Origin: Ruditapes philippinarum
Lineage: Eukaryota
Reading direction: 5' to 3'
Length of the DNA stretch: 64,000 nt
Assembly (NCBI RefSeq): GCF_026571515.1
Contig: NW_026855673.1
Coordinates: 1-64,000, forward strand
Part shown: piece after piece, positions 1 to 64,000 of the stretch
Layout of the letters: every line of letters starts with the position of its first letter
Position numbering within the stretch: the stretch's first letter is position 1
Notes under the pieces: generated by a model
Database searches by the model: none
Told to the model about the DNA's origin: nothing
What the model saw: the letters and a program-made list of their open reading frames with translations, nothing else
Made by a program: the position numbers and the translations under genes

Positions 1-166
1 ATTTGAAGAAAACCGTGGTGATCTCTCAGTTTGTTCCGGTTCACCATGGTTTGTCCCTTTACTTCACGAAATTTCAACGACCCAACGTCAGTTTACCACG
101 GTTGATCATGGTTGACTAAACCGTGGCAAACCGGGACATAAAACCGGGACTGTGTAAATGGGGCTT
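1..166. mobile_element. Right end of a probable PIF/Harbinger-like non-autonomous element
   Basis: Repeated accgtgg/ccacgg/ccatgg motifs end in ...gtgtaaatggggct followed by ttaa, resembling a Harbinger-type terminus. The other end lies outside the window. Confidence 0.35.
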
Positions 167-558
167 TAACCGCCCTAGTATGACTGTATTACTATTAGTA
201 CTAGCAAGAAAAAAAGGTCTTCAAATCAATGAAATTACTTAAACCGAATTCTGATCGCGACAATATCATAATACTTTTAAGATGTTGTCAATCAGGGTTA
301 TAAATGAAAAAGGGAGACAAAAGAAAAATACTTATCTATTGAGACTTGAGTTTCAATTATATCTTTCTAGAATACGCCTTCTAGCGTAAAAATTATATTA
401 TATAGCAGCTCAAATCCTCGATATTTAGGTTCATAAAAGAAAACAATTAAAACAAAGATACTTTTTGTTAAATGACAATTACAGTAAAAATAACAAGAGA
501 GCGTTTTAAATTAAAATACTACTACTTTTAATCATGATTTTAACATGAATTTATATCT

Positions 559-738
559 TGCGACATTTAACGGTAGTGTTGCGACATTTAACGGTAGCAG
601 AAATTCGTGCGACATTTAACGTTAACATTGCGACATTTAACGGCAAATGATTTTGCGACATTTAGCGGCAGTTGCGACATTTAGCGGTATTGGTGCGACA
701 TTTAGCGGTAAGTGCGACATTTAGCGGCGTGGCGCCAC
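559..738 (+). repeat. Array of 8 copies of a 15-bp core tgcgacattta(a/g)cgg with short variable linkers
   Basis: Core seen at about 559, 580, 608, 629, 654, 673, 694 and 713, with 4-13 bp linkers. Probably subterminal repeats of a DNA transposon. Confidence 0.8.
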
Positions 739-2994
739 AGTGTATACTAAATATCGACTGCGTCTTTTAAAATCAATACCTTTATACAAAATATAGATCG
801 TTTAAGTATAGCATTAAGCTAATACCTAAAAATAGCTAGGTATTTCAAAACTTTTAAATGTAAACATACATATATGTATACTGTAAATATAAAATGTTAG
901 CCGATTTAAAACTATTTTTCTGATGGGAATCTTAAAATTTCATGTTTTAGTGTGCTTTATTTTTACTCTAATCGCTGTGATACTTCAAGGTATAGTTTAT
1001 GTTATAACTTTGTGTTACTGTTGTTTCTTTTGTTGCCGTTGTATGTATTTTAGTTGTTTATTTTACTTTGTTAGTGTTGTTTTTTTCTTGGGTGGTGGTG
1101 GAGATATGTGTGGTTTTCGGGGTGATTATTGTTATTGTCGTTTTATTTTGTTTTTTGTGGGGGGGGTCATATAAAATAATCATATATTAAACTATTAATT
1201 GGTATATCATCTTCTTCTTACAAGTTTAGATCATGAAGTTGAGACATGTAACAGAGGGCCAGGTCCAACGGCTGCCCCGTTCTACCGATCTAATAGCAGT
1301 CGAAACGCAGTAAACGAAAGGTATAAACTTATATAACGTATATTTTACTTTTTTCGCTAAATTATATTTCACTTTTTCTACTGCACTTTTACATAATAAT
1401 TCGAACGAAAATGTCGAGATTGACGGTAAACCTAACCGAGCCTGATATATTTTCAGCCTAGTATGACGTTCTTAAATTAAAATTTCCATTTTAGATACTG
1501 CTTAAACCTGTAGAAATCTAAATTTCAAACTGGCGTGAATAACTAAACGTAAAGTAGTAACGGGACACCGTATGTCAATAGGCCTGCAATTATGCATATA
1601 CATGTTTGCACTTTAAAAAATGCACTAAATTAGCATTTAAACAGCGTTATTGTGAATTTGTATACCTCTATAGATTCTAAGCTATTATTTGTCCTAGTTT
1701 TATGCTTGCAAAAGAAAATGATCAATTTATTCTCAAACTGAAATATCGATAACTCTGTTGAATCAACTGGAAACAATAAACGGACCAAACCCGATGGCTG
1801 ATGTTCGTTCAGTGTTAGGGCATGCCTGTAACGTCACCATAACTTTATGACGTCCAACGTTCTGTATTCTATCCGCACTTTACAATAACATAATAATAAA
1901 CGTTCCAACAGGAAAAATGTCATGTTTAAAAAAATAATGTCTGTATAAGAATGTACTTAAAATTTTCGACATTACGCGTTTCGCGACTATACACTACGAA
2001 ATTTTGGCGGTCCAATAAAAATGTAAGTGCCCGCTCAGGTGGTCAATATACTTTTTCCGTAGGACCGCGACATCATCGTGAATATTATCTTTTAAAGCCC
2101 CGCTGACACTTTGAAATATAGATCAAGAAGAAACACATTTTTGTAAAGGATTATATATCTTTTAATTTAAAACAACAGTTTCTATTTGTATTTTGATATA
2201 GATTTTTCCTAACATTTACAATGGACATGTTCTATATTCAATATAAAGCAAGCAGAACTAAAAGTGAATTTAGCTGTTTCATTTCTCTTTTTATTTCTCG
2301 CTCAAACAAGTATATTACTTTAATAGATCCTAATGGTAAAATATCGATTAATATCAGGTAATAAGTAAGTAAGTAAATATTTTATTAAAGTGACATGTGC
2401 AAATATAAATAATGATGACAATATACAGTTACATAAAGGCATGCACCCGGCCCATTGGGCCTATAAGTCACATAATACTTGTCAAAACAGTAAACATGAA
2501 AACAATAAGCGAATCAATGGTCATGAGTATAGTAAATATACTGTATACAACAGTACAAGTTAGAAATTTTATTCATTTTAGTATAATAATTATAGGATTC
2601 AATACCAATTATTAATGTAACATTATGTTTACAGTGAAAGCATACTTTTAACGTACATATCTAGATATTTAGTATTACTTTAATTAGTATTACTTGAGAT
2701 CAGTACAGTATACAAAAATACAAACATGTACATCATTCAAGAACTCGTTAACGTCATTCTGGCATAACTGTCTAGCAAAATGTGATTTAATCAAGAAACC
2801 TACATCGCCGATATACAATCTCATGCAATAACCAGCCTTATATGTTAATGGTATGGTAATATGTTTATTTTACATTAAAAATTACTCTGTTTAGTTATTA
2901 TCAGTATTTTCAAATATAAAACATTTAAATATCTTTAATTTTTATAACAATTATCATATATATGATATAGATAACGTGTCATTTTGTTTTGCAG

Positions 2995-3091
2995 TATCGG
3001 ACCAAATGGGGCAGTAGAAATACTGCTTGTTGGTGTAGGTGTTGTCGCAGTGATCGTTGTCTGTGTTGTTTGCAAGCGGTGGTGTTCGTAG
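2995..3091 (+). CDS. Possible terminal exon of an upstream gene, encoding a C-terminal transmembrane helix
   Basis: Strong acceptor ttttgttttgcag at 2994. The phase-2 frame reads IGPNGAVEILLVGVGVVAVIVVCVVCKRWCS*. Upstream exons were not identified. Confidence 0.35.
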
Positions 3092-3699
3092 TCTGAAATG
3101 TACCTCAGCATGGCACGTCTTGTCTTCATCCATCGACGTCACGACATCAAATAATGAGGGGGAAAATACACCAATAATGCTGCGTGATATTCCAATTGTT
3201 AATAAGCCTCTCATTCATGGTTGATGTTATTATATCGTGCAATAACTATGTGTCAGAAATGTGACATCATTCTTCAAGATGCTAACAATCACCATCCTCT
3301 TATGATGTCATCGGATTTATTAAGAGCTTGTCCACATAAATATGATATTGCTCATCTTTGACAACATTTGACGTGAACATCGTTATTGTGGGAAGTGTGA
3401 CCTTCATTGCAAGGTCAACCTTGACTTCCTGGTCAGTACCATCCTGTGTTGACCTTAGCAAAACATGTCAACACAAATGAGATTTGTCTCTTTACTTTAA
3501 TTGGTGGGACATTCGTCTTGTAGATGCAACTCGACTTCCTGGTCGACTAAATGGCTAGATATATATATTCGTGCACAAATTTGTCAACACATGTAAAATG
3601 TTTTTATTTTCTTCATGGCGAGACATAACATTTAGACTATGTCATTGAATTTTCGAGATATAGTAATATGAATTGCGACGCTTGTAGCAGAAAGCTTGG

Positions 3700-3870
3700 T
3701 CGTAAAAATTTCTTCCTTTGAGGCGTAATGATTTCTTTGGGGCGTAATGATTTCTGCCTTTTGGGCGTGATTTCTTCCTTTGGGGCGTAATAATGTCTTA
3801 CTATGGAGCGTTATAATTTCTTCATTTTGGGTGTAATAATTTCTTTCTTTGGGGCGTAATAATTTCTTCC
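3700..3870 (+). repeat. Degenerate array of ggcgtaat(a/g)atttc units
   Basis: About 7 imperfect copies are visible and explain the spurious ORF 3632-3910. Confidence 0.6.
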
Positions 3871-4919
3871 TTGTATAGTTCTTCCCACATTTACAAGGGA
3901 TTTCCAACAAACTTTTACAAAATTTACGTCATCAAGTGCCCTGGTGCAGATTGCAGACATTTTTTAATTTGGTCATTTTTGGCACAGAACTGACCCTCTG
4001 TTATATATAATGTATTTGTAATTATGGGGTTTCTTTTTTCTTTTTTTTTTCTTTTTTTCTTTTTTTTTGGGGGGGGGGGGGGGTGGGGGTGGTCGGGTGT
4101 GTGGTGGTCTATTGACAATTTTCCAAAAGAGACACCTAATATTATGATAGATGTTACAGACAAATTTAAACATCATTTTCTGTTTTGAATAAAGTATCAT
4201 GTTGAAAGTGGGTGTTTTTTAATGTTAAAACATATTTGTTTTATAGCTTGTTTGCCTTTGTACGATTTATAACTTTCACAGATTAACAGGTTTTACAAAT
4301 GATAAAGTAAATTTTAAAAAAAACGAGGCACACAATGATGTGATGTGTTAACGTGGAGCGCTTCAGTTTTTACATGACACTTTCCCAAATCATCACGTCC
4401 AACAAGAACAACAATAATTTTACAATTATTTCATTCTCAACCCTTTTCATCTTCCTTACCAATACGAACTGTCATGTGACATGGGTATGAATACTGTTAA
4501 AATATAACCTTTCTCTAGTCGTGGGTGCCTTTTACGACGTTTTAAACAAAACAGTATACCTCTTACATGTAATATGTGACTTTACTGTGGTTTGAAACAT
4601 TACAATTAATTAACGCATCACGTACATTCTTACTAAACGTAAACAAACTTTACGCGGACCGGAAGTAAGAAGGTATAAGGAAATACCAGCAATAATTCAT
4701 ATAAACAAATGTATTCCCCATTGTTACCCATGTTTTACAAGCTTGATTCACTAAGTTTATTAATCATATGATGTTAATTGACACAGCCGTACATGATCGG
4801 GACATTTATATATAATTAAGATCCGTAGTTTTATGATTTACTCATCATTTCCCATCTTCTGTTTACAATCACTTAAGAATATCTTTTTCTATATTTTATT
4901 TTACGTCTGTATTAAAGAA

Positions 4920-7900
4920 ATGGAGCTGGCAGTGGGTTTTCTGCTTTTAAATGTTCTTCATTTTGGAATTTGTGGATTCATAAACAAAGGTAATTATTGA
5001 AATTTAACGCATTTTGTGGGTCTTAATATGTAATTATACTTTGTCAATCATCTATGTCGGAAATTGTCACAATTTATTAAATTGTATTTCGCGCATAATA
5101 TGGGTAAGTTGATTGCTAAATAAAGGGAATTTAACAAAATAATTATAGCTACCTCAAGTTGCATTTATAGCCCACCTATGTACAATTTGAAAAGTTGCTG
5201 TAATTGCTGAGCGTTTATGTTGGAATCGCACTATTTTTTGTTGCGCATCGATATGTTCCTGGAGGAGAATCAATTTAAGTCAACAACAAAAACAGTTGCA
5301 TTAGTGTCATTTGCTGAAAAATATAAAGCTGATACTGTAAAGTACGGATTATTTTAGAAAGTCAAGTCTTCTGATCTGTGAGCCAAAAAATATGCGTTTT
5401 CAATAGATAAAATTGATAAAATTGTGTCTTTAATTGGATTACTATACCAATTAGTACCATTCTTCGAGAGGTATAAGACGAAAATCTGCGCATCCTTTCA
5501 GACATGTTTCCGCGAGATAGCATGTTTGGTCAGCTTATTTTATAATTCAACGCCCCTTTAGGGAATCGAAAGCGGTAAAGTTCAATATAATCGAACATGA
5601 TAGCAGTCTTAAAGTGTGATTAAAAGGTTATGCACATATTGAATAAACTGTATTCGCCATGTTAATACTAAAGTAAAAGGTGTCCCTTAACATTACACAA
5701 GACTAAACTTTAACATGGCGTTGTCCTGCTTTTCATTGCTTATATCAGGGGAGCTTTATTAATCATTAATTACATTGCAACGGAAAGGTGATTTAATTTG
5801 CAAACCATTTTAACGTCCTTTCGTGAACTGTATTATAAAACGAAAAAAAAGGAAACAAGCGCCTAATACTGCAAACTAAATGGATCTTTTAAAACCATGT
5901 ACTATACATTACAATGATTAAAACTAATGATTCGAAAATAGCAACATTTTGTGATACGTGGACGGACTTCTTACGGCCGCCACATCGTATAATATCGCAA
6001 TTACAATTTCTTGTTGCTGTCATTAAAACATTATATTTAACACGGTTTTATCATTTTTTATCAATTAGTCGTACATTACTTTTATATGTTTGGCATCAAT
6101 CATTATAACATTACATTAATATGAATTTATCACGTAAAAAGTAAAACATCACGTATAAAATGTTTGCTGTCAATCACTTTAAGCATCACATTTTTGACAG
6201 GATTTTATAACTTGATACAATCACCAAATTAATAATAATTATGTTTGGAATAAAAAGAACACTTTACTACATTAACACGATCTATCAGCTACTAATTGTA
6301 TCATGGCTTGGGGACCTTTCTATTGAAAATGTGTCAGAGTTAAGTCGTATACATATATATGCACAGTGCCTTAACTGGAGTGCAGATATTTAACTCAGTC
6401 ACCCGCACTCCAGATCATGCCCATTGATTGGCTCATTTTTTTTTTCTAGGGTTTACTTAGTGTGACGGCAGAGAAAGGGATAGTAATAGAAATGTCACAT
6501 TCAGATGCTCGTTCATTGGTTACTTTTGGTGACAACAGGGAACGTGTTTTTATTTGTTTGGGTCGTCAGACCAAACAAATAATGGTAGCGAAATTTCAGA
6601 GCCTAATGCTGTTAATTGCAAATGCCTAAAGTAGTCCACTTTTTTGAAGCGGTTACTTCCATTTATATGTACAATAACGCCGAAAAATTCAGGGGAGATC
6701 AATGCGTAAAGATTGTCAAATGACAGGCGCATTAATTTTCAAGCAAAATAGTTCCCGAAAGAACGAAGATTTCTAATATTGTTTAATTCTTTATAGATAT
6801 ACATGCTTACAGTAAGCTCCATGATTACTTACATCTGTGTTTAGCGTCGAAATAATAAGAGTTACAAACCCTAATTTAGAATAATATGGTTTTCTTCAGG
6901 CCATTGACATATAACTTCACCGTGGCCAAGAGGTTTGCACGCTAGCTTAAGAATCGAGGGGTCTGGAGTTCAAATCCCAGTTGGGGCAACTCATTTTTTT
7001 TTATATTTTTTTAAGTCAAATAAACATTGAATTGCATATCAGTGTTGCGATTAGTCTTATAGCCAATTTACTACAGTTAAAACACTGGAAAGCATTGGTG
7101 GCACTATACAAAAACAAATTGGTTTATAATCTCACAACCTTCACCTTTCTGACATTCTGAGACCCAAACAAATTCAGCGCCTTCTGTGCTTTGATTATTT
7201 TTGCCTATAATACAAAAGAGAAAGAACATCAAAACACTAGGCAATCTGATTTATACTCGGAGGGGGGTTGGGGGTTACGCTTCCTCGAATCAGATAGCCT
7301 CGTGTTCCAATGCTCTTTCTATTACTAGTATTTTAACACTTGAGCCGTCGAAGAGCGTACACATTAACATTTGTATAAAGCTTGATATTAGCCCAGATGC
7401 CGAGTAACTCAACGTCTTGTCAAAAACTCAGGTAAGCAGAAGACACTTTAAGCAGACGACAATTTTCTCAGCGTACAATGAATTGATAAGATGTTGCGTG
7501 TTTATTTTACAGGTTTTATACAGTTTGGCGTTGAATTGAGCGTGTTTTCCGGACGATCTAGTCCAACATGGGTTATTGACAGGAACAACCCCATGTATTC
7601 CTACATAGCTACAACAATCAACAATGCACGACCATCAAGGTTTCGTATACATTTGTGTTAGATTTATTCGCCCAACTTCAATGAGTATATTCTAAATACA
7701 TTTTAAGCAAATGAGCGGAAACAATATGAATCCACAGAATTTTGTTTTCATTGCCTGTTACCATATTCCTTGGATAAGTATAAAACAATAAACTAAAAGA
7801 TAAATGTGCAATTAAGTTTGCGATTTTGTATAAGCGTTTGTTTGGTGTAATTTGTGGTCGCTTTTTTGCCACCACTACATGTGTCTTGTTATGTTTTAAG

Positions 7901-10035
7901 ACAAGGGCTAATTACAAGTTAGTGTTTGTAAGGAAATAACAGGTTGTTTTTACGTACATGCATAATATGATTGTTAGATGAGTGACAATACCAAGAACAA
8001 TTTCCTGGTTTTGATGTCGTGAAAATGTATGTTTTGCTACCGTGAATATATAGTTGACGAAATGAACATTAATGTACAACTATATCATAACTAGTCCATA
8101 CATTATAACTGGTCCCTTAATTTAGTAACAAAAAAGTAGTTCCGTACCTACTGAATAACCTAAACTTATGTAAAAATATCCTTGAGTATTTCATGAACCA
8201 TCCAATCTCATTTCTTATTCATCAGGATGGGTGAGAAGCTTGGATACGGAGGTTTTATCGTGGAGATGAAGAACCCGATGGGTCAGCGAGTGTACAAGAC
8301 CGTAGGGGCGGGTACGAATCCCAGATTAGAGTTGATGTTACTGAATTCGTCACCGTTTCCACTAGAGAGGTCAGTGCGTCGTCACGTGATAGATACCGTC
8401 AGAAGAATGGTAAGGGAACGACGAAAATCGTTAAAATTGTCACAATATGCTAGAAGAATATGAAAAGAAATGTGATCGCAACATGTTTAATATTGTTGTT
8501 GCTTACACTGCATGCGTGCCATATATTTTATATAATTGTTGACATTTATATATATTGATTATTATGCTGAAATACGTTGCGCTAGTAGCTAGATGGTATT
8601 AAAAACGAAAGGACGTTTTTCGGTTAGAATATGAGGAATATAAGCCGTTTTTTATTGAAATATGCTGTGTATAAAATCATATTTCTATAAACAAATACAT
8701 ATTTTATTTTAATATGCATAAACAAACAATTTGTAATTAACATTTTTATGGTAGAACAATATTTCATTTCTAGATGTACGCATATAATTATAATCATGCG
8801 CTTTAAAATGTCATACGCTTAAAATAATCATACGCTTTAAAATATCATACACATCAAAATATCATACGCTTTTAGTTACCAAATAAGTTGACATTTATGT
8901 CATTTTTTTTAGATTGGTCATGCCTTTTTTAGAAAATGTAATGTAAATGTTTGTAAATATAAGCAATATTAGTGCTAATGAAATAAAATATTCTATTTCA
9001 ACACTAGTTGCTTTTTATCTACACTTTAAATTGTTCTGCCCATTTTCCAAACGCCTTCCAGACACCGCTACAACCATATATAACCCTACAAGCAGGGTTT
9101 CCGAGCAGACCGCCTTTCCCTATGCAAAGATGTCGAATTCCGCGGTACGACCCTGAAACTTGGAATGCCTCGCCGACCATCCGGCAAAATAATTGTTATA
9201 ATTATGCCACACAAAGGCCGACTGGTACCTTTGCTCAGCCGGGTAAGATACTTTGATGTTTATTTTCTGTTTATGTAAACACATATTAATTCATTTTATT
9301 TTTCTAATTCATGTTCTAAGAAATTGAAAATTTTGGTTCTGTATTGCGTTCAATGTCTAAACTTCAGTTTGGAGAGGCGAAGAGTCATGACTATCTGTTC
9401 TGGGCCGGAAGTTAAAATTTTGACCAAATAACACGTTATCTTTGACGTCTTACTTGATAACGTTCTTTTCAGAAAGTCCCTGATCACTGATTTTTAAAAG
9501 CATTTTCCTAATTAAATACATTTGTACGAATTTACTTAAGAACTCGATTCTCATGTTGTTGTGTGTATCAAAATATGTAGATCTTTTCGGATATATGTTA
9601 TCTTCGGATAAATGGTTCTCTTTTAGACATATTCTTATCTAATTTAATATAATCTTTCAAATAACGTTTTTGGTATTGTTATAATGCCACTATTTATTTA
9701 TAGGACGAGCTTCCGGTCGAAGATTCTCTAGACCAATCACAGTACGCGGTATTCTTGGCGCTACTGTCAGTGACGGACTGGTTCCATTACCTTTCTTTAA
9801 CCCTCGAATGTTTCCCGGAAAATGTTATATGGCTTTGGCCGTCTGGCCGGAAACTGATTATCATTTCTATCGGTTGGACAGCAACATGTTGTGGTCTCAT
9901 AAACCTGGTAAAACCGCGGTCAAGAATACGGACAATAGCGGTAACCTTATTTCTGACCCTAAAACTGCGGATAGAGGAGAATATACTGTATTTGTTGGTT
10001 ACTTAGGCAACCATCCCGGTGTAAGAGTTCTATAA
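4920..10035 (+). CDS. Secreted 297-aa protein with a predicted papain-like Cys/His domain (NCYNYA...DYHFYR...WSHKPG); resembles proteins annotated 'insoluble matrix shell protein 1-like' and bacterial hypothetical proteins
   Basis: Five phase-consistent GT-AG exons: 4920-4989, 7513-7639, 8226-8409, 9062-9242, 9704-10035 (894 nt). Signal peptide MELAVGFLLLNVLHFGICG. Motifs VELSVFSGRSSPTW, LGYGGFIV, NNCYNYAT, TFAQPGRASG, DYHFYRLD, WSHKPG. Family assignment is from memory. Confidence 0.8.
6547..7196 (-). mobile_element. Non-autonomous Helentron-like (HINE) element, copy 1, with an internal tRNA-like segment
   Basis: Reverse-complement copy of 52935-53594. Subterminal inverted repeat atttgtttgggtc/gacccaaacaaat, terminal hairpin tgtttgg..ccaaaca, A/T-rich insertion site, and a B-box-like gagttcaaatccc near 6966. 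Confidence 0.75.
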
Positions 10036-10295
10036 CATTCATCAACTACATTATAGTACTTTTTTGTTAATATATTTTTTCATCTAACATGGTCTAGATA
10101 GTACATGTATTTTGATATTTATTGTGAAGTCTTTTATACTTGTACGTGTTCAAATATTGCTCTTTGGACATAAGCATAACATCTAAGAGGTCCGACTATA
10201 ACAATTATTTGTTCGATTAAAAATTTAAAAAAAAATGTAAAAACTCAAGTTTTTTTCATATTTTTATTAATACATGTTCTAGTTGTTATTAATAA

Positions 10296-13200
10296 TTATC
10301 TGACTTCAAATCTGAAAAATAAGTCTTTGTCCGGATGAACAACAGCGTGTGCCCAGTCGGTCACAAATCTCAAAGTTCGAGTCTCTGGTACCTTTGATAT
10401 TCTAAATCTATGCAACATAATGGCGGTGGCTATTTTAAGCTCCAGCCAAGCCAGATGCTGACCTATGCACACCCTTGAACCGGCGCCAAATGGTATGTAC
10501 ATTTTGGAGGACGTTCGTTCAGAATTGTCTAAAAATCTGAACGGAATAAATTCCTTGGATTTTGACCATTGTGTATGTGACCGGTGAATACCCCACGTAA
10601 ATGCTTTGATGTCCGTCTGTAATACATAAAAATAGAATTATCATTGTTTGTTAAATATACCATGTATTTTCAAATGAAAAACGATCAAAATACGCAAAAT
10701 TGTACATAGATTTTTTAGTGCGGAAATCACTTATTTAATTACCCACTGTGTCTTTTAGTATAATTATGACAATCTAGTTCTTTAATATAAGAATATCAAC
10801 TGAATTGTTGGTCAGGACAACTTTGAAATTGTAAAAATAAATACCAGCAAAGAGAAATATTTCCCCCTACAAGTGTGGTCGAATAGCTTTACGCATGATT
10901 TTTAAACAAAATAAAAAAATAACAGATTAATATTTTTTAGTTAAAAATAAGCAGCGAAAATTTAATTATGTTACATTTAGAATGGATGGCGGAAAAAAAT
11001 GACGATGATAAAAACGATCTAGTCTGGTTCCCTGCCTACATTTACTACGGAACGTAGTGTAAGGGGAAGGAATTCCAGACTAAATACGATCTTGCAGAGT
11101 GGCCGGACATGGAACTTTTTAAATGACTCAAACAAATAATAAACAGATACAAAGTGAATGTAGTACAAGTCAAATACTGTACATAAATTCGGACAGATAA
11201 ACATACGATGTTATCATGTATGTTTATAAAGGACATGCCTATAATTGGATATATTCTTTTTATACATACGCTCGCTGGAAAGGTAAAATCCCCGACATTG
11301 ACTTCCTCCAGCGTCTGTCTGCTGATGAATGGAGCTATAGGGTAAACACGTAGAACTTCTTTCAATACAGCTTCAAGCTTTGGTAGAGAGAGCGACGGGT
11401 CTTTATACAAAGCGTCTATATTATCGTCTGCTTCAGCTCGGAGTTCTTCCTGATAAAATGATGTCAAACATTTCAGAAATTACAAGGATCTTTTTTTTAA
11501 TTATGATGCTTAATATTCGATATAAATTCAATGGCAATTGTAAAATAACATAAGTTGCTTTGTGTGTTTCGAACAATGTTGCATTCTATGACATTTGGTA
11601 TGAAAATAGTTGTCGTCTGCTGAGAAGCGCGTGATATGACTTTGCCCGCACTATTTTACTCCGTTCTAGCATTTTAAAATGTCATCACGAGTATTGTTTT
11701 GGTCACTCTAGAAATTCCATCAGACCTTAAACTAGAGTTAAGGTAATTCATTCATCAATAGCTCGTGTTAATTCGACAAACCTCGTATCTTTCCGTATCT
11801 GATATTTCTTTAAAAAGCGTTTAGTTGCCTTTATTCTCCTGATCATGTTGACGCTTACTAGTATTTGGGTTTGACAAAAAAGACACGGAAAATTCAGAAT
11901 TATGCCGAACTTTCATTAGCTTCTAATGTTCTTATACGGTATAAATATTGAAAGGACGTTCAATGAGAAAAAATCAAAGTGATGAACTAGAAAGGAAAAA
12001 AATCCAAATACCTGAACATCCGTGTGTGTGGTTAGTAAGTAGACCAAGACGGGTATTGTTGCTGCAGTGGTCTCTGAGCCAGCCATTAAGAATAACTTCA
12101 TATTATCTCGAGCCTATATTAATATATGTATAAATTAATTAATATTAATATAATCTTAATTAATTTATATAATCTAACAAAATGACTATAGTCTTTAAGG
12201 ATAGCAACATTAACATACTTGGACATTAACGAGCTAAGAAACTCTTTTTGATAGATGAAAATATTCCGCAGATGGATTTCCATGTGGTCGTTTCCTAAAA
12301 ATATCTTTGAAAAATCAAGGGAATACATGTAATATTAAACATATACACCTATATGTGTTTATCATGTATATTAAATAACAGAAACATTCTGCGTTACAAT
12401 TCTTTCGAGGACCGACCTTAAGGTAATTATAACAACATAATTTTATTGTTTTCAAATTCTATAAAAATATTTCATTAGATACATGTGCATATAAGATATT
12501 TAAGTTGTTTCTAAAAATACAGGATTTATTTTCATCGAGTGGTATGAAAATAAATATTTCATGAGTGGCGGTAGCCAAGAGTGAAATATGATAATTTTCG
12601 TTGCACAAGATGCAAATTAATCTTGTTTTTAGAGAAAGAATTTGAATTTTGTGTTTATCATATACATTTTTATCTTTTTTTACATTAAAATTTGAAATAC
12701 TTCACCTTAAATTTTGTGTATTGGCTGAATTTGAAAGAAAGTAGATCGGCAAGACACCAGTGAAATTACGGGAAATATATTTCACTGCAGTGAAAAATAT
12801 GGCAAATGTAAATACACATCTTATTTCATCAATATTTCTTAATATATCATTTATAAGGATATAATAAAGCTTTATACTCTTTAATATAAAGTTTATTATT
12901 GAGTTGCTTTTTAAAATAGAAGTAGCTTATCAGCATTTAAATGTGAATGCACTACATGTATTTAATTGTAATTAGAATTTAAATAATATGATAGATTTGA
13001 TATAAAAGTTATTTTTTTCTTTTTTTTTTCATCTTGTGAAATGTTGGCCTACTTTGTAACAGATATCATTTACAACATCAAATTCAGTTGTTAATTGAAT
13101 ATTACTTATATAGCTTTTACGGGCCATCAAATTTAAGTTATCAAAATCGCATGACTTTTGCATTAAAGACAAAGCGGTTTAAAATCGCCAATATGAAGAC

Positions 13201-15700
13201 AAATTTGCAATAACTTTACGTACATATACTTATGTGAACGTTCCAGACCTATTTAACCTCTTATAACTTTTAATTGAGATGAAGTCAGAAATAGAGTATT
13301 CTTTAAAATACACATGTATAACCATACTGTCGCAAAATATATTACCAAATCAAAGCCACACGCTTCGTGTAGTTTAACGACCAGTCTTTTCTCCTCGTGA
13401 CGGTCTTCTATTTTTAGAGCATCTGCTAAGATTTCGGTTGTGAGTTTTTCAAACGTTGCATTTGCTTCTTTAAACTCTTCACTGTCGGCGGTGATCTCAG
13501 CCAATGCATAGCACCTATAATATATCAGTAAAAAAGATATAAAGTGAGATATTTTCTAAAAGGCAGAATGCTTCAATGTCAAAACTAATAAAAAGAAATT
13601 AAACGTAGAAGATAAATCTGAGAATCATAGTTTTAAAAGGCGTTTAAAGTATTGTAATATATGGTACAAGAATGTGCATGTTTGAGGATATTAGCAGAAA
13701 ATATGGAAATTATCTTAATAATTGAACATGAAAACATCGCCACAGAAATTAATTTAACATATAACATATATTATCAGTGAAAATCGGCGGCATTCTACAG
13801 TCAATACATGGCCAGACGAGGAAAATATATATACTTTACGTTATCATTTTGCCATAGACCTTATTTGTTTTAAGAATCTTTTATCTTTAGACTGAACCTG
13901 AAAATATTTTGTAAAGTCACTGATTCTGTGTGATATTTTACTGATATATTGCAGGAATTACCTTCAGATGAAAGTTACAAACTCCCCATATCAAAAAGCA
14001 TACCCCTGTGACTTTAAGCACTCCCTTAACCCTTCTCTATACACTTAAAAATGAAATCAGAAATAACTGAAAAATGTACAACAAACCTGTGTAATATAGT
14101 CATCAGACACTCTAACAACAGTTCTTGTTTTCCCTCTAGCGCGTGCATGTCTAGCTGTAGTAACATGTGACCTACCACGTCCATCGCCATACGCAGTGAC
14201 CAGTCCGTAACATTTACAAGCTGACCTGTGTAGCATGATTGTTTTATATAATTATGTAAAATATGTTTGCACCAAAATTACAAAATGCATACAAAATATA
14301 TATTTGCATGAAGGTGATATGAATTGTTATTTATAGAAACGAAATTAAGTTATTAATAGATACTAAATTTTTACTAAATTCAAGATATACAGGTTTTACG
14401 TCCGCCGTAACAATGGCAAATAATTTTTGCTAAATCAACTTCAATTAACAAAATAATAATTACCTGAGTTTGCTTCGTCCTCTATTTTATCACAAAATGT
14501 CTCTACATCTTTAATAATAAGGTTTCCTTTTTCCTCGAGAACAGATTTTCTAAAGATGGTCGCAATCGCTCTCCGTACTTCTGGACTCCGATTTGTGGAA
14601 CCAAGTATTGTGTCTTTTAATGGAGAGTTTTCTAAATAGTCATGTGCACCCTTTTCTAATTTGTTTATAACGGTCTGTGTTAATTTATGGTCGAATATAT
14701 ATACTTTATTATCAAACCGGAATAATCCGAATTTCTCGTAAAAATCCGTGAGAAACTCTAGTTTTAGTAAGTTATCGTCGTTGAACACTATATCTAGTAA
14801 TTTGTTAACAACAATGCCAGCCTCTGGAATGTGTCCCTTTTTATGCGGCAACTACAAATGGATATACATTGAAATCAAAGCACTGTATGTACTGATTTTA
14901 TTGTGGTCACAAGAAAGCGATATGTTTTTGGCATCTTGACATTACAGTTGTTTTATCTGAGCCATTAAACCTGTTTATTCATTATCAACAATTTTTCTAT
15001 TTAACAAAAAGCATCATAACAAATACTGTCACAGTGCAAGATGCATATAAACCTGAATAAAAATAATTTGTTAAATTTGTTCGATAATTTGTACGACATT
15101 ATTGTGTACAGAAGTATAAGATTTATTCTTTTTACAATAGATCTAAGTATTAATGTCTAAGCCACAACTTGTCGATCGATGTACACTGTTTGAACTAGAT
15201 TTAACCAACCACATCGTCGGATACCCACGGCCGAACCATTAACATTTATTTGATTACTTGACCAACCTCTATGAGTCGTTCTCAAGCCAAAACTTAATCT
15301 GTTGGTAATATCCGCACTACGGTGGCACAATGGTGACATGTGTGTGTTTTTATTTATCTCGTGCGCACGAGATACTACGTCGTGGCCACGAGTTACTAAG
15401 TCGTGGCCACGAGTTACTAAGTCATGGCCACGAGATAGCTAAGTCGTGGCCACGAGATACTGTGTCGTGGCCACGAGATAGCTAAGTCGTGGCCACGAGA
15501 TACAATGTCGTGACCACGAGTTACTAAGTCGTGGCCACGAGAAAGCTAAGTCGTGGCCACGAGATACTATGTCGTGGCCACGAGTTACTAATCAAATCAA
15601 ATTGATAATGTTTTTTATAGTGAAATAAAAGTCTTACCAGATACCGTAGACAGCTGAGAAGAGCAAGTATACACCTCGCTAGAAGCTTGAGTAAAGGCAT
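10296..15700 (-). CDS. Cytochrome P450, atypical and short (453 aa)
   Basis: Seven phase-consistent coding exons: 15638-15700, 14464-14851, 14087-14225, 13346-13514, 12012-12113, 11270-11449, 10296-10616 (1362 nt). I-helix AGSETT, K-helix EVLR, PFRF, heme motif FGAGSRVCIG. Probable non-coding 5' exon ends at 15952 (donor gag|gtatgt). Confidence 0.92.
12520..12800 (+). repeat. Interspersed repeat family with a gagtggc..gccacgagtgaaata hairpin motif
   Basis: Shares motif order with 36441-36880. A related motif lies at about 33350-33715. Confidence 0.5.
15355..15591. repeat. 20-bp tandem repeat containing the palindrome tcgtggccacga (about 11 copies) in the first coding intron of the CYP
   Basis: Units gtcgtggccacgag(tt/at)actaa are directly visible. 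Confidence 0.9.
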
Positions 15701-15951
15701 CTCTAGATAAAAAATAAATATTTAGATTTAATATCATTATAAGTAATAAATCATATGTTTATCAATACGAAAGTGATTCGTACGAAGTTTATATTATTAC
15801 GTTGCGCATAGCATAGATGCATTGAAGACAAACATGTGTATTCATTACACTATACATGTACATGTATATATATTTATGGTTTATTCTCCACGTAATGAAA
15901 TATGATAAAAACGACTTAATTGTAAGAAAAGAAATTTTTTTAGTTACATAC

Positions 15952-16270
15952 CTCTCCCGGAAATCCTGATTTTGCTATAAGATATAATGCATTGGATCTT
16001 GAATATTAAATGTACACGTGTGGCTATTTTTACCGTATATCTATTTTTCAGTATGTTTGTTTCCCATGGTCAAGGTATTAAGATAATTATCTGCATAGGT
16101 CAAAGGGGGTTTACACGGTATAGTATTTCTTCGTGTTAATGGGATGTCATGTCCACGTGTCTTTCGGTGTAGTAATTTTATCAGTGTTGTTGCATTACAA
16201 TCTCCAACGTTATCTAGGATTGCAAACAGTTTAGGAATACCCGCAGTATTCGTCGCTCAAACGTCTCAAA
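15952..16270. promoter_or_regulatory. Putative bidirectional promoter shared by the CYP (-) and the SAM transferase (+)
   Basis: About 320 bp separate the CYP 5'UTR donor (15950-51) and the transferase ATG (16271). CACGTG E-boxes at 16015 and 16154; DR1-like AGGTCAaAGGGGG at 16097. Confidence 0.5.
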
Positions 16271-17476
16271 ATGACTGAAAGTACTGGCGTAAAAGCTGAA
16301 TCTACGAACGCGATCGTAACTTACGATGGGATTTTCAAAGGCATGTACGATGAGAAACTGCAAGAAATGTTCCAGGAAGGTCGCCGGAAGTTTGCTGGCG
16401 GAGATTGGCCTGGTGGAATGAAAATATTTGAAAATATGTTGGAGATTGCAAGTGATAAATCAAAGGATAGAAAAACTCTTGAGGAAATAATGAACGAGTT
16501 GAAACGATACGAGGCGTGCAGAATCGAACCTGGAACCCAGCCAGCCAAAAGCATAGACTGGTCAGCAGTTGCAGACAGACCGTTAGAGCGACTTCATGAA
16601 TCTTTCTTCGGATTACCACAAGGTGTGTTCTTCTTGGATGTCGGGCGTCATGGGAAACCTGGATCAGTACGTCTTGTCGGGAAAAAACTTCTCTCGGACT
16701 ATTTTCTAGCTTTCAAAATTCCTGAACTTTTCTGTAGTTTGGTGAAAGCTGATATGATATTAGGCTTATATGTTGACCAACGTATGAGTGACTCAAATGT
16801 AACAATTTTCTATAATCCAATAGAAAAATCTGAAAAACTTCATGTTATGCAGAAAATAATGTCAAATGGAGGAGCAGACGCCGAATTGATATTTCCGTTT
16901 CCGCTTATGCGCAGTACGACGCGATGTGAATGGGGTTCCCCACCGGAAGGATGGGAAGTTGACGACTCTTATGATATCATGCTAGGATGCGGTGAGGAAC
17001 GGATACGAGCTTATTCAATTCAGTTTCTACGATCTGTTGGACTTGATAAACCAATACTATACGACCCTGCTTGTTCGACAGGGGTATTTTTATCCACGCT
17101 TCAGCAAGCAATTCCCGGAAGTTACACAATCGGCCAAGATCTAAGTCAGCAGATGGCAAATTTCGCAAAAGACCGAGTGGACGAAGCCCATTGTGCAAAC
17201 GCTCTGGATCCAAAGATAAAACTCGGTACCGCCGATGCAGTATACATAAGATTTCTAAATTCGGAGGTGATAAAGACGTGTGAGGCAGAAGAACTTTTGT
17301 CGGCGTTGTTGCCTACAGTTAAAAAAGGCGGATACATAATAACATTTGGTCATACCCCTGTTTTACTATCATCGTCAAATTTTAGACAGCTGTCGGGATT
17401 TCAATTCAAGCAGTCCGTCGGAGTGGCTGTTGACAAGTGTGGTATTTTTCAATACTACGTGATCCAAAAGTCTTAA
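16271..17476 (+). CDS. Intronless class I SAM-dependent transferase, Nat/isonocardicin synthase-like (putative 3-amino-3-carboxypropyl transferase)
   Basis: Uninterrupted 401-aa ORF with caaaATG context and AATAAA near 17623. SAM motif I LYDPACSTG, motif II IGQDLS, then DAVYIRFLN, GGYIITFGHTPVL and IFQYYVIQK. The SAM fold is clear; the Nat similarity is recalled and was not searched. Confidence 0.8.
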   Translation: MTESTGVKAESTNAIVTYDGIFKGMYDEKLQEMFQEGRRKFAGGDWPGGMKIFENMLEIASDKSKDRKTLEEIMNELKRYEACRIEPGTQPAKSIDWSAVADRPLERLHESFFGLPQGVFFLDVGRHGKPGSVRLVGKKLLSDYFLAFKIPELFCSLVKADMILGLYVDQRMSDSNVTIFYNPIEKSEKLHVMQKIMSNGGADAELIFPFPLMRSTTRCEWGSPPEGWEVDDSYDIMLGCGEERIRAYSIQFLRSVGLDKPILYDPACSTGVFLSTLQQAIPGSYTIGQDLSQQMANFAKDRVDEAHCANALDPKIKLGTADAVYIRFLNSEVIKTCEAEELLSALLPTVKKGGYIITFGHTPVLLSSSNFRQLSGFQFKQSVGVAVDKCGIFQYYVIQKS

Positions 17477-17792
17477 AATAATAATGCAATTTATTATTTA
17501 TAGCTGTTCACTTTACAGACATTTCTGTCCAGCAAGAAATTCTGCAAATTGTGCTTTAGATGATGTTTGTCTATTAAATTTGAAGTTGATTGATGAAAGA
17601 AATTTATATGTTGCCTGTACTCAATAAAATAAGTTGAAATATTCACTGTTCTATTGATTTTTGCCATTTTTGTACCGTTTGTCTTCCGTTATTGAATATT
17701 CACATAATCCTGGTACGTATAACTATATTATGTGTCGTACACACATTTTCTTATGCATGAAGACTGTTTGACCATGGGTTAATGGAGAGAAC

Positions 17793-17935
17793 AATGTCAA
17801 ATGGAGAGGCAGACGTCGAATTGATATTTCCGTTTCCGCTTCCGTGCAGTACGACACGATGTGAATGGGGTTCCCCACCGGAAAGATGGGAAGATGGCGA
17901 GTCTTATGATATCATGCTCGGATGTGGCGAGGAAC
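17793..17935 (+). pseudogene. Partial diverged duplicate of the SAM transferase (copy of about 16858-17000)
   Basis: MSNGEADVELIFPFPLPCSTTRCEWGSPPERWEDGESYDIMLGCGEE aligns without gaps to MSNGGADAELIFPFPLMRSTTRCEWGSPPEGWEVDDSYDIMLGCGEE. Confidence 0.85.
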
Positions 17936-18479
17936 CACTTAATATTATTCTGTCAATTTTAGATGATCTGTGCACGGAGAGCTACATATCATAAAGTCCA
18001 ACCATGAATGAAAATATTTCCATTTTTAAAAGCTTTTTTATATTTAGGTACCCTGCTATAGCTTCCGAAATTTGAATCATTTGCCAATTACCTGAACCAC
18101 CTTTTGATATTGTTGCTTTTTGACAATGTGTACAAATATAATGATTATAAGAGTTTGATATGGAAGTCAATGTACTATTTTTGTTCCATTTTTCTTCTTT
18201 TATGACAAATGATTTCACATTCAGCGTTTCTTTCATCAGGTGATTAGCATCTAAAATGCTCTTAAACCGTAATTCAAACTTTATAAAAGTTGTGTCCCCT
18301 TTATAAAAGAAGGGAAACTATCTCTAATTCTGAGGCATAATGAGGCAAATGCTGTAAAACCTAATAAGAGAAATAGATTTGTCCTTTAAATAATTTCCGG
18401 CGTAAGAGATGCAGATCTGTCCGACTTTGCGAGCTGTTGTGACTAAAATTTCAAACTTTGACCACAAACACGTTTTTTT

Positions 18480-18823
18480 ATTATTAGAATGTAATTTAAA
18501 CAGTAATATACTATAATGCCGTATCATTAGAATGTGATTTAAACAGTAATATACTATAATTCGTATTATTTGAATGTAATTTAAACAGTAATATACTATA
18601 ATGTCGTGTTAATAGAATGTAATTTAAACAGTAATATACTATAATGTCGTATTATTAGAATGTAATTTAAACAGTAATATACTATAATGTCGTATCATTA
18701 GAATGTGATTTAAACAGTAATATACAATAATATCGAATTATTTGAATGTAATTTAAACAGTAATATACTATAATGTCGTATTATCAGAATGTAATTTAAA
18801 CAGTAATATACTATATAATGTCG
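18480..18823. repeat. About 42-bp minisatellite (attagaatgtaatttaaacagtaatatactataatgtcgtatt), about 8 copies
   Basis: Directly visible tandem units. Confidence 0.9.
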
Positions 18824-18989
18824 TTGACACAAGGGCTTGCTTTTGCTCAGGTCGTTGGTGGTAATTTGAATTTGTTTAAGAAAAAAGATAAAATTGGAGA
18901 AAAAATCTTTGAATTGCAAGTCAGCTTAAGTTTATCTCTCTTAGAATTCTAGAGAATTATTGATTCGTATTTGCCCGTTGTGTAATGTT

Positions 18990-19161
18990 TGGTGACTGAT
19001 TGTGCCAGGCGAAACACGAAAATACGACAAACCTCCGCGGAGCGAAAATACAACGAAGCTTCGGGGAGCGAAAGTACGACATGTTGACTTTGTCGTATTT
19101 TTTACGTTTTCGTCCAGCGCCCCGCGGAGAGAAAATACGACATAGCACAAATCAGTCACCA
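18990..19161. mobile_element. MITE with terminal inverted repeats tggtgactgat(t)tgtgc
   Basis: tggtgactgattgtgc at the left, gcacaaatcagtcacca at the right, and internal aaaatacgac repeats. Confidence 0.7.
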
Positions 19162-19394
19162 TAGTAATGCATGCAACGTTATACTAGTGTCTGCTCAGTG
19201 TCAAAGCCCTTTTAAATCATATTGGATCTTAAATTCATAATAGTTAACACCTTTCGAAAATAAGGATATCTTAACCCCCTTTGTATGCAACGAAATTGTT
19301 CTACTTCGGTTTGAGACTTCTGTTGTTATAGTCGTCACAAGATCTTGATTGCAAATGTTGTTCAGTAGGAAAATGATGTATATTGTCTAGAACA

Positions 19395-19620
19395 TTTCAA
19401 CTTCATAAATTTCCGATTTCATCTTCGTGAATTGACGATTTTCACTTTTCAGCACACGGAATTCGCGAATTCAACTTCATAAATTCACGATTTCAACTTC
19501 ATAAATATTCACGATTTCGACTTCACAAATTTAAGTTCGTGAAGTTTAAAACGTGAATTCATGAAGTTGAATTCATGAAGTTGATATTGCGAATTCGAGA
19601 AGATGAGCCCGAAATTTCAA
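19395..19620. repeat. Inverted array of ttcaacttcataaattcacga / tgaattcatgaagttgaa units (MITE-like)
   Basis: Left units are reverse complements of right units. Confidence 0.55.
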
Positions 19621-20292
19621 GCAGTTTAAATGTCACCACCGGTCTTTCATAATTGTCGGCTGCTCCGTTTCTTCATTTTTATACTAATATCCCTTAAACT
19701 TCTTTTCGACTGACCAAAATTCATAATATGAGAAGTCCATTGCACAAAATCAGTGGAGTCGGGTTGAAAGACCATGTCACTGACTTCAATATCCCGGCTC
19801 AGGCTTTTTTTTTACAAAACTTAATATGATTTGGAGACAATGTGAAAAACACGGTATTACCTTGATTAATATGGTACATGTACGACAAAATAGCAGACAC
19901 ATTAATTTTGTCATAGTGAACAACAACAGAATTGGCTTTTAACTTATTTTTAATATTGAGAAAACCGTGGGAAATCATCTAAAATGCTATACAAGTACAT
20001 ATATATGTGATTCCTGATGAAGGTTACTGTAACTAAGTTAAGAAAAAGTATATGAGAGCACGCTAGAAACGGCAATAATTGAATTATGATGTCCCTTCGG
20101 CCTGCTGTCTGCAATTGATTTAATCCATGTAACCACTGCAAACCGAGATCAGCTGGCACATCCGAGACCATTTATAATACAAATCTTTATAGCGCAGTAA
20201 GGGTGTAATGCTCCTAACATTACAAGTTTTAGACTAGTATGTAATGTCTGTAATTAAATAGTATGTATGTAATTGTCCATTTTATTTAGCTC

Positions 20293-23200
20293 TCAGCTTT
20301 TAATGAACAACGTGTGATAACCATTTGAAAACAAGAACTTGATAAGTATTAGCCCTAAAATTACGATAGCAAGTTTCTTAAAAAGTTCTATCCAGCCGTC
20401 GTAGAGTCCGTCTCGTTCATGGTCCCCTGCTTTTCTTGTTTGCATTGGGTACCAGGTCTTTTCCTCAACGCGACTGATGGCATTTCTTGCACCTTCCCAC
20501 TTTCCAGGACCTTCAAGTCTCCACTGCGGTGGTGTTGCGGGGTTGAATACCACCTTTGACCATAGATTGATATCTTTGAAAAATAGTTTCCAAAGATTTG
20601 GCCTACATCCGATGAACTTAGCGACCTCGTCTATATATTGAATGAAATATATTTGCGTCGTATATCTCGGTGAGTCAACGTATTTCTGTTTCACAAATTC
20701 CCGCCATTTCTCTACAGCGTCCAATCTTTTAGCGTTCGTTGGCAGTTGACTGCGACCAGCAAACACGTGTGCGGCCCATCTTGCTTGAGCTTCAAGTACT
20801 GGGGGCAGGGGACCAAACGGCTGGACTAGTCCAATAACTGCTAATGTAGATGGGTTTAGTTCTGTTGGCCAAACCAGCTTATAAAGATACGAAAAGTGAC
20901 CATCCCTTTTTATAATGGACTCATCAAGAAATGGAAAGCTATAAACATATCCTGTTCCTAAAACAACAACATCGATGTCCTTGATCTGTGTGCCATCAAC
21001 AAAAACAGCGCCATCTTCAGTAAAATGTTTGACGTCATTGTGTATACTTATAGCACCAAGAAGAATTCTATTTGGCAAGTCGTCACTTATGGTAACACCG
21101 GCAGACTCAAAATTGAAGTTTGGGGACAGGCCATAGTTTCGGTGCCTGTAGCGATGATTTAACTTGTAGAAATGGTACGGTCTCATGAGTTTCCATGATA
21201 ACGACTGCCGGAAGCGCGTGATAGCGATATGGTCGTATGGAACTCCGAAGTCTGCTGCACGTTGAATTGTGTACGTTCCACGACGTGTACTCATGTAGAC
21301 CTAGAGATACATAAACGTCTGTGTAAACAGAAATAGATGTGTTATAAAACATTTAATCGTGTATTTTTATATACTTTATTATGGCTGAAATAGGCAGCCA
21401 TTTTCTTAAACTACAAATGATCATTCTTTTATAAATTATGTAAATGACATAGCTACTCATTTGAAAAAACGATTTTGCAAAATGAGGAATTTTGGCACAC
21501 AATAAATCATATAGTTAATGCAATTGAAATATGGTATTGTTAATGTTGTATTAGTTGAGCAGTATTATATGAAAATATATCAAATAATCCTCACGTGTTT
21601 AGCATGACGACTTAGCTCACATCCGACATCCGCAGCCGAATTTCCTATCCCTACAATAAGTACATTTAGATTCTCAAAACCTCTGAAATCCTGAAAAGCA
21701 AATTGGATTTGTGCTTAAAAGTTAACAGCAAAAAGTCATATATTTTTGTATTTACGCTTCAGCATAAATATAAATGGTACATAAATGGTACCGATATTCT
21801 AAAATATAAAAATGCACATCATTTATTAGTTCTATGTCAGGAATAAATGATTTAGCAAAAAGGCTTCAGTTTACAGAAAAATTATTTTCTTTAAATATTA
21901 TGCTTCAGAAAATAAATAATACTGACAATAAACAAAGTAAGGCAGAATATAACTTAAGCAATACAAAGTATTTCAATTCTTATTACAATACTCGTATGTA
22001 TGATAAAAGATTTAAATGGTAAAAGACATACACTCGAATAATGCTCGCTACTGTAGCATCAACTCTTCATGTTTGCTTGTTTGTTTAAATGATTGGGTTT
22101 CTTGTAATTGCTATATTGCTTAGAGTGGGTAGTTTGGTAGACTGTTATTTGATGTTGTTGTGTTTTTGTTTATTTGTTTTTGTCCATGTGTTGTTGTAAT
22201 TGCTATACATGTACTGTTTCCAGTGGGGTAGTTTGGTAGACTGTTATTTGATGTTGTTGTGTTGTTGTTTATTTTTTGTTGTCCATTTGTTGCTGAAGTT
22301 GTTGTTCTTGTAGTAGAAGTTGTTGTTGTTGTTGTTGATGACGATGATTATGATGATAATGATGGTGTTGATAATGATGACGATGATGATGTTGATGATG
22401 AAGATGATGATGTTGATGATGACGATGAAGATGATGATGATAATGATGATGTTGGCGGTTGTTTCAGTTTACTTATTTGGACGAAAGAAGTACCTACCTT
22501 ATAGTCATGCGTATGTAGAACCTTGCCTTTAAACTTCTCCAGTCCTGGTAAACTTGGTTTGTTAGGTTCCGTCAGATGACCATTGGCAATCATTACAAAG
22601 TCAAACTTTTCTTTACTTGTTTTGTTACTTTTCAAATCTCTAGTGGTAACAATCCATTGGCCGGTCTCTTCAAAATTATCTGCTTTTTCTACTTTTATGA
22701 CTTCAGTCTGGAATAGTGTTTCAAATTACAAAGAATGCATTACAAAATGAAAGATGTAACATTAATAAATTAATAAAAGATAAATGAATAAATAGTCAGT
22801 TAAACAATCAAAAATGATAATTATCTAATTATCATTAATCATTAATTAATTAATTATTCCAAAATGAATGATATAAAAATAAATAAATCAATCAATTGAT
22901 CAATATCAATTGTCAAAACAGTCGATCTTAAGTTCCAAGCAAAGGATTTTAGTTTTGGTAAATCGTTTAAAGTTGTGCACATGTCACACTGATTAAAAAG
23001 GTCGATTTACAAATATCGTAGCTTAAAACTACCTGTAATTTGATATAGTTCATCAAGTCAAAGTTCTCGGCATAGAGTTCGAGGTATTTCTTGAAGTGTG
23101 TATGATGCATGAAGTTGGGAAAGTCTTTCGGTATTGGGAAGTCACTATAACACGTCATCTCTTTACTCGTGTTGATACTGCACGAGTTATAGAGGCTAGG

Positions 23201-24085
23201 TTCCTGGTCATTGGACGCATAGTCTCTGTAGTGCCACAATCCACCTAGAATATGAGTATGAACTTATGACTTGTTTGTACTACAAGAAAAACTGTTCCTC
23301 GTTTTGAAAACATATACAATTGTATATAAATTAGAGCGACCCACCATGGTCGGGAGTTCTACGTCAACTTGCTTGTAACCGTAATTAATGAACTCGTTGA
23401 GGCCTCTGTGTACATTTTAATGTCAGTTGCAAATTGTTACAATATTGTACTTTGAATAATTAAAGGTAAATTTCGCTATCTTAAAGTTGATAGAAATTAG
23501 TCAAAATACGATGAACTTCAAACGCTTATGAATGGGAAAGTGTATTACAGATTAAAGAAATAAAATATTGGTCATCATTTCCCTGCATAATGATTAACTT
23601 TATTCAACATAATATGGCTTTATACAATAAAACCCTTTGCTAAAAAGAAATAAAAATAAACTTAAAAACCGTTGAAAATAATGAGAGAGTACCTTACAGG
23701 AAACTGCATCTTCTAAAAAAGTAAAAATGTAGAAAAATAGCATGCTGGGAGCTAAAAATTTAATTGACTAATGCCGTTAGTAAAGAGCTACGCCAGTCTT
23801 CAAGTCCGTTGTTTTTTTGTTGTTGTTGTTTTTTTCGGGGGGGGGGGGTTGTTGTTTTTCACATATATTTCTTTTGTAAGCTATGCTAAGTCGAGCTTCA
23901 AAGTTTCAAACTGGTCCAGAAAAAAAACTTATACAGAAGGGTAAATTAAAGAGACTTATATTAAAGAACAAACCAATATCAAAGTCCTTCTCAAAGCAGA
24001 CAGGTTTGATCCCCTCTTCTAGGCACTGCTTGACACCCGCCAGGCCAGCTACCCCCGCCCCTATCACACAGCACGTCTTTGACAT
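20293..24085 (-). CDS. FMO: Flavin-containing monooxygenase (FMO5-like), 545 aa
   Basis: Five phase-consistent exons: 23974-24085, 23033-23244, 22498-22707, 21595-21690, 20293-21300 (1638 nt). FAD motif GAGVAG, GGLW, INTSKEM, FMO fingerprint [16 protein letters not shown] motif GIGNSA, LGTGY, and a C-terminal hydrophobic anchor. Confidence 0.95.
22318..22452. repeat. (GTT)n/(GAT)n microsatellite in an FMO intron
   Basis: Directly visible. Confidence 0.9.
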
Positions 24086-25184
24086 CAGGAATCTCAACTA
24101 AATAATAAAACTGAATAAACTTTTAATTTAATTTAATTTAGTAAGGTACCTTTTCTCAATAAATTTGTTTGAATGCACGGGGATGTCGTGCGATTGTGTG
24201 TAACATCAATGTTTTATCTTCTTAATTTTAGTTATGAAAGACACTATACAACATCGTTCCAATATATATATAAGTGAAAGACGTGTCATTATAACATGTA
24301 TTTATTCTTTTCCTATATTTTTCATTATTTTATTCCATTCAGTCAAATTGTTAAAGAACTATTTTTTCCTGCATGATAATCATTGGATTTGTGATTTGCA
24401 ATTCAATTATTAGATTACGAAAATACGTATATTTCTGCTTATTAAAGCATTAACTTAATATTTCATACATATCTATAAAACGCACATCATTGCATACAAA
24501 AAAAATCATAAAATTAAAAGAAATGTTTTAAACAGAATTCTGTACCTACCGAAGTAGTGAAATCTTCCCCGCGATCGAAATAAGTACGAAAGAGTAATTT
24601 CAGTTTATGGTTTTATTTAGAAATGTCATTCCATTCCTTTCTTCTCAAACCAGCTGTTAATTCCCAAAGTTTTATAACTCTGTTATGAAATGGCCTCTAA
24701 CTTTTGTGTAAAAATGCGTAAAATGACCAAACAAGTGTCTCGTTAAGTACGAAAGTTTCTTCTTAATCAGGAGTAACTACTACAATTATCTCCCCGTACA
24801 CCTTACTTCACAGTCAAATTTGTTGGGAAATAATGATGTTAAATGTTGGGAAAAGAAATCTGGTTTAACGAGAGGCTACTTAATTCAAACATAACTATTT
24901 AGTGCAAATTAATTCAAAACAATATATTAAGTGAACAAATTAAGGTATACACATATTTTAGCAAATGGCACATGAAATACACAATATACTAGTTAATTAT
25001 TTGAACCACCTTTGAGTCTTGACAGCTTTAAATAGAATTATTTAAATATAATTATTTACTAGAACTTATCAGTTCTGGCATCAAAGCCGTCATTCCGTTC
25101 CTTTTAATAAGGAAATTAATTCAGCGTATTTGCTCGTGCATTAACAGTGCACAAAGAAAGACATAGGATGATTTTTGTTTTGTT

Positions 25185-25411
25185 TTACGTCGCACACTCA
25201 CAGTATAGGTCATATGGCGACATTCCAGCTTTACTGGTGGAGGAAGACCTCAGGTGCCCTACCATGCGTTAATTCAGGCACCTGAGTAGAACCACCGACG
25301 TTCCGTAAGCTAGCTGTAAATCTTGCTTACATGAAAGAACCAAAAGTTCCTGTCGGGATTCAAGCCCACAGCGATGAGGGACAAGTGGTTTAAAGTCAAC
25401 GACCTTAACCA
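25185..25411 (-). mobile_element. tRNA-derived SINE copy; other copies or fragments at about 28745-29010, 30030-30270, 34770-34920, 45220-45400, 46850-46915 and 60920-61185 (+)
   Basis: Shared conserved block ccagctttactggtg(g/a)aggaagacct(c)aggtgcc and a tRNA-like head (ggttaaggtcgttgac...ggttcaaatc). Confidence 0.7.
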
Positions 25412-25931
25412 TATGGGATAAATAACTACAAATGTATAGAAGTTTAAAGGGACACCACTGAGTGTTTTTACATGACCGTATAGAAAGCGAATGATCTGAA
25501 ATGTTGCAAATAAGTTAATAGTCTAGTCCTACATTAAATGAAATACTAATCTCGGGAAAATATTTCAAGTCCCGTCATGTCAAAGAAAAATCAGTAGAGT
25601 CCCTTTTAACTTATATAATTATTTATCCCATATGAGATCAAATGAACTGGGAGCAAATATCAACGTTTGTGAAGTCTATAAAATTTCTGATGACAATATT
25701 CAACGTACTAGTATGTAACCTTTTATGACTTTTTTCTTTTCGAGTAAGTTTTTTTTTAGGTGCATTTTCTCATCCAGCTGACAAGAAACTAACATAGTCT
25801 TTGCGAACTGCACTGAGGTCCAAAGCCTATAAATTAAATAATCATAAGTTCTTATATAGATCAACTGGGATACTTAAAACAGAAAATATGCAAAAGATAA
25901 TGGAGAAAGAAATACACTCAAAAATAAATTG

Positions 25932-27308
25932 AAACAAGAGGGCCATGATGGCCCTAGATCGCTCACCTGAATTATCAAACTCATCCAAACAATTACCTAG
26001 ACAAGCATTCTGACCAAGTCTCATGACAGATGAGTCAAAAATGTGACCACTACAGTGTTAACAAGGATTATCCATATTTGAGCAGTGCGACCTAGTTTTT
26101 TACCCAGGTGACACATATTCAAACTTGACCTAGAAATCATCAAAACAAACTTTCAGACCAATTTCCAGGATACTTGGATCAAAACAGTAGCAACTAGAGT
26201 GTTAACAAGATTTTTCTATTTTTAGCTCCGGTGACCTAGTTTCACATGCGATTTCGAACTCATCCAAGCAATTACCTAGACAAACATCCTGACCAAGTTT
26301 GATGATAATTGAGTCGAAAATGTGACCACTAGAATGTTAACAAGGTTTTTCCATATTTGGGCGGTGTGACCTAGTTTTTCATCCAAGATGACCCATGTTC
26401 GATCTTGACTTAGAAATCATCAAAACAAACTTTCAGACCAATTAACAGAATATTTGGATCACAACAGTAGCCACTAGAGTGTTAACAAGATTTTTCTATT
26501 TTTAGCTCCTGTGACCTAGTTTTTCATCCGAGATGACCCATGTTCGAACTCATCCGAGCTATCACCTAGACAAGCATCTTGATCAAGTTTGATGATGATT
26601 GATGCAAAAATGTGACCGCTAAAGTGTTAACAAGGTTTTTCTATTTTTAGCTCTGGTGACCTACTTTTTCATCCGAGATGACCCATGTTCGAACTCATCC
26701 AAGCTATCAACTAGATAAGCATCCTGACCAAGTTTGATGATGATTGATGCAAAAATGTGACCACTAGAGTGTTCACAAGGTTTTTCTATTTATAGCTCCG
26801 GTGACCTAGTTTTTCATCCGAGATGACCCATATTCGAACTCATCCGAGCTATTATCTAAACAAGCATCCTGACAAAGTTTGATGATGATTGGGTCAAAAA
26901 TGTGACCACTAGAGTGTTCACAAGGTTTTTCTATTTTTAGCTCATGTGACCTAGTTTTCCATCAGAAATGACCCATGTTCGAACTCATCCAAGCAATTGA
27001 CTAGACAAACATCCTGACCAAGTTTGATGATGATTGGGTCAAAAATGTGACCTCTGGAGTGTTCACAAGGTTTTTCTATTTTTAGCTCTTGTGACCTAGT
27101 TTTTCATCCGAGATGACCCATGTTCGAACTCATCCGAGCTTTCAACTAGATGAGCATCCTGACCAAGTTTGATGATGATTGAGGCAAAAATGCGACCGCT
27201 AGAGTGTTCACAAGCAATTGTGGACGGCCGGACGGACGACGGACGACGGACGACGGACATTCACCGATCCTTAAAGCTCACCCTGAGCAAGCTCAGGTGA
27301 GCTAAAAA
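25932..27308 (+). mobile_element. Non-autonomous Helentron/HINE-like element carrying a 145-bp satellite array
   Basis: Starts aacaagagggccatgatggccct. Subterminal inverted repeat gctcacctga/tcaggtgagc. About 8-9 internal units, with aaaaatgtgacc spaced 145 bp apart at 26606-27186. Ends in a (ggac)n microsatellite, terminal hairpin and A-tail. Confidence 0.85.
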
Positions 27309-27748
27309 GCTATTCTTGTACTAATTTTAGCCCGATTTGAGCGAAAAGCGTTGCAACGCTTTTCAAATTTGGGCAATTATTTTCACAATCAGAATAATTA
27401 TTCTAGAAAAATGTAGAAAGGGAATTATCTAAATGATCTTGCACACAAGTTATGGAACATTAATCTGACAAGAATATTTTCTGTCCCATCATGTCAAAAA
27501 AAACTAGTAGCGTCCCTTTAAACTTATATATTTATTTATAAATAAAAAACTATTTGCTGACTGTATGATGAAAATCCTCTTTTCTTTCATCATCAAAAAT
27601 CCTTCGACAATAAGAATATTGGCGCAATGAATGACATCTGATTTGATTTCCGGCCAGACTCGAAATACTGTTTTGAATACGTTACAATATACATTTGTGA
27701 CAAAAAAGTATTGCTTGTGTACCTTTAGTTTTGTTGCTATCTTTTATA

Positions 27749-28591
27749 CGAGGGTATATTTTAATAAGTGGCAAACACTTAATTTATTCATGATTTGCAC
27801 GTGGAAGTACATGTATAATATACCGTTGGAAAAATTATTGATTTTTCTAACCAACAGTCATTTTTCGCACGATTTGCACGTGCAATGAAATAGCTAACTT
27901 CTGAGAGAGTTGAAAAAGCCTTATTGACTAGGTTTTAAGATCACGACCCTAGACGCCTGAGAGAAATGATCATAGAGGATGAAACGTGGCTTTATTTTTT
28001 TATATTTTTTTAGCCCGACAATAAACTCAGTAACAAAATGTAGGTAGGTGTAATCATCGTTCGCTCAGTTGTTGCTTGACAAAGAGTTATTTACGCTCTA
28101 TTTTTGACAGTGATGGAATAATGGCCCGTGTCGCTGTGTCCGAGAGGGTAGTGTTAATGGAACATTTGAAAGTGACCATGTTCTCACTGCTGTAGTTAAT
28201 CACAACATTCCAAAGAATCCAATGTCTGGGGTGCGCAGGATCAAATTACTCCATGATAATGCACCTGCGCACCGGCAAGCCTTAGTTCAAGCAGAATTGA
28301 GGTTTTGCTACATTCCGCTTATAGTCGTGATCTCTCTCTTTGTGACTTTGGTTAAATCCATAACTTGACTTCGCGGTCGCTGGTTCGAAACCTGTAGTGC
28401 CGTCGGAAACGCTCTCTACCAGTTTATAAACAGTATACCTAAAGAACATTTCAAAAATAGATTCTGAGGCTTGAAAAGTGTGACTATGGTGAATATTCTG
28501 AAAGATTCTACTAAGCAATCATTTTTTCCCATGTATGACTTATGTAAAGAAAAACTCTCTGCCGTTGCCAATTATGAAAATATGCCCCTCG
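27749..28591 (+). mobile_element. Decayed, internally deleted mariner (Tc1/mariner) transposon
   Basis: TA-flanked TIRs of about 28 bp (cgagggtatattttaataagtggcaa / ttgccaattatgaaaatatgcccctcg). Transposase remnants IKLLHDNAPAH (about 28240) and HSAYSRDLSLCDF (about 28311), matching the mariner HDNA and YSPDLAP motifs. Confidence 0.85.
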
Positions 28592-29737
28592 TAAATCAGA
28601 GCAAGCATCCAACCAGAAGGTGTGTTCCAGTTTCAACAATGCTCGGTTTTTCTGATGTTTTAGGTGTATGTTCCTTTTCAGTTATTATCGACCTTTTACA
28701 AAGGGCAATTTATCATGCGTACTTGCTTTAAAAACTTGTTTGGTTATGTTTTACGTCACAGCAACATTGTGAACAACAAAAGGCGACTTTCCAGCATTAC
28801 TGGTGAAGGAAGACCTCAGGTACTCCTTCGTGTATTATTTCAGGCATGAACGGGCATCGAAGTAGAGCCACCGGCGTTTCGTCTGCAAGTTGAATAGCTT
28901 CCTAATATGAACAATAGCGGAAATTGTTAAAGGACTTGGATGCTTCTATGTGAGGAAGATATCTAGCTAGCTTACGGAACGCCAGTGGTTCTTCTCATGT
29001 GCCCATGAGAGCCAGAATAAAACGCAGAATGCTTATTTTCATCAAAATGCATAAAAATAAAGATAACAAAGAAAATATATGACAAGAAAACAAATACTTT
29101 ATTATTATCTTTTAAAAACATATACATCCAAACAAAACCAATTTTACATATGACACAATGTTTTTTTCTTCCAATTTCCTCAATTCTAACTTGTTTTACT
29201 CTTTTACATCAAATTTTACAAACCAGTCAATGTTTTTGTTTTACCTATAACAATTTAAGGTGTGATAGACATAGAAAACCGACTATGATATGAGTGATTT
29301 GCATAATAATCGCCAGCTTATGCCTGCATTACATGGTATAAGTAAAGGGAGGTCACTCTAGTAAAAGTTACGTATCACTGACAGTTCAAATTTGTGCAGA
29401 CGAATAAATTAGCGGGAAATTTATATGCCAGATAAACTTTCCCATCATACACCATTTCAAATAAAGATTTTCTTTAGACTGGTTATATTTAAAGAAAAAA
29501 TCCTATTGCTTAGGACGGTATGATTTTGAGAGAAACAACTATTTCTTTGTCATGTTTTAATGCAGAAAAAAATCTTATAGTTTAATTATGAACACAAGTA
29601 GTCAATTCTTTAAAAGAAAATATTTTCTCAAATTTATTATGTGCTTATCAATTATGCACTTCTTTATTTCTTTTCTGTGGTAGGCACACTTTTTTCTGGA
29701 TTAGTTTCATTCTACTGTAAGTTTAACACACATTTTT

Positions 29738-32700
29738 TTAAACTGGTTTTATTTTGAGATAAAGTCCGTTTTTACTTCTCAATATCAGAATGCATTCTGG
29801 TTCAGCTTTTCTTTCAGGGTCAAGGTCAAGTTTGAAATGACGTAACAGTTCGCAGATAACGACCTTGACCTGTGTCAGTGCAAAGTGTTGCCCTATACAA
29901 TTTCTGAAATAAAAATTAAAATATGAAAGAATAAATTCCTAATAAACAAATGTTTTGATGCATATCATATCTCTGCCACATGTTTAATTAGATCTACAAA
30001 TGTAGGTTATAGCCAAGGTCACACAAACACTGTCAATGTCATATGATAACTTTCCAGCTTAACTGGTGAGGGACCAACTCAAAAAACACTATGTTTGATA
30101 GTTCATGTAAAAGCAAGAACTGGAGTAGAACCACTGACTTGTATAGCCTTCTCATAATTATGTAAAAATTGATGACCCTATAGCGTTATTAAAACAATAG
30201 GTGTGACCATGACAACAGGCCAAGTGATTTGAAGTCAGCCACTTTTATCACATGACCACAGAGGCCTAATTTGTATAACTGCTATATATACTCTCGTAGA
30301 TATCAAGTTAATAATATTTGTTTAATATTGAATTAAATGGAACCCTTAATAATTTGGATTACCCTGAAGAAAACTTTATTTTCAAATGCAATATCACAGA
30401 TATTGGTATTATTGTCAAAAGGCTGAAAAAGGTCCATTTTTGTCACTTTTTGCATATAAAAAGATGACTCAAACACAAAATTTTCATAAATAATGATGCT
30501 ATTTAAATATTGAGCAGGTGGCAAGAAAACAGCTAGAATATATTAAACACTAACCTTGGTCCTATAGAAAATGGGAGATGATACACTGAGGATATTTTAC
30601 TACCATTTGTAAATCTATCTGGGTCAAACTCCTGAAAGGTCAACAAAAGGTCAAGGTCAAAAAAATATGTAACTTCTAAAATTATGCTTATCTGAATACC
30701 AGTATTCAATAAAAAAGTGACCATATGACTCCTGTTCACAAAGAAAAAGATCAGGGTCAAATGTTCTTGCATTTATTTTAATGCTATATGAAACTTACAT
30801 ATTAGGCTAAAAATAATATGATCCATATATAAAATGTAAAACGTTGCTGAATTTGCATTAAACGCAATGAAACAAACACATTTTGGAATAAAATTTAAGA
30901 ATAAAAATGCAAAATACAAAAATCACTGGGTCAAAATAAGGATCAAATTTAGGATCAAGTATTTGGGTCAATTTGAAATTAGCGTATCATGTGAATAAAT
31001 CATGAAATCTTTATAAACTTCCACCATCTTATATTCATACGATTGGATGCCAAAACATACCACTGTTTTGTCAGTCTGTACAAACAAACAGAATGACAGA
31101 CAAGGGCAAATCTGTATAAGCTAACCCTCTAGTTGTCCGGTAAATTTAGTGTACTTTTTTGTAGAGTTTGAGGTTACACCAACCCTGTGTAAAAATTATA
31201 ATGCCACTTTACAGCATTACTGATCTATAGTCCCAAGCATGCAGTAGAATTACCTTCCTGTTAGCTAGATGAAACAGTTTTTTCACATGATAGAATAGAA
31301 TGATAGTTTCACAAAAAAAACAAAGGTAGATTTAAAAGTTGGAAGTAGTATGGTAATAATTTAAGGCAAAATTGTGCTTACATTAGGATTATCCCAGACT
31401 TCAGGATCTCTTTGCACTGCAAACAGTGAGACAGTAATTCTCATATCTGAAATAATAATGGGAGAATAAAGTTTTAATGTTAAAAATCATAGTGGTAGAA
31501 AAGTGCTTATCTAAGAAACTTTCAGGAGAATAAAAGTTATACATGTGCATTGTTAAATGAGAAAGTTTGGCTATAAGGTTTACCTATAAAAAATAGGTGT
31601 AAAAATTACAGGAAAATATTTAGTAAAAACAATGGGATATTTTTGGTTTTCTCAACTATACAAAATCTTATACATATTTTATATCATTGATATATTTTAT
31701 CATTTAATTGACATTGCTGCAATTAAAAATTGTGCTGTCATATTAAGCAACTGCAAGAAGCATTTTTGTTTTGATCTGGAAGACAAAAAGTGCTATAAAA
31801 TATTCATTATTTTTTCATCAAGTTTCTATTTATCTTTTTTTCCTCAGAATTGGGGCAAAAATGTTGTTTGGGATAATAAAACTTAAAATGCCACATACCC
31901 TGTGGTATGCTTAAAACTAGATTTTACATCAGCAACAACAGTCAAGCATTAGAAATCATGCTAAAAATAGATTACCTTTAGGTATGACACGGCCATCAGG
32001 CAGGTCGAGATCTCTCTCCAGACAACGTGATATGTTTGGTACAGCAGGAAACAATCTCATGCTTTCCTGTATACATGCATACATGTACTCTAACTTCGTA
32101 AGATCATCCCTGAACAAAATATAGATTATTTCTGTCACTATTACATAAGTATAGTAAGATATCACAACAAGCATTTTTTTTCCATATGAAGGACAGCAGT
32201 TTTTTACTTAATAAAAAATGTTTACACATTCATATCCATTCAACCTTTAATAGAGGATACTGAATGAGTGTAGGTTCAATACTGAATTTACTGGACAAGT
32301 TCAATAAATTTAGTAATGAAGCTTCATGAATATAATAGTCTGTTTATCACATACTTGTATCCAAAATAACTTTAACGGTAAAAAATAATTGCAGAGGGGA
32401 CCCTCAGTAATCCTAAACACATATTATGCTAATTTATCCTGTTAATCATGTTGTATTACAAACATTACAATGTATATTCAATAGAAATGGTGGCTTAGTG
32501 AATAAGGTGGTCACCACTTAACCATGAGAACCTGTGTTCAAGCCCGGATGGGGTTGCGACCATAATGTTCACATTTTAACCATGAGATCAAGAGTTCAAG
32601 CCCTGATGTGGTCGCAACCATAATGTTCACCTCTTAACCATGAGATGGAGAGTTCAAGCCCTGATGGGGTCGGGACAATAATTCCTCAAATTAATGATAC

Positions 32701-34288
32701 CAGTACTGGTTTTTGTTCCAGATAATTCACAGAACACTGGATTAAATAAGCTTAAGACTTTCATCAGAATCAAGCTAAAAAAAATATTATTTAACTTAAC
32801 TAAGAAGTAAATAACTAGAGCATACCATGACAGTATTTTAGTTTTGCCGACAACTTTGAGAATTTCTTCTCTACACCTGTCCTGGCAGGCTTGATGTTTA
32901 GCCAGGTTATACAGACACCAGGATATTGTGCTGGCTGTTGAGTCGTGACCTTCAAACATAAACGTGTCAACCTCATCACGAATCTCCTGATCGGTCATGC
33001 CGTCACCATCATTGTCCTTAATAAATAAATAGTCAAAGATTTATAAGATAATAAATAATGGTAATTTTAATGACTTGTAGTAAATTAAATAATTATTTAA
33101 TCAATTGTAATATAAAGATGAAATGAGTTATGATATAATGAATAATGATATAATTAGTAATGATATAACTAAACAATGATATACATGTAAATAAATATAA
33201 TGATGAAAAAAGAAATGATGTATTTAATAATGATTTAAAGAATAAATAATGATGTTATGAATAATAATCAATTAAATAATTATCAATTGAATAATGATGT
33301 TATGAATAATGGTCAAAGAAATAATAATGATGTAATGAACAATGATCAATTATATATTCTAACACGACAGAAAATGTGTGTTATTATGCAATAATGTCAC
33401 AGTTGACGTTCTATATTTAGATATGCGACGTAATCATCATACATGTGACGTAACCACTAAAAGAATCCGACGCGCTGAAAATAAGTACGGGAACAAATCA
33501 GGCACAATTTCGCTTAATATCAGGTACGGCAGCATTTATTTGTTGATGTCATGTTAGAATCGAAATAATATATCCAAATTGGTGATTTTATCGCTTGATA
33601 ACATCAGTTTTTCATTCGGATGCGCATCATTATATCACTCGGGCTATGCCCTCGTGATATAATTTGTCACATTCAAACTCCAAACAGTGATGTTATTGAG
33701 CGGGATATATTATATTTCTTAAATGATGTTATAAATAACAGTCAATAGAATGAATTGATATAATGAATAATCATCAAAAATATGAACAATGATGTAATGA
33801 TGCTATGCATACTTTCCATTTTATTTGTGACCAATCATTCTTTAACTAGAAAAAACAATCATTTTATCTGTTGTGGAAGATACAGCCTTATATTCAGAAT
33901 AAGGTTAAATTCCTTGAAACATTGAAAACTTTCATTATATGCTACCAAATTAATAAGACTTACCTTTGCAGTAAGTAGGATATCTAAGAAATCAACATTT
34001 CTTGCTCCCTTTGCCTCCGACTTCAACAACTGTTTTCTCTTTTTTATTATTTTCTCTGAATGCTCATGAATAGCATGGCATGCTTGTTTAAATTTCTTTC
34101 TGAAATATATTATATGTTATACATATTACATTTTGAAAGTAATACACCTTAACCCCTGCTGGTGTGTTGGTCTGTCTGAATGTCTGAGACAAGTATTGAT
34201 CATGTATGTATGAAATGAATAGCCCTTTAACATTAATTTTATAATATCAAAAAAGCTTCTATCAAAGTTGTAGTAAATGCTTTTACTG

Positions 34289-34326
<38 letters not shown>

Positions 34327-37300
34327 TTTTTGATTTGCAAAATGGTAACGGTGTATATGACTTTGAGTGTATTTTAAATAATAAATTATTTTTTATTAAC
34401 AAAAGTCACTGTTTCATGTCATTTCCTTACGTAAGTGCAGTAACTGGTTAAGTCCTTCTAAATTTAATAGGATTTAACCAATTTAATAGGATTTAACCAG
34501 TTATTGCGCTTAGGTGGCAATTTGTCATATTTTACTTGTTAAACTATGCCTAAATAATCATTACTTTACTTTTTTGATATCATATTTTGTATATTTGATG
34601 TAGAATTATTGACAAAATGAAGGCAATTTTTTACCCATTTTCTGTAAAGTTATAATAGATGAAGTCATAGTGGTGTAGAGGCTTGATGATTCTTTTGACA
34701 ATAAGTTCCGATACATCGTAAACACCCTGAATATATGGATGCCTTGTTCTGAAATAAAATATGTTTCAGTTGAGTTTTACGTCACACCTTGAACACAGTA
34801 CATGTATAAGTCATATGGCAACTTTCCAGCTTTACTAATGGAGAAAGACCTTAGGTGCCCTTCCATACATTATTTCAGGCACCAATGGGCATGTGAGTAG
34901 AATAACCGATGTTCCGTAAAACAAATTATGTAAAAAATTTAATCAATTAAATACAAAATTCATTCTGCTAGACAATGATGTCTATTTCCACATTTCAAAC
35001 TTATTTTTGGTTATAACTTTTTTAATTATTTTTCACAGTGCAATTTTTTTTCTTGTACAAAATTAATCATATTCACTAAAATAAAACAATGCAATATAAA
35101 AATCTTTTATTCTGTAAGAATCAAAGTAAATTTGATGTTCTTTCACTATTTACATTTGTACATTTATATCTGAAATATTCATGATATATATTGTCTTAAT
35201 TATTCTTTGTCTTCATTTTATTTTCCACAGGATGTATAATTATGTAGTAAAAAAAATAGTTTAGACAAAAAAAATTGAAGCAAAAATAAAATAAAACATA
35301 CACAAACAAAATCATTTGATCTGGGGGTTGACTGCAAAAATGCAGTAACTTAATATACGAAATAAAGAAGGACTAATATTACAGTCTTGTGGTCAACCCT
35401 CTAAAATTTCACTCTAATCAACTAAAAAAACTTTACTCAAATCATCAAATGATGTATAATTATTTAAGTATTTACTTTTCATTTTGGCAGTTGCTATGGT
35501 AACCAAAAAGACATTGCATCATACTGTCTAATGTAAGAAGACTTATGTGATGAAACACCTCTTCTGAACCAGCTGATTTTCGCCATTTATCCTGAAAGAT
35601 CATTGAACATCTACATGTGTATATATGTAATATTTAAAGTGAATTGTACCATAATGGAAAGTTTGTAATACCATGAATAATTATGTTGATAGTATTTAAA
35701 GCTACATGCCTCCAGATGAGTCTCAATAAAATCAAACTTGAGAAAAATGTACTAGGAATAGTAAAAGGATTCAATATTCAAGTAATATTTTACATTTTTT
35801 GTGCGATTAATGACTGATTTTTCAGTATTTACAACTATATTTCTACTGCGTTACTAACGCAGTTACTAACGCAGTAAGGGCTATTTATGTATATTTTGAC
35901 CACTTTTGGTAATTAACGTAGGTTGTAAGCACCAATGATAATGTGTATGTTGCTGCCTTTTGGTTACTCCACAATATTACACATTCAAATAAATTTTCAA
36001 AAATTTCATGAAAATAAGTAAAGAAATATTTCATAAGAATACTTAAATGATACATTTCTATTGCTCTTATCAATACATGTATCTGAATTTCAGAAATGTA
36101 TACTAACTGACAGTCAAAGAGATTTCAATATATTATTGTTCAGGCAATGTTTATTTCTATCAATTAGACAGTAACAGAAACAAGCATCAGTAAATCATTA
36201 AATTGGGTGAAAACCATTCTGGCCGATTAATAAGGCTAATTGATGACTCAGAGCACCCCTTAGCAAATGGCTAGATTATGATAATTAACACTTAAACTTA
36301 CAATTAGAACTTTTGTACTCCTGCTGAATACAATGACATAATTTTTTAGGATGTCAGCATGAAAAGCAGGTGTCATCAATCTTCTGTTTCTATCCCATTT
36401 TTTACCTTTACTCAACAACAGCCCATCTCCTGTAATATATAGAGGATATTTGTTTAGTTCAGTGTAAGATCGGAATATATTTCACCGAGTGAGCACCAAA
36501 AGGTATATTTCACGAGTGGCGCAGCCACGAGTGAAATATGAACTTTTGGTGTTCACAAGGTGAAATATATTTTGATCTTACACTAAACTAAACAAATTTT
36601 CTTTTTATTATATGCAAAGAAACGTTTTAAAAAGACATTAAACCTAATACTGAATGAAAAGCGCGCCAAATAATAATACAACGTGACGTCATTTACGACG
36701 TCACGTCATTAAGTTGGTACCCAGTTCTGTGCACGCTGGTATTTCAGTGAAACAACGTAAGGGGCTTAAATTCAAAACAGTGAAATTATCAAAGTGGTAA
36801 TTTCACTGTTTCAAACAGTGAAATTACCAGTTTTTATATCACTGATATATTTCTATAAACCACCGAAAAGCATGTAATAAATCATTGTTTTCTACATTGT
36901 AAACTTAAATTTAGATAATACCACTTCATACAGTGGCATAAAAGTGACATTTGCAATTTGTTTTTTTTTTGTTGTTTTTTTACACTTATGTTTTTTTTTA
37001 TTACATATGTATTTTTTGTGTTTTCATACATATTTTTTTTTTTTTTTTTTTTTTCGTACATGTTTTATTTTAGTTTTGTATACATTTGTTCTTTTAGATT
37101 TGCATACATATTTTTTTTCAGTTAGCAAAACTAAAAAAAAATGTGTATGAAAAACTAAAATAAAATATGTATGCAAAACTAAAATAAAATATGTACAAAA
37201 AACAAAACAAAAATACGTATGAAAAGCAAAAATAAAATAAGTATGAGAAACAAAAAAAAAGAATGAAAAAATTTATTGAAAACATACAGATCTCAGGTAA

Positions 37301-40300
37301 AAATAAATTCAATTCTTAATAATAACTTATTTTCTGAAAGAATAATAGTTGAAAATGAAAATCTATCAAAAATCTGGAAAAGTTGAAGTCTCTCGGAAGA
37401 AATGGGGAAAAGAGTACATGAAAATTGTTGACTTGGTTTGACTGAGTCTGTTCATGAGAAAAACTGAAAAACTGCAACACTCCTTACCACTCTAAATATC
37501 TTAAATGGAATTCCATCTTACAATCTGAACACCCTGGACCATTTTTATCATTTTTAGGGGAAAATTTCAATATATGTTCAGACTGAATAATGAAATGTAC
37601 AGACCATGATGTGCCGACACAAAGGTGCTGACTGATCTTGGTCTGTACTAGTCACATTGTTAGAATCTGTTGCAATGTATTCTAAGGGTTATAATCTGTC
37701 AAAGCTCTCTGTAATGGAGTTAACATAAAAAGTCACCGACTATAATTATTTTTCCAATCCACTGTGTACATTGTGTTCCACGTGGAATGTTTCATTGAGA
37801 AATAAAGTTCAACCTTCAAAGGTTTTTAATTTGATATGTCCATCATAAGATTATAAAGTTATAAATAACAAACTTGAAATGATCATCAAGCTGATTAAAA
37901 ACTGAAGAATTTACTCTATTTAGTGAAAATAAATTAAGCATTATAATTCTGCTTGGCAAATTTTTTCAAAATCTTTATAAGTTTAAGTATCGATACATAT
38001 ATCAACTTACCTATCCATGGACGCATCAATGCATATGAAAATTCATCTTTTGGATCTGAAAAATATGAAATTACCGATAATACAAAGTGATGCAGGTATA
38101 TTTAATAAGATATGTATTTTAAAAATAACTTACTTATATATTTTTAAGGATTTGACATTCCTAGCATTTCATAGTTAAATATACATGCATATGAAAAGGG
38201 AATATAAATAAAATATAAAGAAGTATTAAATAGTTGTTTTACAGGCAACATTGTGTGTTATATCATCACCTTAGTGCAGTAATAAGTTTACTCCTTATAT
38301 GATTAAATAGGAGTTAACCTGTTACTGCACTGTGACAACCATATAGCCTAGACACAAGTCATTCCTGAAAACTGGAGTGACAAACAGAACAAAAGACAGA
38401 CAAGGTTAAGTGTAAAACAATATCTGTTTCCTTTTCTACATGAATTTTACTTTACCATGCAGAATATGAATGGAGTTGTCCATCACATCTGTAAATCATT
38501 TTTAGGTAAAAATTCTAAATGTATAGACCAAAATCAGACCACACAAAAATGCTGGCTAATCATGGCCTGCACTTGGGACTAGCTTAGTTTGAATCATTTG
38601 CATACAAATGCTGACAGAATCACAGGCGCTCGGTCAAATTATCATAAAATAATCTCCCCTTGATCATCAAGAACAAAATAACTATCCAGCACCCGTTCAC
38701 TACATAAAATATGTATTGTTGTAATTTTGTTCTTGATGATCAAGAGGAGATTATTTCATTATATTTGATCATTATTAGCGAAGCAAATGTGACGAATGCC
38801 TGTGGGCAGAATACTAAAATTTGATACCCCAAATCTGTAATCACGTTCAATGTCAAGTTCAACATCCTACCTGTACCAGATAATACAACTTTTGCTGTGC
38901 CTGGATGGACAGATATTAACTGAGCCTCAGCCGGTCCGGTCCAAGCTGGAAACGCCCCTGGATACTCGTGAGCATAATCAGCCATGCGTAGCAACCCCGC
39001 ATAATCTCCAGTTATCTATAAAATCAAATGATTTTTTCTTTTACAATATTAGATAATTATGTAAGACTTAGTTTTGTATAAATATCAATATTTCAATATT
39101 AGTTATTTTTTAAAACATCAATACATCAATGCTTAAGTATTTACAAATGAAGCGGTTTCATTGCTAAATTTGTAATACTAAATTTTCTTTTTCATGTGAC
39201 AGATCAGTGTCATACTGTGAGCTTTTTACCCTTTAAATTAATGTTCGGTTTTCAATAAAAGATGCTATCCTGCAAGCTTATGGGAAGTCAGATGCCAATC
39301 TTGGCTTTGATATAATAATGCAAAGATGGGTTTGCAATTATACTATCCAAATAATGGTTAAATATTGCCAGCAACCATTGTTGTGATAATGCAAGGATTT
39401 TTTAATGACATAAAATCTTATATTTGTTTTACTACAGTAATTTAATATAGAGTTTCAATTCAAATTAAGACAAAGGGAATAGTCAAATCAATATCTATCC
39501 CCTAAAATTAAGAGGATCACCTTTAATGCTGAAATTTTACTTTAAAGTTGGCTAATCACCTTTAAGATTTCAGTTTGAAAGGAATTGTGGGAAATAACAG
39601 GTGATGGCCAATGATAACAGTATAACATTGCTGACCATTACTTAATCTGTTTATTATCTTTATCATTCGAGATGACCAGGTCATTTAGTGTATATTAATA
39701 AATATTCATGATTTAGTATAATCTGGATCTTAACCCTTGACCTTCTGAATTTGTATAATGGATTTGTCCAGCTTTGAATTTGGAACAGTTCATTCAAACT
39801 TTAAGGGATTTCAGTAACAAAATATTTATTATGAACAGTATAAAGCCTTGCCTGATGGCATGAATGTGTAAGCTTGCCTGGCTCTATACTGTATGCTAAT
39901 TATGGCTTGGCTTATCAGCAGGAAAAGACTTAATAAGGATGATTGTCAGTATTGTGATAGTAATGTTATCATGTTGTACACTTGAGTGCACTCAAACAAA
40001 AGTTAAACACATGGTGCCCTCACAAAGCATGGTTCGCCTATTATAGTAAATAGCCCTCAAAGTTTCAGCTTTACTTTTCAAAATTGAAAAAAGTAAGTAA
40101 GGTATAAACCAAATTAAATGATATTCGTTATTAAATAATTATGACAAAATTTATTGATTCACAGTCAAATTTTTCACTGTATCAAGATTGGATTAGGTCT
40201 TGGGAAAAGTGTAATAAATTAAAAGCCTAACTTTAACAATTACAGTTACTTAATCATAAGGGTAGCAGTGGCCTAGTGGTTAAGGCGTCTGCCTCTCAAG

Positions 40301-40772
40301 TCTCAACCCAGAGATCATGGGTTGGAGCCCTACTCAAGTAGAAACCATACTCAACACCAGTACGGAGGGGACTCAAAAGTGATAAATATTGCAAGAACTT
40401 GTTTCATAAATGAGCTTCAATAAATATGTTTAAACCTAAACTTAATACATAATTATGCTAAAAGTATTAAAGACGGTAAAACAATAATAACTTTTACTTT
40501 ACTTAAAATATGTATATGGAACAAACAGCTAAATATACAAACCACAAATTTATCTCATCAAACATCTATATATAGAAATGGGTAGAGCAAATCAAAAGAA
40601 AACTTACCTGATGTGTATTCCCACCAAAGAATTCCGGTTTTGGACCAGGAAAATCTTTAAATGCTGCCTGCAATCTCCGTCTCTTTAAAAACACCTCAAA
40701 AACCTTCTTTAACACGAAGTACAGTAACACCAGTGGTATATAGTTCCATAATGGTGATGCCACAAAACTCAT
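29738..40772 (-). CDS. CYP4: Cytochrome P450 family 4 (CYP4F/4B-like), 493 aa
   Basis: Twelve phase-consistent exons: 40608-40772, 38871-39015, 38011-38055, 36302-36429, 35476-35591, 34635-34748, 33964-34099, 32826-33016, 31976-32109, 31382-31446, 30555-30631, 29738-29903 (1482 nt). Motifs [55 protein letters not shown]. Confidence 0.95.
32490..32680 (+). repeat. tRNA-like SINE head with its B-box segment tandemly triplicated (about 58-bp units)
   Basis: ttaaccatgaga...gttcaagccc..gatg.ggt.gc.accataatgttcac occurs three times after ggtggcttagtgaataagg. Confidence 0.55.
36441..36880 (+). repeat. Interspersed repeat of the same family as 12520-12800
   Basis: Internal inverted repeat tttgtttagttcagtgtaagatc / gatcttacactaaactaaacaaa flanking gagtggcgcagccacgagtgaaata. 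Confidence 0.55.
40259..40435 (+). mobile_element. tRNA-derived SINE fragment
   Basis: A-box tggcctagtggttaagg and a degenerate B-box ggttggagccc; no intact cloverleaf. Confidence 0.5.
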
Positions 40773-42537
40773 AGTTCACTGTATTCTTATAATTTTATTA
40801 TGTTAACACTTTCTATAATGTAATACTTAATCTTCTGTTATTAAAGTGTTCATAAATTACACAAAAATTACAATTCCTTGTTATCTCAAGTTAAACTTTA
40901 AATGGTCAGCCATACAAACTGGACACAAATATTGCTAGATAATTTTGATCCGCTGAAGTCTGATAAAAGTAAACAGTATCAGTCATGGACATTTGTAAAG
41001 ACAACTCTACGGTTTGTTATAAACATGAAAGCAAGCAATGTTGAACACCATAGAGATAATTTTCTGATAAACGGGTCATTATTATCATTATTTGTCTATC
41101 TATTATCAGAGAAGTGGTCAATAAAAGGTATTGTACGATATGGTTAATGTCATACATGTTTATTTTAATTCATGGTCAGCTCGCAATCTGATCATGACCC
41201 AAAATCATGTTACAGCAATAAATATGGTGATATACTACATTATTGACTTAAAAATATTACTAAAGTTCAAAATTAGGAATTTTATAAAAAAATAGATATT
41301 ATGTAGCAATTGTAATACACTGCAGCTCAAGGTCATAATTAGGATTATCTTACAACATCATTTACTGATTGGCACACCTCCACTAAATCATGTAAATTTC
41401 TAGGTAACCCCTTAATATTGCATTCAGAATTATTCCCCTTGTCTTACAACTAGAGTAAACATTATACAGCTTATAACGATGCTGCCGTCAAGACTCTTGT
41501 TTTCAAATTGGTTGCCTCTCAGATATAACAATGTACCTGGATATAAAGACATAAATTCTGCAGTCCTCTGAATATCGTTTTAAGTGGAGTTTACTGTACA
41601 TCTATAAATATCGTAATTATTAAATAATCTTATTTTTGTGTTGATACCTTTAAAATTGGTTGAAAAAAGGGCTACATTTAAGATTTTGCAATCATAATAG
41701 CTCCACTTTTTCTTTGAAACAGACAAGCTTATAACATTTGCAGCTATGAAAGGAAAACACAATATTATTCTTAAAGCAAATTGCCTTCAGATTAATACGA
41801 CTTTTATGAAAATTTTGAAAATGTATTAAAAAGTAAACTATTTTGAAGTGAACAAAGGAAGTATTTACACATTGCAAATATAACTTTCAATTCAGGAAAA
41901 CTACCAAATAAATGCCAAAATGAAGCCCTTCCTGCAATAGTCATGTAGTACAAATATGGTGAGAAATAATGCAATATCAGTCAATAGTGATATGTAACAT
42001 ATGAAGTATTACTTAAATTATAAATATTTATACTTTTCTTAAAATCCTAGTACATTTTTTTTTAGGTTGATTTTCTTAAATTGTTTTGGCTCATCTAGAG
42101 GCATGCAGCTTTAACATCAAACATGTATTGAAAATAAAAATTGAAGAAGTTTCCAAATACTAGGCCTTTTTTGCATACATTTTGCATATATTTTCTTGTG
42201 TACTTTATGGCCACAGTGTCACATCTCAATAGCTTATTCTGTCAATGTACTGTCATGATTGTGTAACTTAGAAAAAAAGTAACAAAATAATAGTTTAAAG
42301 GTCATCACTTGTATGCTTTTAACAAAATTTACTGTAAGGGAGGTAATTTGTATCTCGTGAAAATTTAAACAGGTAAGAGCTATTATTCTTTTACACAAAA
42401 TATGTTAGAAATATAGTAAACTCCACTAATATCGCTTTTAAAGATAAGTCGCGTAAAGCAATGCAATTGCTAGGGTCCCGGCTCCTGTTTATGTTTTTTT
42501 TAATTTGCTGCTGCTTCTCAGATATAACAATATCAGG

Positions 42538-43438
42538 AAACAAGAGGGCCATGATGGCCCTGAAATCGCTCACCTGTATATAGGCCCCTGGGCCAAGGCC
42601 AATTTTAAACCAGAGGCTTTTATTTGAACAAACTTGGTAGACACCCATTAGAAGATGTTTAAAGATAAATATCTAAGCTCCAGCTCTTTGGGATTTTTAT
42701 TAGAAGTTTTTTTTAAGTTTTTACTATATACATACAGGGAAAAACAATGACCCCCCCCCCCCCCAGAGGGGCCAATTTTGACCACAGGGCTTTTATTTGA
42801 ACAAACTTAGTAGACACTGACTAGAATATATTTTATGCTTAGTATCTAAACTCTAGCTCATTGGGTATTTTATAAGAAGAGTTATTAATAAGTTTTTAAT
42901 ATACACATATAAGGAAAATCAATGACCCCTGGGGTGGGGCCAATTTTTACCCAATGGCCCTTATTTGAACAAAATTGGTATACACCCATTAGAAGATGAT
43001 TCATGCTAAATATCTAAGCTGTAGCTATTTTGATTTTTTAAAAGAGGATTTTTTAAGTTTTTACTATATACAAATAAGAAAAATCAATGACCACCCAGAG
43101 AGGGGCCAATTTTGACCCCAGGACATTTATTTGAACAAACTTGGTAGACAATGACTAGATAATGTTTCATGCCAACTATTTAAGCTCTAGCTCTTTCAAT
43201 TTTCTAAAAGAAGATATTTTAAGTTTTTTCTTTTGGTTGCCATGGCAACCAGAGTTCAGCTTGGAATTAAATTCTTTGAACAATTTTTAAAGTTGACTTC
43301 TAAAGGAACATTCCTGTGAAGTTTGGATGAAATTGGCTTAGGGGTTTATGAGATGTCATTTAAAGTAAAAGTTTTTGGACGGATGGACGACGCACAAAAG
43401 GCGATCACAAAAGCTCACCATGTCACTTTGTGACAGGT
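42538..43438 (+). mobile_element. Helentron/HINE-like element with the same 5' end as 25932 but a different internal repeat of about 170 bp
   Basis: Starts aacaagagggccatgatggccctgaaatcgctcacctg. tttatttgaacaaa(c)ttggtagaca at about 42618, 42791, 42960 and 43125. ggacggatggacgacg, then terminal hairpin tgtcac ttt gtgaca. Confidence 0.8.
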
Positions 43439-44531
43439 ACCCATGTAGCTATTTTTTCAGTCAGATGTCCAGACAGACATAGAAAAATGGATGGTGAGTG
43501 ATTACAATATCTCACCATGAGTCTGTTGTATGCACAGGTAAGCTAAATCCAAGGAAAATTCTATCATCTGTCCTAAATAGACTTAGATTTTTAAAATGCT
43601 ATACAAGTCTTTTTGCCATTTCCTCAAAAGATACTCCTCAAGATTGAAAAAAAATTAACAAAAATGTTCATAACATACATTTTTTTCCATTTTAAAAACA
43701 AATCCAGTGAACAAATACACGGTAAAAAGAATATAAATCATTTCCAAGTCTTAATTTTTTATACAATAAACATTGATGAGAATGAGCACAGCTAAAAAAT
43801 TAATAAAGGGTAAATTCTTCATTATTATGAAAAAGAAAAATCTCCAAATATTTCAAGCATTTATTGCTAAAATACGTTGGTTTTTTTTTTACATAAAAAC
43901 ATTCTTATTTATCATTCAAAGCAAGTTCAGTCATAATGCTACAAAACATTTGTGAAATAGACCACTTATCACAACATAAGAATAACACTTCATACTAGTA
44001 GTCTTATTAGTCTTAACAAACAAACCAAAATATTTTGTCACCCACACATGGAACTTTTGAATCTGTCTCTTCATCCAAATGTATTGAAATGACAACCTGT
44101 ACAGATAATATAGATTGCATAGAAACTAGTTTGTGCCAGTTTTTGTATACTTCAGATTGGAAAAAAGAAAAAGTTGTCTATGTGTATGAAAAATAACCCC
44201 AAAACAACATTTTTATATCAAGGTAACATTCTGCAATAAATTTTGAGCACTATCAGTTGTAATATTGATGTGCACCAATCAAACTCCTGTTCTCAAATCA
44301 AGCAAGTTACACCTATTTCATACCAAGTTCCTCCATGTCTACTCTCCGTTTCTTACTCTTGATTTTATTTCTCAAAGAACACAATACCTTTCCTCTTAAT
44401 CTATTAAAAACACTTATTTTCAAATATATTTGTTGCACACATATATATATATATATGATTTGTTTATTCTTTTTTAAGTAAATGTAGCTGTGTTAATTAT
44501 CGTTTTTTTAAACTTAAATTAAATGTGTCTT

Positions 44532-47500
44532 TCAAAATCCTTTACTCAACAAAAACTTCGATACAGTCTCGTGACAATTTCCTCGGAATTGAACAAACTG
44601 TCCAATCTCGTGAACCCGGATCTCACATCTAAGGCCCTGATCTTTAAAATACTTCATAGCATCCTCTTTAAATGCCTGAAACAGAACAAATACTATCTGA
44701 AATAATTTTGTAAAAGTTTGTAACACATTAATTTAATTCAAAGACTTAGCTAAATACCGGAGACATTTTTAAATATTTTATACATATGAGATTATTAATA
44801 CATGTATACATATGCCATGGAAATTTTCAACCTCACCAGTTGTCAAATAAGTTTATGTCACATGATAACACAAGTAAATATTGCAATTGTAACACTGAAA
44901 TCTATCTTTTAATTTAGCTGGGACTGGTACCAATATAAAAAGCTAAAATATTTTTACCATTATTAACTTAAAATATATAAAATATGCTGTTTCCTGTAAA
45001 ATTAAAATATGAAGTCAAATTTTTAAATGTAAACAGGTATGCTCTTTCAGTATTTAACTGCACAAATTTCAGCGACCACTAGAATGTTTTTAGTATGTAT
45101 CAAATGATTGAGCAAATTTACCAGCTATCATTGAATATTTCTTCTTTATGCTAGGTTTTAAATCACTGTTAAAAGTTTTATGGTGAAAAAATCAAATTTT
45201 ATTAGACTATTAGTAAAGACAACCTTAGGTGCCCTCTGTAAATTATTATAGGTATCGGTGGACATCCAAAGTAGAACCATCGACCCTTTTTAAGGTTAGC
45301 TGGGTAGCTTTCTCACATGAACACATTCAAGGTTTGAACCCACAGCAGTGAGTGGCAAGCAGTTAAAAGTCACTGACTTTAACCACCCGACCACAGAGGC
45401 TTCACTGTAGCTTCTTTTGCCATGTCATAAAACAGGAAATAAATATCACTAAAAAGTGCTTTATACTGGCTACTGTGAATTTTCACTACTTATCACACGG
45501 TTTCACAGTTTATCAAGACTCTTTAAATTCACAGAGAGTTTGGCAGTTTGATTGCCCTTTAACTATTATTCAACCCTTACCCTATTTGAACCAAAAGTGA
45601 TTCACCTTTACCAACAGTATAGAGTTATGTAAGCCTGCAAATCAGTGCAGCATTACTACGCTCTATACTATTTTCTGAATGATTGCAATTTTTTACCTTG
45701 ACATCCCTAAAAGTTATAATGAACAGTTCCCATAATGGAAGCTGGATTCATTCATTTAAAGGCACATTATGCTTCATAAACATATAAATTTTTACATCTT
45801 TACATAAAAGTAGCAAAATGTAAACAAATAAGTATTTTAACTTCCATACAAAGTATCCCCCTATAACTGTACTTATTGCCAAAAGGCAACAGAAAATATT
45901 GTTCAGGTAATTGAGCAACTTTTTGTATTCTACATGTATAAAAGTACACCAAAATTAGAATGCCTTTTAAAAATAAAAACATTAAAGTATTTCTAAGGTA
46001 TAATGGGCTTTTAAGAAATTTGGCAGGTTTAGGGTTCATTACAACATTGACACAGAATTTCATACTGAATGTAAAAATGTACTTACCCATATATCCCCAT
46101 AAATAGATTTAACTTTGATAGTTTCTCGGCCACTAAAATGTTTCCTATAGTAACAGGGTAACATATGATTTCTAGTCCGTCTCACTTTATACTCTGACGG
46201 CTGTATATTCACTGAAAATCAAAGTAAACTTCTTATTAAGTTATTAATATTATATTGAAACAATTATATTGTACCATTAAACAAATTGACAAAATAAGAA
46301 CTTTGAAAATTTAAATAATTTCAAGAACCCCAGCCATTAAAGCAGCATGCCTCCAGATTCATGCTAATTGTCATGAATATTTTGAAAATGAGCAAAATAT
46401 TGTAAGGTGAATGAAGGAAGTAATTTGCTCATTTCAAGAGGCACTTACAATCCTTGTAAATCATCAAAAAAAAAGTGGTCAGATTATGCAAAAATATCCC
46501 CTACTGCATTAGTCACACAGTAGAAATATGGTGATAGATACTGAAAAATCAATCATCAATCGCACATAACGTGTAAATTATTACTTGCATCTTGAATCTT
46601 TTTACATTTTTGTCAAGTTCAATTTTCTTAAAATATTTTGGCTCATCCAGAGGCATGCAGCTTTATGCTAGACCAGAAAAGTAATAAGTCTTCGCCACCA
46701 GTATAGAGCCTGCTAGAGTCTATACTATACTGTTAGCTAATTTCATCTTCCTAACCCCTAAATTGAAAATGGACTCGTCCAAAAATCAAAGCTTGAAAAA
46801 TCCATTAAAAAAAATTCATTTTGTTAAGTTTGCTTGCTTAATTATGTTTTATGTCACACAGACACAGTATAGGTCATTTGGTGACGTCCCAGCTTTACTG
46901 GTGAAGGAAGACCTCTCATTCCCTTAATCAACTTAGGCTTACTATTTGGTGGTACCCATCCTGAAGGTGTGGGGTATACTTCATGTTCTGGAGGGGGTGG
47001 AACTGTTGTAGGTGGAATCAGTCGTTTAACAAATTTGAAATCATCGTATGAAATCTCGACATCGGGATACTCGGCATGCTCTGATACCTTCGACTCTTCC
47101 TCCGGCAAGTATGACGCAACTTTATCAATAATTTCCCTGTCGTTGATACATCTCTGAAAAATACATGTACAAAAAATTTCAGCTATAAATCCGTACTATT
47201 GAATTTTCATGGTGTTTGGCTTCATGTGTATTTATTATTATTAATATTGTTGTAAACAGGTATGTTAGTTTGCCTACTTGTACAATTGCACTTTATCTCG
47301 CTGTTGTTGTTGTTGTACAATCATATCATCATGACCAGTTTGGTTCTTGCTTGATTATTCATTATTTCAATTTAATTGATTTATTTCAATATGGCATTTG
47401 TGTATACATATAAATGTTGTGTATATTGTTTTGTAAACTGTTTATATAAAAATTATTGTAATTATGTTGTGTACATCAGCTGAGGCCAACATGGAAGATC

Positions 47501-50500
47501 GAGAAACCAAATGTGTAAGCCTTGTTAAACAAGATATGTTTGTAAAACATGTATGCCCCCTATCAGCAGCCAGTTAGTCATGTGATAAGGTTATTATGCA
47601 TGACTTCTGACCCAGTGATCAAAAAATTAATAAGGGTTATCAAGTATCTACTGGTCATGACCTTAACCTTTGACCCCTTGACCCAAAACTCAATAGGGGT
47701 CATCTGCTGGTCACGACCAATCATCATACAAAGTTTGAAGTTCCTAGGCCTATGCGTTTTAAGTTAATTGATCGGAAACCGTTTTAACATACAAGGTCAA
47801 TGTGACCTTGACCCCTTGACCCTAAAATCAATAGGTCATCTGCTGGTCATGACCAATCACCATACCATGTTTGAAGTTCCTAGGCCAAAGGGTTCTTAAG
47901 TTATTGATTTGAAAGCATTTTTACCTACAAGGTCAATGTGACCTTGCCCTTTGACCCCTTAACCCCAATATCAATAGGGGTCATCTACTGGTCATGACCA
48001 ATCACCATACCCAGTTTGAAGTTCCTAGGCCTTCACCATACCCAGTTTGAAGTTCCTAGGCTTTAAAGTTCTTTAGTTATTGATCGGAAACCGTTATTGC
48101 TTACAAGGTCAATGTGACCTTGACCTTTGACCCCTTGACCCCAAAATCAATAGGGATCATCTACTGATCATGACCAATCACCATACCAAGTTTGAAGTTC
48201 CTAGGCCTTAAGGTTCTTTAGTTATTGATCGGAAACCGTTTTTGCTTACAAGGTCAATGTGACCTTGACCTCTGACCCCTTGACCCCAAAATCAATAGGG
48301 ATCATCTACTGATCATGACCAATCACCATACCAAGTTTGAAGTTCCTAGGCCTAAGGGTTCTTTCGTTATTGATCGGAAATCGTTTTTACCTACAAGGTC
48401 AATGTGACCTTGACCTTTGACCCCTTAACCCCAAAATCAATAGGGGTCATCTGCTGGTCATGACCAATCACCATACCAAGTTTGAAGTTCCTAGGCCTAA
48501 GGGTTCTTTTGTTATTGATCAGAAACCGTTTTTACCCAAGAGGTCAATGTGACCTTGACCTTTGACCCCTTGACCCCAAAATCAATAGGGGTCATCTACT
48601 GATCATGACCAATCACCATACCAAGTTTGAAGTTCCTAGGCCTTAAAGTTCTTTAGTTATTGATCGGAAACCGTTATTGCTTACAAGGTCAATGTGACCT
48701 TGACCTTTGACCCCTTGACCCCAAAATCAATAGGGGTCATCTACTGATCATGACCAATCACCATACCAAGTTTGAAGTTCCTAGGCCTTAAAGTTCTTTA
48801 GTTATTGATCGGAAACCGTTTTTGCTTACAAGGTCAATGTGACCTTGACCTTTGACCCCTTGACCCCAAAATCAATAGGGGTCATCTACTGATCATGACC
48901 AATCACCATACCAAGTTTGAAGTTCCTAGGCCTTAAGGTTCTTTAGTTATTGATCGGAAACCGTTTTTGCTTACAAGGTCAATGTGACCTTGACCTTTGA
49001 CCCCTTGACCCCAAAATCAATAGGGGTCATCTACTGATCATGACCAATCACCATACCAAGTTTGAAGTTCCTAGGCCTTAAGGTTCTTTAGTTATTGATC
49101 GGAAACCGTTTTTGCTTACAAGGTCAATGTGACCTTGACCTTTGACCCCTTGACCCCAAAATCAATAGGGGTCATCTACTGGTCATGACCAATCACCATA
49201 CCAAGTTTGAAGTTCCTAGGCCTAAGGGTTCTTTAGTTATCACTCGGAAACCATTTGGTCTACGGACCGACGGACCGACGGACCAACGGACCGACGGACC
49301 GACAAGTGCAAAGCAATATACCCCCTTTTCTTCGAAATGGGGACATAACAAGCAATTATCATAGTATTGCAAGCAATTCATAAGTCCTCTACCGGTTAGA
49401 ACCCCATCCACATTCTGATGGGCCATTGGCCATTCAATTTTACCAGTGAATGAATGATATAAATGAACTGAATGTTGAGTGATAATAAGAAACATATATA
49501 TGAAGTTTGAAGTAGAAACACTAAGAAATAAAGAAGTTATTTAAAAAAGACAACATTTTTTTCATAAAAATTCTAAGTTCAAGGGAGGTAATTCTGATAA
49601 TTTTTGTGCTAGAGTTGTAAACCTTGTCACATATGATGTGGATGATGACCAGAAACTTATATTTAAAGTTTGAAGTAAACACCTTAAAAATTAAAGAACT
49701 TATAGTGAACTAGAAATGTGTCCATAGGACCGGTAGGGGACTAATAAAGGCCTTACTTACTTACATGTACTTAATATTCACTCCTAAATTAGGCAAAAGG
49801 TTCCCTTCATATAATTTGTAATGTCTGAGCTGCCAGTCAGATAGCATACATAACTATTCTCAGTGCTAAACTATTCTCATAAAACAAATTAACAACAATT
49901 ACAATTTTTTAAAGAAAACTTTTATATCTTCTTCTGCTCTGTTGTAATTAATTACAATCAATTTAATGAAACTTTAAGTTAATTTAGATGGAATGGCGCA
50001 AGCATTATACAAAAATGTTTTTATGAATTAGGTGTTATATTGGAAAATAAATCCTTTAAATTTTCTGGGTGTTGTTCATTTATAATGATTCCTTTAATTA
50101 TATTTCATGTGTTTTCTTTTTTTGTTTTTTTTTATTAAGTACATCTTAGACTTATTAAATCTAATCCTTTGACTTAATTGTTCTTCAGCTGTTTAGAAAA
50201 CAGAGAAAGTCCCAAACAGAGATAGTCCCTCCCACTGTTTAAAAACAGAGATAGTCCCTCCCACTTTTTTAGAAACAGAGATAGTTCCTCCCACTGTTTA
50301 AAAAACAAAGATAGTCCCTCCCACTATTTAGAAACAGATCACCTTATATTTGCACTCCTGCTGTTTTGTAATATACATCACACTTTCCAATATACAGCTT
50401 ATTACCAGCCACCTCCTGGTGTGCCTTCAGTCCAACTAACTTACATGTATATGTATCAATTAGGATCCGAGTGTAGGACAAAAGCCCTCCCGGACAAAAG

Positions 50501-52867
50501 CCCTCCCGTCCAAAATTGACAAGGCGGACAAAAGCCCTCCCGTGAAAATGACAGGGCGGACAAAAGCCCTCCCGTAAAAATGACAGGGCGGACAAAAGCC
50601 CTCCCGTAAAAATGACTGGGCGGACAGAAGCCCTCCTGTGAAAATAACAATATTTTTGTTTTTCATTGTTTTCCATTGGCATAAAAGTGTTTGTATGAGC
50701 TTGAGTACATTCCTGACTGACATCTGAATAATAAGTACTAAAATCTGTAAGTGCATATTTATTCACGTAAAAATGAAGGATTACTCACATGTGAAATTAT
50801 GATTAATAGAATAATAAATGATGAAAAAATGTTAAAATTAACTAAAATTGAAAGTCCAAGTGCCTTGTAATGAGTCAATTACTTTAGAAAGTGATTTTGT
50901 TTTAAACGACATTCGTGTGAAAATATTACCTCGCTAAACATTTCTGAAAGGTATATTCTGAATGAAAGCTGGTTCTAGCTCATAAAATACTTAGACCAAT
51001 AGAAAACAACAAAACACAGGTATGTAACATACATATATATTTTGTTACGGGAGGGCCTTTGTCCGCATTGTTTATTTCACGGGAGGGCTTTTGTCCGCCC
51101 TGTCATTTTCACGGGAGGACTTTTGTCCGCCCTGTCAATTTCACGGGAGGGCTTTTGTCCGCCTTGTCATTTTCACGGGAGGGCTTTTGTCCGCTTTGTC
51201 ATTTTTGGACGGGAGGGCTTTTGTCCGTTTCCCATTAGGATCCATATCCCACTCTTATATGAGGGGGTGGGATAGATGGTAAGATTACTAAAAAAGGGCT
51301 TAACAACTTACTGATTTTTAATTAAAATTATACTTTCAACATTTACACCTCTCCCCTTCTAAAGTAACTATATATCCTGTGTAAGATTTTTGCTAATTTC
51401 CTTTTTTTTTGAAGGGGAACATTAACAGTTTTTCATCACAATTTTTTTTCACCACAATAATGCCTACTATGGTAAAATTGTTTGTATTTATCTGACAGCA
51501 TTTTACACATAGATAATGCATGTTTTTAATTCATATCTCATAAGACTGAGACAATACGATTTTATTATATTTGCTGAAAGGTATACATGTTGAATTAACA
51601 AATAGATTCTGAAAAAACAAACTTGATTTATCATTAAAATGGTTTTACTAAAATCAACATTAGGATAAAACCATGGATGAAATACCAAGTTTTATATATA
51701 TTAGCGAAGATAATTTATCAATCTATGTATATGTCAAAAATAACAAGAGCAATGCATGCAGTGTTGACTGCTTGACTGTTAAAAATTCTAAGTTAAAATG
51801 GGGCATAACTCCAAAATATTGCTTTCAGATTGATGCCCCTTGACTAACAGCAGCACATTGTCAGTGTTTAATATACCCAGTAATTGTCACAAAATTCAAT
51901 CTAAAAATTTTATTTATGAACCAATCATTATAATCATCCTGTCTTGATATGATTTCTCTGCAACTATACTTGATATTGTTTAGTCATAAGAGTATTTGCT
52001 GGGATTGAAAAGTATACAATTTTTATGGAATTAAAGGCGTTCTAAGCTACACACACATTTATTTAGAAGACTTTCTGTAATTATACAGGGAAGTCAAAAT
52101 CCGGTATCACAAAGCGGGTCCAGGTTTTGGCTAGCCAGTTATAGATTAAACATGTATATTTAAAATGAAATCAAATAAAAACATTTAAAAATATATTCTC
52201 TACCTATCAGTGAAATTTTCAGTGTCATTTCTAGTTGGGAACCCCCATTTTAAATGTAATTCAATGATAATCAATACAGGAACAAGCACAACTTTTCTGC
52301 TTAAGAATAATCATTGAGGTGTTCCATTTGAAAATGTCAAAGTGGTGCATGAAATAGGGAATGGCCCCTTTAAAACAAAAAATGTAAAAAAATAAAATAA
52401 GAAATTTTCTTATCTGACTATCCTGTTCATAGGCTTTGCCTACTTTCATATTAGATCTGATAAAGCACAACTGATAAATTTTTCACACACAAATGAACAT
52501 GTACTTACATCATAAATCACTAATTCATCACCATAGTTACCCACAAGCCACCAGGTAGCCTGGCTTAAGTGTTTTAAAAGAATTCATGTCCTAATCGAGA
52601 TCTAAAAAAATAAGTTTTTACAAGAGTGGGCGAATAGATTTTGGTGCGAAAATGAAATTTGCTTGCCAACTATCAATGTCAAACATTTAAAAGCTCAATA
52701 ATCAATAACTTAATGTACTAATTGCACCAGACCGAATTTGCCTCTTTCAAAATACTTTCATGTTATCTTTCAATCCATACCTTTTGTGCTATAACAGCTG
52801 AATGTCTTTCAATTTGAATTAATTTTCTTCCAAACCTGTTTAAATTGCGAACCATGGAGGCTGCCAT
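44532..52867 (-). CDS. MRPL49: Mitochondrial ribosomal protein L49 (mL49)
   Basis: Secure exons: 46943-47153 (YPTPSGWVPP), 46087-46211 (YKVRRTRNHMLPCY...IYGDIW) and 44532-44675 (...FLLSKGF*). Probable first exon 52836-52867 (MAASMVRNLNR). One intervening N-terminal exon is unresolved. Confidence 0.85.
47527..49350 (+). mobile_element. Helentron/HINE-like element with a homogeneous 145-bp satellite array (about 11 units) in an MRPL49 intron
   Basis: Starts aaacaagat. Unit aaggtcaatgtgaccttgacctttgacccc...cttac; 48250 to 48830 equals 4x145. Ends in a (ggaccgac)n tract and terminal hairpin cccc..ttcgaa..gggg. Confidence 0.88.
50207..50338. repeat. About 29-bp minisatellite (ccactgtttaaaaacagagatagtccctc)
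   Basis: About 4-5 visible units. Confidence 0.75.
50469..51233. mobile_element. Non-autonomous Mutator-like element with inverted arrays of subterminal repeats
   Basis: Perfect 10-bp direct repeat attaggatcc at 50459-50468 and 51234-51243. Left ggacaaaagccctcccg units are mirrored by right cgggagggcttttgtcc units. Confidence 0.8.
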
Positions 52868-52934
52868 ATTGAATTCTGAAGGCATATAGTTTGCGACGCA
52901 CAATAGAAAATATGCGGATTTATCGTATATTTAA

Positions 52935-53594
52935 AATCAAAGCACAGAAGGCGCTGAATTTGTTTGGGTCTCAGAATGTCAGAAAGGTGAAGGTTGTGAG
53001 ATTATAAACCAATTTGTTTTTGTATAGTGCCACCAATGCTTTCCAGCGTTTTAATTGTAGTAAATTGGCTATAAGACTAATTGCAACACTGATATTCAAT
53101 TCAATGTTTATTTGACTTAAACAATTTGAAAAAAAAATGAGTTGCCATAACTGGGATTTGAACTCCAGACCCCTCGCTTCCTTAGCGAGCGCGCAAACCT
53201 CTCGGGCACGGTGAAGTAATATGATAACGGCCTGAAGAAAACCATATTATTCTAAATTAGGGTTTGTAACCCTTATTATTTCGACGCTAACTGTTGTTTA
53301 ACACAGATGTAAATAATCATGGAGCTTACTATAAGCATGCATATCTATAAAGAATAAAACAATATTAGAAATCTTCGACCATTCGGGAACTATTTTTCTT
53401 GAAAATTAATGCGCCTGTCATTTGACCATCTTTACGCAGTGATTTCCCCTGAATTTTTCGGCGTTAGTGTACATATAAAGGGAAGTAACCGCTTCAAAAA
53501 AGCGAATTACTTTCGGCATTTGCAATTAACAGCATCAGGGTCTGAAATTTCGCTACCATTATGTGTTTGGTCTGACGACCCAAACAAATAAAAA
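52935..53594 (+). mobile_element. Helentron-like element, copy 2 (inverted relative to 6547-7196)
   Basis: Near-identical reverse complement of copy 1 with the same boundaries. Confidence 0.8.
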
Positions 53595-54029
53595 GTAGAT
53601 GAATACGTCTGAAGTAACTTTGAGTTGAGCGACTTATAATGTGTCACCCATGTTGGAATACTTAACACTTTCAAAAGACTTATTTGGAACCTATTCATAT
53701 AAATCGATTTATTTAGGGAAGTGTACATAAACACATGTTCAGTATTGTCACATATATCAGTTGACATGCATATAAAACAAAAATGCAACAACAAAAATTA
53801 TAAAATTAATTATTATGCATAATGTTACCCTGGGATTGTCCTTTAAGTTAACAGTTGATTTCCAATGGGGTCCAATCACTGCAATATTAATACAATAAAT
53901 TATAAATGAAATTAAAAACATCACATCGAAGGTATAAACTCCAGTCTTTCGTGTTGTGTTTTTTTTTGTTTAGTTTAGTTTATACAAATTTATTTTAGTT
54001 CGGTTGTGTTGGAAGCTATAATCTTATTT

Positions 54030-54178
54030 AAACACTCTCGAATCCGTTCCTGGAACTAACCAGTACCAAGCAATGATTGTACAGTTTCTTGCTCAAGGAA
54101 ACAACGGCTTACCCCTGACAGATTTTGAACCCGCGCGGTCAGCGATCCTTAGATTTCTAGTCCGGCATGTTAACCATG
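54030..54178 (-). mobile_element. CORE-type SINE fragment (second remnant at about 55515-55592, +)
   Basis: gtttcttgctcaaggaaacaac resembles the reverse CORE domain, followed by tttgaacccgc (reverse B-box). Confidence 0.5.
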
Positions 54179-55284
54179 TCTGTGTTTGTATTAGCTTGTA
54201 CGTACCAAGAACTCTATAAGGTATCGTACTAGTTTCACGCTGTTATAACCCGTGAAATCTAGTCCAAGCCAAAATATCTTTAAAGATAGGCTTGCGACAG
54301 CACTTTCTAGTCACCCCTTAGTATGTTTTATAAATCTTGCACTCTTTTATCTGTATTATTATTTATCTTTTTAACTTAGCATTTAACTCCCTCGTACACA
54401 GTTTTCCGAACAAACGAATTATATTTAGTATCGATTTTGCGGAAGTAATCATCTTTTTTTAAATGTACCAGATTTAATTTTGTTGTTGTTGGTTTTCAAT
54501 GATGAAAACTTTGCATAGCGAAATGAAAACATTTTTTACATGCTTAGCCAAACTTTTAGTGTCACGTGTTGCACGTGCTGTACGTTTATATATATTTATG
54601 TTTTTGCCTGAAAAAAGAAACAATCCAACATGCCCATAACACTTTCACTTTGCTACTGTGCTCGCTCGACGATTGGAACCAGCTTTGTCAATATGTTTTA
54701 TGACGGCAAATAAATAAATTTTGATAAAATTTGTTTGAGACATAATTTGCGTGTGTCCCAAAATTGTCCGAGAACGTATACAAAAGTAGATTTTTGGTTT
54801 GTTCCTTTATTGAATTTGATCTTTTTTCCAAATACACGTATATATGCCACACTTCTCGTGGGAAAAATAGGAGACCGTTGGTCAAATTGCGCACTTCTTT
54901 TAAATTTCACAACCAAATAGGTGAAATTTTCAAACTGATTGACTTTGTTTATGAGTAGCAATTAAAGATTGCTTTATACCAGCAGCAACGCCCTCTCAAA
55001 CCTCCAACAACAGATGAAGCAGTATTCTTTAAGGTAAGACATGTGAGTGTTCAATAAGATTAATCAGTAAATATTAGAGCTTAAAACATTTAAGTTTGAA
55101 ATTCGGGCTCACTCACATAAGAAGTCTCGCATATAAATATTTGTGATTACATATAACTTAAAAAAAATCTAGCCTGTTTCATAACTCTAATAATTTTTTA
55201 TTAATTTATAAACTGCTCTGCTCATAGCTATGTAAATTGCTATTGAATGTGCATATTATGCAGATGTTTCAATATCAATATAAA

Positions 55285-55404
55285 TTAATTGATTAATTTT
55301 TAGCGGAAGAAGTTGCTCGCGTAGTCGGTGTAATTATAATTTATTATAATTATAATTAATTGATTAATTTTTAGCGGAAGAAGCTGCTCGCGTAGTCGGT
55401 GTAA
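55285..55404. repeat. Local tandem duplication of about 50 bp (taattgattaatttttagcggaagaag..gtagtcggtgtaa)
   Basis: Two near-identical copies. Confidence 0.8.
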
Positions 55405-56184
55405 AAAGTTCATCAGAGCTTATGTTTATTGTTGATGTTTCCGACTTATAAATAAAATTTACTTGACTTGACTTGACATGCGTATATAATACCATTAAAA
55501 GCATATGTCAGTGGCAAGTTGTTGTTCCCTACAGCAAGAAACAAAAACTTTTGAAACACTCAGTGCTTAGTATTGGTTTGTTCCAGGAACGAATGTTATA
55601 TTGAAAACGAATGTCAGCCGAGTATATGTATGTCTTTGAAACATGTTCCAGAGAAGTCTAATTAAGCTATAGTGATAACATTTATGTAGATGGGTACTAA
55701 ACATTTTTTTTTCATTTTCGTTTCGAATGAAAAGAGTTACGTTTTGGATGACAAAATTTGACTAATTTGTCTTCCAATTTTAAAAATGATGTACCTTTCG
55801 TTTGAATCACTGTAAAAATGTTATGTTTCAGAATTGACCTGGGCTGTATTTGTCAATGATAGCATTCTATTAATAAAAATAATGATTCATCAGGAGTTTG
55901 CATACATCTTCCCCCTTTAATTGAATCATTTTAAGTGACGATTATAGCATGGATTATTCATTTATGGCACCATGTATAAATATTGTTCTACTTAATTGGT
56001 GGTGATTTCAGAAATTGTTTCAAAGTCAATATAATTGTCTCGGTATGTTTGTACAATTTTAGGTCTGATAGTACATTGTTTAAAAAATAAAGCATTAAAA
56101 TACATCACAGTCTATACAAAATTTTGAATTTAAAAAAAATAAAAATTAAAGTAAGTTTATGACAGTATTCATAATCATCTGTTT

Positions 56185-56470
56185 GTTCTATAAGTTAGGT
56201 TGGAGTCCCCTGGAAAATAGGAGAATTTATGCCAGACTCCTAATGTTTTACAAGATTATCGGATTGGTTACTGTGCCAATACCCCATCACATTCAGCTCT
56301 CTCCGTCGCACCCGACACTCACATCCTCTTTCTTTCGGGCATATCCTCACTGTATGTAACTACTATATAAATATACCAGCAACAATAGTCCTCTGACTCA
56401 CTGCAATTTGAACTTGTGCAGGTTCTTACCATGGATCAATTTAAACAAGGAGTGACCACTCTTCCCCACC
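56185..56470 (+). mobile_element. Decayed 3' fragment of a non-LTR retrotransposon ORF2
   Basis: LGWSPLENRRIYARLLMFYKII..LV matches the LxWxxLxxRR...L..FYKI pattern found C-terminal to LINE reverse transcriptases. Confidence 0.55.
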
Positions 56471-57318
56471 GTGCTTAAAATGAAAATATATTTGTTTTAG
56501 CTGTATGCTTTCCCTTCATAACTAACACTATCAACTTTTTATTTCAACTCTCTTTAATTACATGTACGTAAAAATTACAGTATTACTTTTATAAATTCTT
56601 CTTTACATTACTTCTTTTAAACTCTGGCACAGACACGCAACTGCACATAATGCTTGAAAGAAGGTGTTGCATAGTTTTGATTAAAAATGACAATCTTATT
56701 CAGTAGCCTTATCCCAAAATACAAGTTCTAGTTTACTTTAAGCTATGACTTCCTTGACCCAGATGCAAGTTATTGCTGCTGGAAACATTTTCATTTCACC
56801 ATAAATAATGGAATAGCCTTATCGAAAATTAGATAATCATCCATTCTTTAACGTTGTGTGATTTAATCTTTACATTTTGAATCAATTACTAGTGTTAATT
56901 AATTATGCGAATATAATTTCTTTAAGGTGACGCATTTTCATTTCAAATCCGCATTGCCAATTTTGTTCACACCCGATTGGTCAAGGTCAAAGTACACCAA
57001 TATGGCGGCTACTAAATTTTTGTGACAGAAACAAAGGTGTAAAAGATGGGAACGCAAGTGAAAAATGTCGCTTTCCGAGAGTATTTTGTGTTTCGATGTC
57101 TAAAGCAAAATGTCAATAACCTTGTAAAGTTAATGAATGATAAGAAAAACTTTTGATTTTACTGTTATTTTTAGAAAAATTATCGCGTTACAGTGCAAAT
57201 CAACTGTCAAGAGTCATGTAGCCCAAAATTAGAATATTTGAAAGGATTTAGTTTGATTATGTCAGCACAGCTTTGTTATTGATTTATTTCTTATGTTACT
57301 TTATCTGTTTGTTGTTGA

Positions 57319-58071
<753 letters not shown>

Positions 58072-58608
58072 TGATAAAATAATAAGTTTTGTCTTTTATA
58101 AGTCACAAATGTTTCCTTAACCCCTAACTTGGTCAGATTTTATGTATTTTTCTTTATTGTATAATGTCAGCTTTATAGATTCTGTTCTTGATCTCTTTGG
58201 AGAAAGCTTTTTTTTAGAAAACAATATGGTGTTTATGGTACCAAGCTTTGTTTTATTTCTAACTTCATTCTCATAGCCTTTTCCCTTTCAATGATAGAAA
58301 AGTAAAATAGTTCCTTTATCAAAATTCTGCAACTAAGATTTACAGTCGAAACCAGTTTTGTATTACAAGAGTGGTTATTTTCAATAATGTGAGCTGTTGA
58401 CATTAAAAAAATCTGTTTTCCATGGAACTACTCAAGGCAACCAATCCACATGTTGTTATAAGTATTCCAAAAGGGTATGGATCGTGCTCTTAAATTACTG
58501 AGAAAAAAAGACAGGTCTGGGTTTTATTATTTCTAAAAATAGCAATATTAATTTACTAATCACTATTCATCTTTTAATTATTTAAATGTAGTTTACAGTC
58601 CCTATGAT

Positions 58609-59632
58609 CAGGGCTCGAGCTAGTGGGCGATTCGGGCAAAATAGTCGCCAAATTCCGTCTGACTTCGCCGACATCTTACATGAAAGCGAAGACGAAGTCG
58701 CCCGATTTTATTGATCCATTATTGAAAATTACCAACAATAACAATAACTGTGAATAACATGTTGTGTGTGTTTGCTTTGTTTACCCTCGCCGCCGGAAAA
58801 AGGGACTGTCATGCATCTCAATCAACGCGAAATGTCATTAATTCGTTTGTTTACCAACATGCCATAAAAGTCTAATTAACAGACGCTCGAGGAACAATTA
58901 GACTCCGCCCACGGCGAGATTACCAATACGTGCGAGAAACCAATCGTAATTCATGTTTTAATCGAGGCGACATTATTAAACCAATCATTAAATCGCTAAC
59001 ATACAACTACCTGTAACAATTATTTATGATGGACGGATCAAACGTCAATTAAATTTTCAGTATCGAATGATTGTCCGCTCGACATATAACTGTAACCGTA
59101 ATTTTAAATGAAAGTTATGATAACCTTTTTTGGCGACGAGTTAAATTTGATAAAATTGACGGCGTATTACACTGTATTTATTACAAATGTAGTTAAATTA
59201 AAGATCGTTTCTTTTGTTATCTACTTTCATTTTCTTTACAACATAAGTGAATATGAATATAATGTCCGGCGCAAGCTTTTTAATAGTAAATCAGAAGGGA
59301 ATAACTGTTAATCCACCCATGATTATGATCCATGATAGGAATCAACTATGGCTTTTTTATCTTCATTTAATGCAATGGTTGCATTACATGATACTCATTC
59401 TTATTATTACTTGTTTCAAACTACTTTTAAATTAAAATTGAATATTCTGTTGTAACACAAATCCAATTCATTTAATAAGATATGTACAGTGAGTCAACAT
59501 AATTGCGATAACATACAACAAACATCGATAAATGAATCTCCTCACTTCTCCCTAAAGTCTCCCCACTTCTCCCTAAAGCAGCTGGAGGGAGAAGTGACTT
59601 CTCCCTAAATTTTGAACCTAGCTTGAGCCCTG
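58609..59632. mobile_element. Non-autonomous hAT-like element with a 6-bp target-site duplication
   Basis: TIRs cagggctcgagctag / ctagcttgagccctg, with tatgat on both flanks (58603-58608, 59633-59638). Confidence 0.75.
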
Positions 59633-62600
59633 TATGATATTGATTGACAATATGTACTTTATCTCTTATAATGAGGGAACGGCTTGATGTTTTGGAAAGG
59701 TAAATTAGTTCTTTAAAAGTCTACTAAGTAATGTGGAATTACAATAAAGTTGTGATTTGTATGTTGTTATCCTGTAATGTGAAGATTTTATAAATTTTCA
59801 CATTTCTAACTACAATGGTTGTTGTTTATCTTTGCTTTAGGGTAACATATGTTGTTTAAAAAAAGGCTTAAAATCTGAGCAATACAAAGTGGAAAAACAA
59901 TGCATAAACTTGTGTGTCATGGGCGGCAAAATCAATTAAATATGTATTGCCAAGGTTGTTCCACAGCCTCCATGGACAAAGGAATTTTTTTAAAGTTTTC
60001 TTTATAAATATCATAAGGACAATTAAAATAGTGATTCCAGATAAAATGGAAATCAGATTTGCTGGCCTTAAAGTGTGTGAAGTATACGTCTTGGGAGATT
60101 GATTTATTCAACCAGACCATAAAACTGCCTGAACTTACGAATCCTGGAATATTTTATTCATACCTGACTGTATGAATGAATGTTGTGAAATGTTTTGGGA
60201 GAATTGTTTTTATTTATTTCTGTACACTGATAGTAGAAATTATAATTTATTATCATAATTTATGGTGGTTATTTTGAAGTTCAGATTTGAGGCTTTTAAA
60301 AAAGTTTTCTTTTTTGCATAATAATTATATAGTTAAATTATGATGTATACATAGGATTTATCTTTATTTGATGTATCTTTGATATTTATTATTGTAAACA
60401 CAAGGAATTGTACCCAAATTTTCTTCTAAAAATTTACTTATTATATATTATTATTCCTTCATTCTTCTCATGTATTATATAAACGCATCTGCATGTTAAA
60501 TTGCAGTTGCTATCTCAGACAATCTGCCAATCTGATCTTACAGTGAGGCAATTTTCTTCAAGTTATTGTTTGATCTTTATTTGATTATACACTAAAATAG
60601 CTAAGCATCACTTAATTGTTTCATGAAAATGGCTCTGTTTTAATGTATTAGAATTTTTGTTGGTAATATCATTATTGTGTTACTTTTTGAATGATGAACA
60701 GAATTAAGTTTCATTGATCAGTGAGTCAGTGTACTGTTAACTTTATAAACTGACCATTCTGATGGTCAAGGGTTTTAGAGTGCTGCATCTGAAATTCTGA
60801 ATCCAGTGATCATGGGTTCTAGCTTACAATGTAAATTATGTATCTGGGATCAAAGCTTGGTTTCATTTAGATTATTTTGTTAACATACCTCAACCTGATT
60901 GAGTTTTGGATTCATAGTCCAATAGTGAAGGTTGTTGACTTCAAACCACTTGCCCCTCACTGCTGTACATGTAGGTTCAAATCTTGCCAGGCCCAAGGGA
61001 CTTTGGACTTTTCATGAGAAGTTATTATCTGACAGCTAGCTTACAGAATGCTGGTGGTTCTTCTCAGGTGCCTGTTAGTGGCTAAAATAATGCACCTTAG
61101 GTTTCCCTCCTCCAGTAAAGCTGAAAATCACCATAATTATGACTCTTAAAATGACCTCTACTGTGTTGGTGCAACGTAAAACCCCTTACCAAAAAAAATG
61201 TTTAGATTCAAGAATGAGACAGAATACATGCTTAACTTTCTTTGTATTCAATCTAAAATTTATGTGTAAACTAAGTTAATTGAAAAAAAAAGAGCTATCT
61301 TAAGCAAAAAAATAATAGAATAATCAATTATAGAGTGCATCCCGCAGTAAATAGTTTCATCGAAGTTCATTCAGCAGATTAAACTGACAGGTACATGGTA
61401 CAGCACTTGGAGGTTTTTTTCTCTCTCTCAAAAATTGTAATCAGCTATGGTGTCTGTAATGAGGCGGTTGATTGACAGGTGAACCTGCCTACAAGTGAAG
61501 TTCACTGAGCTGCTATAACCCATTTCACTTTTATCTAGGATTAGGTACACATTATTCTCTTAATCTTTTGTACTAATGCTACGTGTTCACCTCATTTGCT
61601 CTGTACTATTATAGTAGATTGTATTATATTTTTTGGTGGGAGTATTATTACATATTTTTAACAAGGGAAAGCTGCTATGGGAGAGTTTAGTTCTATTTTA
61701 AAGTAGTGTCATCCATATGCCATTGAAACACTTAGAAAATAACAAGTGATCAATTTGCTATCTGAAAACTCCTCAAGTCAGCTTCTTAGTAATGTTGTAT
61801 TTCGTAATATATCATCATACATGTACATGTATGTCACGATGGTTACATTAGATTCTTTGTTTTTATCAATATTTTCACCTTTATCAAATTTCATTATATT
61901 TCTACCATTTCTACCAGTACTATGATTATGTACATGTACTGAAATAAAGGTTGAACATTTTATCATGGTATCAATTATCGTCACTTTCAGTCTTCCAAAA
62001 TTAGCGCCAGTCACTTTCAATCTTCCAAAATTAGCGCCAGTCCGCGGCCCAATGCCACTAAATCATTTAAATCTACAATGTAGTGACTTTATTAATCTAT
62101 GTCACTGACCTCTGAATCCCTTTTTATTCACCACAACAGGTTTAAATCTTTCCCATTTGAAGTGGGAAGTTGAATTGTTTTAAATTCAATTGAGGAAACT
62201 ATAGATCCACTGTGGCAAGTGGACGGTTGGTGGGTAAGTTCTACTATGATGCCAAAACCTGTGAGGCTGTGCATCAATGAATATTAATTGGACATCTAGG
62301 GTAATAAGTGGTCATTTAAACTGAACAGTGTCAGTGTAGTTAAAGCCCTATTACAAAGACTATTTTCTAAGAGTGTCATCTGCATGCAAGAAACCAAAAG
62401 AAAACAGTTAAAAGTCTTTTTACATTAAAATGTCCAGAACTTTTTATTAATGTCCAAATATTATTGTTACCGGTATGTTTTGTCAATCCATTTTATGGTA
62501 TATTTGGGTTAGTAAAATAAGGTTTTAAGTATACATGTACAATGCAGACTGTACAATATTTATTTAATTGTTTTAGGGAATGTAATAATAGTTGTAAAAT

Positions 62601-64000
62601 GAATAGATGGAATTGTTTTGGTTAGATGACCTGTTATTAGTACATACATTTGTATTAATCTCGATTTTTTATTCACATTAATATTCATACATATTTAATA
62701 CAATAGGAGATATGTATGAAGTTATGCTAATGACTTGTTAAAATTATGCATCTGTCTTCAATTTATGCTTAAATAATGAGCATAACATATTGCCAACAAA
62801 TAAAAAGTGTACCTTTTTAGGGCCTGCGGTTTTAGCCATTATGATGCTGTGGTTTAGTGGGGGTTTTAATAAGCATATTAATTGACTGGAAATATTAGGT
62901 TTATAAGTGATTTAAAGGCTCTATACTCACCAATAGAAGATGTCAGGACTTGTATATAATTATGTACTTTTAGTGGTATTTTCGTGCAATATTTAATCGC
63001 TTAAATTGATATTGATAAATTTGTACCCCTTGTACATTAAGTGCAGTTTAAACATCTGTTGATCAAAGTATCAAAATGCAATGAATGTAGTCTAGCTCTA
63101 TACTTTCAAAAGTCTTAATTTCTTAAAGTACATCCATATATACAAATTATGCACATGCACTTTGTACAAATATTAAATGTCCATGGTTGAGTGTTAAATC
63201 CATATCCAGGTGGAACCTAAAAGGTTTACCCTTTGTCACTAGTATAGAGATAGGCCCGAGTCAGGCTAGCTTGCACATGTGATCAGTTTGACCAGGTTCA
63301 ATGCTGTTGGCTGACTAACTTCAAACTTTCATCTTGACATTGAAACAATTCCCAAAATTAATTATGGAAAGCCAAAAGGTTCAAAATGTATAGAAGCTGG
63401 AAATGTCGATTTAACCTGCCTAAATTTTGTAAATGAATTTAGCCCTTCTTTGAATTTGAAACAGTCCATTCAAAGATAAAGGGATTTCAAGCAGCCAACA
63501 GTAAAGAAGTTGATCAGACTGCATGAGCTACATCCATGGTTGAGTGGTTTGTATCTCCTTTCTCCTAAACACTCTTGGTGGGAATCCCACAAGAAAACGT
63601 GATATCTATACAACTATCTGGCTGGCTTTTGGACGGTTGATTGTTGGTTCGGGCACCCTAGTGCTAGTGTCTGAAATGATACAAAAATGCGCTCTTTGAG
63701 TTGCCATTTATACTCAACAGTTACACACATATGCCTTTACAAGTAAAGCAATGTCATTTTGACCCAACTTTATACCCTTTAAAAATATTGAACATATATT
63801 ATATTCATAATTGTTTGAGAATCTTTTGATTTTAAGTGAGCAATAACTGCCAAATTAAATTTTCTCAAGCCAAAATAATAATATTTTAGCAAATGGGTAA
63901 ATTGGCCAAATGCAGAGAGAGCACTGGCTGTCGTCTGCATTACCAATATTACTCCAAAACAAAAATTTTAGTTTCATGGCTTGGATAGTCAACATTATGA

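What the first reader, a model, noticed from the sequence alone, without database searches (positions are those of the whole stretch)
10296..40772. Candidate animal biosynthetic gene cluster: atypical CYP, Nat-like SAM transferase, FMO and CYP4
Seen: four small-molecule-modifying enzyme genes from three unrelated superfamilies lie consecutively with no other gene between them. The core three (CYP, transferase, FMO) fit in 14 kb, the CYP and transferase are head-to-head, and the two CYPs are very divergent, so this is not a tandem paralogue array. Established: in the nocardicin A pathway of Nocardia uniformis, Nat transfers the 3-amino-3-carboxypropyl (ACP) group of SAM to a phenolic oxygen and the P450 NocL N-oxidises an amine to an oxime; FMOs are also N/S-oxygenases. 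Inference: the locus may make or tailor an ACP-modified, oxidised metabolite, for example with the CYP hydroxylating an acceptor that is then ACP-alkylated. Non-homologous enzyme clusters are rare in animals. No scaffold-forming enzyme (NRPS, PKS, terpene synthase) is in the window.
Basis: partly seen in the sequence, partly recalled or inferred. Interest (0 to 1): 0.88.

Follow-up and report, generated by a model that had tools for sequence, protein, structure and literature searches.

The report
Manila clam bursatellin-oxazinin tailoring gene cluster
The P450, SAM transferase and flavin monooxygenase genes are the Manila clam's copy of the already published mollusc "bur-ox" cluster for tyrosine-derived nitrile metabolites, and the neighbouring CYP4 gene has no evidence of belonging to it.

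Summary
Four intact enzyme genes lie in a row at 10296-40772, with only repeats and one small pseudogene fragment between them.

The window is Ruditapes philippinarum, the Manila clam. Three of the genes match the "bur-ox" bursatellin/oxazinin cluster of Venugopalan & Schmidt, JACS 2025 (PMC11869996):
- **P450:** an atypical 453-aa enzyme in 7 exons.
- **Transferase (ACT):** an intronless 401-aa homologue of Nat (isonocardicin synthase).
- **FMO:** a 545-aa flavin monooxygenase in 5 exons.

Orthology rests on several results:
- In a tree the transferase falls in the clade that holds the Mytilus cluster ACTs.
- The P450's only close relatives are the Mytilus P450s that sit beside those ACTs.
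- The FMO belongs to a mollusc-only orthogroup that includes the Mytilus cluster FMOs.
- Accession numbers and contig lengths indicate ACT/FMO, ACT/P450 or ACT/NRPS linkage in mussels, unionids and scallops, and put ACT and FMO on one chromosome in a pearl oyster.

The scaffold enzyme, an intronless Fmt-A-T-R NRPS, is present in this genome but on another contig, at least about 129 kb away. The paper also detected oxazinin-1 in Manila clam extract.

The CYP4 is an ordinary microsomal CYP4-clan gene. It is not part of the published cluster, and I could not test its linkage in other species.

Verdict: real, correctly read in its chemistry, but already known.

The parts
10296..15700 (-). Atypical bur-ox-type cytochrome P450 gene. 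It has 7 exons (15700-15638, 14851-14464, 14225-14087, 13514-13346, 12113-12012, 11449-11270, 10616-10296) and encodes 453 aa with a short 21-aa hydrophobic leader.
   Evidence: Pfam p450 matches one exon. The exons align to Mytilus P450 P0235 at 52-65% identity. Splice sites and frame give 1362 nt, with AGSETTA, EVLR and FGAGSRVCIG motifs. The gene is single copy in the genome. Exon 2 has only 12 relatives among 1.8 billion representative proteins.
15701..16270 (.). A 570-bp divergent spacer between the ATGs of the P450 and the transferase, presumably a bidirectional promoter.
   Evidence: Positions of the two start codons. Promoter function is inferred, not tested.
16271..17476 (+). Intronless SAM-dependent aminocarboxypropyltransferase (ACT), 401 aa. 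It is a homologue of Nat (isonocardicin synthase) and an orthologue of the Mytilus bur-ox ACT.
   Evidence: Pfam Methyltransf_25/11 at aa 265-357. Residues 100-400 align to isonocardicin synthase 8ZHU, E 1.2e-43. It is 49-52% identical to the Mytilus cluster ACTs and falls in the same starred clade. GC and GC3 are host-like, and poly(A) signals lie at 17573 and 17623.
17782..17935 (+). Pseudogene fragment, a partial duplicate of the ACT gene (nt 577-730).
   Evidence: 89% DNA identity over 154 bp. 71% protein identity to aa 192-247.
20293..24085 (-). Flavin-containing monooxygenase gene of the bur-ox orthogroup. It has 5 exons (24085-~23971, ~23244-23033, 22707-22498, 21690-~21590, ~21299-20293) and encodes 545 aa with a C-terminal membrane anchor.
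   Evidence: Pfam FMO-like, E 2e-84. 100% identical to RefSeq 'flavin-containing monooxygenase 5-like [Ruditapes philippinarum]'. Mollusc orthologues are 49-81% identical, generic FMOs at most 45%. It is the only FMO on this contig and has a distinct fused last exon.
29741..40772 (-). Microsomal CYP4-clan P450 gene of about 12 exons. It is a neighbour; membership of the pathway is not shown.
   Evidence: Open frames carry an N-terminal anchor plus PGP, the I-helix [11 protein letters not shown], ExxR, and the heme loop FSIGPRNCIG. Pfam p450. The best solved relative is CYP4B1. There is no close paralogue in the genome.

Best explanation
Positions 10296-24085 hold the Manila clam (Ruditapes philippinarum) copy of the tailoring part of the published mollusc bur-ox (bursatellin-oxazinin) biosynthetic cluster.

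The pathway as published:
1. An Fmt-A-T-R NRPS activates tyrosine, N-formylates it and releases it by four-electron reduction as N-formyl-tyrosinol. The reductase step was shown for an oyster construct. In this genome the NRPS is encoded on another contig.
2. The ACT uses SAM to put a 3-amino-3-carboxypropyl group on the phenol, giving a homoserine ether. This was shown for the Mytilus californianus orthologue.
3. The FMO is proposed to oxidise and decarboxylate that amino-acid side chain to the nitrile.
4. The atypical P450 is proposed to hydroxylate the benzylic carbon.

Steps 3 and 4 are inferred, both in the paper and here. The P450 and ACT are transcribed divergently from a 570-bp spacer, which suggests co-regulation (inferred). 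The CYP4 gene downstream is most likely an unrelated neighbour.
For: - Species: the FMO and NRPS are 100% identical to R. philippinarum RefSeq proteins.
- ACT: homologous to isonocardicin synthase 8ZHU over aa 100-400, E 1.2e-43. In a tree of 33 sequences it lies in the starred clade (97/97) that holds the Mytilus cluster ACTs and the Crassostrea, scallop, unionid and Haliotis proteins. A second mollusc clade is separate.
- P450: exon 2 has only 12 relatives in 1.8 billion representatives. The best full-length one is Mytilus VDI72211. Its cluster members VDI72208/09/11, CAG2199364 and XP_071162179/80 have accession numbers next to the Mytilus ACTs VDI72207, CAG2199365 and XP_071162181.
- FMO: its orthogroup includes the Mytilus FMOs VDI72201, CAG2199369, CAC5390679/80 and XP_071162169/171, which lie beside the Mytilus ACT and NRPS genes.
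- Linkage elsewhere: ACT and FMO are two locus tags apart in Potamilus (CHS0354_024261/024263). NRPS, ACT and FMO are ACJMK2_036132/036135/036137 in Sinanodonta. ACT and FMO share a 675,784-bp Mizuhopecten scaffold.
- NRPS: the genome has an intact Fmt-A-T-R NRPS ORF of 1642 aa.
- Literature: PMC11869996 describes exactly this gene set, shows ACT and reductase activity, and detects oxazinin-1 in Manila clam extract.
Against: - Only one FMO is present here, against two in Mytilus.
- The NRPS is not physically clustered in this assembly. It lies on contig C2246, at least 119 kb from either contig end, so at least about 129 kb from the trio.
- No expression data could be obtained.
Linkage in other species rests on accession order and shared contig lengths.
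- No activity of the clam enzymes themselves has been measured. The FMO and P450 roles are predictions even in the paper.
Confidence: 0.88

Rival explanations
1. All four genes, including the CYP4, form the working cluster in this clam. The CYP4 would have been recruited as an extra tailoring oxygenase, for example doing the benzylic hydroxylation or standing in for the second FMO that mussels have.
For: - The CYP4 is the next gene after the FMO, on the same strand, 5.6 kb away, with only repeats between them.
- It has no close paralogue in the genome, so it is not part of a detoxification array.
- This clam has one FMO where Mytilus has two.
Against: - The published cluster lists only one P450, the atypical one (PMC11869996).
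- The CYP4 is an ordinary membrane-anchored, multi-exon animal CYP4-clan gene.
- No conserved linkage or co-expression could be tested.
Confidence: 0.08
2. The neighbourhood is a chance grouping of xenobiotic-metabolising genes around a horizontally acquired transferase, with no shared pathway.
For: P450s and FMOs are large families. This genome has at least a dozen FMO genes, including a tandem array on another contig.
Against: - The specific orthologues are linked in several other bivalve orders.
- The P450 is single copy with a very narrow family.
- The FMO belongs to a distinct mollusc-only orthogroup.
- The published biochemistry and metabolite data fit the pathway.
Confidence: 0.03
3. 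The transferase is an ordinary methyltransferase and the locus methylates rather than aminocarboxypropylates its substrate.
For: Pfam sees only generic methyltransferase domains, and NCBIfam gives only weak methyltransferase matches.
Against: - It aligns end to end with isonocardicin synthase, E 1.2e-43, and shares the motifs YD-ACSTG-FL, TIGQDLS, DEAHC and GHTPVL.
- Its Mytilus orthologue transfers the aminocarboxypropyl group in vitro (PMC11869996).
Confidence: 0.01

Closest known systems
bur-ox (bursatellin-oxazinin) biosynthetic gene cluster of molluscs (Venugopalan & Schmidt, J Am Chem Soc 2025, PMC11869996)
   Same: Orthologous ACT, orthologous atypical P450 next to the ACT, and an orthologous animal-type FMO close by. 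An Fmt-A-T-R NRPS is present in the genome. The product family (oxazinin-1) is reported from this species.
   Different: There is one FMO instead of two. The NRPS lies on a different contig, at least about 129 kb away, rather than inside the cluster as in Mytilus. There is one ACT plus a 154-bp ACT fragment, where Mytilus has two ACT genes. A CYP4 gene abuts the FMO.
Nat (isonocardicin synthase) with NocL in the nocardicin A cluster of Nocardia uniformis
   Same: The transferase is a true homologue of Nat (PDB 8ZHU, E 1.2e-43). Both use the same chemistry: SAM-dependent 3-amino-3-carboxypropyl transfer to a phenolic oxygen, followed by oxidation.
   Different: The clam protein carries about 70-100 extra N-terminal residues. 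The substrate is a tyrosinol, not a beta-lactam peptide. The clam P450 is not related to NocL beyond the superfamily. The ACP group is proposed to be converted to a nitrile, not kept.
Chloramphenicol core logic (CmlP A-T-R NRPS plus CmlA diiron beta-hydroxylase), and the bacterial ACT cassettes found here
   Same: An aromatic amino acid is activated on an A-T-R enzyme, beta-hydroxylated and reductively released to an amino-diol. Bacterial homologues of the ACT sit in cassettes with A-T-R, CmlA-like and sometimes formyltransferase genes.
   Different: The bacterial cassettes use CmlA-type and TauD-type oxygenases and an ATP-grasp enzyme. None of the 80 loci has a clear relative of the bur-ox P450 (one weak 24%-identity match, L094) and none has the FMO. 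Their products are unknown to me.

Membership tests
bur-ox cluster | ACT orthologous to the Mytilus cluster aminocarboxypropyltransferase | tested here: met
   Same starred clade (97/97) as the Mytilus VDI72207/VDI72202-type ACTs. 49-52% identity over 391 aa. A paralogue clade (100/100), including this genome's C14205 copy, is separate.
bur-ox cluster | Atypical P450 lying next to the ACT | tested here: met
   Head-to-head with the ACT, ATGs 570 bp apart. The closest full-length relative is Mytilus VDI72211, whose cluster members have accession numbers adjacent to the Mytilus ACTs. The paper calls this P450 'globular'; here it has a 21-aa hydrophobic leader, and I did not test membrane binding.
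bur-ox cluster | Animal-type FMO(s) linked to the ACT | tested here: met
   One FMO lies 2.8 kb downstream of the ACT. Its 90% cluster neighbours include the Mytilus cluster FMOs VDI72201, CAG2199369 and CAC5390679/80. There is only one copy here, against two in Mytilus.
bur-ox cluster | Fmt-A-T-R NRPS physically clustered with the tailoring genes | tested here: not met
   The NRPS exists as an intact 1642-aa ORF with Formyl_trans_N, AMP-binding, PP-binding and NAD_binding_4 domains. It lies on contig C2246 at 119-124 kb of 369 kb, not on C4160. In Dreissena the NRPS and FMO are also 130-230 accession numbers apart on one chromosome. The paper accepts 'partial/full machinery'.
bur-ox cluster | Organism makes bursatellin/oxazinin metabolites | not testable with these tools
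   PMC11869996 section 10 reports oxazinin-1 in Manila clam extract by LC-MS co-elution.
Nat-type SAM aminocarboxypropyltransferase | Full-length homology to isonocardicin synthase, with a class I SAM-binding core | tested here: met
   phmmer against PDB: 8ZHU/8ZHV/9UPQ is the only hit, E 1.2e-43, query 100-400 against chain 32-325. Pfam Methyltransf_25/11.
Nat-type SAM aminocarboxypropyltransferase | Transfers the 3-amino-3-carboxypropyl group rather than methyl | not testable with these tools
   Shown for the Mytilus californianus orthologue in PMC11869996. Inferred for the clam enzyme by orthology.
Flavin-containing monooxygenase (class B) | FMO-like domain with FAD and NADPH GxGxxG/A motifs and the FxGxxxHxxxY motif | tested here: met
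   PF00743, E 2e-84. GAGVAG, GIGNSA and [12 protein letters not shown] are all seen in the model.
CYP4 clan | CYP4-type I-helix (EGHDTT-like) and microsomal N-terminal anchor | tested here: met
   [11 protein letters not shown]; a hydrophobic N-terminus followed by PGP. Best solved relative is CYP4B1, E 3e-15.

The most novel reading that the evidence does not exclude
The reductive NRPS plus ACT pair of the mollusc pathway may descend from a bacterial cassette that already encoded the same logic. I found cassettes with A-T-R, ACT, a beta-hydroxylase and sometimes a formyltransferase in about 21 of 80 bacterial loci. One of them has A-T-R and ACT fused in a single 1204-aa ORF. On this reading the animal replaced the bacterial CmlA/TauD-type oxygenases with its own P450 and FMO. 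In heterodont clams such as this one, the tailoring trio stayed tightly linked after the NRPS moved away, possibly with the adjacent CYP4 recruited.
Probability: 0.3. Interest if true: 0.55.

Novelty: already known. Interest (0 to 1): 0.25.

Why it matters
But it has been described, partly characterised biochemically, and re-found by a dedicated cluster-mining pipeline (PMC12833800).

What this window adds is modest:
- A precise gene model for the Manila clam P450, including its missed first exon and the 570-bp divergent spacer shared with the ACT.
- Evidence that in this clam the tailoring trio is kept together while the NRPS lies elsewhere.
- A list of bacterial cassettes with parallel enzymatic logic. 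These could guide work on the still unassigned hydroxylation and nitrile-forming steps.

Tried and rejected
I used accession-number order and shared contig lengths instead.
I have no RNA evidence for expression, co-expression or the P450's first exon.
- **Spliced models:**, I searched them exon by exon only. As a result the CYP4's relatives could not be retrieved, because its exons are too short for the length-limited search.
- **Protein atlas search** with the Mytilus P450 orthologue gave only generic eukaryotic P450 clusters. It says nothing for or against the paper's 'bacteria-like' claim.
- **P450 heme exon** finds CYP97, CYP17, CYP4B1 and CYP3A as its best solved relatives. This does not settle the P450's origin either.
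- **bur-ox P450 and FMO in 80 bacterial ACT loci:** no FMO match, and for the P450 only one weak match (L094, 24% identity, E 1e-7).
- **Bacterial donor of the ACT:** none stands out. All bacterial homologues are 32-37% identical.
- **Legionellales genomes**, searched for an Fmt-A-T-R next to the ACT, were inconclusive.
- **Around the NRPS and the ACT paralogue:** no bur-ox-type gene in the roughly 15-17 kb fetched around each.
- **A second FMO in the window:** none.
- **A paper on the bacterial cassette:** none found.
- The window has no N, and I took nothing for human sequence.
Full report
**What is in the sequence**

The window has no gaps. It is the first 64 kb of a 165-kb contig of a 1.41-Gb genome. 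A 100% match of the FMO to 'flavin-containing monooxygenase 5-like [Ruditapes philippinarum]' identifies the animal as the Manila clam.

On the minus strand at 10296-15700 lies a P450 gene. Its six larger exons align to a 458-aa Mytilus protein at 52-65% identity. Canonical splice sites give exons 14851-14464, 14225-14087, 13514-13346, 12113-12012, 11449-11270 and 10616-10296.

Relatives carry about 20-29 further N-terminal residues. A 63-nt exon at 15700-15638 (ATG, hydrophobic 21 aa, GTAAGA donor) joins in frame to the TTTGTAG acceptor at 14851. The seven exons sum to 1362 nt, 453 aa. The model has the I-helix AGSETTA, EVLR, and the heme loop FGAGSRVCIG.

The transferase is a single 401-aa ORF at 16271-17476 on the plus strand. 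Its ATG is 570 bp from the P450's ATG, in divergent orientation.

The FMO (24085-20293, minus strand) has five exons that reproduce the 545-aa RefSeq protein exactly.

The CYP4 (40772-29741, minus strand) has about twelve exons. It has a membrane anchor followed by PGP, the I-helix [11 protein letters not shown] and the heme loop FSIGPRNCIG. CYP4B1 is its best solved relative.

Between the genes I found only the following:
- a 21-bp tandem repeat inside P450 intron 1;
- 43-bp and 145-bp tandem arrays;
- a 154-bp fragment of the transferase gene at 17782-17935;
- ORFs without any Pfam match;
- no tRNA or Rfam RNA.

**What the transferase is**

Pfam sees only generic methyltransferase domains. 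A search of solved structures finds a single hit, isonocardicin synthase (8ZHU), E 1.2e-43. It covers residues 100-400 and shares the motifs around ACSTG, TIGQDLS, DEAHC and GHTPVL.

Homologues at 49-82% identity are mollusc proteins, several named 'isonocardicin synthase-like'. Weaker ones come from a rotifer and from many bacteria.

The gene's GC and GC3 match the neighbouring FMO's coding sequence, and poly(A) signals follow the stop codon. It is a resident animal gene, not contamination.

**The literature match**

A full-text search for 'isonocardicin synthase' returned Venugopalan & Schmidt, J Am Chem Soc 2025 (PMC11869996). That paper describes the mollusc 'bur-ox' cluster, which consists of:
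- an Fmt-A-T-R NRPS;
- an aminocarboxypropyltransferase (ACT) homologous to isonocardicin synthase;
- an atypical P450 predicted to lack the usual membrane anchor;
- two animal-type FMOs.

The authors showed that the reductase domain gives tyrosinols, and that the Mytilus californianus ACT puts the aminocarboxypropyl group of SAM on the tyrosinol phenol. They propose that the FMOs form the nitrile and the P450 the hydroxyl of bursatellin.

They report the genes in most bivalve genomes and detect oxazinin-1 in Manila clam extract. A later paper re-found the cluster with an automated pipeline (PMC12833800).

**Testing membership**

*ACT.* In a maximum-likelihood tree of 33 sequences, the window's protein sits in a well-supported clade (97/97). 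That clade also holds the two Mytilus ACT types and the Crassostrea, Pinctada, scallop, unionid, ark-shell and abalone proteins. A second mollusc clade (100/100) holds a paralogue that this genome carries on contig C14205, 39% identical. The rotifer and bacterial sequences lie outside both.

*P450.* It is single copy in the genome. Exon 2 has only 12 relatives among 1.8 billion representative proteins. The best full-length one is Mytilus galloprovincialis VDI72211. Members of that cluster carry accession numbers adjacent to the Mytilus ACTs:

| P450 | Adjacent ACT |
|---|---|
| VDI72208/09/11 | VDI72207 |
| CAG2199364 | CAG2199365 |
| XP_071162179/80 | XP_071162181 |

One further relative comes from a hemichordate.

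*FMO.* Relatives split sharply. Mollusc proteins are 49-81% identical, and generic FMOs of vertebrates and other clams are at most 45%. The Mytilus member of the orthogroup clusters with VDI72201, CAG2199369, CAC5390679/80 and XP_071162169/171. These accessions lie beside the Mytilus ACT and NRPS genes.

Linkage recurs in other species:
- Potamilus: CHS0354_024261 (ACT) and 024263 (FMO).
- Sinanodonta: ACJMK2_036132 (NRPS), 036135 (ACT) and 036137 (FMO).
- Mizuhopecten: ACT and FMO on one 675,784-bp scaffold, and a second ACT with the NRPS on a 312,184-bp scaffold.
- An unnamed assembly: ACT and FMO on one 889,310-bp contig.

*NRPS.* This genome has an uninterrupted 1642-aa ORF with formyltransferase, adenylation, carrier and reductase domains. 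It is identical to a RefSeq 'linear gramicidin synthase subunit D-like' protein and 56% identical to the Mytilus californianus NRPS.

It lies at 119-124 kb of the 369-kb contig C2246, while the trio lies 10-24 kb from the start of C4160. The two are therefore at least about 129 kb apart, if they are linked at all. No FMO, ACT or bur-ox P450 lies in the sequence fetched around the NRPS, about 9 kb on one side and 3 kb on the other.

In Dreissena the NRPS and FMO are on one chromosome but 130-230 accession numbers apart. A loosened NRPS may therefore be usual in heterodont clams.

**The CYP4**

The published cluster does not include it. It is a typical microsomal animal gene. Its only unusual feature is the lack of a close paralogue in the genome.

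Spliced models had to be searched exon by exon and its exons are short, so I could not retrieve its orthologues or test linkage. I treat it as a neighbour, with a small chance that it was recruited.

**How it most likely works**

- *Shown elsewhere:* reductive release of N-acyl-tyrosinol by the NRPS, and aminocarboxypropylation of the phenol by the ACT.
- *Inferred:* the clam enzymes do the same. The FMO N-oxidises and decarboxylates the homoserine ether to the cyanoethyl ether. The atypical P450 hydroxylates the benzylic carbon. The divergent 570-bp spacer co-regulates the P450 and ACT.
- *Not obtained:* any expression data.

**A side observation on origin**

I fetched 80 bacterial loci that encode ACT homologues. 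In 29 of them an adenylation-domain gene lies within 10 kb.

About 21 share a cassette of a TauD-type dioxygenase, an ATP-grasp enzyme, an A-T-(R) NRPS-like enzyme, the ACT and a CmlA-type diiron beta-hydroxylase. They come from several actinomycete genera, Xenorhabdus, Burkholderia, Rickettsiella and some uncultured lineages.

In one uncultured bacterium (L042), A-T-R and ACT are fused in a 1204-aa ORF. That ORF is followed by a transporter, a CmlA-like enzyme and a formyltransferase.

None of the loci has a clear relative of the bur-ox P450 (one weak 24%-identity match, L094) and none has the FMO. No bacterial ACT is notably closer to the mollusc one than the rest. This parallels the bur-ox logic and is compatible with transfer of NRPS and ACT together, but it does not prove it. 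I found no paper on the cassette.

**Verdict**

The finding is real and its chemistry was well guessed, but it is already known. Three of the four genes are the Manila clam's bur-ox tailoring genes, and the CYP4 is unproven.

Noticed in passing
L019-L098 (bacterial loci), e.g. L042:5152-14500, L050:544-7664, L054:3292-12024: About 21 of 80 bacterial loci with an ACT homologue share a cassette: TauD-type dioxygenase, ATP-grasp enzyme, A-T-(R) NRPS-like enzyme, ACT and a CmlA-type beta-hydroxylase. In L042, A-T-R and ACT are one 1204-aa ORF, followed by an MFS transporter, a CmlA-like enzyme and a formyltransferase. The logic parallels bur-ox. I do not know the product.
   Followed up: partly
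G000:C14205:148493-149629 (L018:4407-5693, minus strand): A second intronless ACT-like gene, 39% identical to the window's. It belongs to a separate, well-supported mollusc paralogue clade with Pinctada, Mizuhopecten and Potamilus members. No bur-ox-type gene lies in the roughly 15 kb fetched around it. Its function is unknown.
   Followed up: partly
G000:C2246:119147-124075 (L017:1648-6576, minus strand): The Fmt-A-T-R NRPS of the pathway is an uninterrupted, intronless 1642-aa ORF on a different contig from the tailoring genes.
   Followed up: yes
protein P0242 (not in the window): One of only three full-length relatives of the bur-ox P450's N-terminal exon is from a hemichordate (Glandiceps talaboti, annotated 'cytochrome P450 4X1-like'). 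This P450 family may therefore not be confined to molluscs.
   Followed up: no
window 4920-10035 (+): A multi-exon gene ends 260 bp from the P450's stop codon, convergent with it. Its ORFs (8227-8463, 9008-9256, 9808-10035) have no Pfam match. I did not test whether it is linked to bur-ox in other species.
   Followed up: no
window 15359-15591, 18479-18824 and 25978-27214: Tandem repeat arrays: a 21-bp unit inside P450 intron 1, a 43-bp unit between the ACT and the FMO, and a 145-bp unit (about 8 copies) between the FMO and the CYP4.
   Followed up: no
window 57343-58074 (+): An exon encoding an SH3 domain followed by the start of a protein kinase domain, as in mixed-lineage kinases. It is unrelated to the cluster.
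   Followed up: no
G000:C12228:137000-227000: A tandem array of roughly nine generic FMO genes lies on another contig. Their exon structure differs from that of the single bur-ox FMO.
   Followed up: no

What the first reader, a model, noticed from the sequence alone, without database searches (positions are those of the whole stretch)
16271..17476. Intronless, bacterial-type Nat/isonocardicin-synthase-like gene in an animal genome (possible horizontal transfer)
Seen: a single-exon 1.2-kb ORF among genes that are all multi-exon. Its SAM motif I is DPACSTG rather than the usual DxGCGxG, followed by TIGQDLS, RFLNSEV, FGHTPVL and FQYYV. I recall this motif set from bacterial Nat homologues, not from any standard metazoan methyltransferase. 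The first roughly 85 residues are a helical extension ahead of the Nat-like part. The gene has a eukaryotic ATG context, a polyA signal and host repeats on both sides, which argues against contamination. Inference: it was horizontally acquired and may transfer ACP rather than methyl.
Basis: partly seen in the sequence, partly recalled or inferred. Interest (0 to 1): 0.82.

Follow-up and report, generated by a model that had tools for sequence, protein, structure and literature searches.

The report
Mollusc bursatellin-pathway aminocarboxypropyl transferase gene

Summary
It is a clear homologue of isonocardicin synthase Nat (PDB 8zhu: sequence E 1.2e-43; model TM 0.90, rmsd 2.2 A).

It is host DNA, not contamination:
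- It lies between interspersed host repeats.
- It sits head-to-head with a multi-exon P450 and next to a multi-exon FMO.
- Its GC3 matches its neighbours.
- RNA covers it without a splice.
- Its polymorphism shows purifying selection (12 synonymous, 8 non-synonymous).

In trees, mollusc and rotifer sequences form one clade inside a wide bacterial radiation.

This is already published. Venugopalan & Schmidt (JACS 2025, PMC11869996) describe the mollusc bur-ox cluster: NRPS FmtATR, ACT, a soluble P450 and FMOs. They show that the Mytilus ACT transfers aminocarboxypropyl from SAM to the tyrosinol phenol, and they propose ancient HGT. This genome also has an FmtATR NRPS, on another contig.

Minor additions:
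- a second, unclustered bivalve paralogue; the scan probably noted this genome's copy as s1-810611
- rotifer relatives that share the N-terminal helical hairpin
- evidence for a shared P450/ACT promoter region
- a silent 56-aa gene fragment downstream

Verdict: real, correctly read, not novel.

The parts
16271..17476 (+). ACT coding sequence: 401 aa, single exon, Nat-like SAM:aminocarboxypropyl transferase (group A, clustered copy)
   Evidence: ORF. PDB 8zhu E 1.2e-43. AF2 model pLDDT 93.9 and Foldseek 8zhu TM 0.90. RNA contigs are colinear with the genome over 16142-17530, and raw RNA reads cover it.
16142..16270 (+). Probable ACT 5' UTR / shared promoter region with the divergent P450
   Evidence: Run X1 contig 16142-16400 is colinear with the genome. 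The P450's first non-coding exon reaches 16167 on the other strand. The strand of the contigs is not known, so the TSS is inferred.
17477..17628 (+). ACT 3' UTR with ATTAAA (17573-17578) and AATAAA (17623-17628)
   Evidence: Sequence. RNA contig reaches 17530. Read depth is zero from 17600.
17779..17946 (+). Decayed partial duplicate of ACT (56 aa, 71% identical to residues 192-247), not transcribed
   Evidence: tblastn of own genome. No RNA depth at 17600-17999. No Pfam hit.
10296..16167 (-). P450 gene, head-to-head with ACT. Exons approx 16167-15952 (non-coding), 15702-15638 (ATG at 15700), 14851-14444, 14277-14029, 13555-13256, 12113-11919, 11479-11048, 10637-10299
   Evidence: Pfam p450 on exons. 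Open segments. Two GT..AG minus-strand splice joints in RNA contig X1 record 1. Start-codon exon. Internal exon borders are approximate.
20296..24097 (-). Flavin-containing monooxygenase gene, 4 exons (24097-23909, 23263-22970, 22725-22351, 21300-20296)
   Evidence: Pfam FMO-like E 2.3e-84 on the last exon and 6.5e-11 on the first. Six-frame search.
15317..15592 (.). Interspersed host repeat between P450 exons, upstream of ACT
   Evidence: More than 3000 candidate copies, with 90-95% identical copies on many contigs. RNA depth is about 30-fold above its surroundings, with loose ends.
19392..19650 (.). Interspersed or tandem host repeat downstream of ACT
   Evidence: More than 2000 candidate copies on many contigs.

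Best explanation
The ORF is this mollusc's copy of the bur-ox pathway aminocarboxypropyltransferase (ACT). It is a class-I-methyltransferase-fold enzyme of the Nat (isonocardicin synthase) family. It binds SAM and transfers the 3-amino-3-carboxypropyl group, not the methyl group, to the phenolic oxygen of N-formyl-tyrosinol made by the FmtATR NRPS. That gives the homoserine ether which oxidases (the adjacent P450 and FMO) are proposed to convert to bursatellin/oxazinin-type nitriles. The gene descends from a bacterial ACT acquired long ago, before bivalves and gastropods split. It is now an ordinary host gene: expressed, under purifying selection, host-like in composition, and paired head-to-head with the pathway P450. 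Shown here: homology, fold, genomic integration, transcription without introns, the cluster context, and the phylogenetic position. Taken from the literature: the chemistry, shown for the Mytilus enzyme. Inferred: that this protein has the same substrate, and the direction and age of the transfer.
For: Sequence match to Nat: 8zhu_A E 1.2e-43, query 100-400 against chain 32-325. AF2 model pLDDT 93.9, pTM 0.92. Foldseek gives 8zhu/8zhv E 5e-32, TM 0.90, rmsd 2.2 A; the next hits are generic methyltransferases at E 1e-9. All family-invariant residues are present. Closest relatives are mollusc proteins, several named 'isonocardicin synthase-like' by NCBI. Cluster context: divergent P450 at 10.3-16.2 kb and FMO at 20.3-24.1 kb. 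An Fmt-A-T-R NRPS is present as one 1642-aa ORF on contig C2246. The paper describes this same gene set and proves ACP transfer by McalACT (PMC11869996). RNA: raw reads from two runs cover the ORF and colinear contigs span 16142-17530. Of the 20 ORF variants that read laying listed, 12 are synonymous and 8 non-synonymous against 265 and 938 sites (pN/pS about 0.19), and all 7 in residues 260-401 are synonymous. Tree supports: mollusc A 100/97, A+B 99/95, animals 94/84, all other branches bacterial.
Against: The NRPS is on a different contig, so full clustering is not shown in this assembly. Only one FMO is adjacent, where the paper reports two. RNA depth is low in the runs laid and absent in a third (X23). 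No biochemical data exist for this protein. The tree is unrooted, and the two nearest non-animal sequences (P0073, P0083) are of unknown organism.
Confidence: 0.85

Rival explanations
1. The gene is an ancient eukaryotic or metazoan gene inherited vertically and lost in most animal lineages. No horizontal transfer is involved.
For: Molluscs and rotifers form one clade and share the N-terminal hairpin with its preceding motif. That fits presence in a common spiralian ancestor. The tree is unrooted.
Against: Named eukaryotic hits are confined to molluscs and a bdelloid rotifer, while bacterial homologues span many phyla. The animal clade is a single short-stemmed branch among deep bacterial branches. 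The gene and its paralogue lack introns. The other pathway genes (NRPS, P450) are also reported as bacteria-like (PMC11869996).
Confidence: 0.1
2. It is an ordinary SAM-dependent methyltransferase that only resembles Nat, and it transfers methyl.
For: Pfam sees only generic Methyltransf_25/11 just above threshold. No assay was done on this protein.
Against: The specific full-length match to Nat in sequence and fold is far above that to any methyltransferase. The family's own motif I (DPACSTG) replaces the glycine-rich methyltransferase motif and is invariant. A mollusc member was shown to transfer ACP.
Confidence: 0.04
3. It is bacterial or symbiont contamination, or a misassembly, in the animal assembly.
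For: Bacterial-type protein, no introns.
Against: It shares a 165-kb contig with intron-bearing FMO, P450 and SH3-kinase genes. Host repeats flank it on both sides. An RNA contig splices the P450 exons to within about 100 bp of the gene. GC 0.43 and GC3 0.38 match neighbouring exons. Runs from 11 studies of the same organism hold it. The closest bacterial protein is only about 37% identical.
Confidence: 0.01
4. It is a retrocopy of an intron-containing parent gene.
For: Single exon, with polyA signals downstream.
Against: A six-frame search of the whole 1.4-Gb genome finds only this gene, an equally uninterrupted 39%-identical paralogue, and the short fragment. There is no multi-exon parent. 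The gene sits in the conserved pathway cluster. No polyA tract or target-site duplication was noticed in the flanks read.
Confidence: 0.02

Closest known systems
McalACT / bur-ox aminocarboxypropyltransferase of molluscs (Venugopalan & Schmidt, J Am Chem Soc 2025, PMC11869996)
   Same: Mollusc-encoded Nat homologue of about 400 aa, next to a P450 and an FMO, with an FmtATR NRPS in the genome and bacterial nearest relatives outside invertebrates. NCBI names clade members 'isonocardicin synthase-like'.
   Different: It is another species' copy. Here the NRPS is on another contig and only one FMO is adjacent. Activity was not assayed, and no direct alignment with McalACT was possible.
Isonocardicin synthase Nat of the nocardicin pathway (PDB 8zhu, 8zhv)
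   Same: Same fold over about 300 residues (TM 0.90, 33-34% identity). Same signature motifs. Also an ACP transfer from SAM to a phenolic oxygen of a tyrosine-derived substrate.
   Different: Nat is 326 aa and lacks the first two helices of the N-terminal bundle. Its substrate is a beta-lactam tripeptide. Some motif positions differ: DAACSTG against DPACSTG, and FQCYV against FQYYV.
Uncharacterised bacterial Nat-like proteins (Cardinium, Rickettsiella, Legionellaceae, Chlamydiae, Streptomyces, Bacilli, candidate phyla)
   Same: 31-38% identical over residues ~60-400, with all invariant residues shared.
   Different: Mostly about 335 aa without the helical hairpin. A few 440-aa forms do carry it (P0111, on a dense 55% GC bacterial-type contig; P0073 and P0083 of unknown organism).
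Other ACP transferases (Tsr3, TYW2, TapT/DTWD, nicotianamine synthase/CntL, BtaA, MccD)
   Same: Same chemistry: nucleophilic attack on C-gamma of SAM with MTA as the leaving group (as listed in PMC11869996).
   Different: No detectable sequence relation was found here, and none appeared in the PDB sequence or fold searches ahead of generic methyltransferases.

Membership tests
Nat / isonocardicin synthase family of SAM:3-amino-3-carboxypropyl transferases | Significant sequence homology to Nat across the whole catalytic region | tested here: met
   phmmer against PDB: 8zhu_A E 1.2e-43, query 100-400 against chain 32-325
Nat / isonocardicin synthase family of SAM:3-amino-3-carboxypropyl transferases | Same three-dimensional fold (beta-rich N-domain plus Rossmann-like SAM domain) | tested here: met
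   AF2 model pLDDT 93.9. Foldseek 8zhu/8zhv E 5e-32, TM(target) 0.90, rmsd 2.2 A. Next best E 1e-9
Nat / isonocardicin synthase family of SAM:3-amino-3-carboxypropyl transferases | Family signature residues (D-P/A-A-C-S-T-G, R-x-L-N, G-H-T-P-V-L, F-Q-x-Y) | tested here: met
   All present. D265, A267-G271, R327, F328, N330, P363 and L365 are invariant in 100 homologues. The same blocks are visible in the Nat alignment
Nat / isonocardicin synthase family of SAM:3-amino-3-carboxypropyl transferases | ACP transfer with release of MTA | not testable with these tools
   Shown for Nat and for the Mytilus enzyme in the literature, not for this protein
Mollusc bur-ox pathway ACT (McalACT orthologue) | Belongs to the mollusc ACT clade that spans bivalves and gastropods | tested here: met
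   Group A clade 100/97, holding Haliotis, scallops, an ark shell, unionids and the window protein
Mollusc bur-ox pathway ACT (McalACT orthologue) | Direct orthology to the assayed enzyme McalACT | tested here: inconclusive
   The McalACT sequence is not held (no supplements). The assignment rests on synteny and naming. A second paralogue group B exists
Mollusc bur-ox pathway ACT (McalACT orthologue) | Genomic clustering with the pathway P450 and FMO | tested here: met
   P450 head-to-head, with its coding start exon 569 bp from the ACT ATG. FMO 2.8 kb downstream
Mollusc bur-ox pathway ACT (McalACT orthologue) | FmtATR NRPS in the same genome and cluster | tested here: inconclusive
   An Fmt-A-T-R NRPS is present (L085:648-5576, Pfam), but on contig C2246. 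Linkage is unknown in this fragmented assembly
Mollusc bur-ox pathway ACT (McalACT orthologue) | Pathway P450 lacks an N-terminal membrane anchor | tested here: inconclusive
   The main first coding exon has no anchor. A spliced 65-nt exon adds 21 leucine-rich, basic residues with the ATG. Its nature was not tested
Processed retrocopy | An intron-bearing parent gene elsewhere in the genome | tested here: not met
   Whole-genome six-frame search finds only uninterrupted copies and a fragment

The most novel reading that the evidence does not exclude
All animal Nat-like ACTs share one origin: the clustered mollusc group A, an unclustered bivalve group B, and the bdelloid-rotifer genes. They would descend from a single acquisition of a hairpin-bearing bacterial ACT, older than the phylum Mollusca or passed between spiralian animals. 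Group B, which the 2025 paper's main text does not mention, would then make a different and still unknown aminocarboxypropylated metabolite.
Probability: 0.25. Interest if true: 0.45.

Novelty: already known. Interest (0 to 1): 0.25.

Why it matters
The gene belongs to one of the very few animal-encoded non-ribosomal peptide pathways. It is also a rare example of a bacterial-type enzyme with unusual SAM chemistry working in an animal. Both points were established by Venugopalan & Schmidt in 2025. This window therefore mainly shows that the scan can recover such cases from raw sequence. It adds small details: promoter sharing between the P450 and ACT, a second paralogue lineage, rotifer kinship, and a bacterial origin for the N-terminal hairpin.

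Tried and rejected
I could not inspect gene structure and neighbours of the orthologues in other molluscs, or the contigs of P0073 and P0083.
- The metagenome scan did not return the contig of P0083. It returned only that of P0111, which looks bacterial.
- No paper on the Nat crystal structures (8zhu, 8zhv) is in the library, so catalytic residues could not be mapped from the literature.
- PDB searches with two P450 exons did not test the paper's claim that this P450 is bacteria-like. The haem-binding exon hits mainly eukaryotic-type CYP97/17/4/3A and some CYP102, and the first coding exon hits nothing.
- The P450 exons were searched one by one.
- NCBIfam gave only sub-threshold methyltransferase hits.
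- The large representative-protein search was not used. It carries no taxonomy and could not settle absence from other phyla.
- One translate call on locus L002 was in the wrong frame and uninformative.
- Contamination, retrocopy and plain-methyltransferase readings were considered and rejected (see rivals).

Full report
**Observation.** The window holds one ATG-to-stop ORF at 16271..17476 on the + strand, 401 aa. It is the longest ORF in the 64-kb window. The surrounding DNA is about 33% GC. In alignments of 22 and 100 homologues these blocks are the invariant or nearly invariant columns of the family. Examples are D265, A267-G271, R327, F328, N330, P363 and L365.

**What the protein is.**
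- Pfam sees only generic Methyltransf_25/11, just above threshold. NCBIfam finds nothing above its cut-offs.
- Against PDB sequences the protein matches isonocardicin synthase Nat (8zhu_A) at E 1.2e-43, residues 100-400 against chain 32-325. Nothing else is significant.
- An AlphaFold2 model built on 100 homologues has mean pLDDT 93.9 and pTM 0.92. It shows three N-terminal helices (28-42, 46-62, 64-83), a beta-rich domain (106-207) and a Rossmann-like SAM domain (232-400).
- Foldseek puts the Nat structures 8zhu and 8zhv first: E 5e-32, TM 0.90 on the target, rmsd 2.2 A. Ordinary methyltransferases follow only at E 1e-9.

**It is already published.** A full-text search for 'isonocardicin synthase' returned Venugopalan & Schmidt, J Am Chem Soc 2025 (PMC11869996). 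Their main points:
- Molluscs carry a bur-ox gene cluster: an NRPS (FmtATR), an aminocarboxypropyltransferase (ACT) homologous to isonocardicin synthase, a P450 predicted to be soluble and bacteria-like, and two animal-type FMOs.
- Recombinant ACT from Mytilus californianus uses SAM to put an aminocarboxypropyl group on the phenolic oxygen of N-acyl tyrosinols.
- The genes occur across bivalves and many gastropods.
- The authors propose an ancient horizontal transfer that predates the split of molluscan classes.

**The window fits that cluster.**
- A P450 lies on the minus strand at about 10.3-16.2 kb. Its coding pieces are near 14851-14444, 14277-14029, 13555-13256, 12113-11919, 11479-11048 and 10637-10299.
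- An FMO lies on the minus strand with four exons between 24097 and 20296.
- The genome has an NRPS with exactly the Fmt-A-T-R architecture: Formyl_trans_N, AMP-binding, PP-binding and NAD_binding_4. It is one 1642-aa ORF, but on another contig, C2246.
- Linkage of the NRPS to this locus cannot be judged, because the assembly has 15,874 contigs.
- Only one FMO is adjacent here.

**Host gene, not contaminant.**
- The window is the first 64 kb of a 165-kb contig in a 1.4-Gb genome.
- Interspersed repeats lie on both sides of the gene, at about 15317-15592 and 19392-19650. Each has thousands of candidate copies on other contigs.
- GC (0.43) and GC3 (0.38) match the neighbouring FMO, P450 and kinase exons.
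- Runs from 11 studies of the same organism hold the stretch.

**Transcription.**
- Raw RNA-seq reads from two runs cover about 15800-17599 at low depth. They give no depth over 17600-17999.
- Contigs of an older, probably RNA, run are colinear with the genome over 16142-16400, 16433-17211 and 17231-17530. The ORF therefore has no intron.
- The same run has a contig joining 14463-14851, 15638-15702 and 15952-16167, with CT..AC ends on the + strand. These are GT..AG introns on the minus strand, so the P450 has two extra 5' exons.
- The first of those exons ends about 100 bp from the ACT start codon. The two genes are head-to-head and probably share a promoter region. This is inferred, because the contigs carry no strand.
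- ATTAAA at 17573-17578 and AATAAA at 17623-17628 follow the stop codon.

**Selection.** Read laying lists only the best-supported differences, so the variant list is incomplete. Of the 20 variants it listed inside the ORF, 12 are synonymous and 8 non-synonymous. The ORF has 265 synonymous and 938 non-synonymous sites, so pN/pS is about 0.19. All seven variants in residues 260-401 are synonymous. The gene is functional and constrained.

**Origin.**
- The word-based protein search found 167 relatives. Those at 50-82% identity are mollusc proteins: unionids, an ark shell, scallops and an abalone. Several are named 'isonocardicin synthase-like' by NCBI.
- A second set at about 40% identity is also bivalve (pearl oyster, scallop, unionid).
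- A bdelloid rotifer protein follows at 37%.
- Proteins of about 335 aa come next. The named ones are bacterial.
- A scan of one genome per bacterial species found the family in Actinomycetota, Pseudomonadota, Bacillota, Bacteroidota, Chlamydiae, Bdellovibrionota and candidate phyla. Many hosts are intracellular symbionts or pathogens such as Cardinium, Rickettsiella, Legionellaceae and Francisellaceae. None exceeds 38% identity to the window protein.

**Tree.** I built a careful IQ-TREE on 67 sequences, dropping columns filled in fewer than 60% of rows. That removes the N-terminal extension.

| Clade | UFboot / SH-aLRT |
|---|---|
| Mollusc group A (with the window protein) | 100/97 |
| Mollusc group B | 100/99 |
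| Molluscs A+B | 99/95 |
| Rotifers | 100/100 |
| All animals together | 94/84 |
| Animals plus P0073 and P0083 (440 aa, unknown organism) | 98/97 |

Every other branch is bacterial (a 103-row quick tree agrees). The tree is unrooted. For any root outside the animal clade, the animal genes are one derived branch within bacterial diversity. The whole-genome search finds no intron-bearing parent. It finds only this gene, an uninterrupted 39%-identical paralogue on C14205, and a 56-aa fragment. Together these results support ancient bacterial-to-animal transfer and argue against a retrocopy. Vertical inheritance with massive loss is not formally excluded.

**The N-terminal extension.** Typical bacterial homologues begin to align at about residue 60-76 of the window protein. 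The extra part is two helices forming a TPR-like hairpin, preceded by a short conserved motif. Mollusc groups A and B and the rotifers all share it. A similar hairpin occurs in three 440-445-aa relatives. One of them, P0111, sits on a 13.6-kb contig of 55% GC packed with ORFs of bacterial type. The hairpin may therefore have come with the donor gene rather than being an animal invention.

**Mechanism.** The most likely working is as published for the Mytilus enzyme:
1. FmtATR makes N-formyl-tyrosinol.
2. This enzyme binds SAM so that C-gamma, not the methyl carbon, faces the phenolate. It releases MTA and forms the O-homoserine ether.
3. The P450 and FMO are proposed to hydroxylate the product and oxidise the amino acid to the nitrile.

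Shown here are homology, fold, conservation, expression and context. Chemistry and substrate are carried over from the literature and are not tested for this protein.

**Limits.**
- No supplements of the paper are held, so McalACT itself could not be aligned.
- The large representative search was not used.

**Verdict.** The gene, its activity, its cluster and its probable horizontal origin are all in the 2025 paper, so novelty is low. The scan also noted a Nat-like gene on another piece of this genome (s1-810611, 1263 letters). That is the length of the C14205 paralogue's ORF.

Noticed in passing
window 15638-15702 (-): A 65-nt exon spliced onto the first large P450 coding exon supplies the ATG (15700) and 21 leucine-rich, basic residues with no acidic ones. 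It looks like a targeting or anchor peptide. The published bur-ox P450 is described as lacking a membrane anchor.
   Followed up: partly
window 15952-16270: The P450's first non-coding exon ends about 100 bp from the ACT start codon on the opposite strand. This suggests a shared bidirectional promoter for two pathway genes.
   Followed up: partly
window 17779-17946 (+): A 56-aa remnant of ACT (71% identical to residues 192-247) lies 300 bp past the stop codon. No RNA covers it. It is probably the relic of a tandem duplication.
   Followed up: partly
G000:C14205:148493-149629 (-), locus L002: A second, 39%-identical, uninterrupted Nat-like ORF (420 aa from the first Met). It belongs to a bivalve-wide paralogue group B (pearl oyster, scallop, unionid). 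No P450, FMO or NRPS hit was seen on its contig. Function unknown. Probably the scan's finding s1-810611.
   Followed up: partly
G000:C2246, locus L085:648-5576 (-): FmtATR-type NRPS (formyltransferase, adenylation, carrier and reductase domains) as one 1642-aa ORF without introns, on a different contig from ACT, P450 and FMO.
   Followed up: partly
proteins P0018 and P0026: In another mollusc, two group-A ACT copies (about 67% and 56% identical to the window protein) lie on the same contigs in several assemblies. The clustered ACT is therefore duplicated in that species.
   Followed up: no
G000 contigs C12023, C13302, C8208 and others: At least 18 full-length P450 genes in this genome are single uninterrupted ORFs, some in tandem. 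Intronlessness alone is thus a weak sign of foreign origin here.
   Followed up: no
G000:C12228:137-227 kb: A tandem array of about ten FMO genes or pseudogenes, several with in-frame stops.
   Followed up: no
window 29741-40775 (-): A second, CYP4-like P450 with a typical N-terminal membrane anchor and at least eight exons. It is an ordinary animal P450 and probably not part of the pathway.
   Followed up: no
window 57343-58074 (+): A 243-aa open exon encoding an SH3 domain followed by the start of a protein kinase domain. An ordinary animal gene on the same contig.
   Followed up: no
L086:12021-13112 (+): On the bacterial-type metagenome contig that carries the hairpin-bearing ACT homologue P0111, a neighbouring ORF has a weak match to the anthrax lethal factor N/C-terminal domain family (Pfam ATLF, E 8e-12). 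A trypsin-like protease and a beta-propeller protein are nearby.
   Followed up: no
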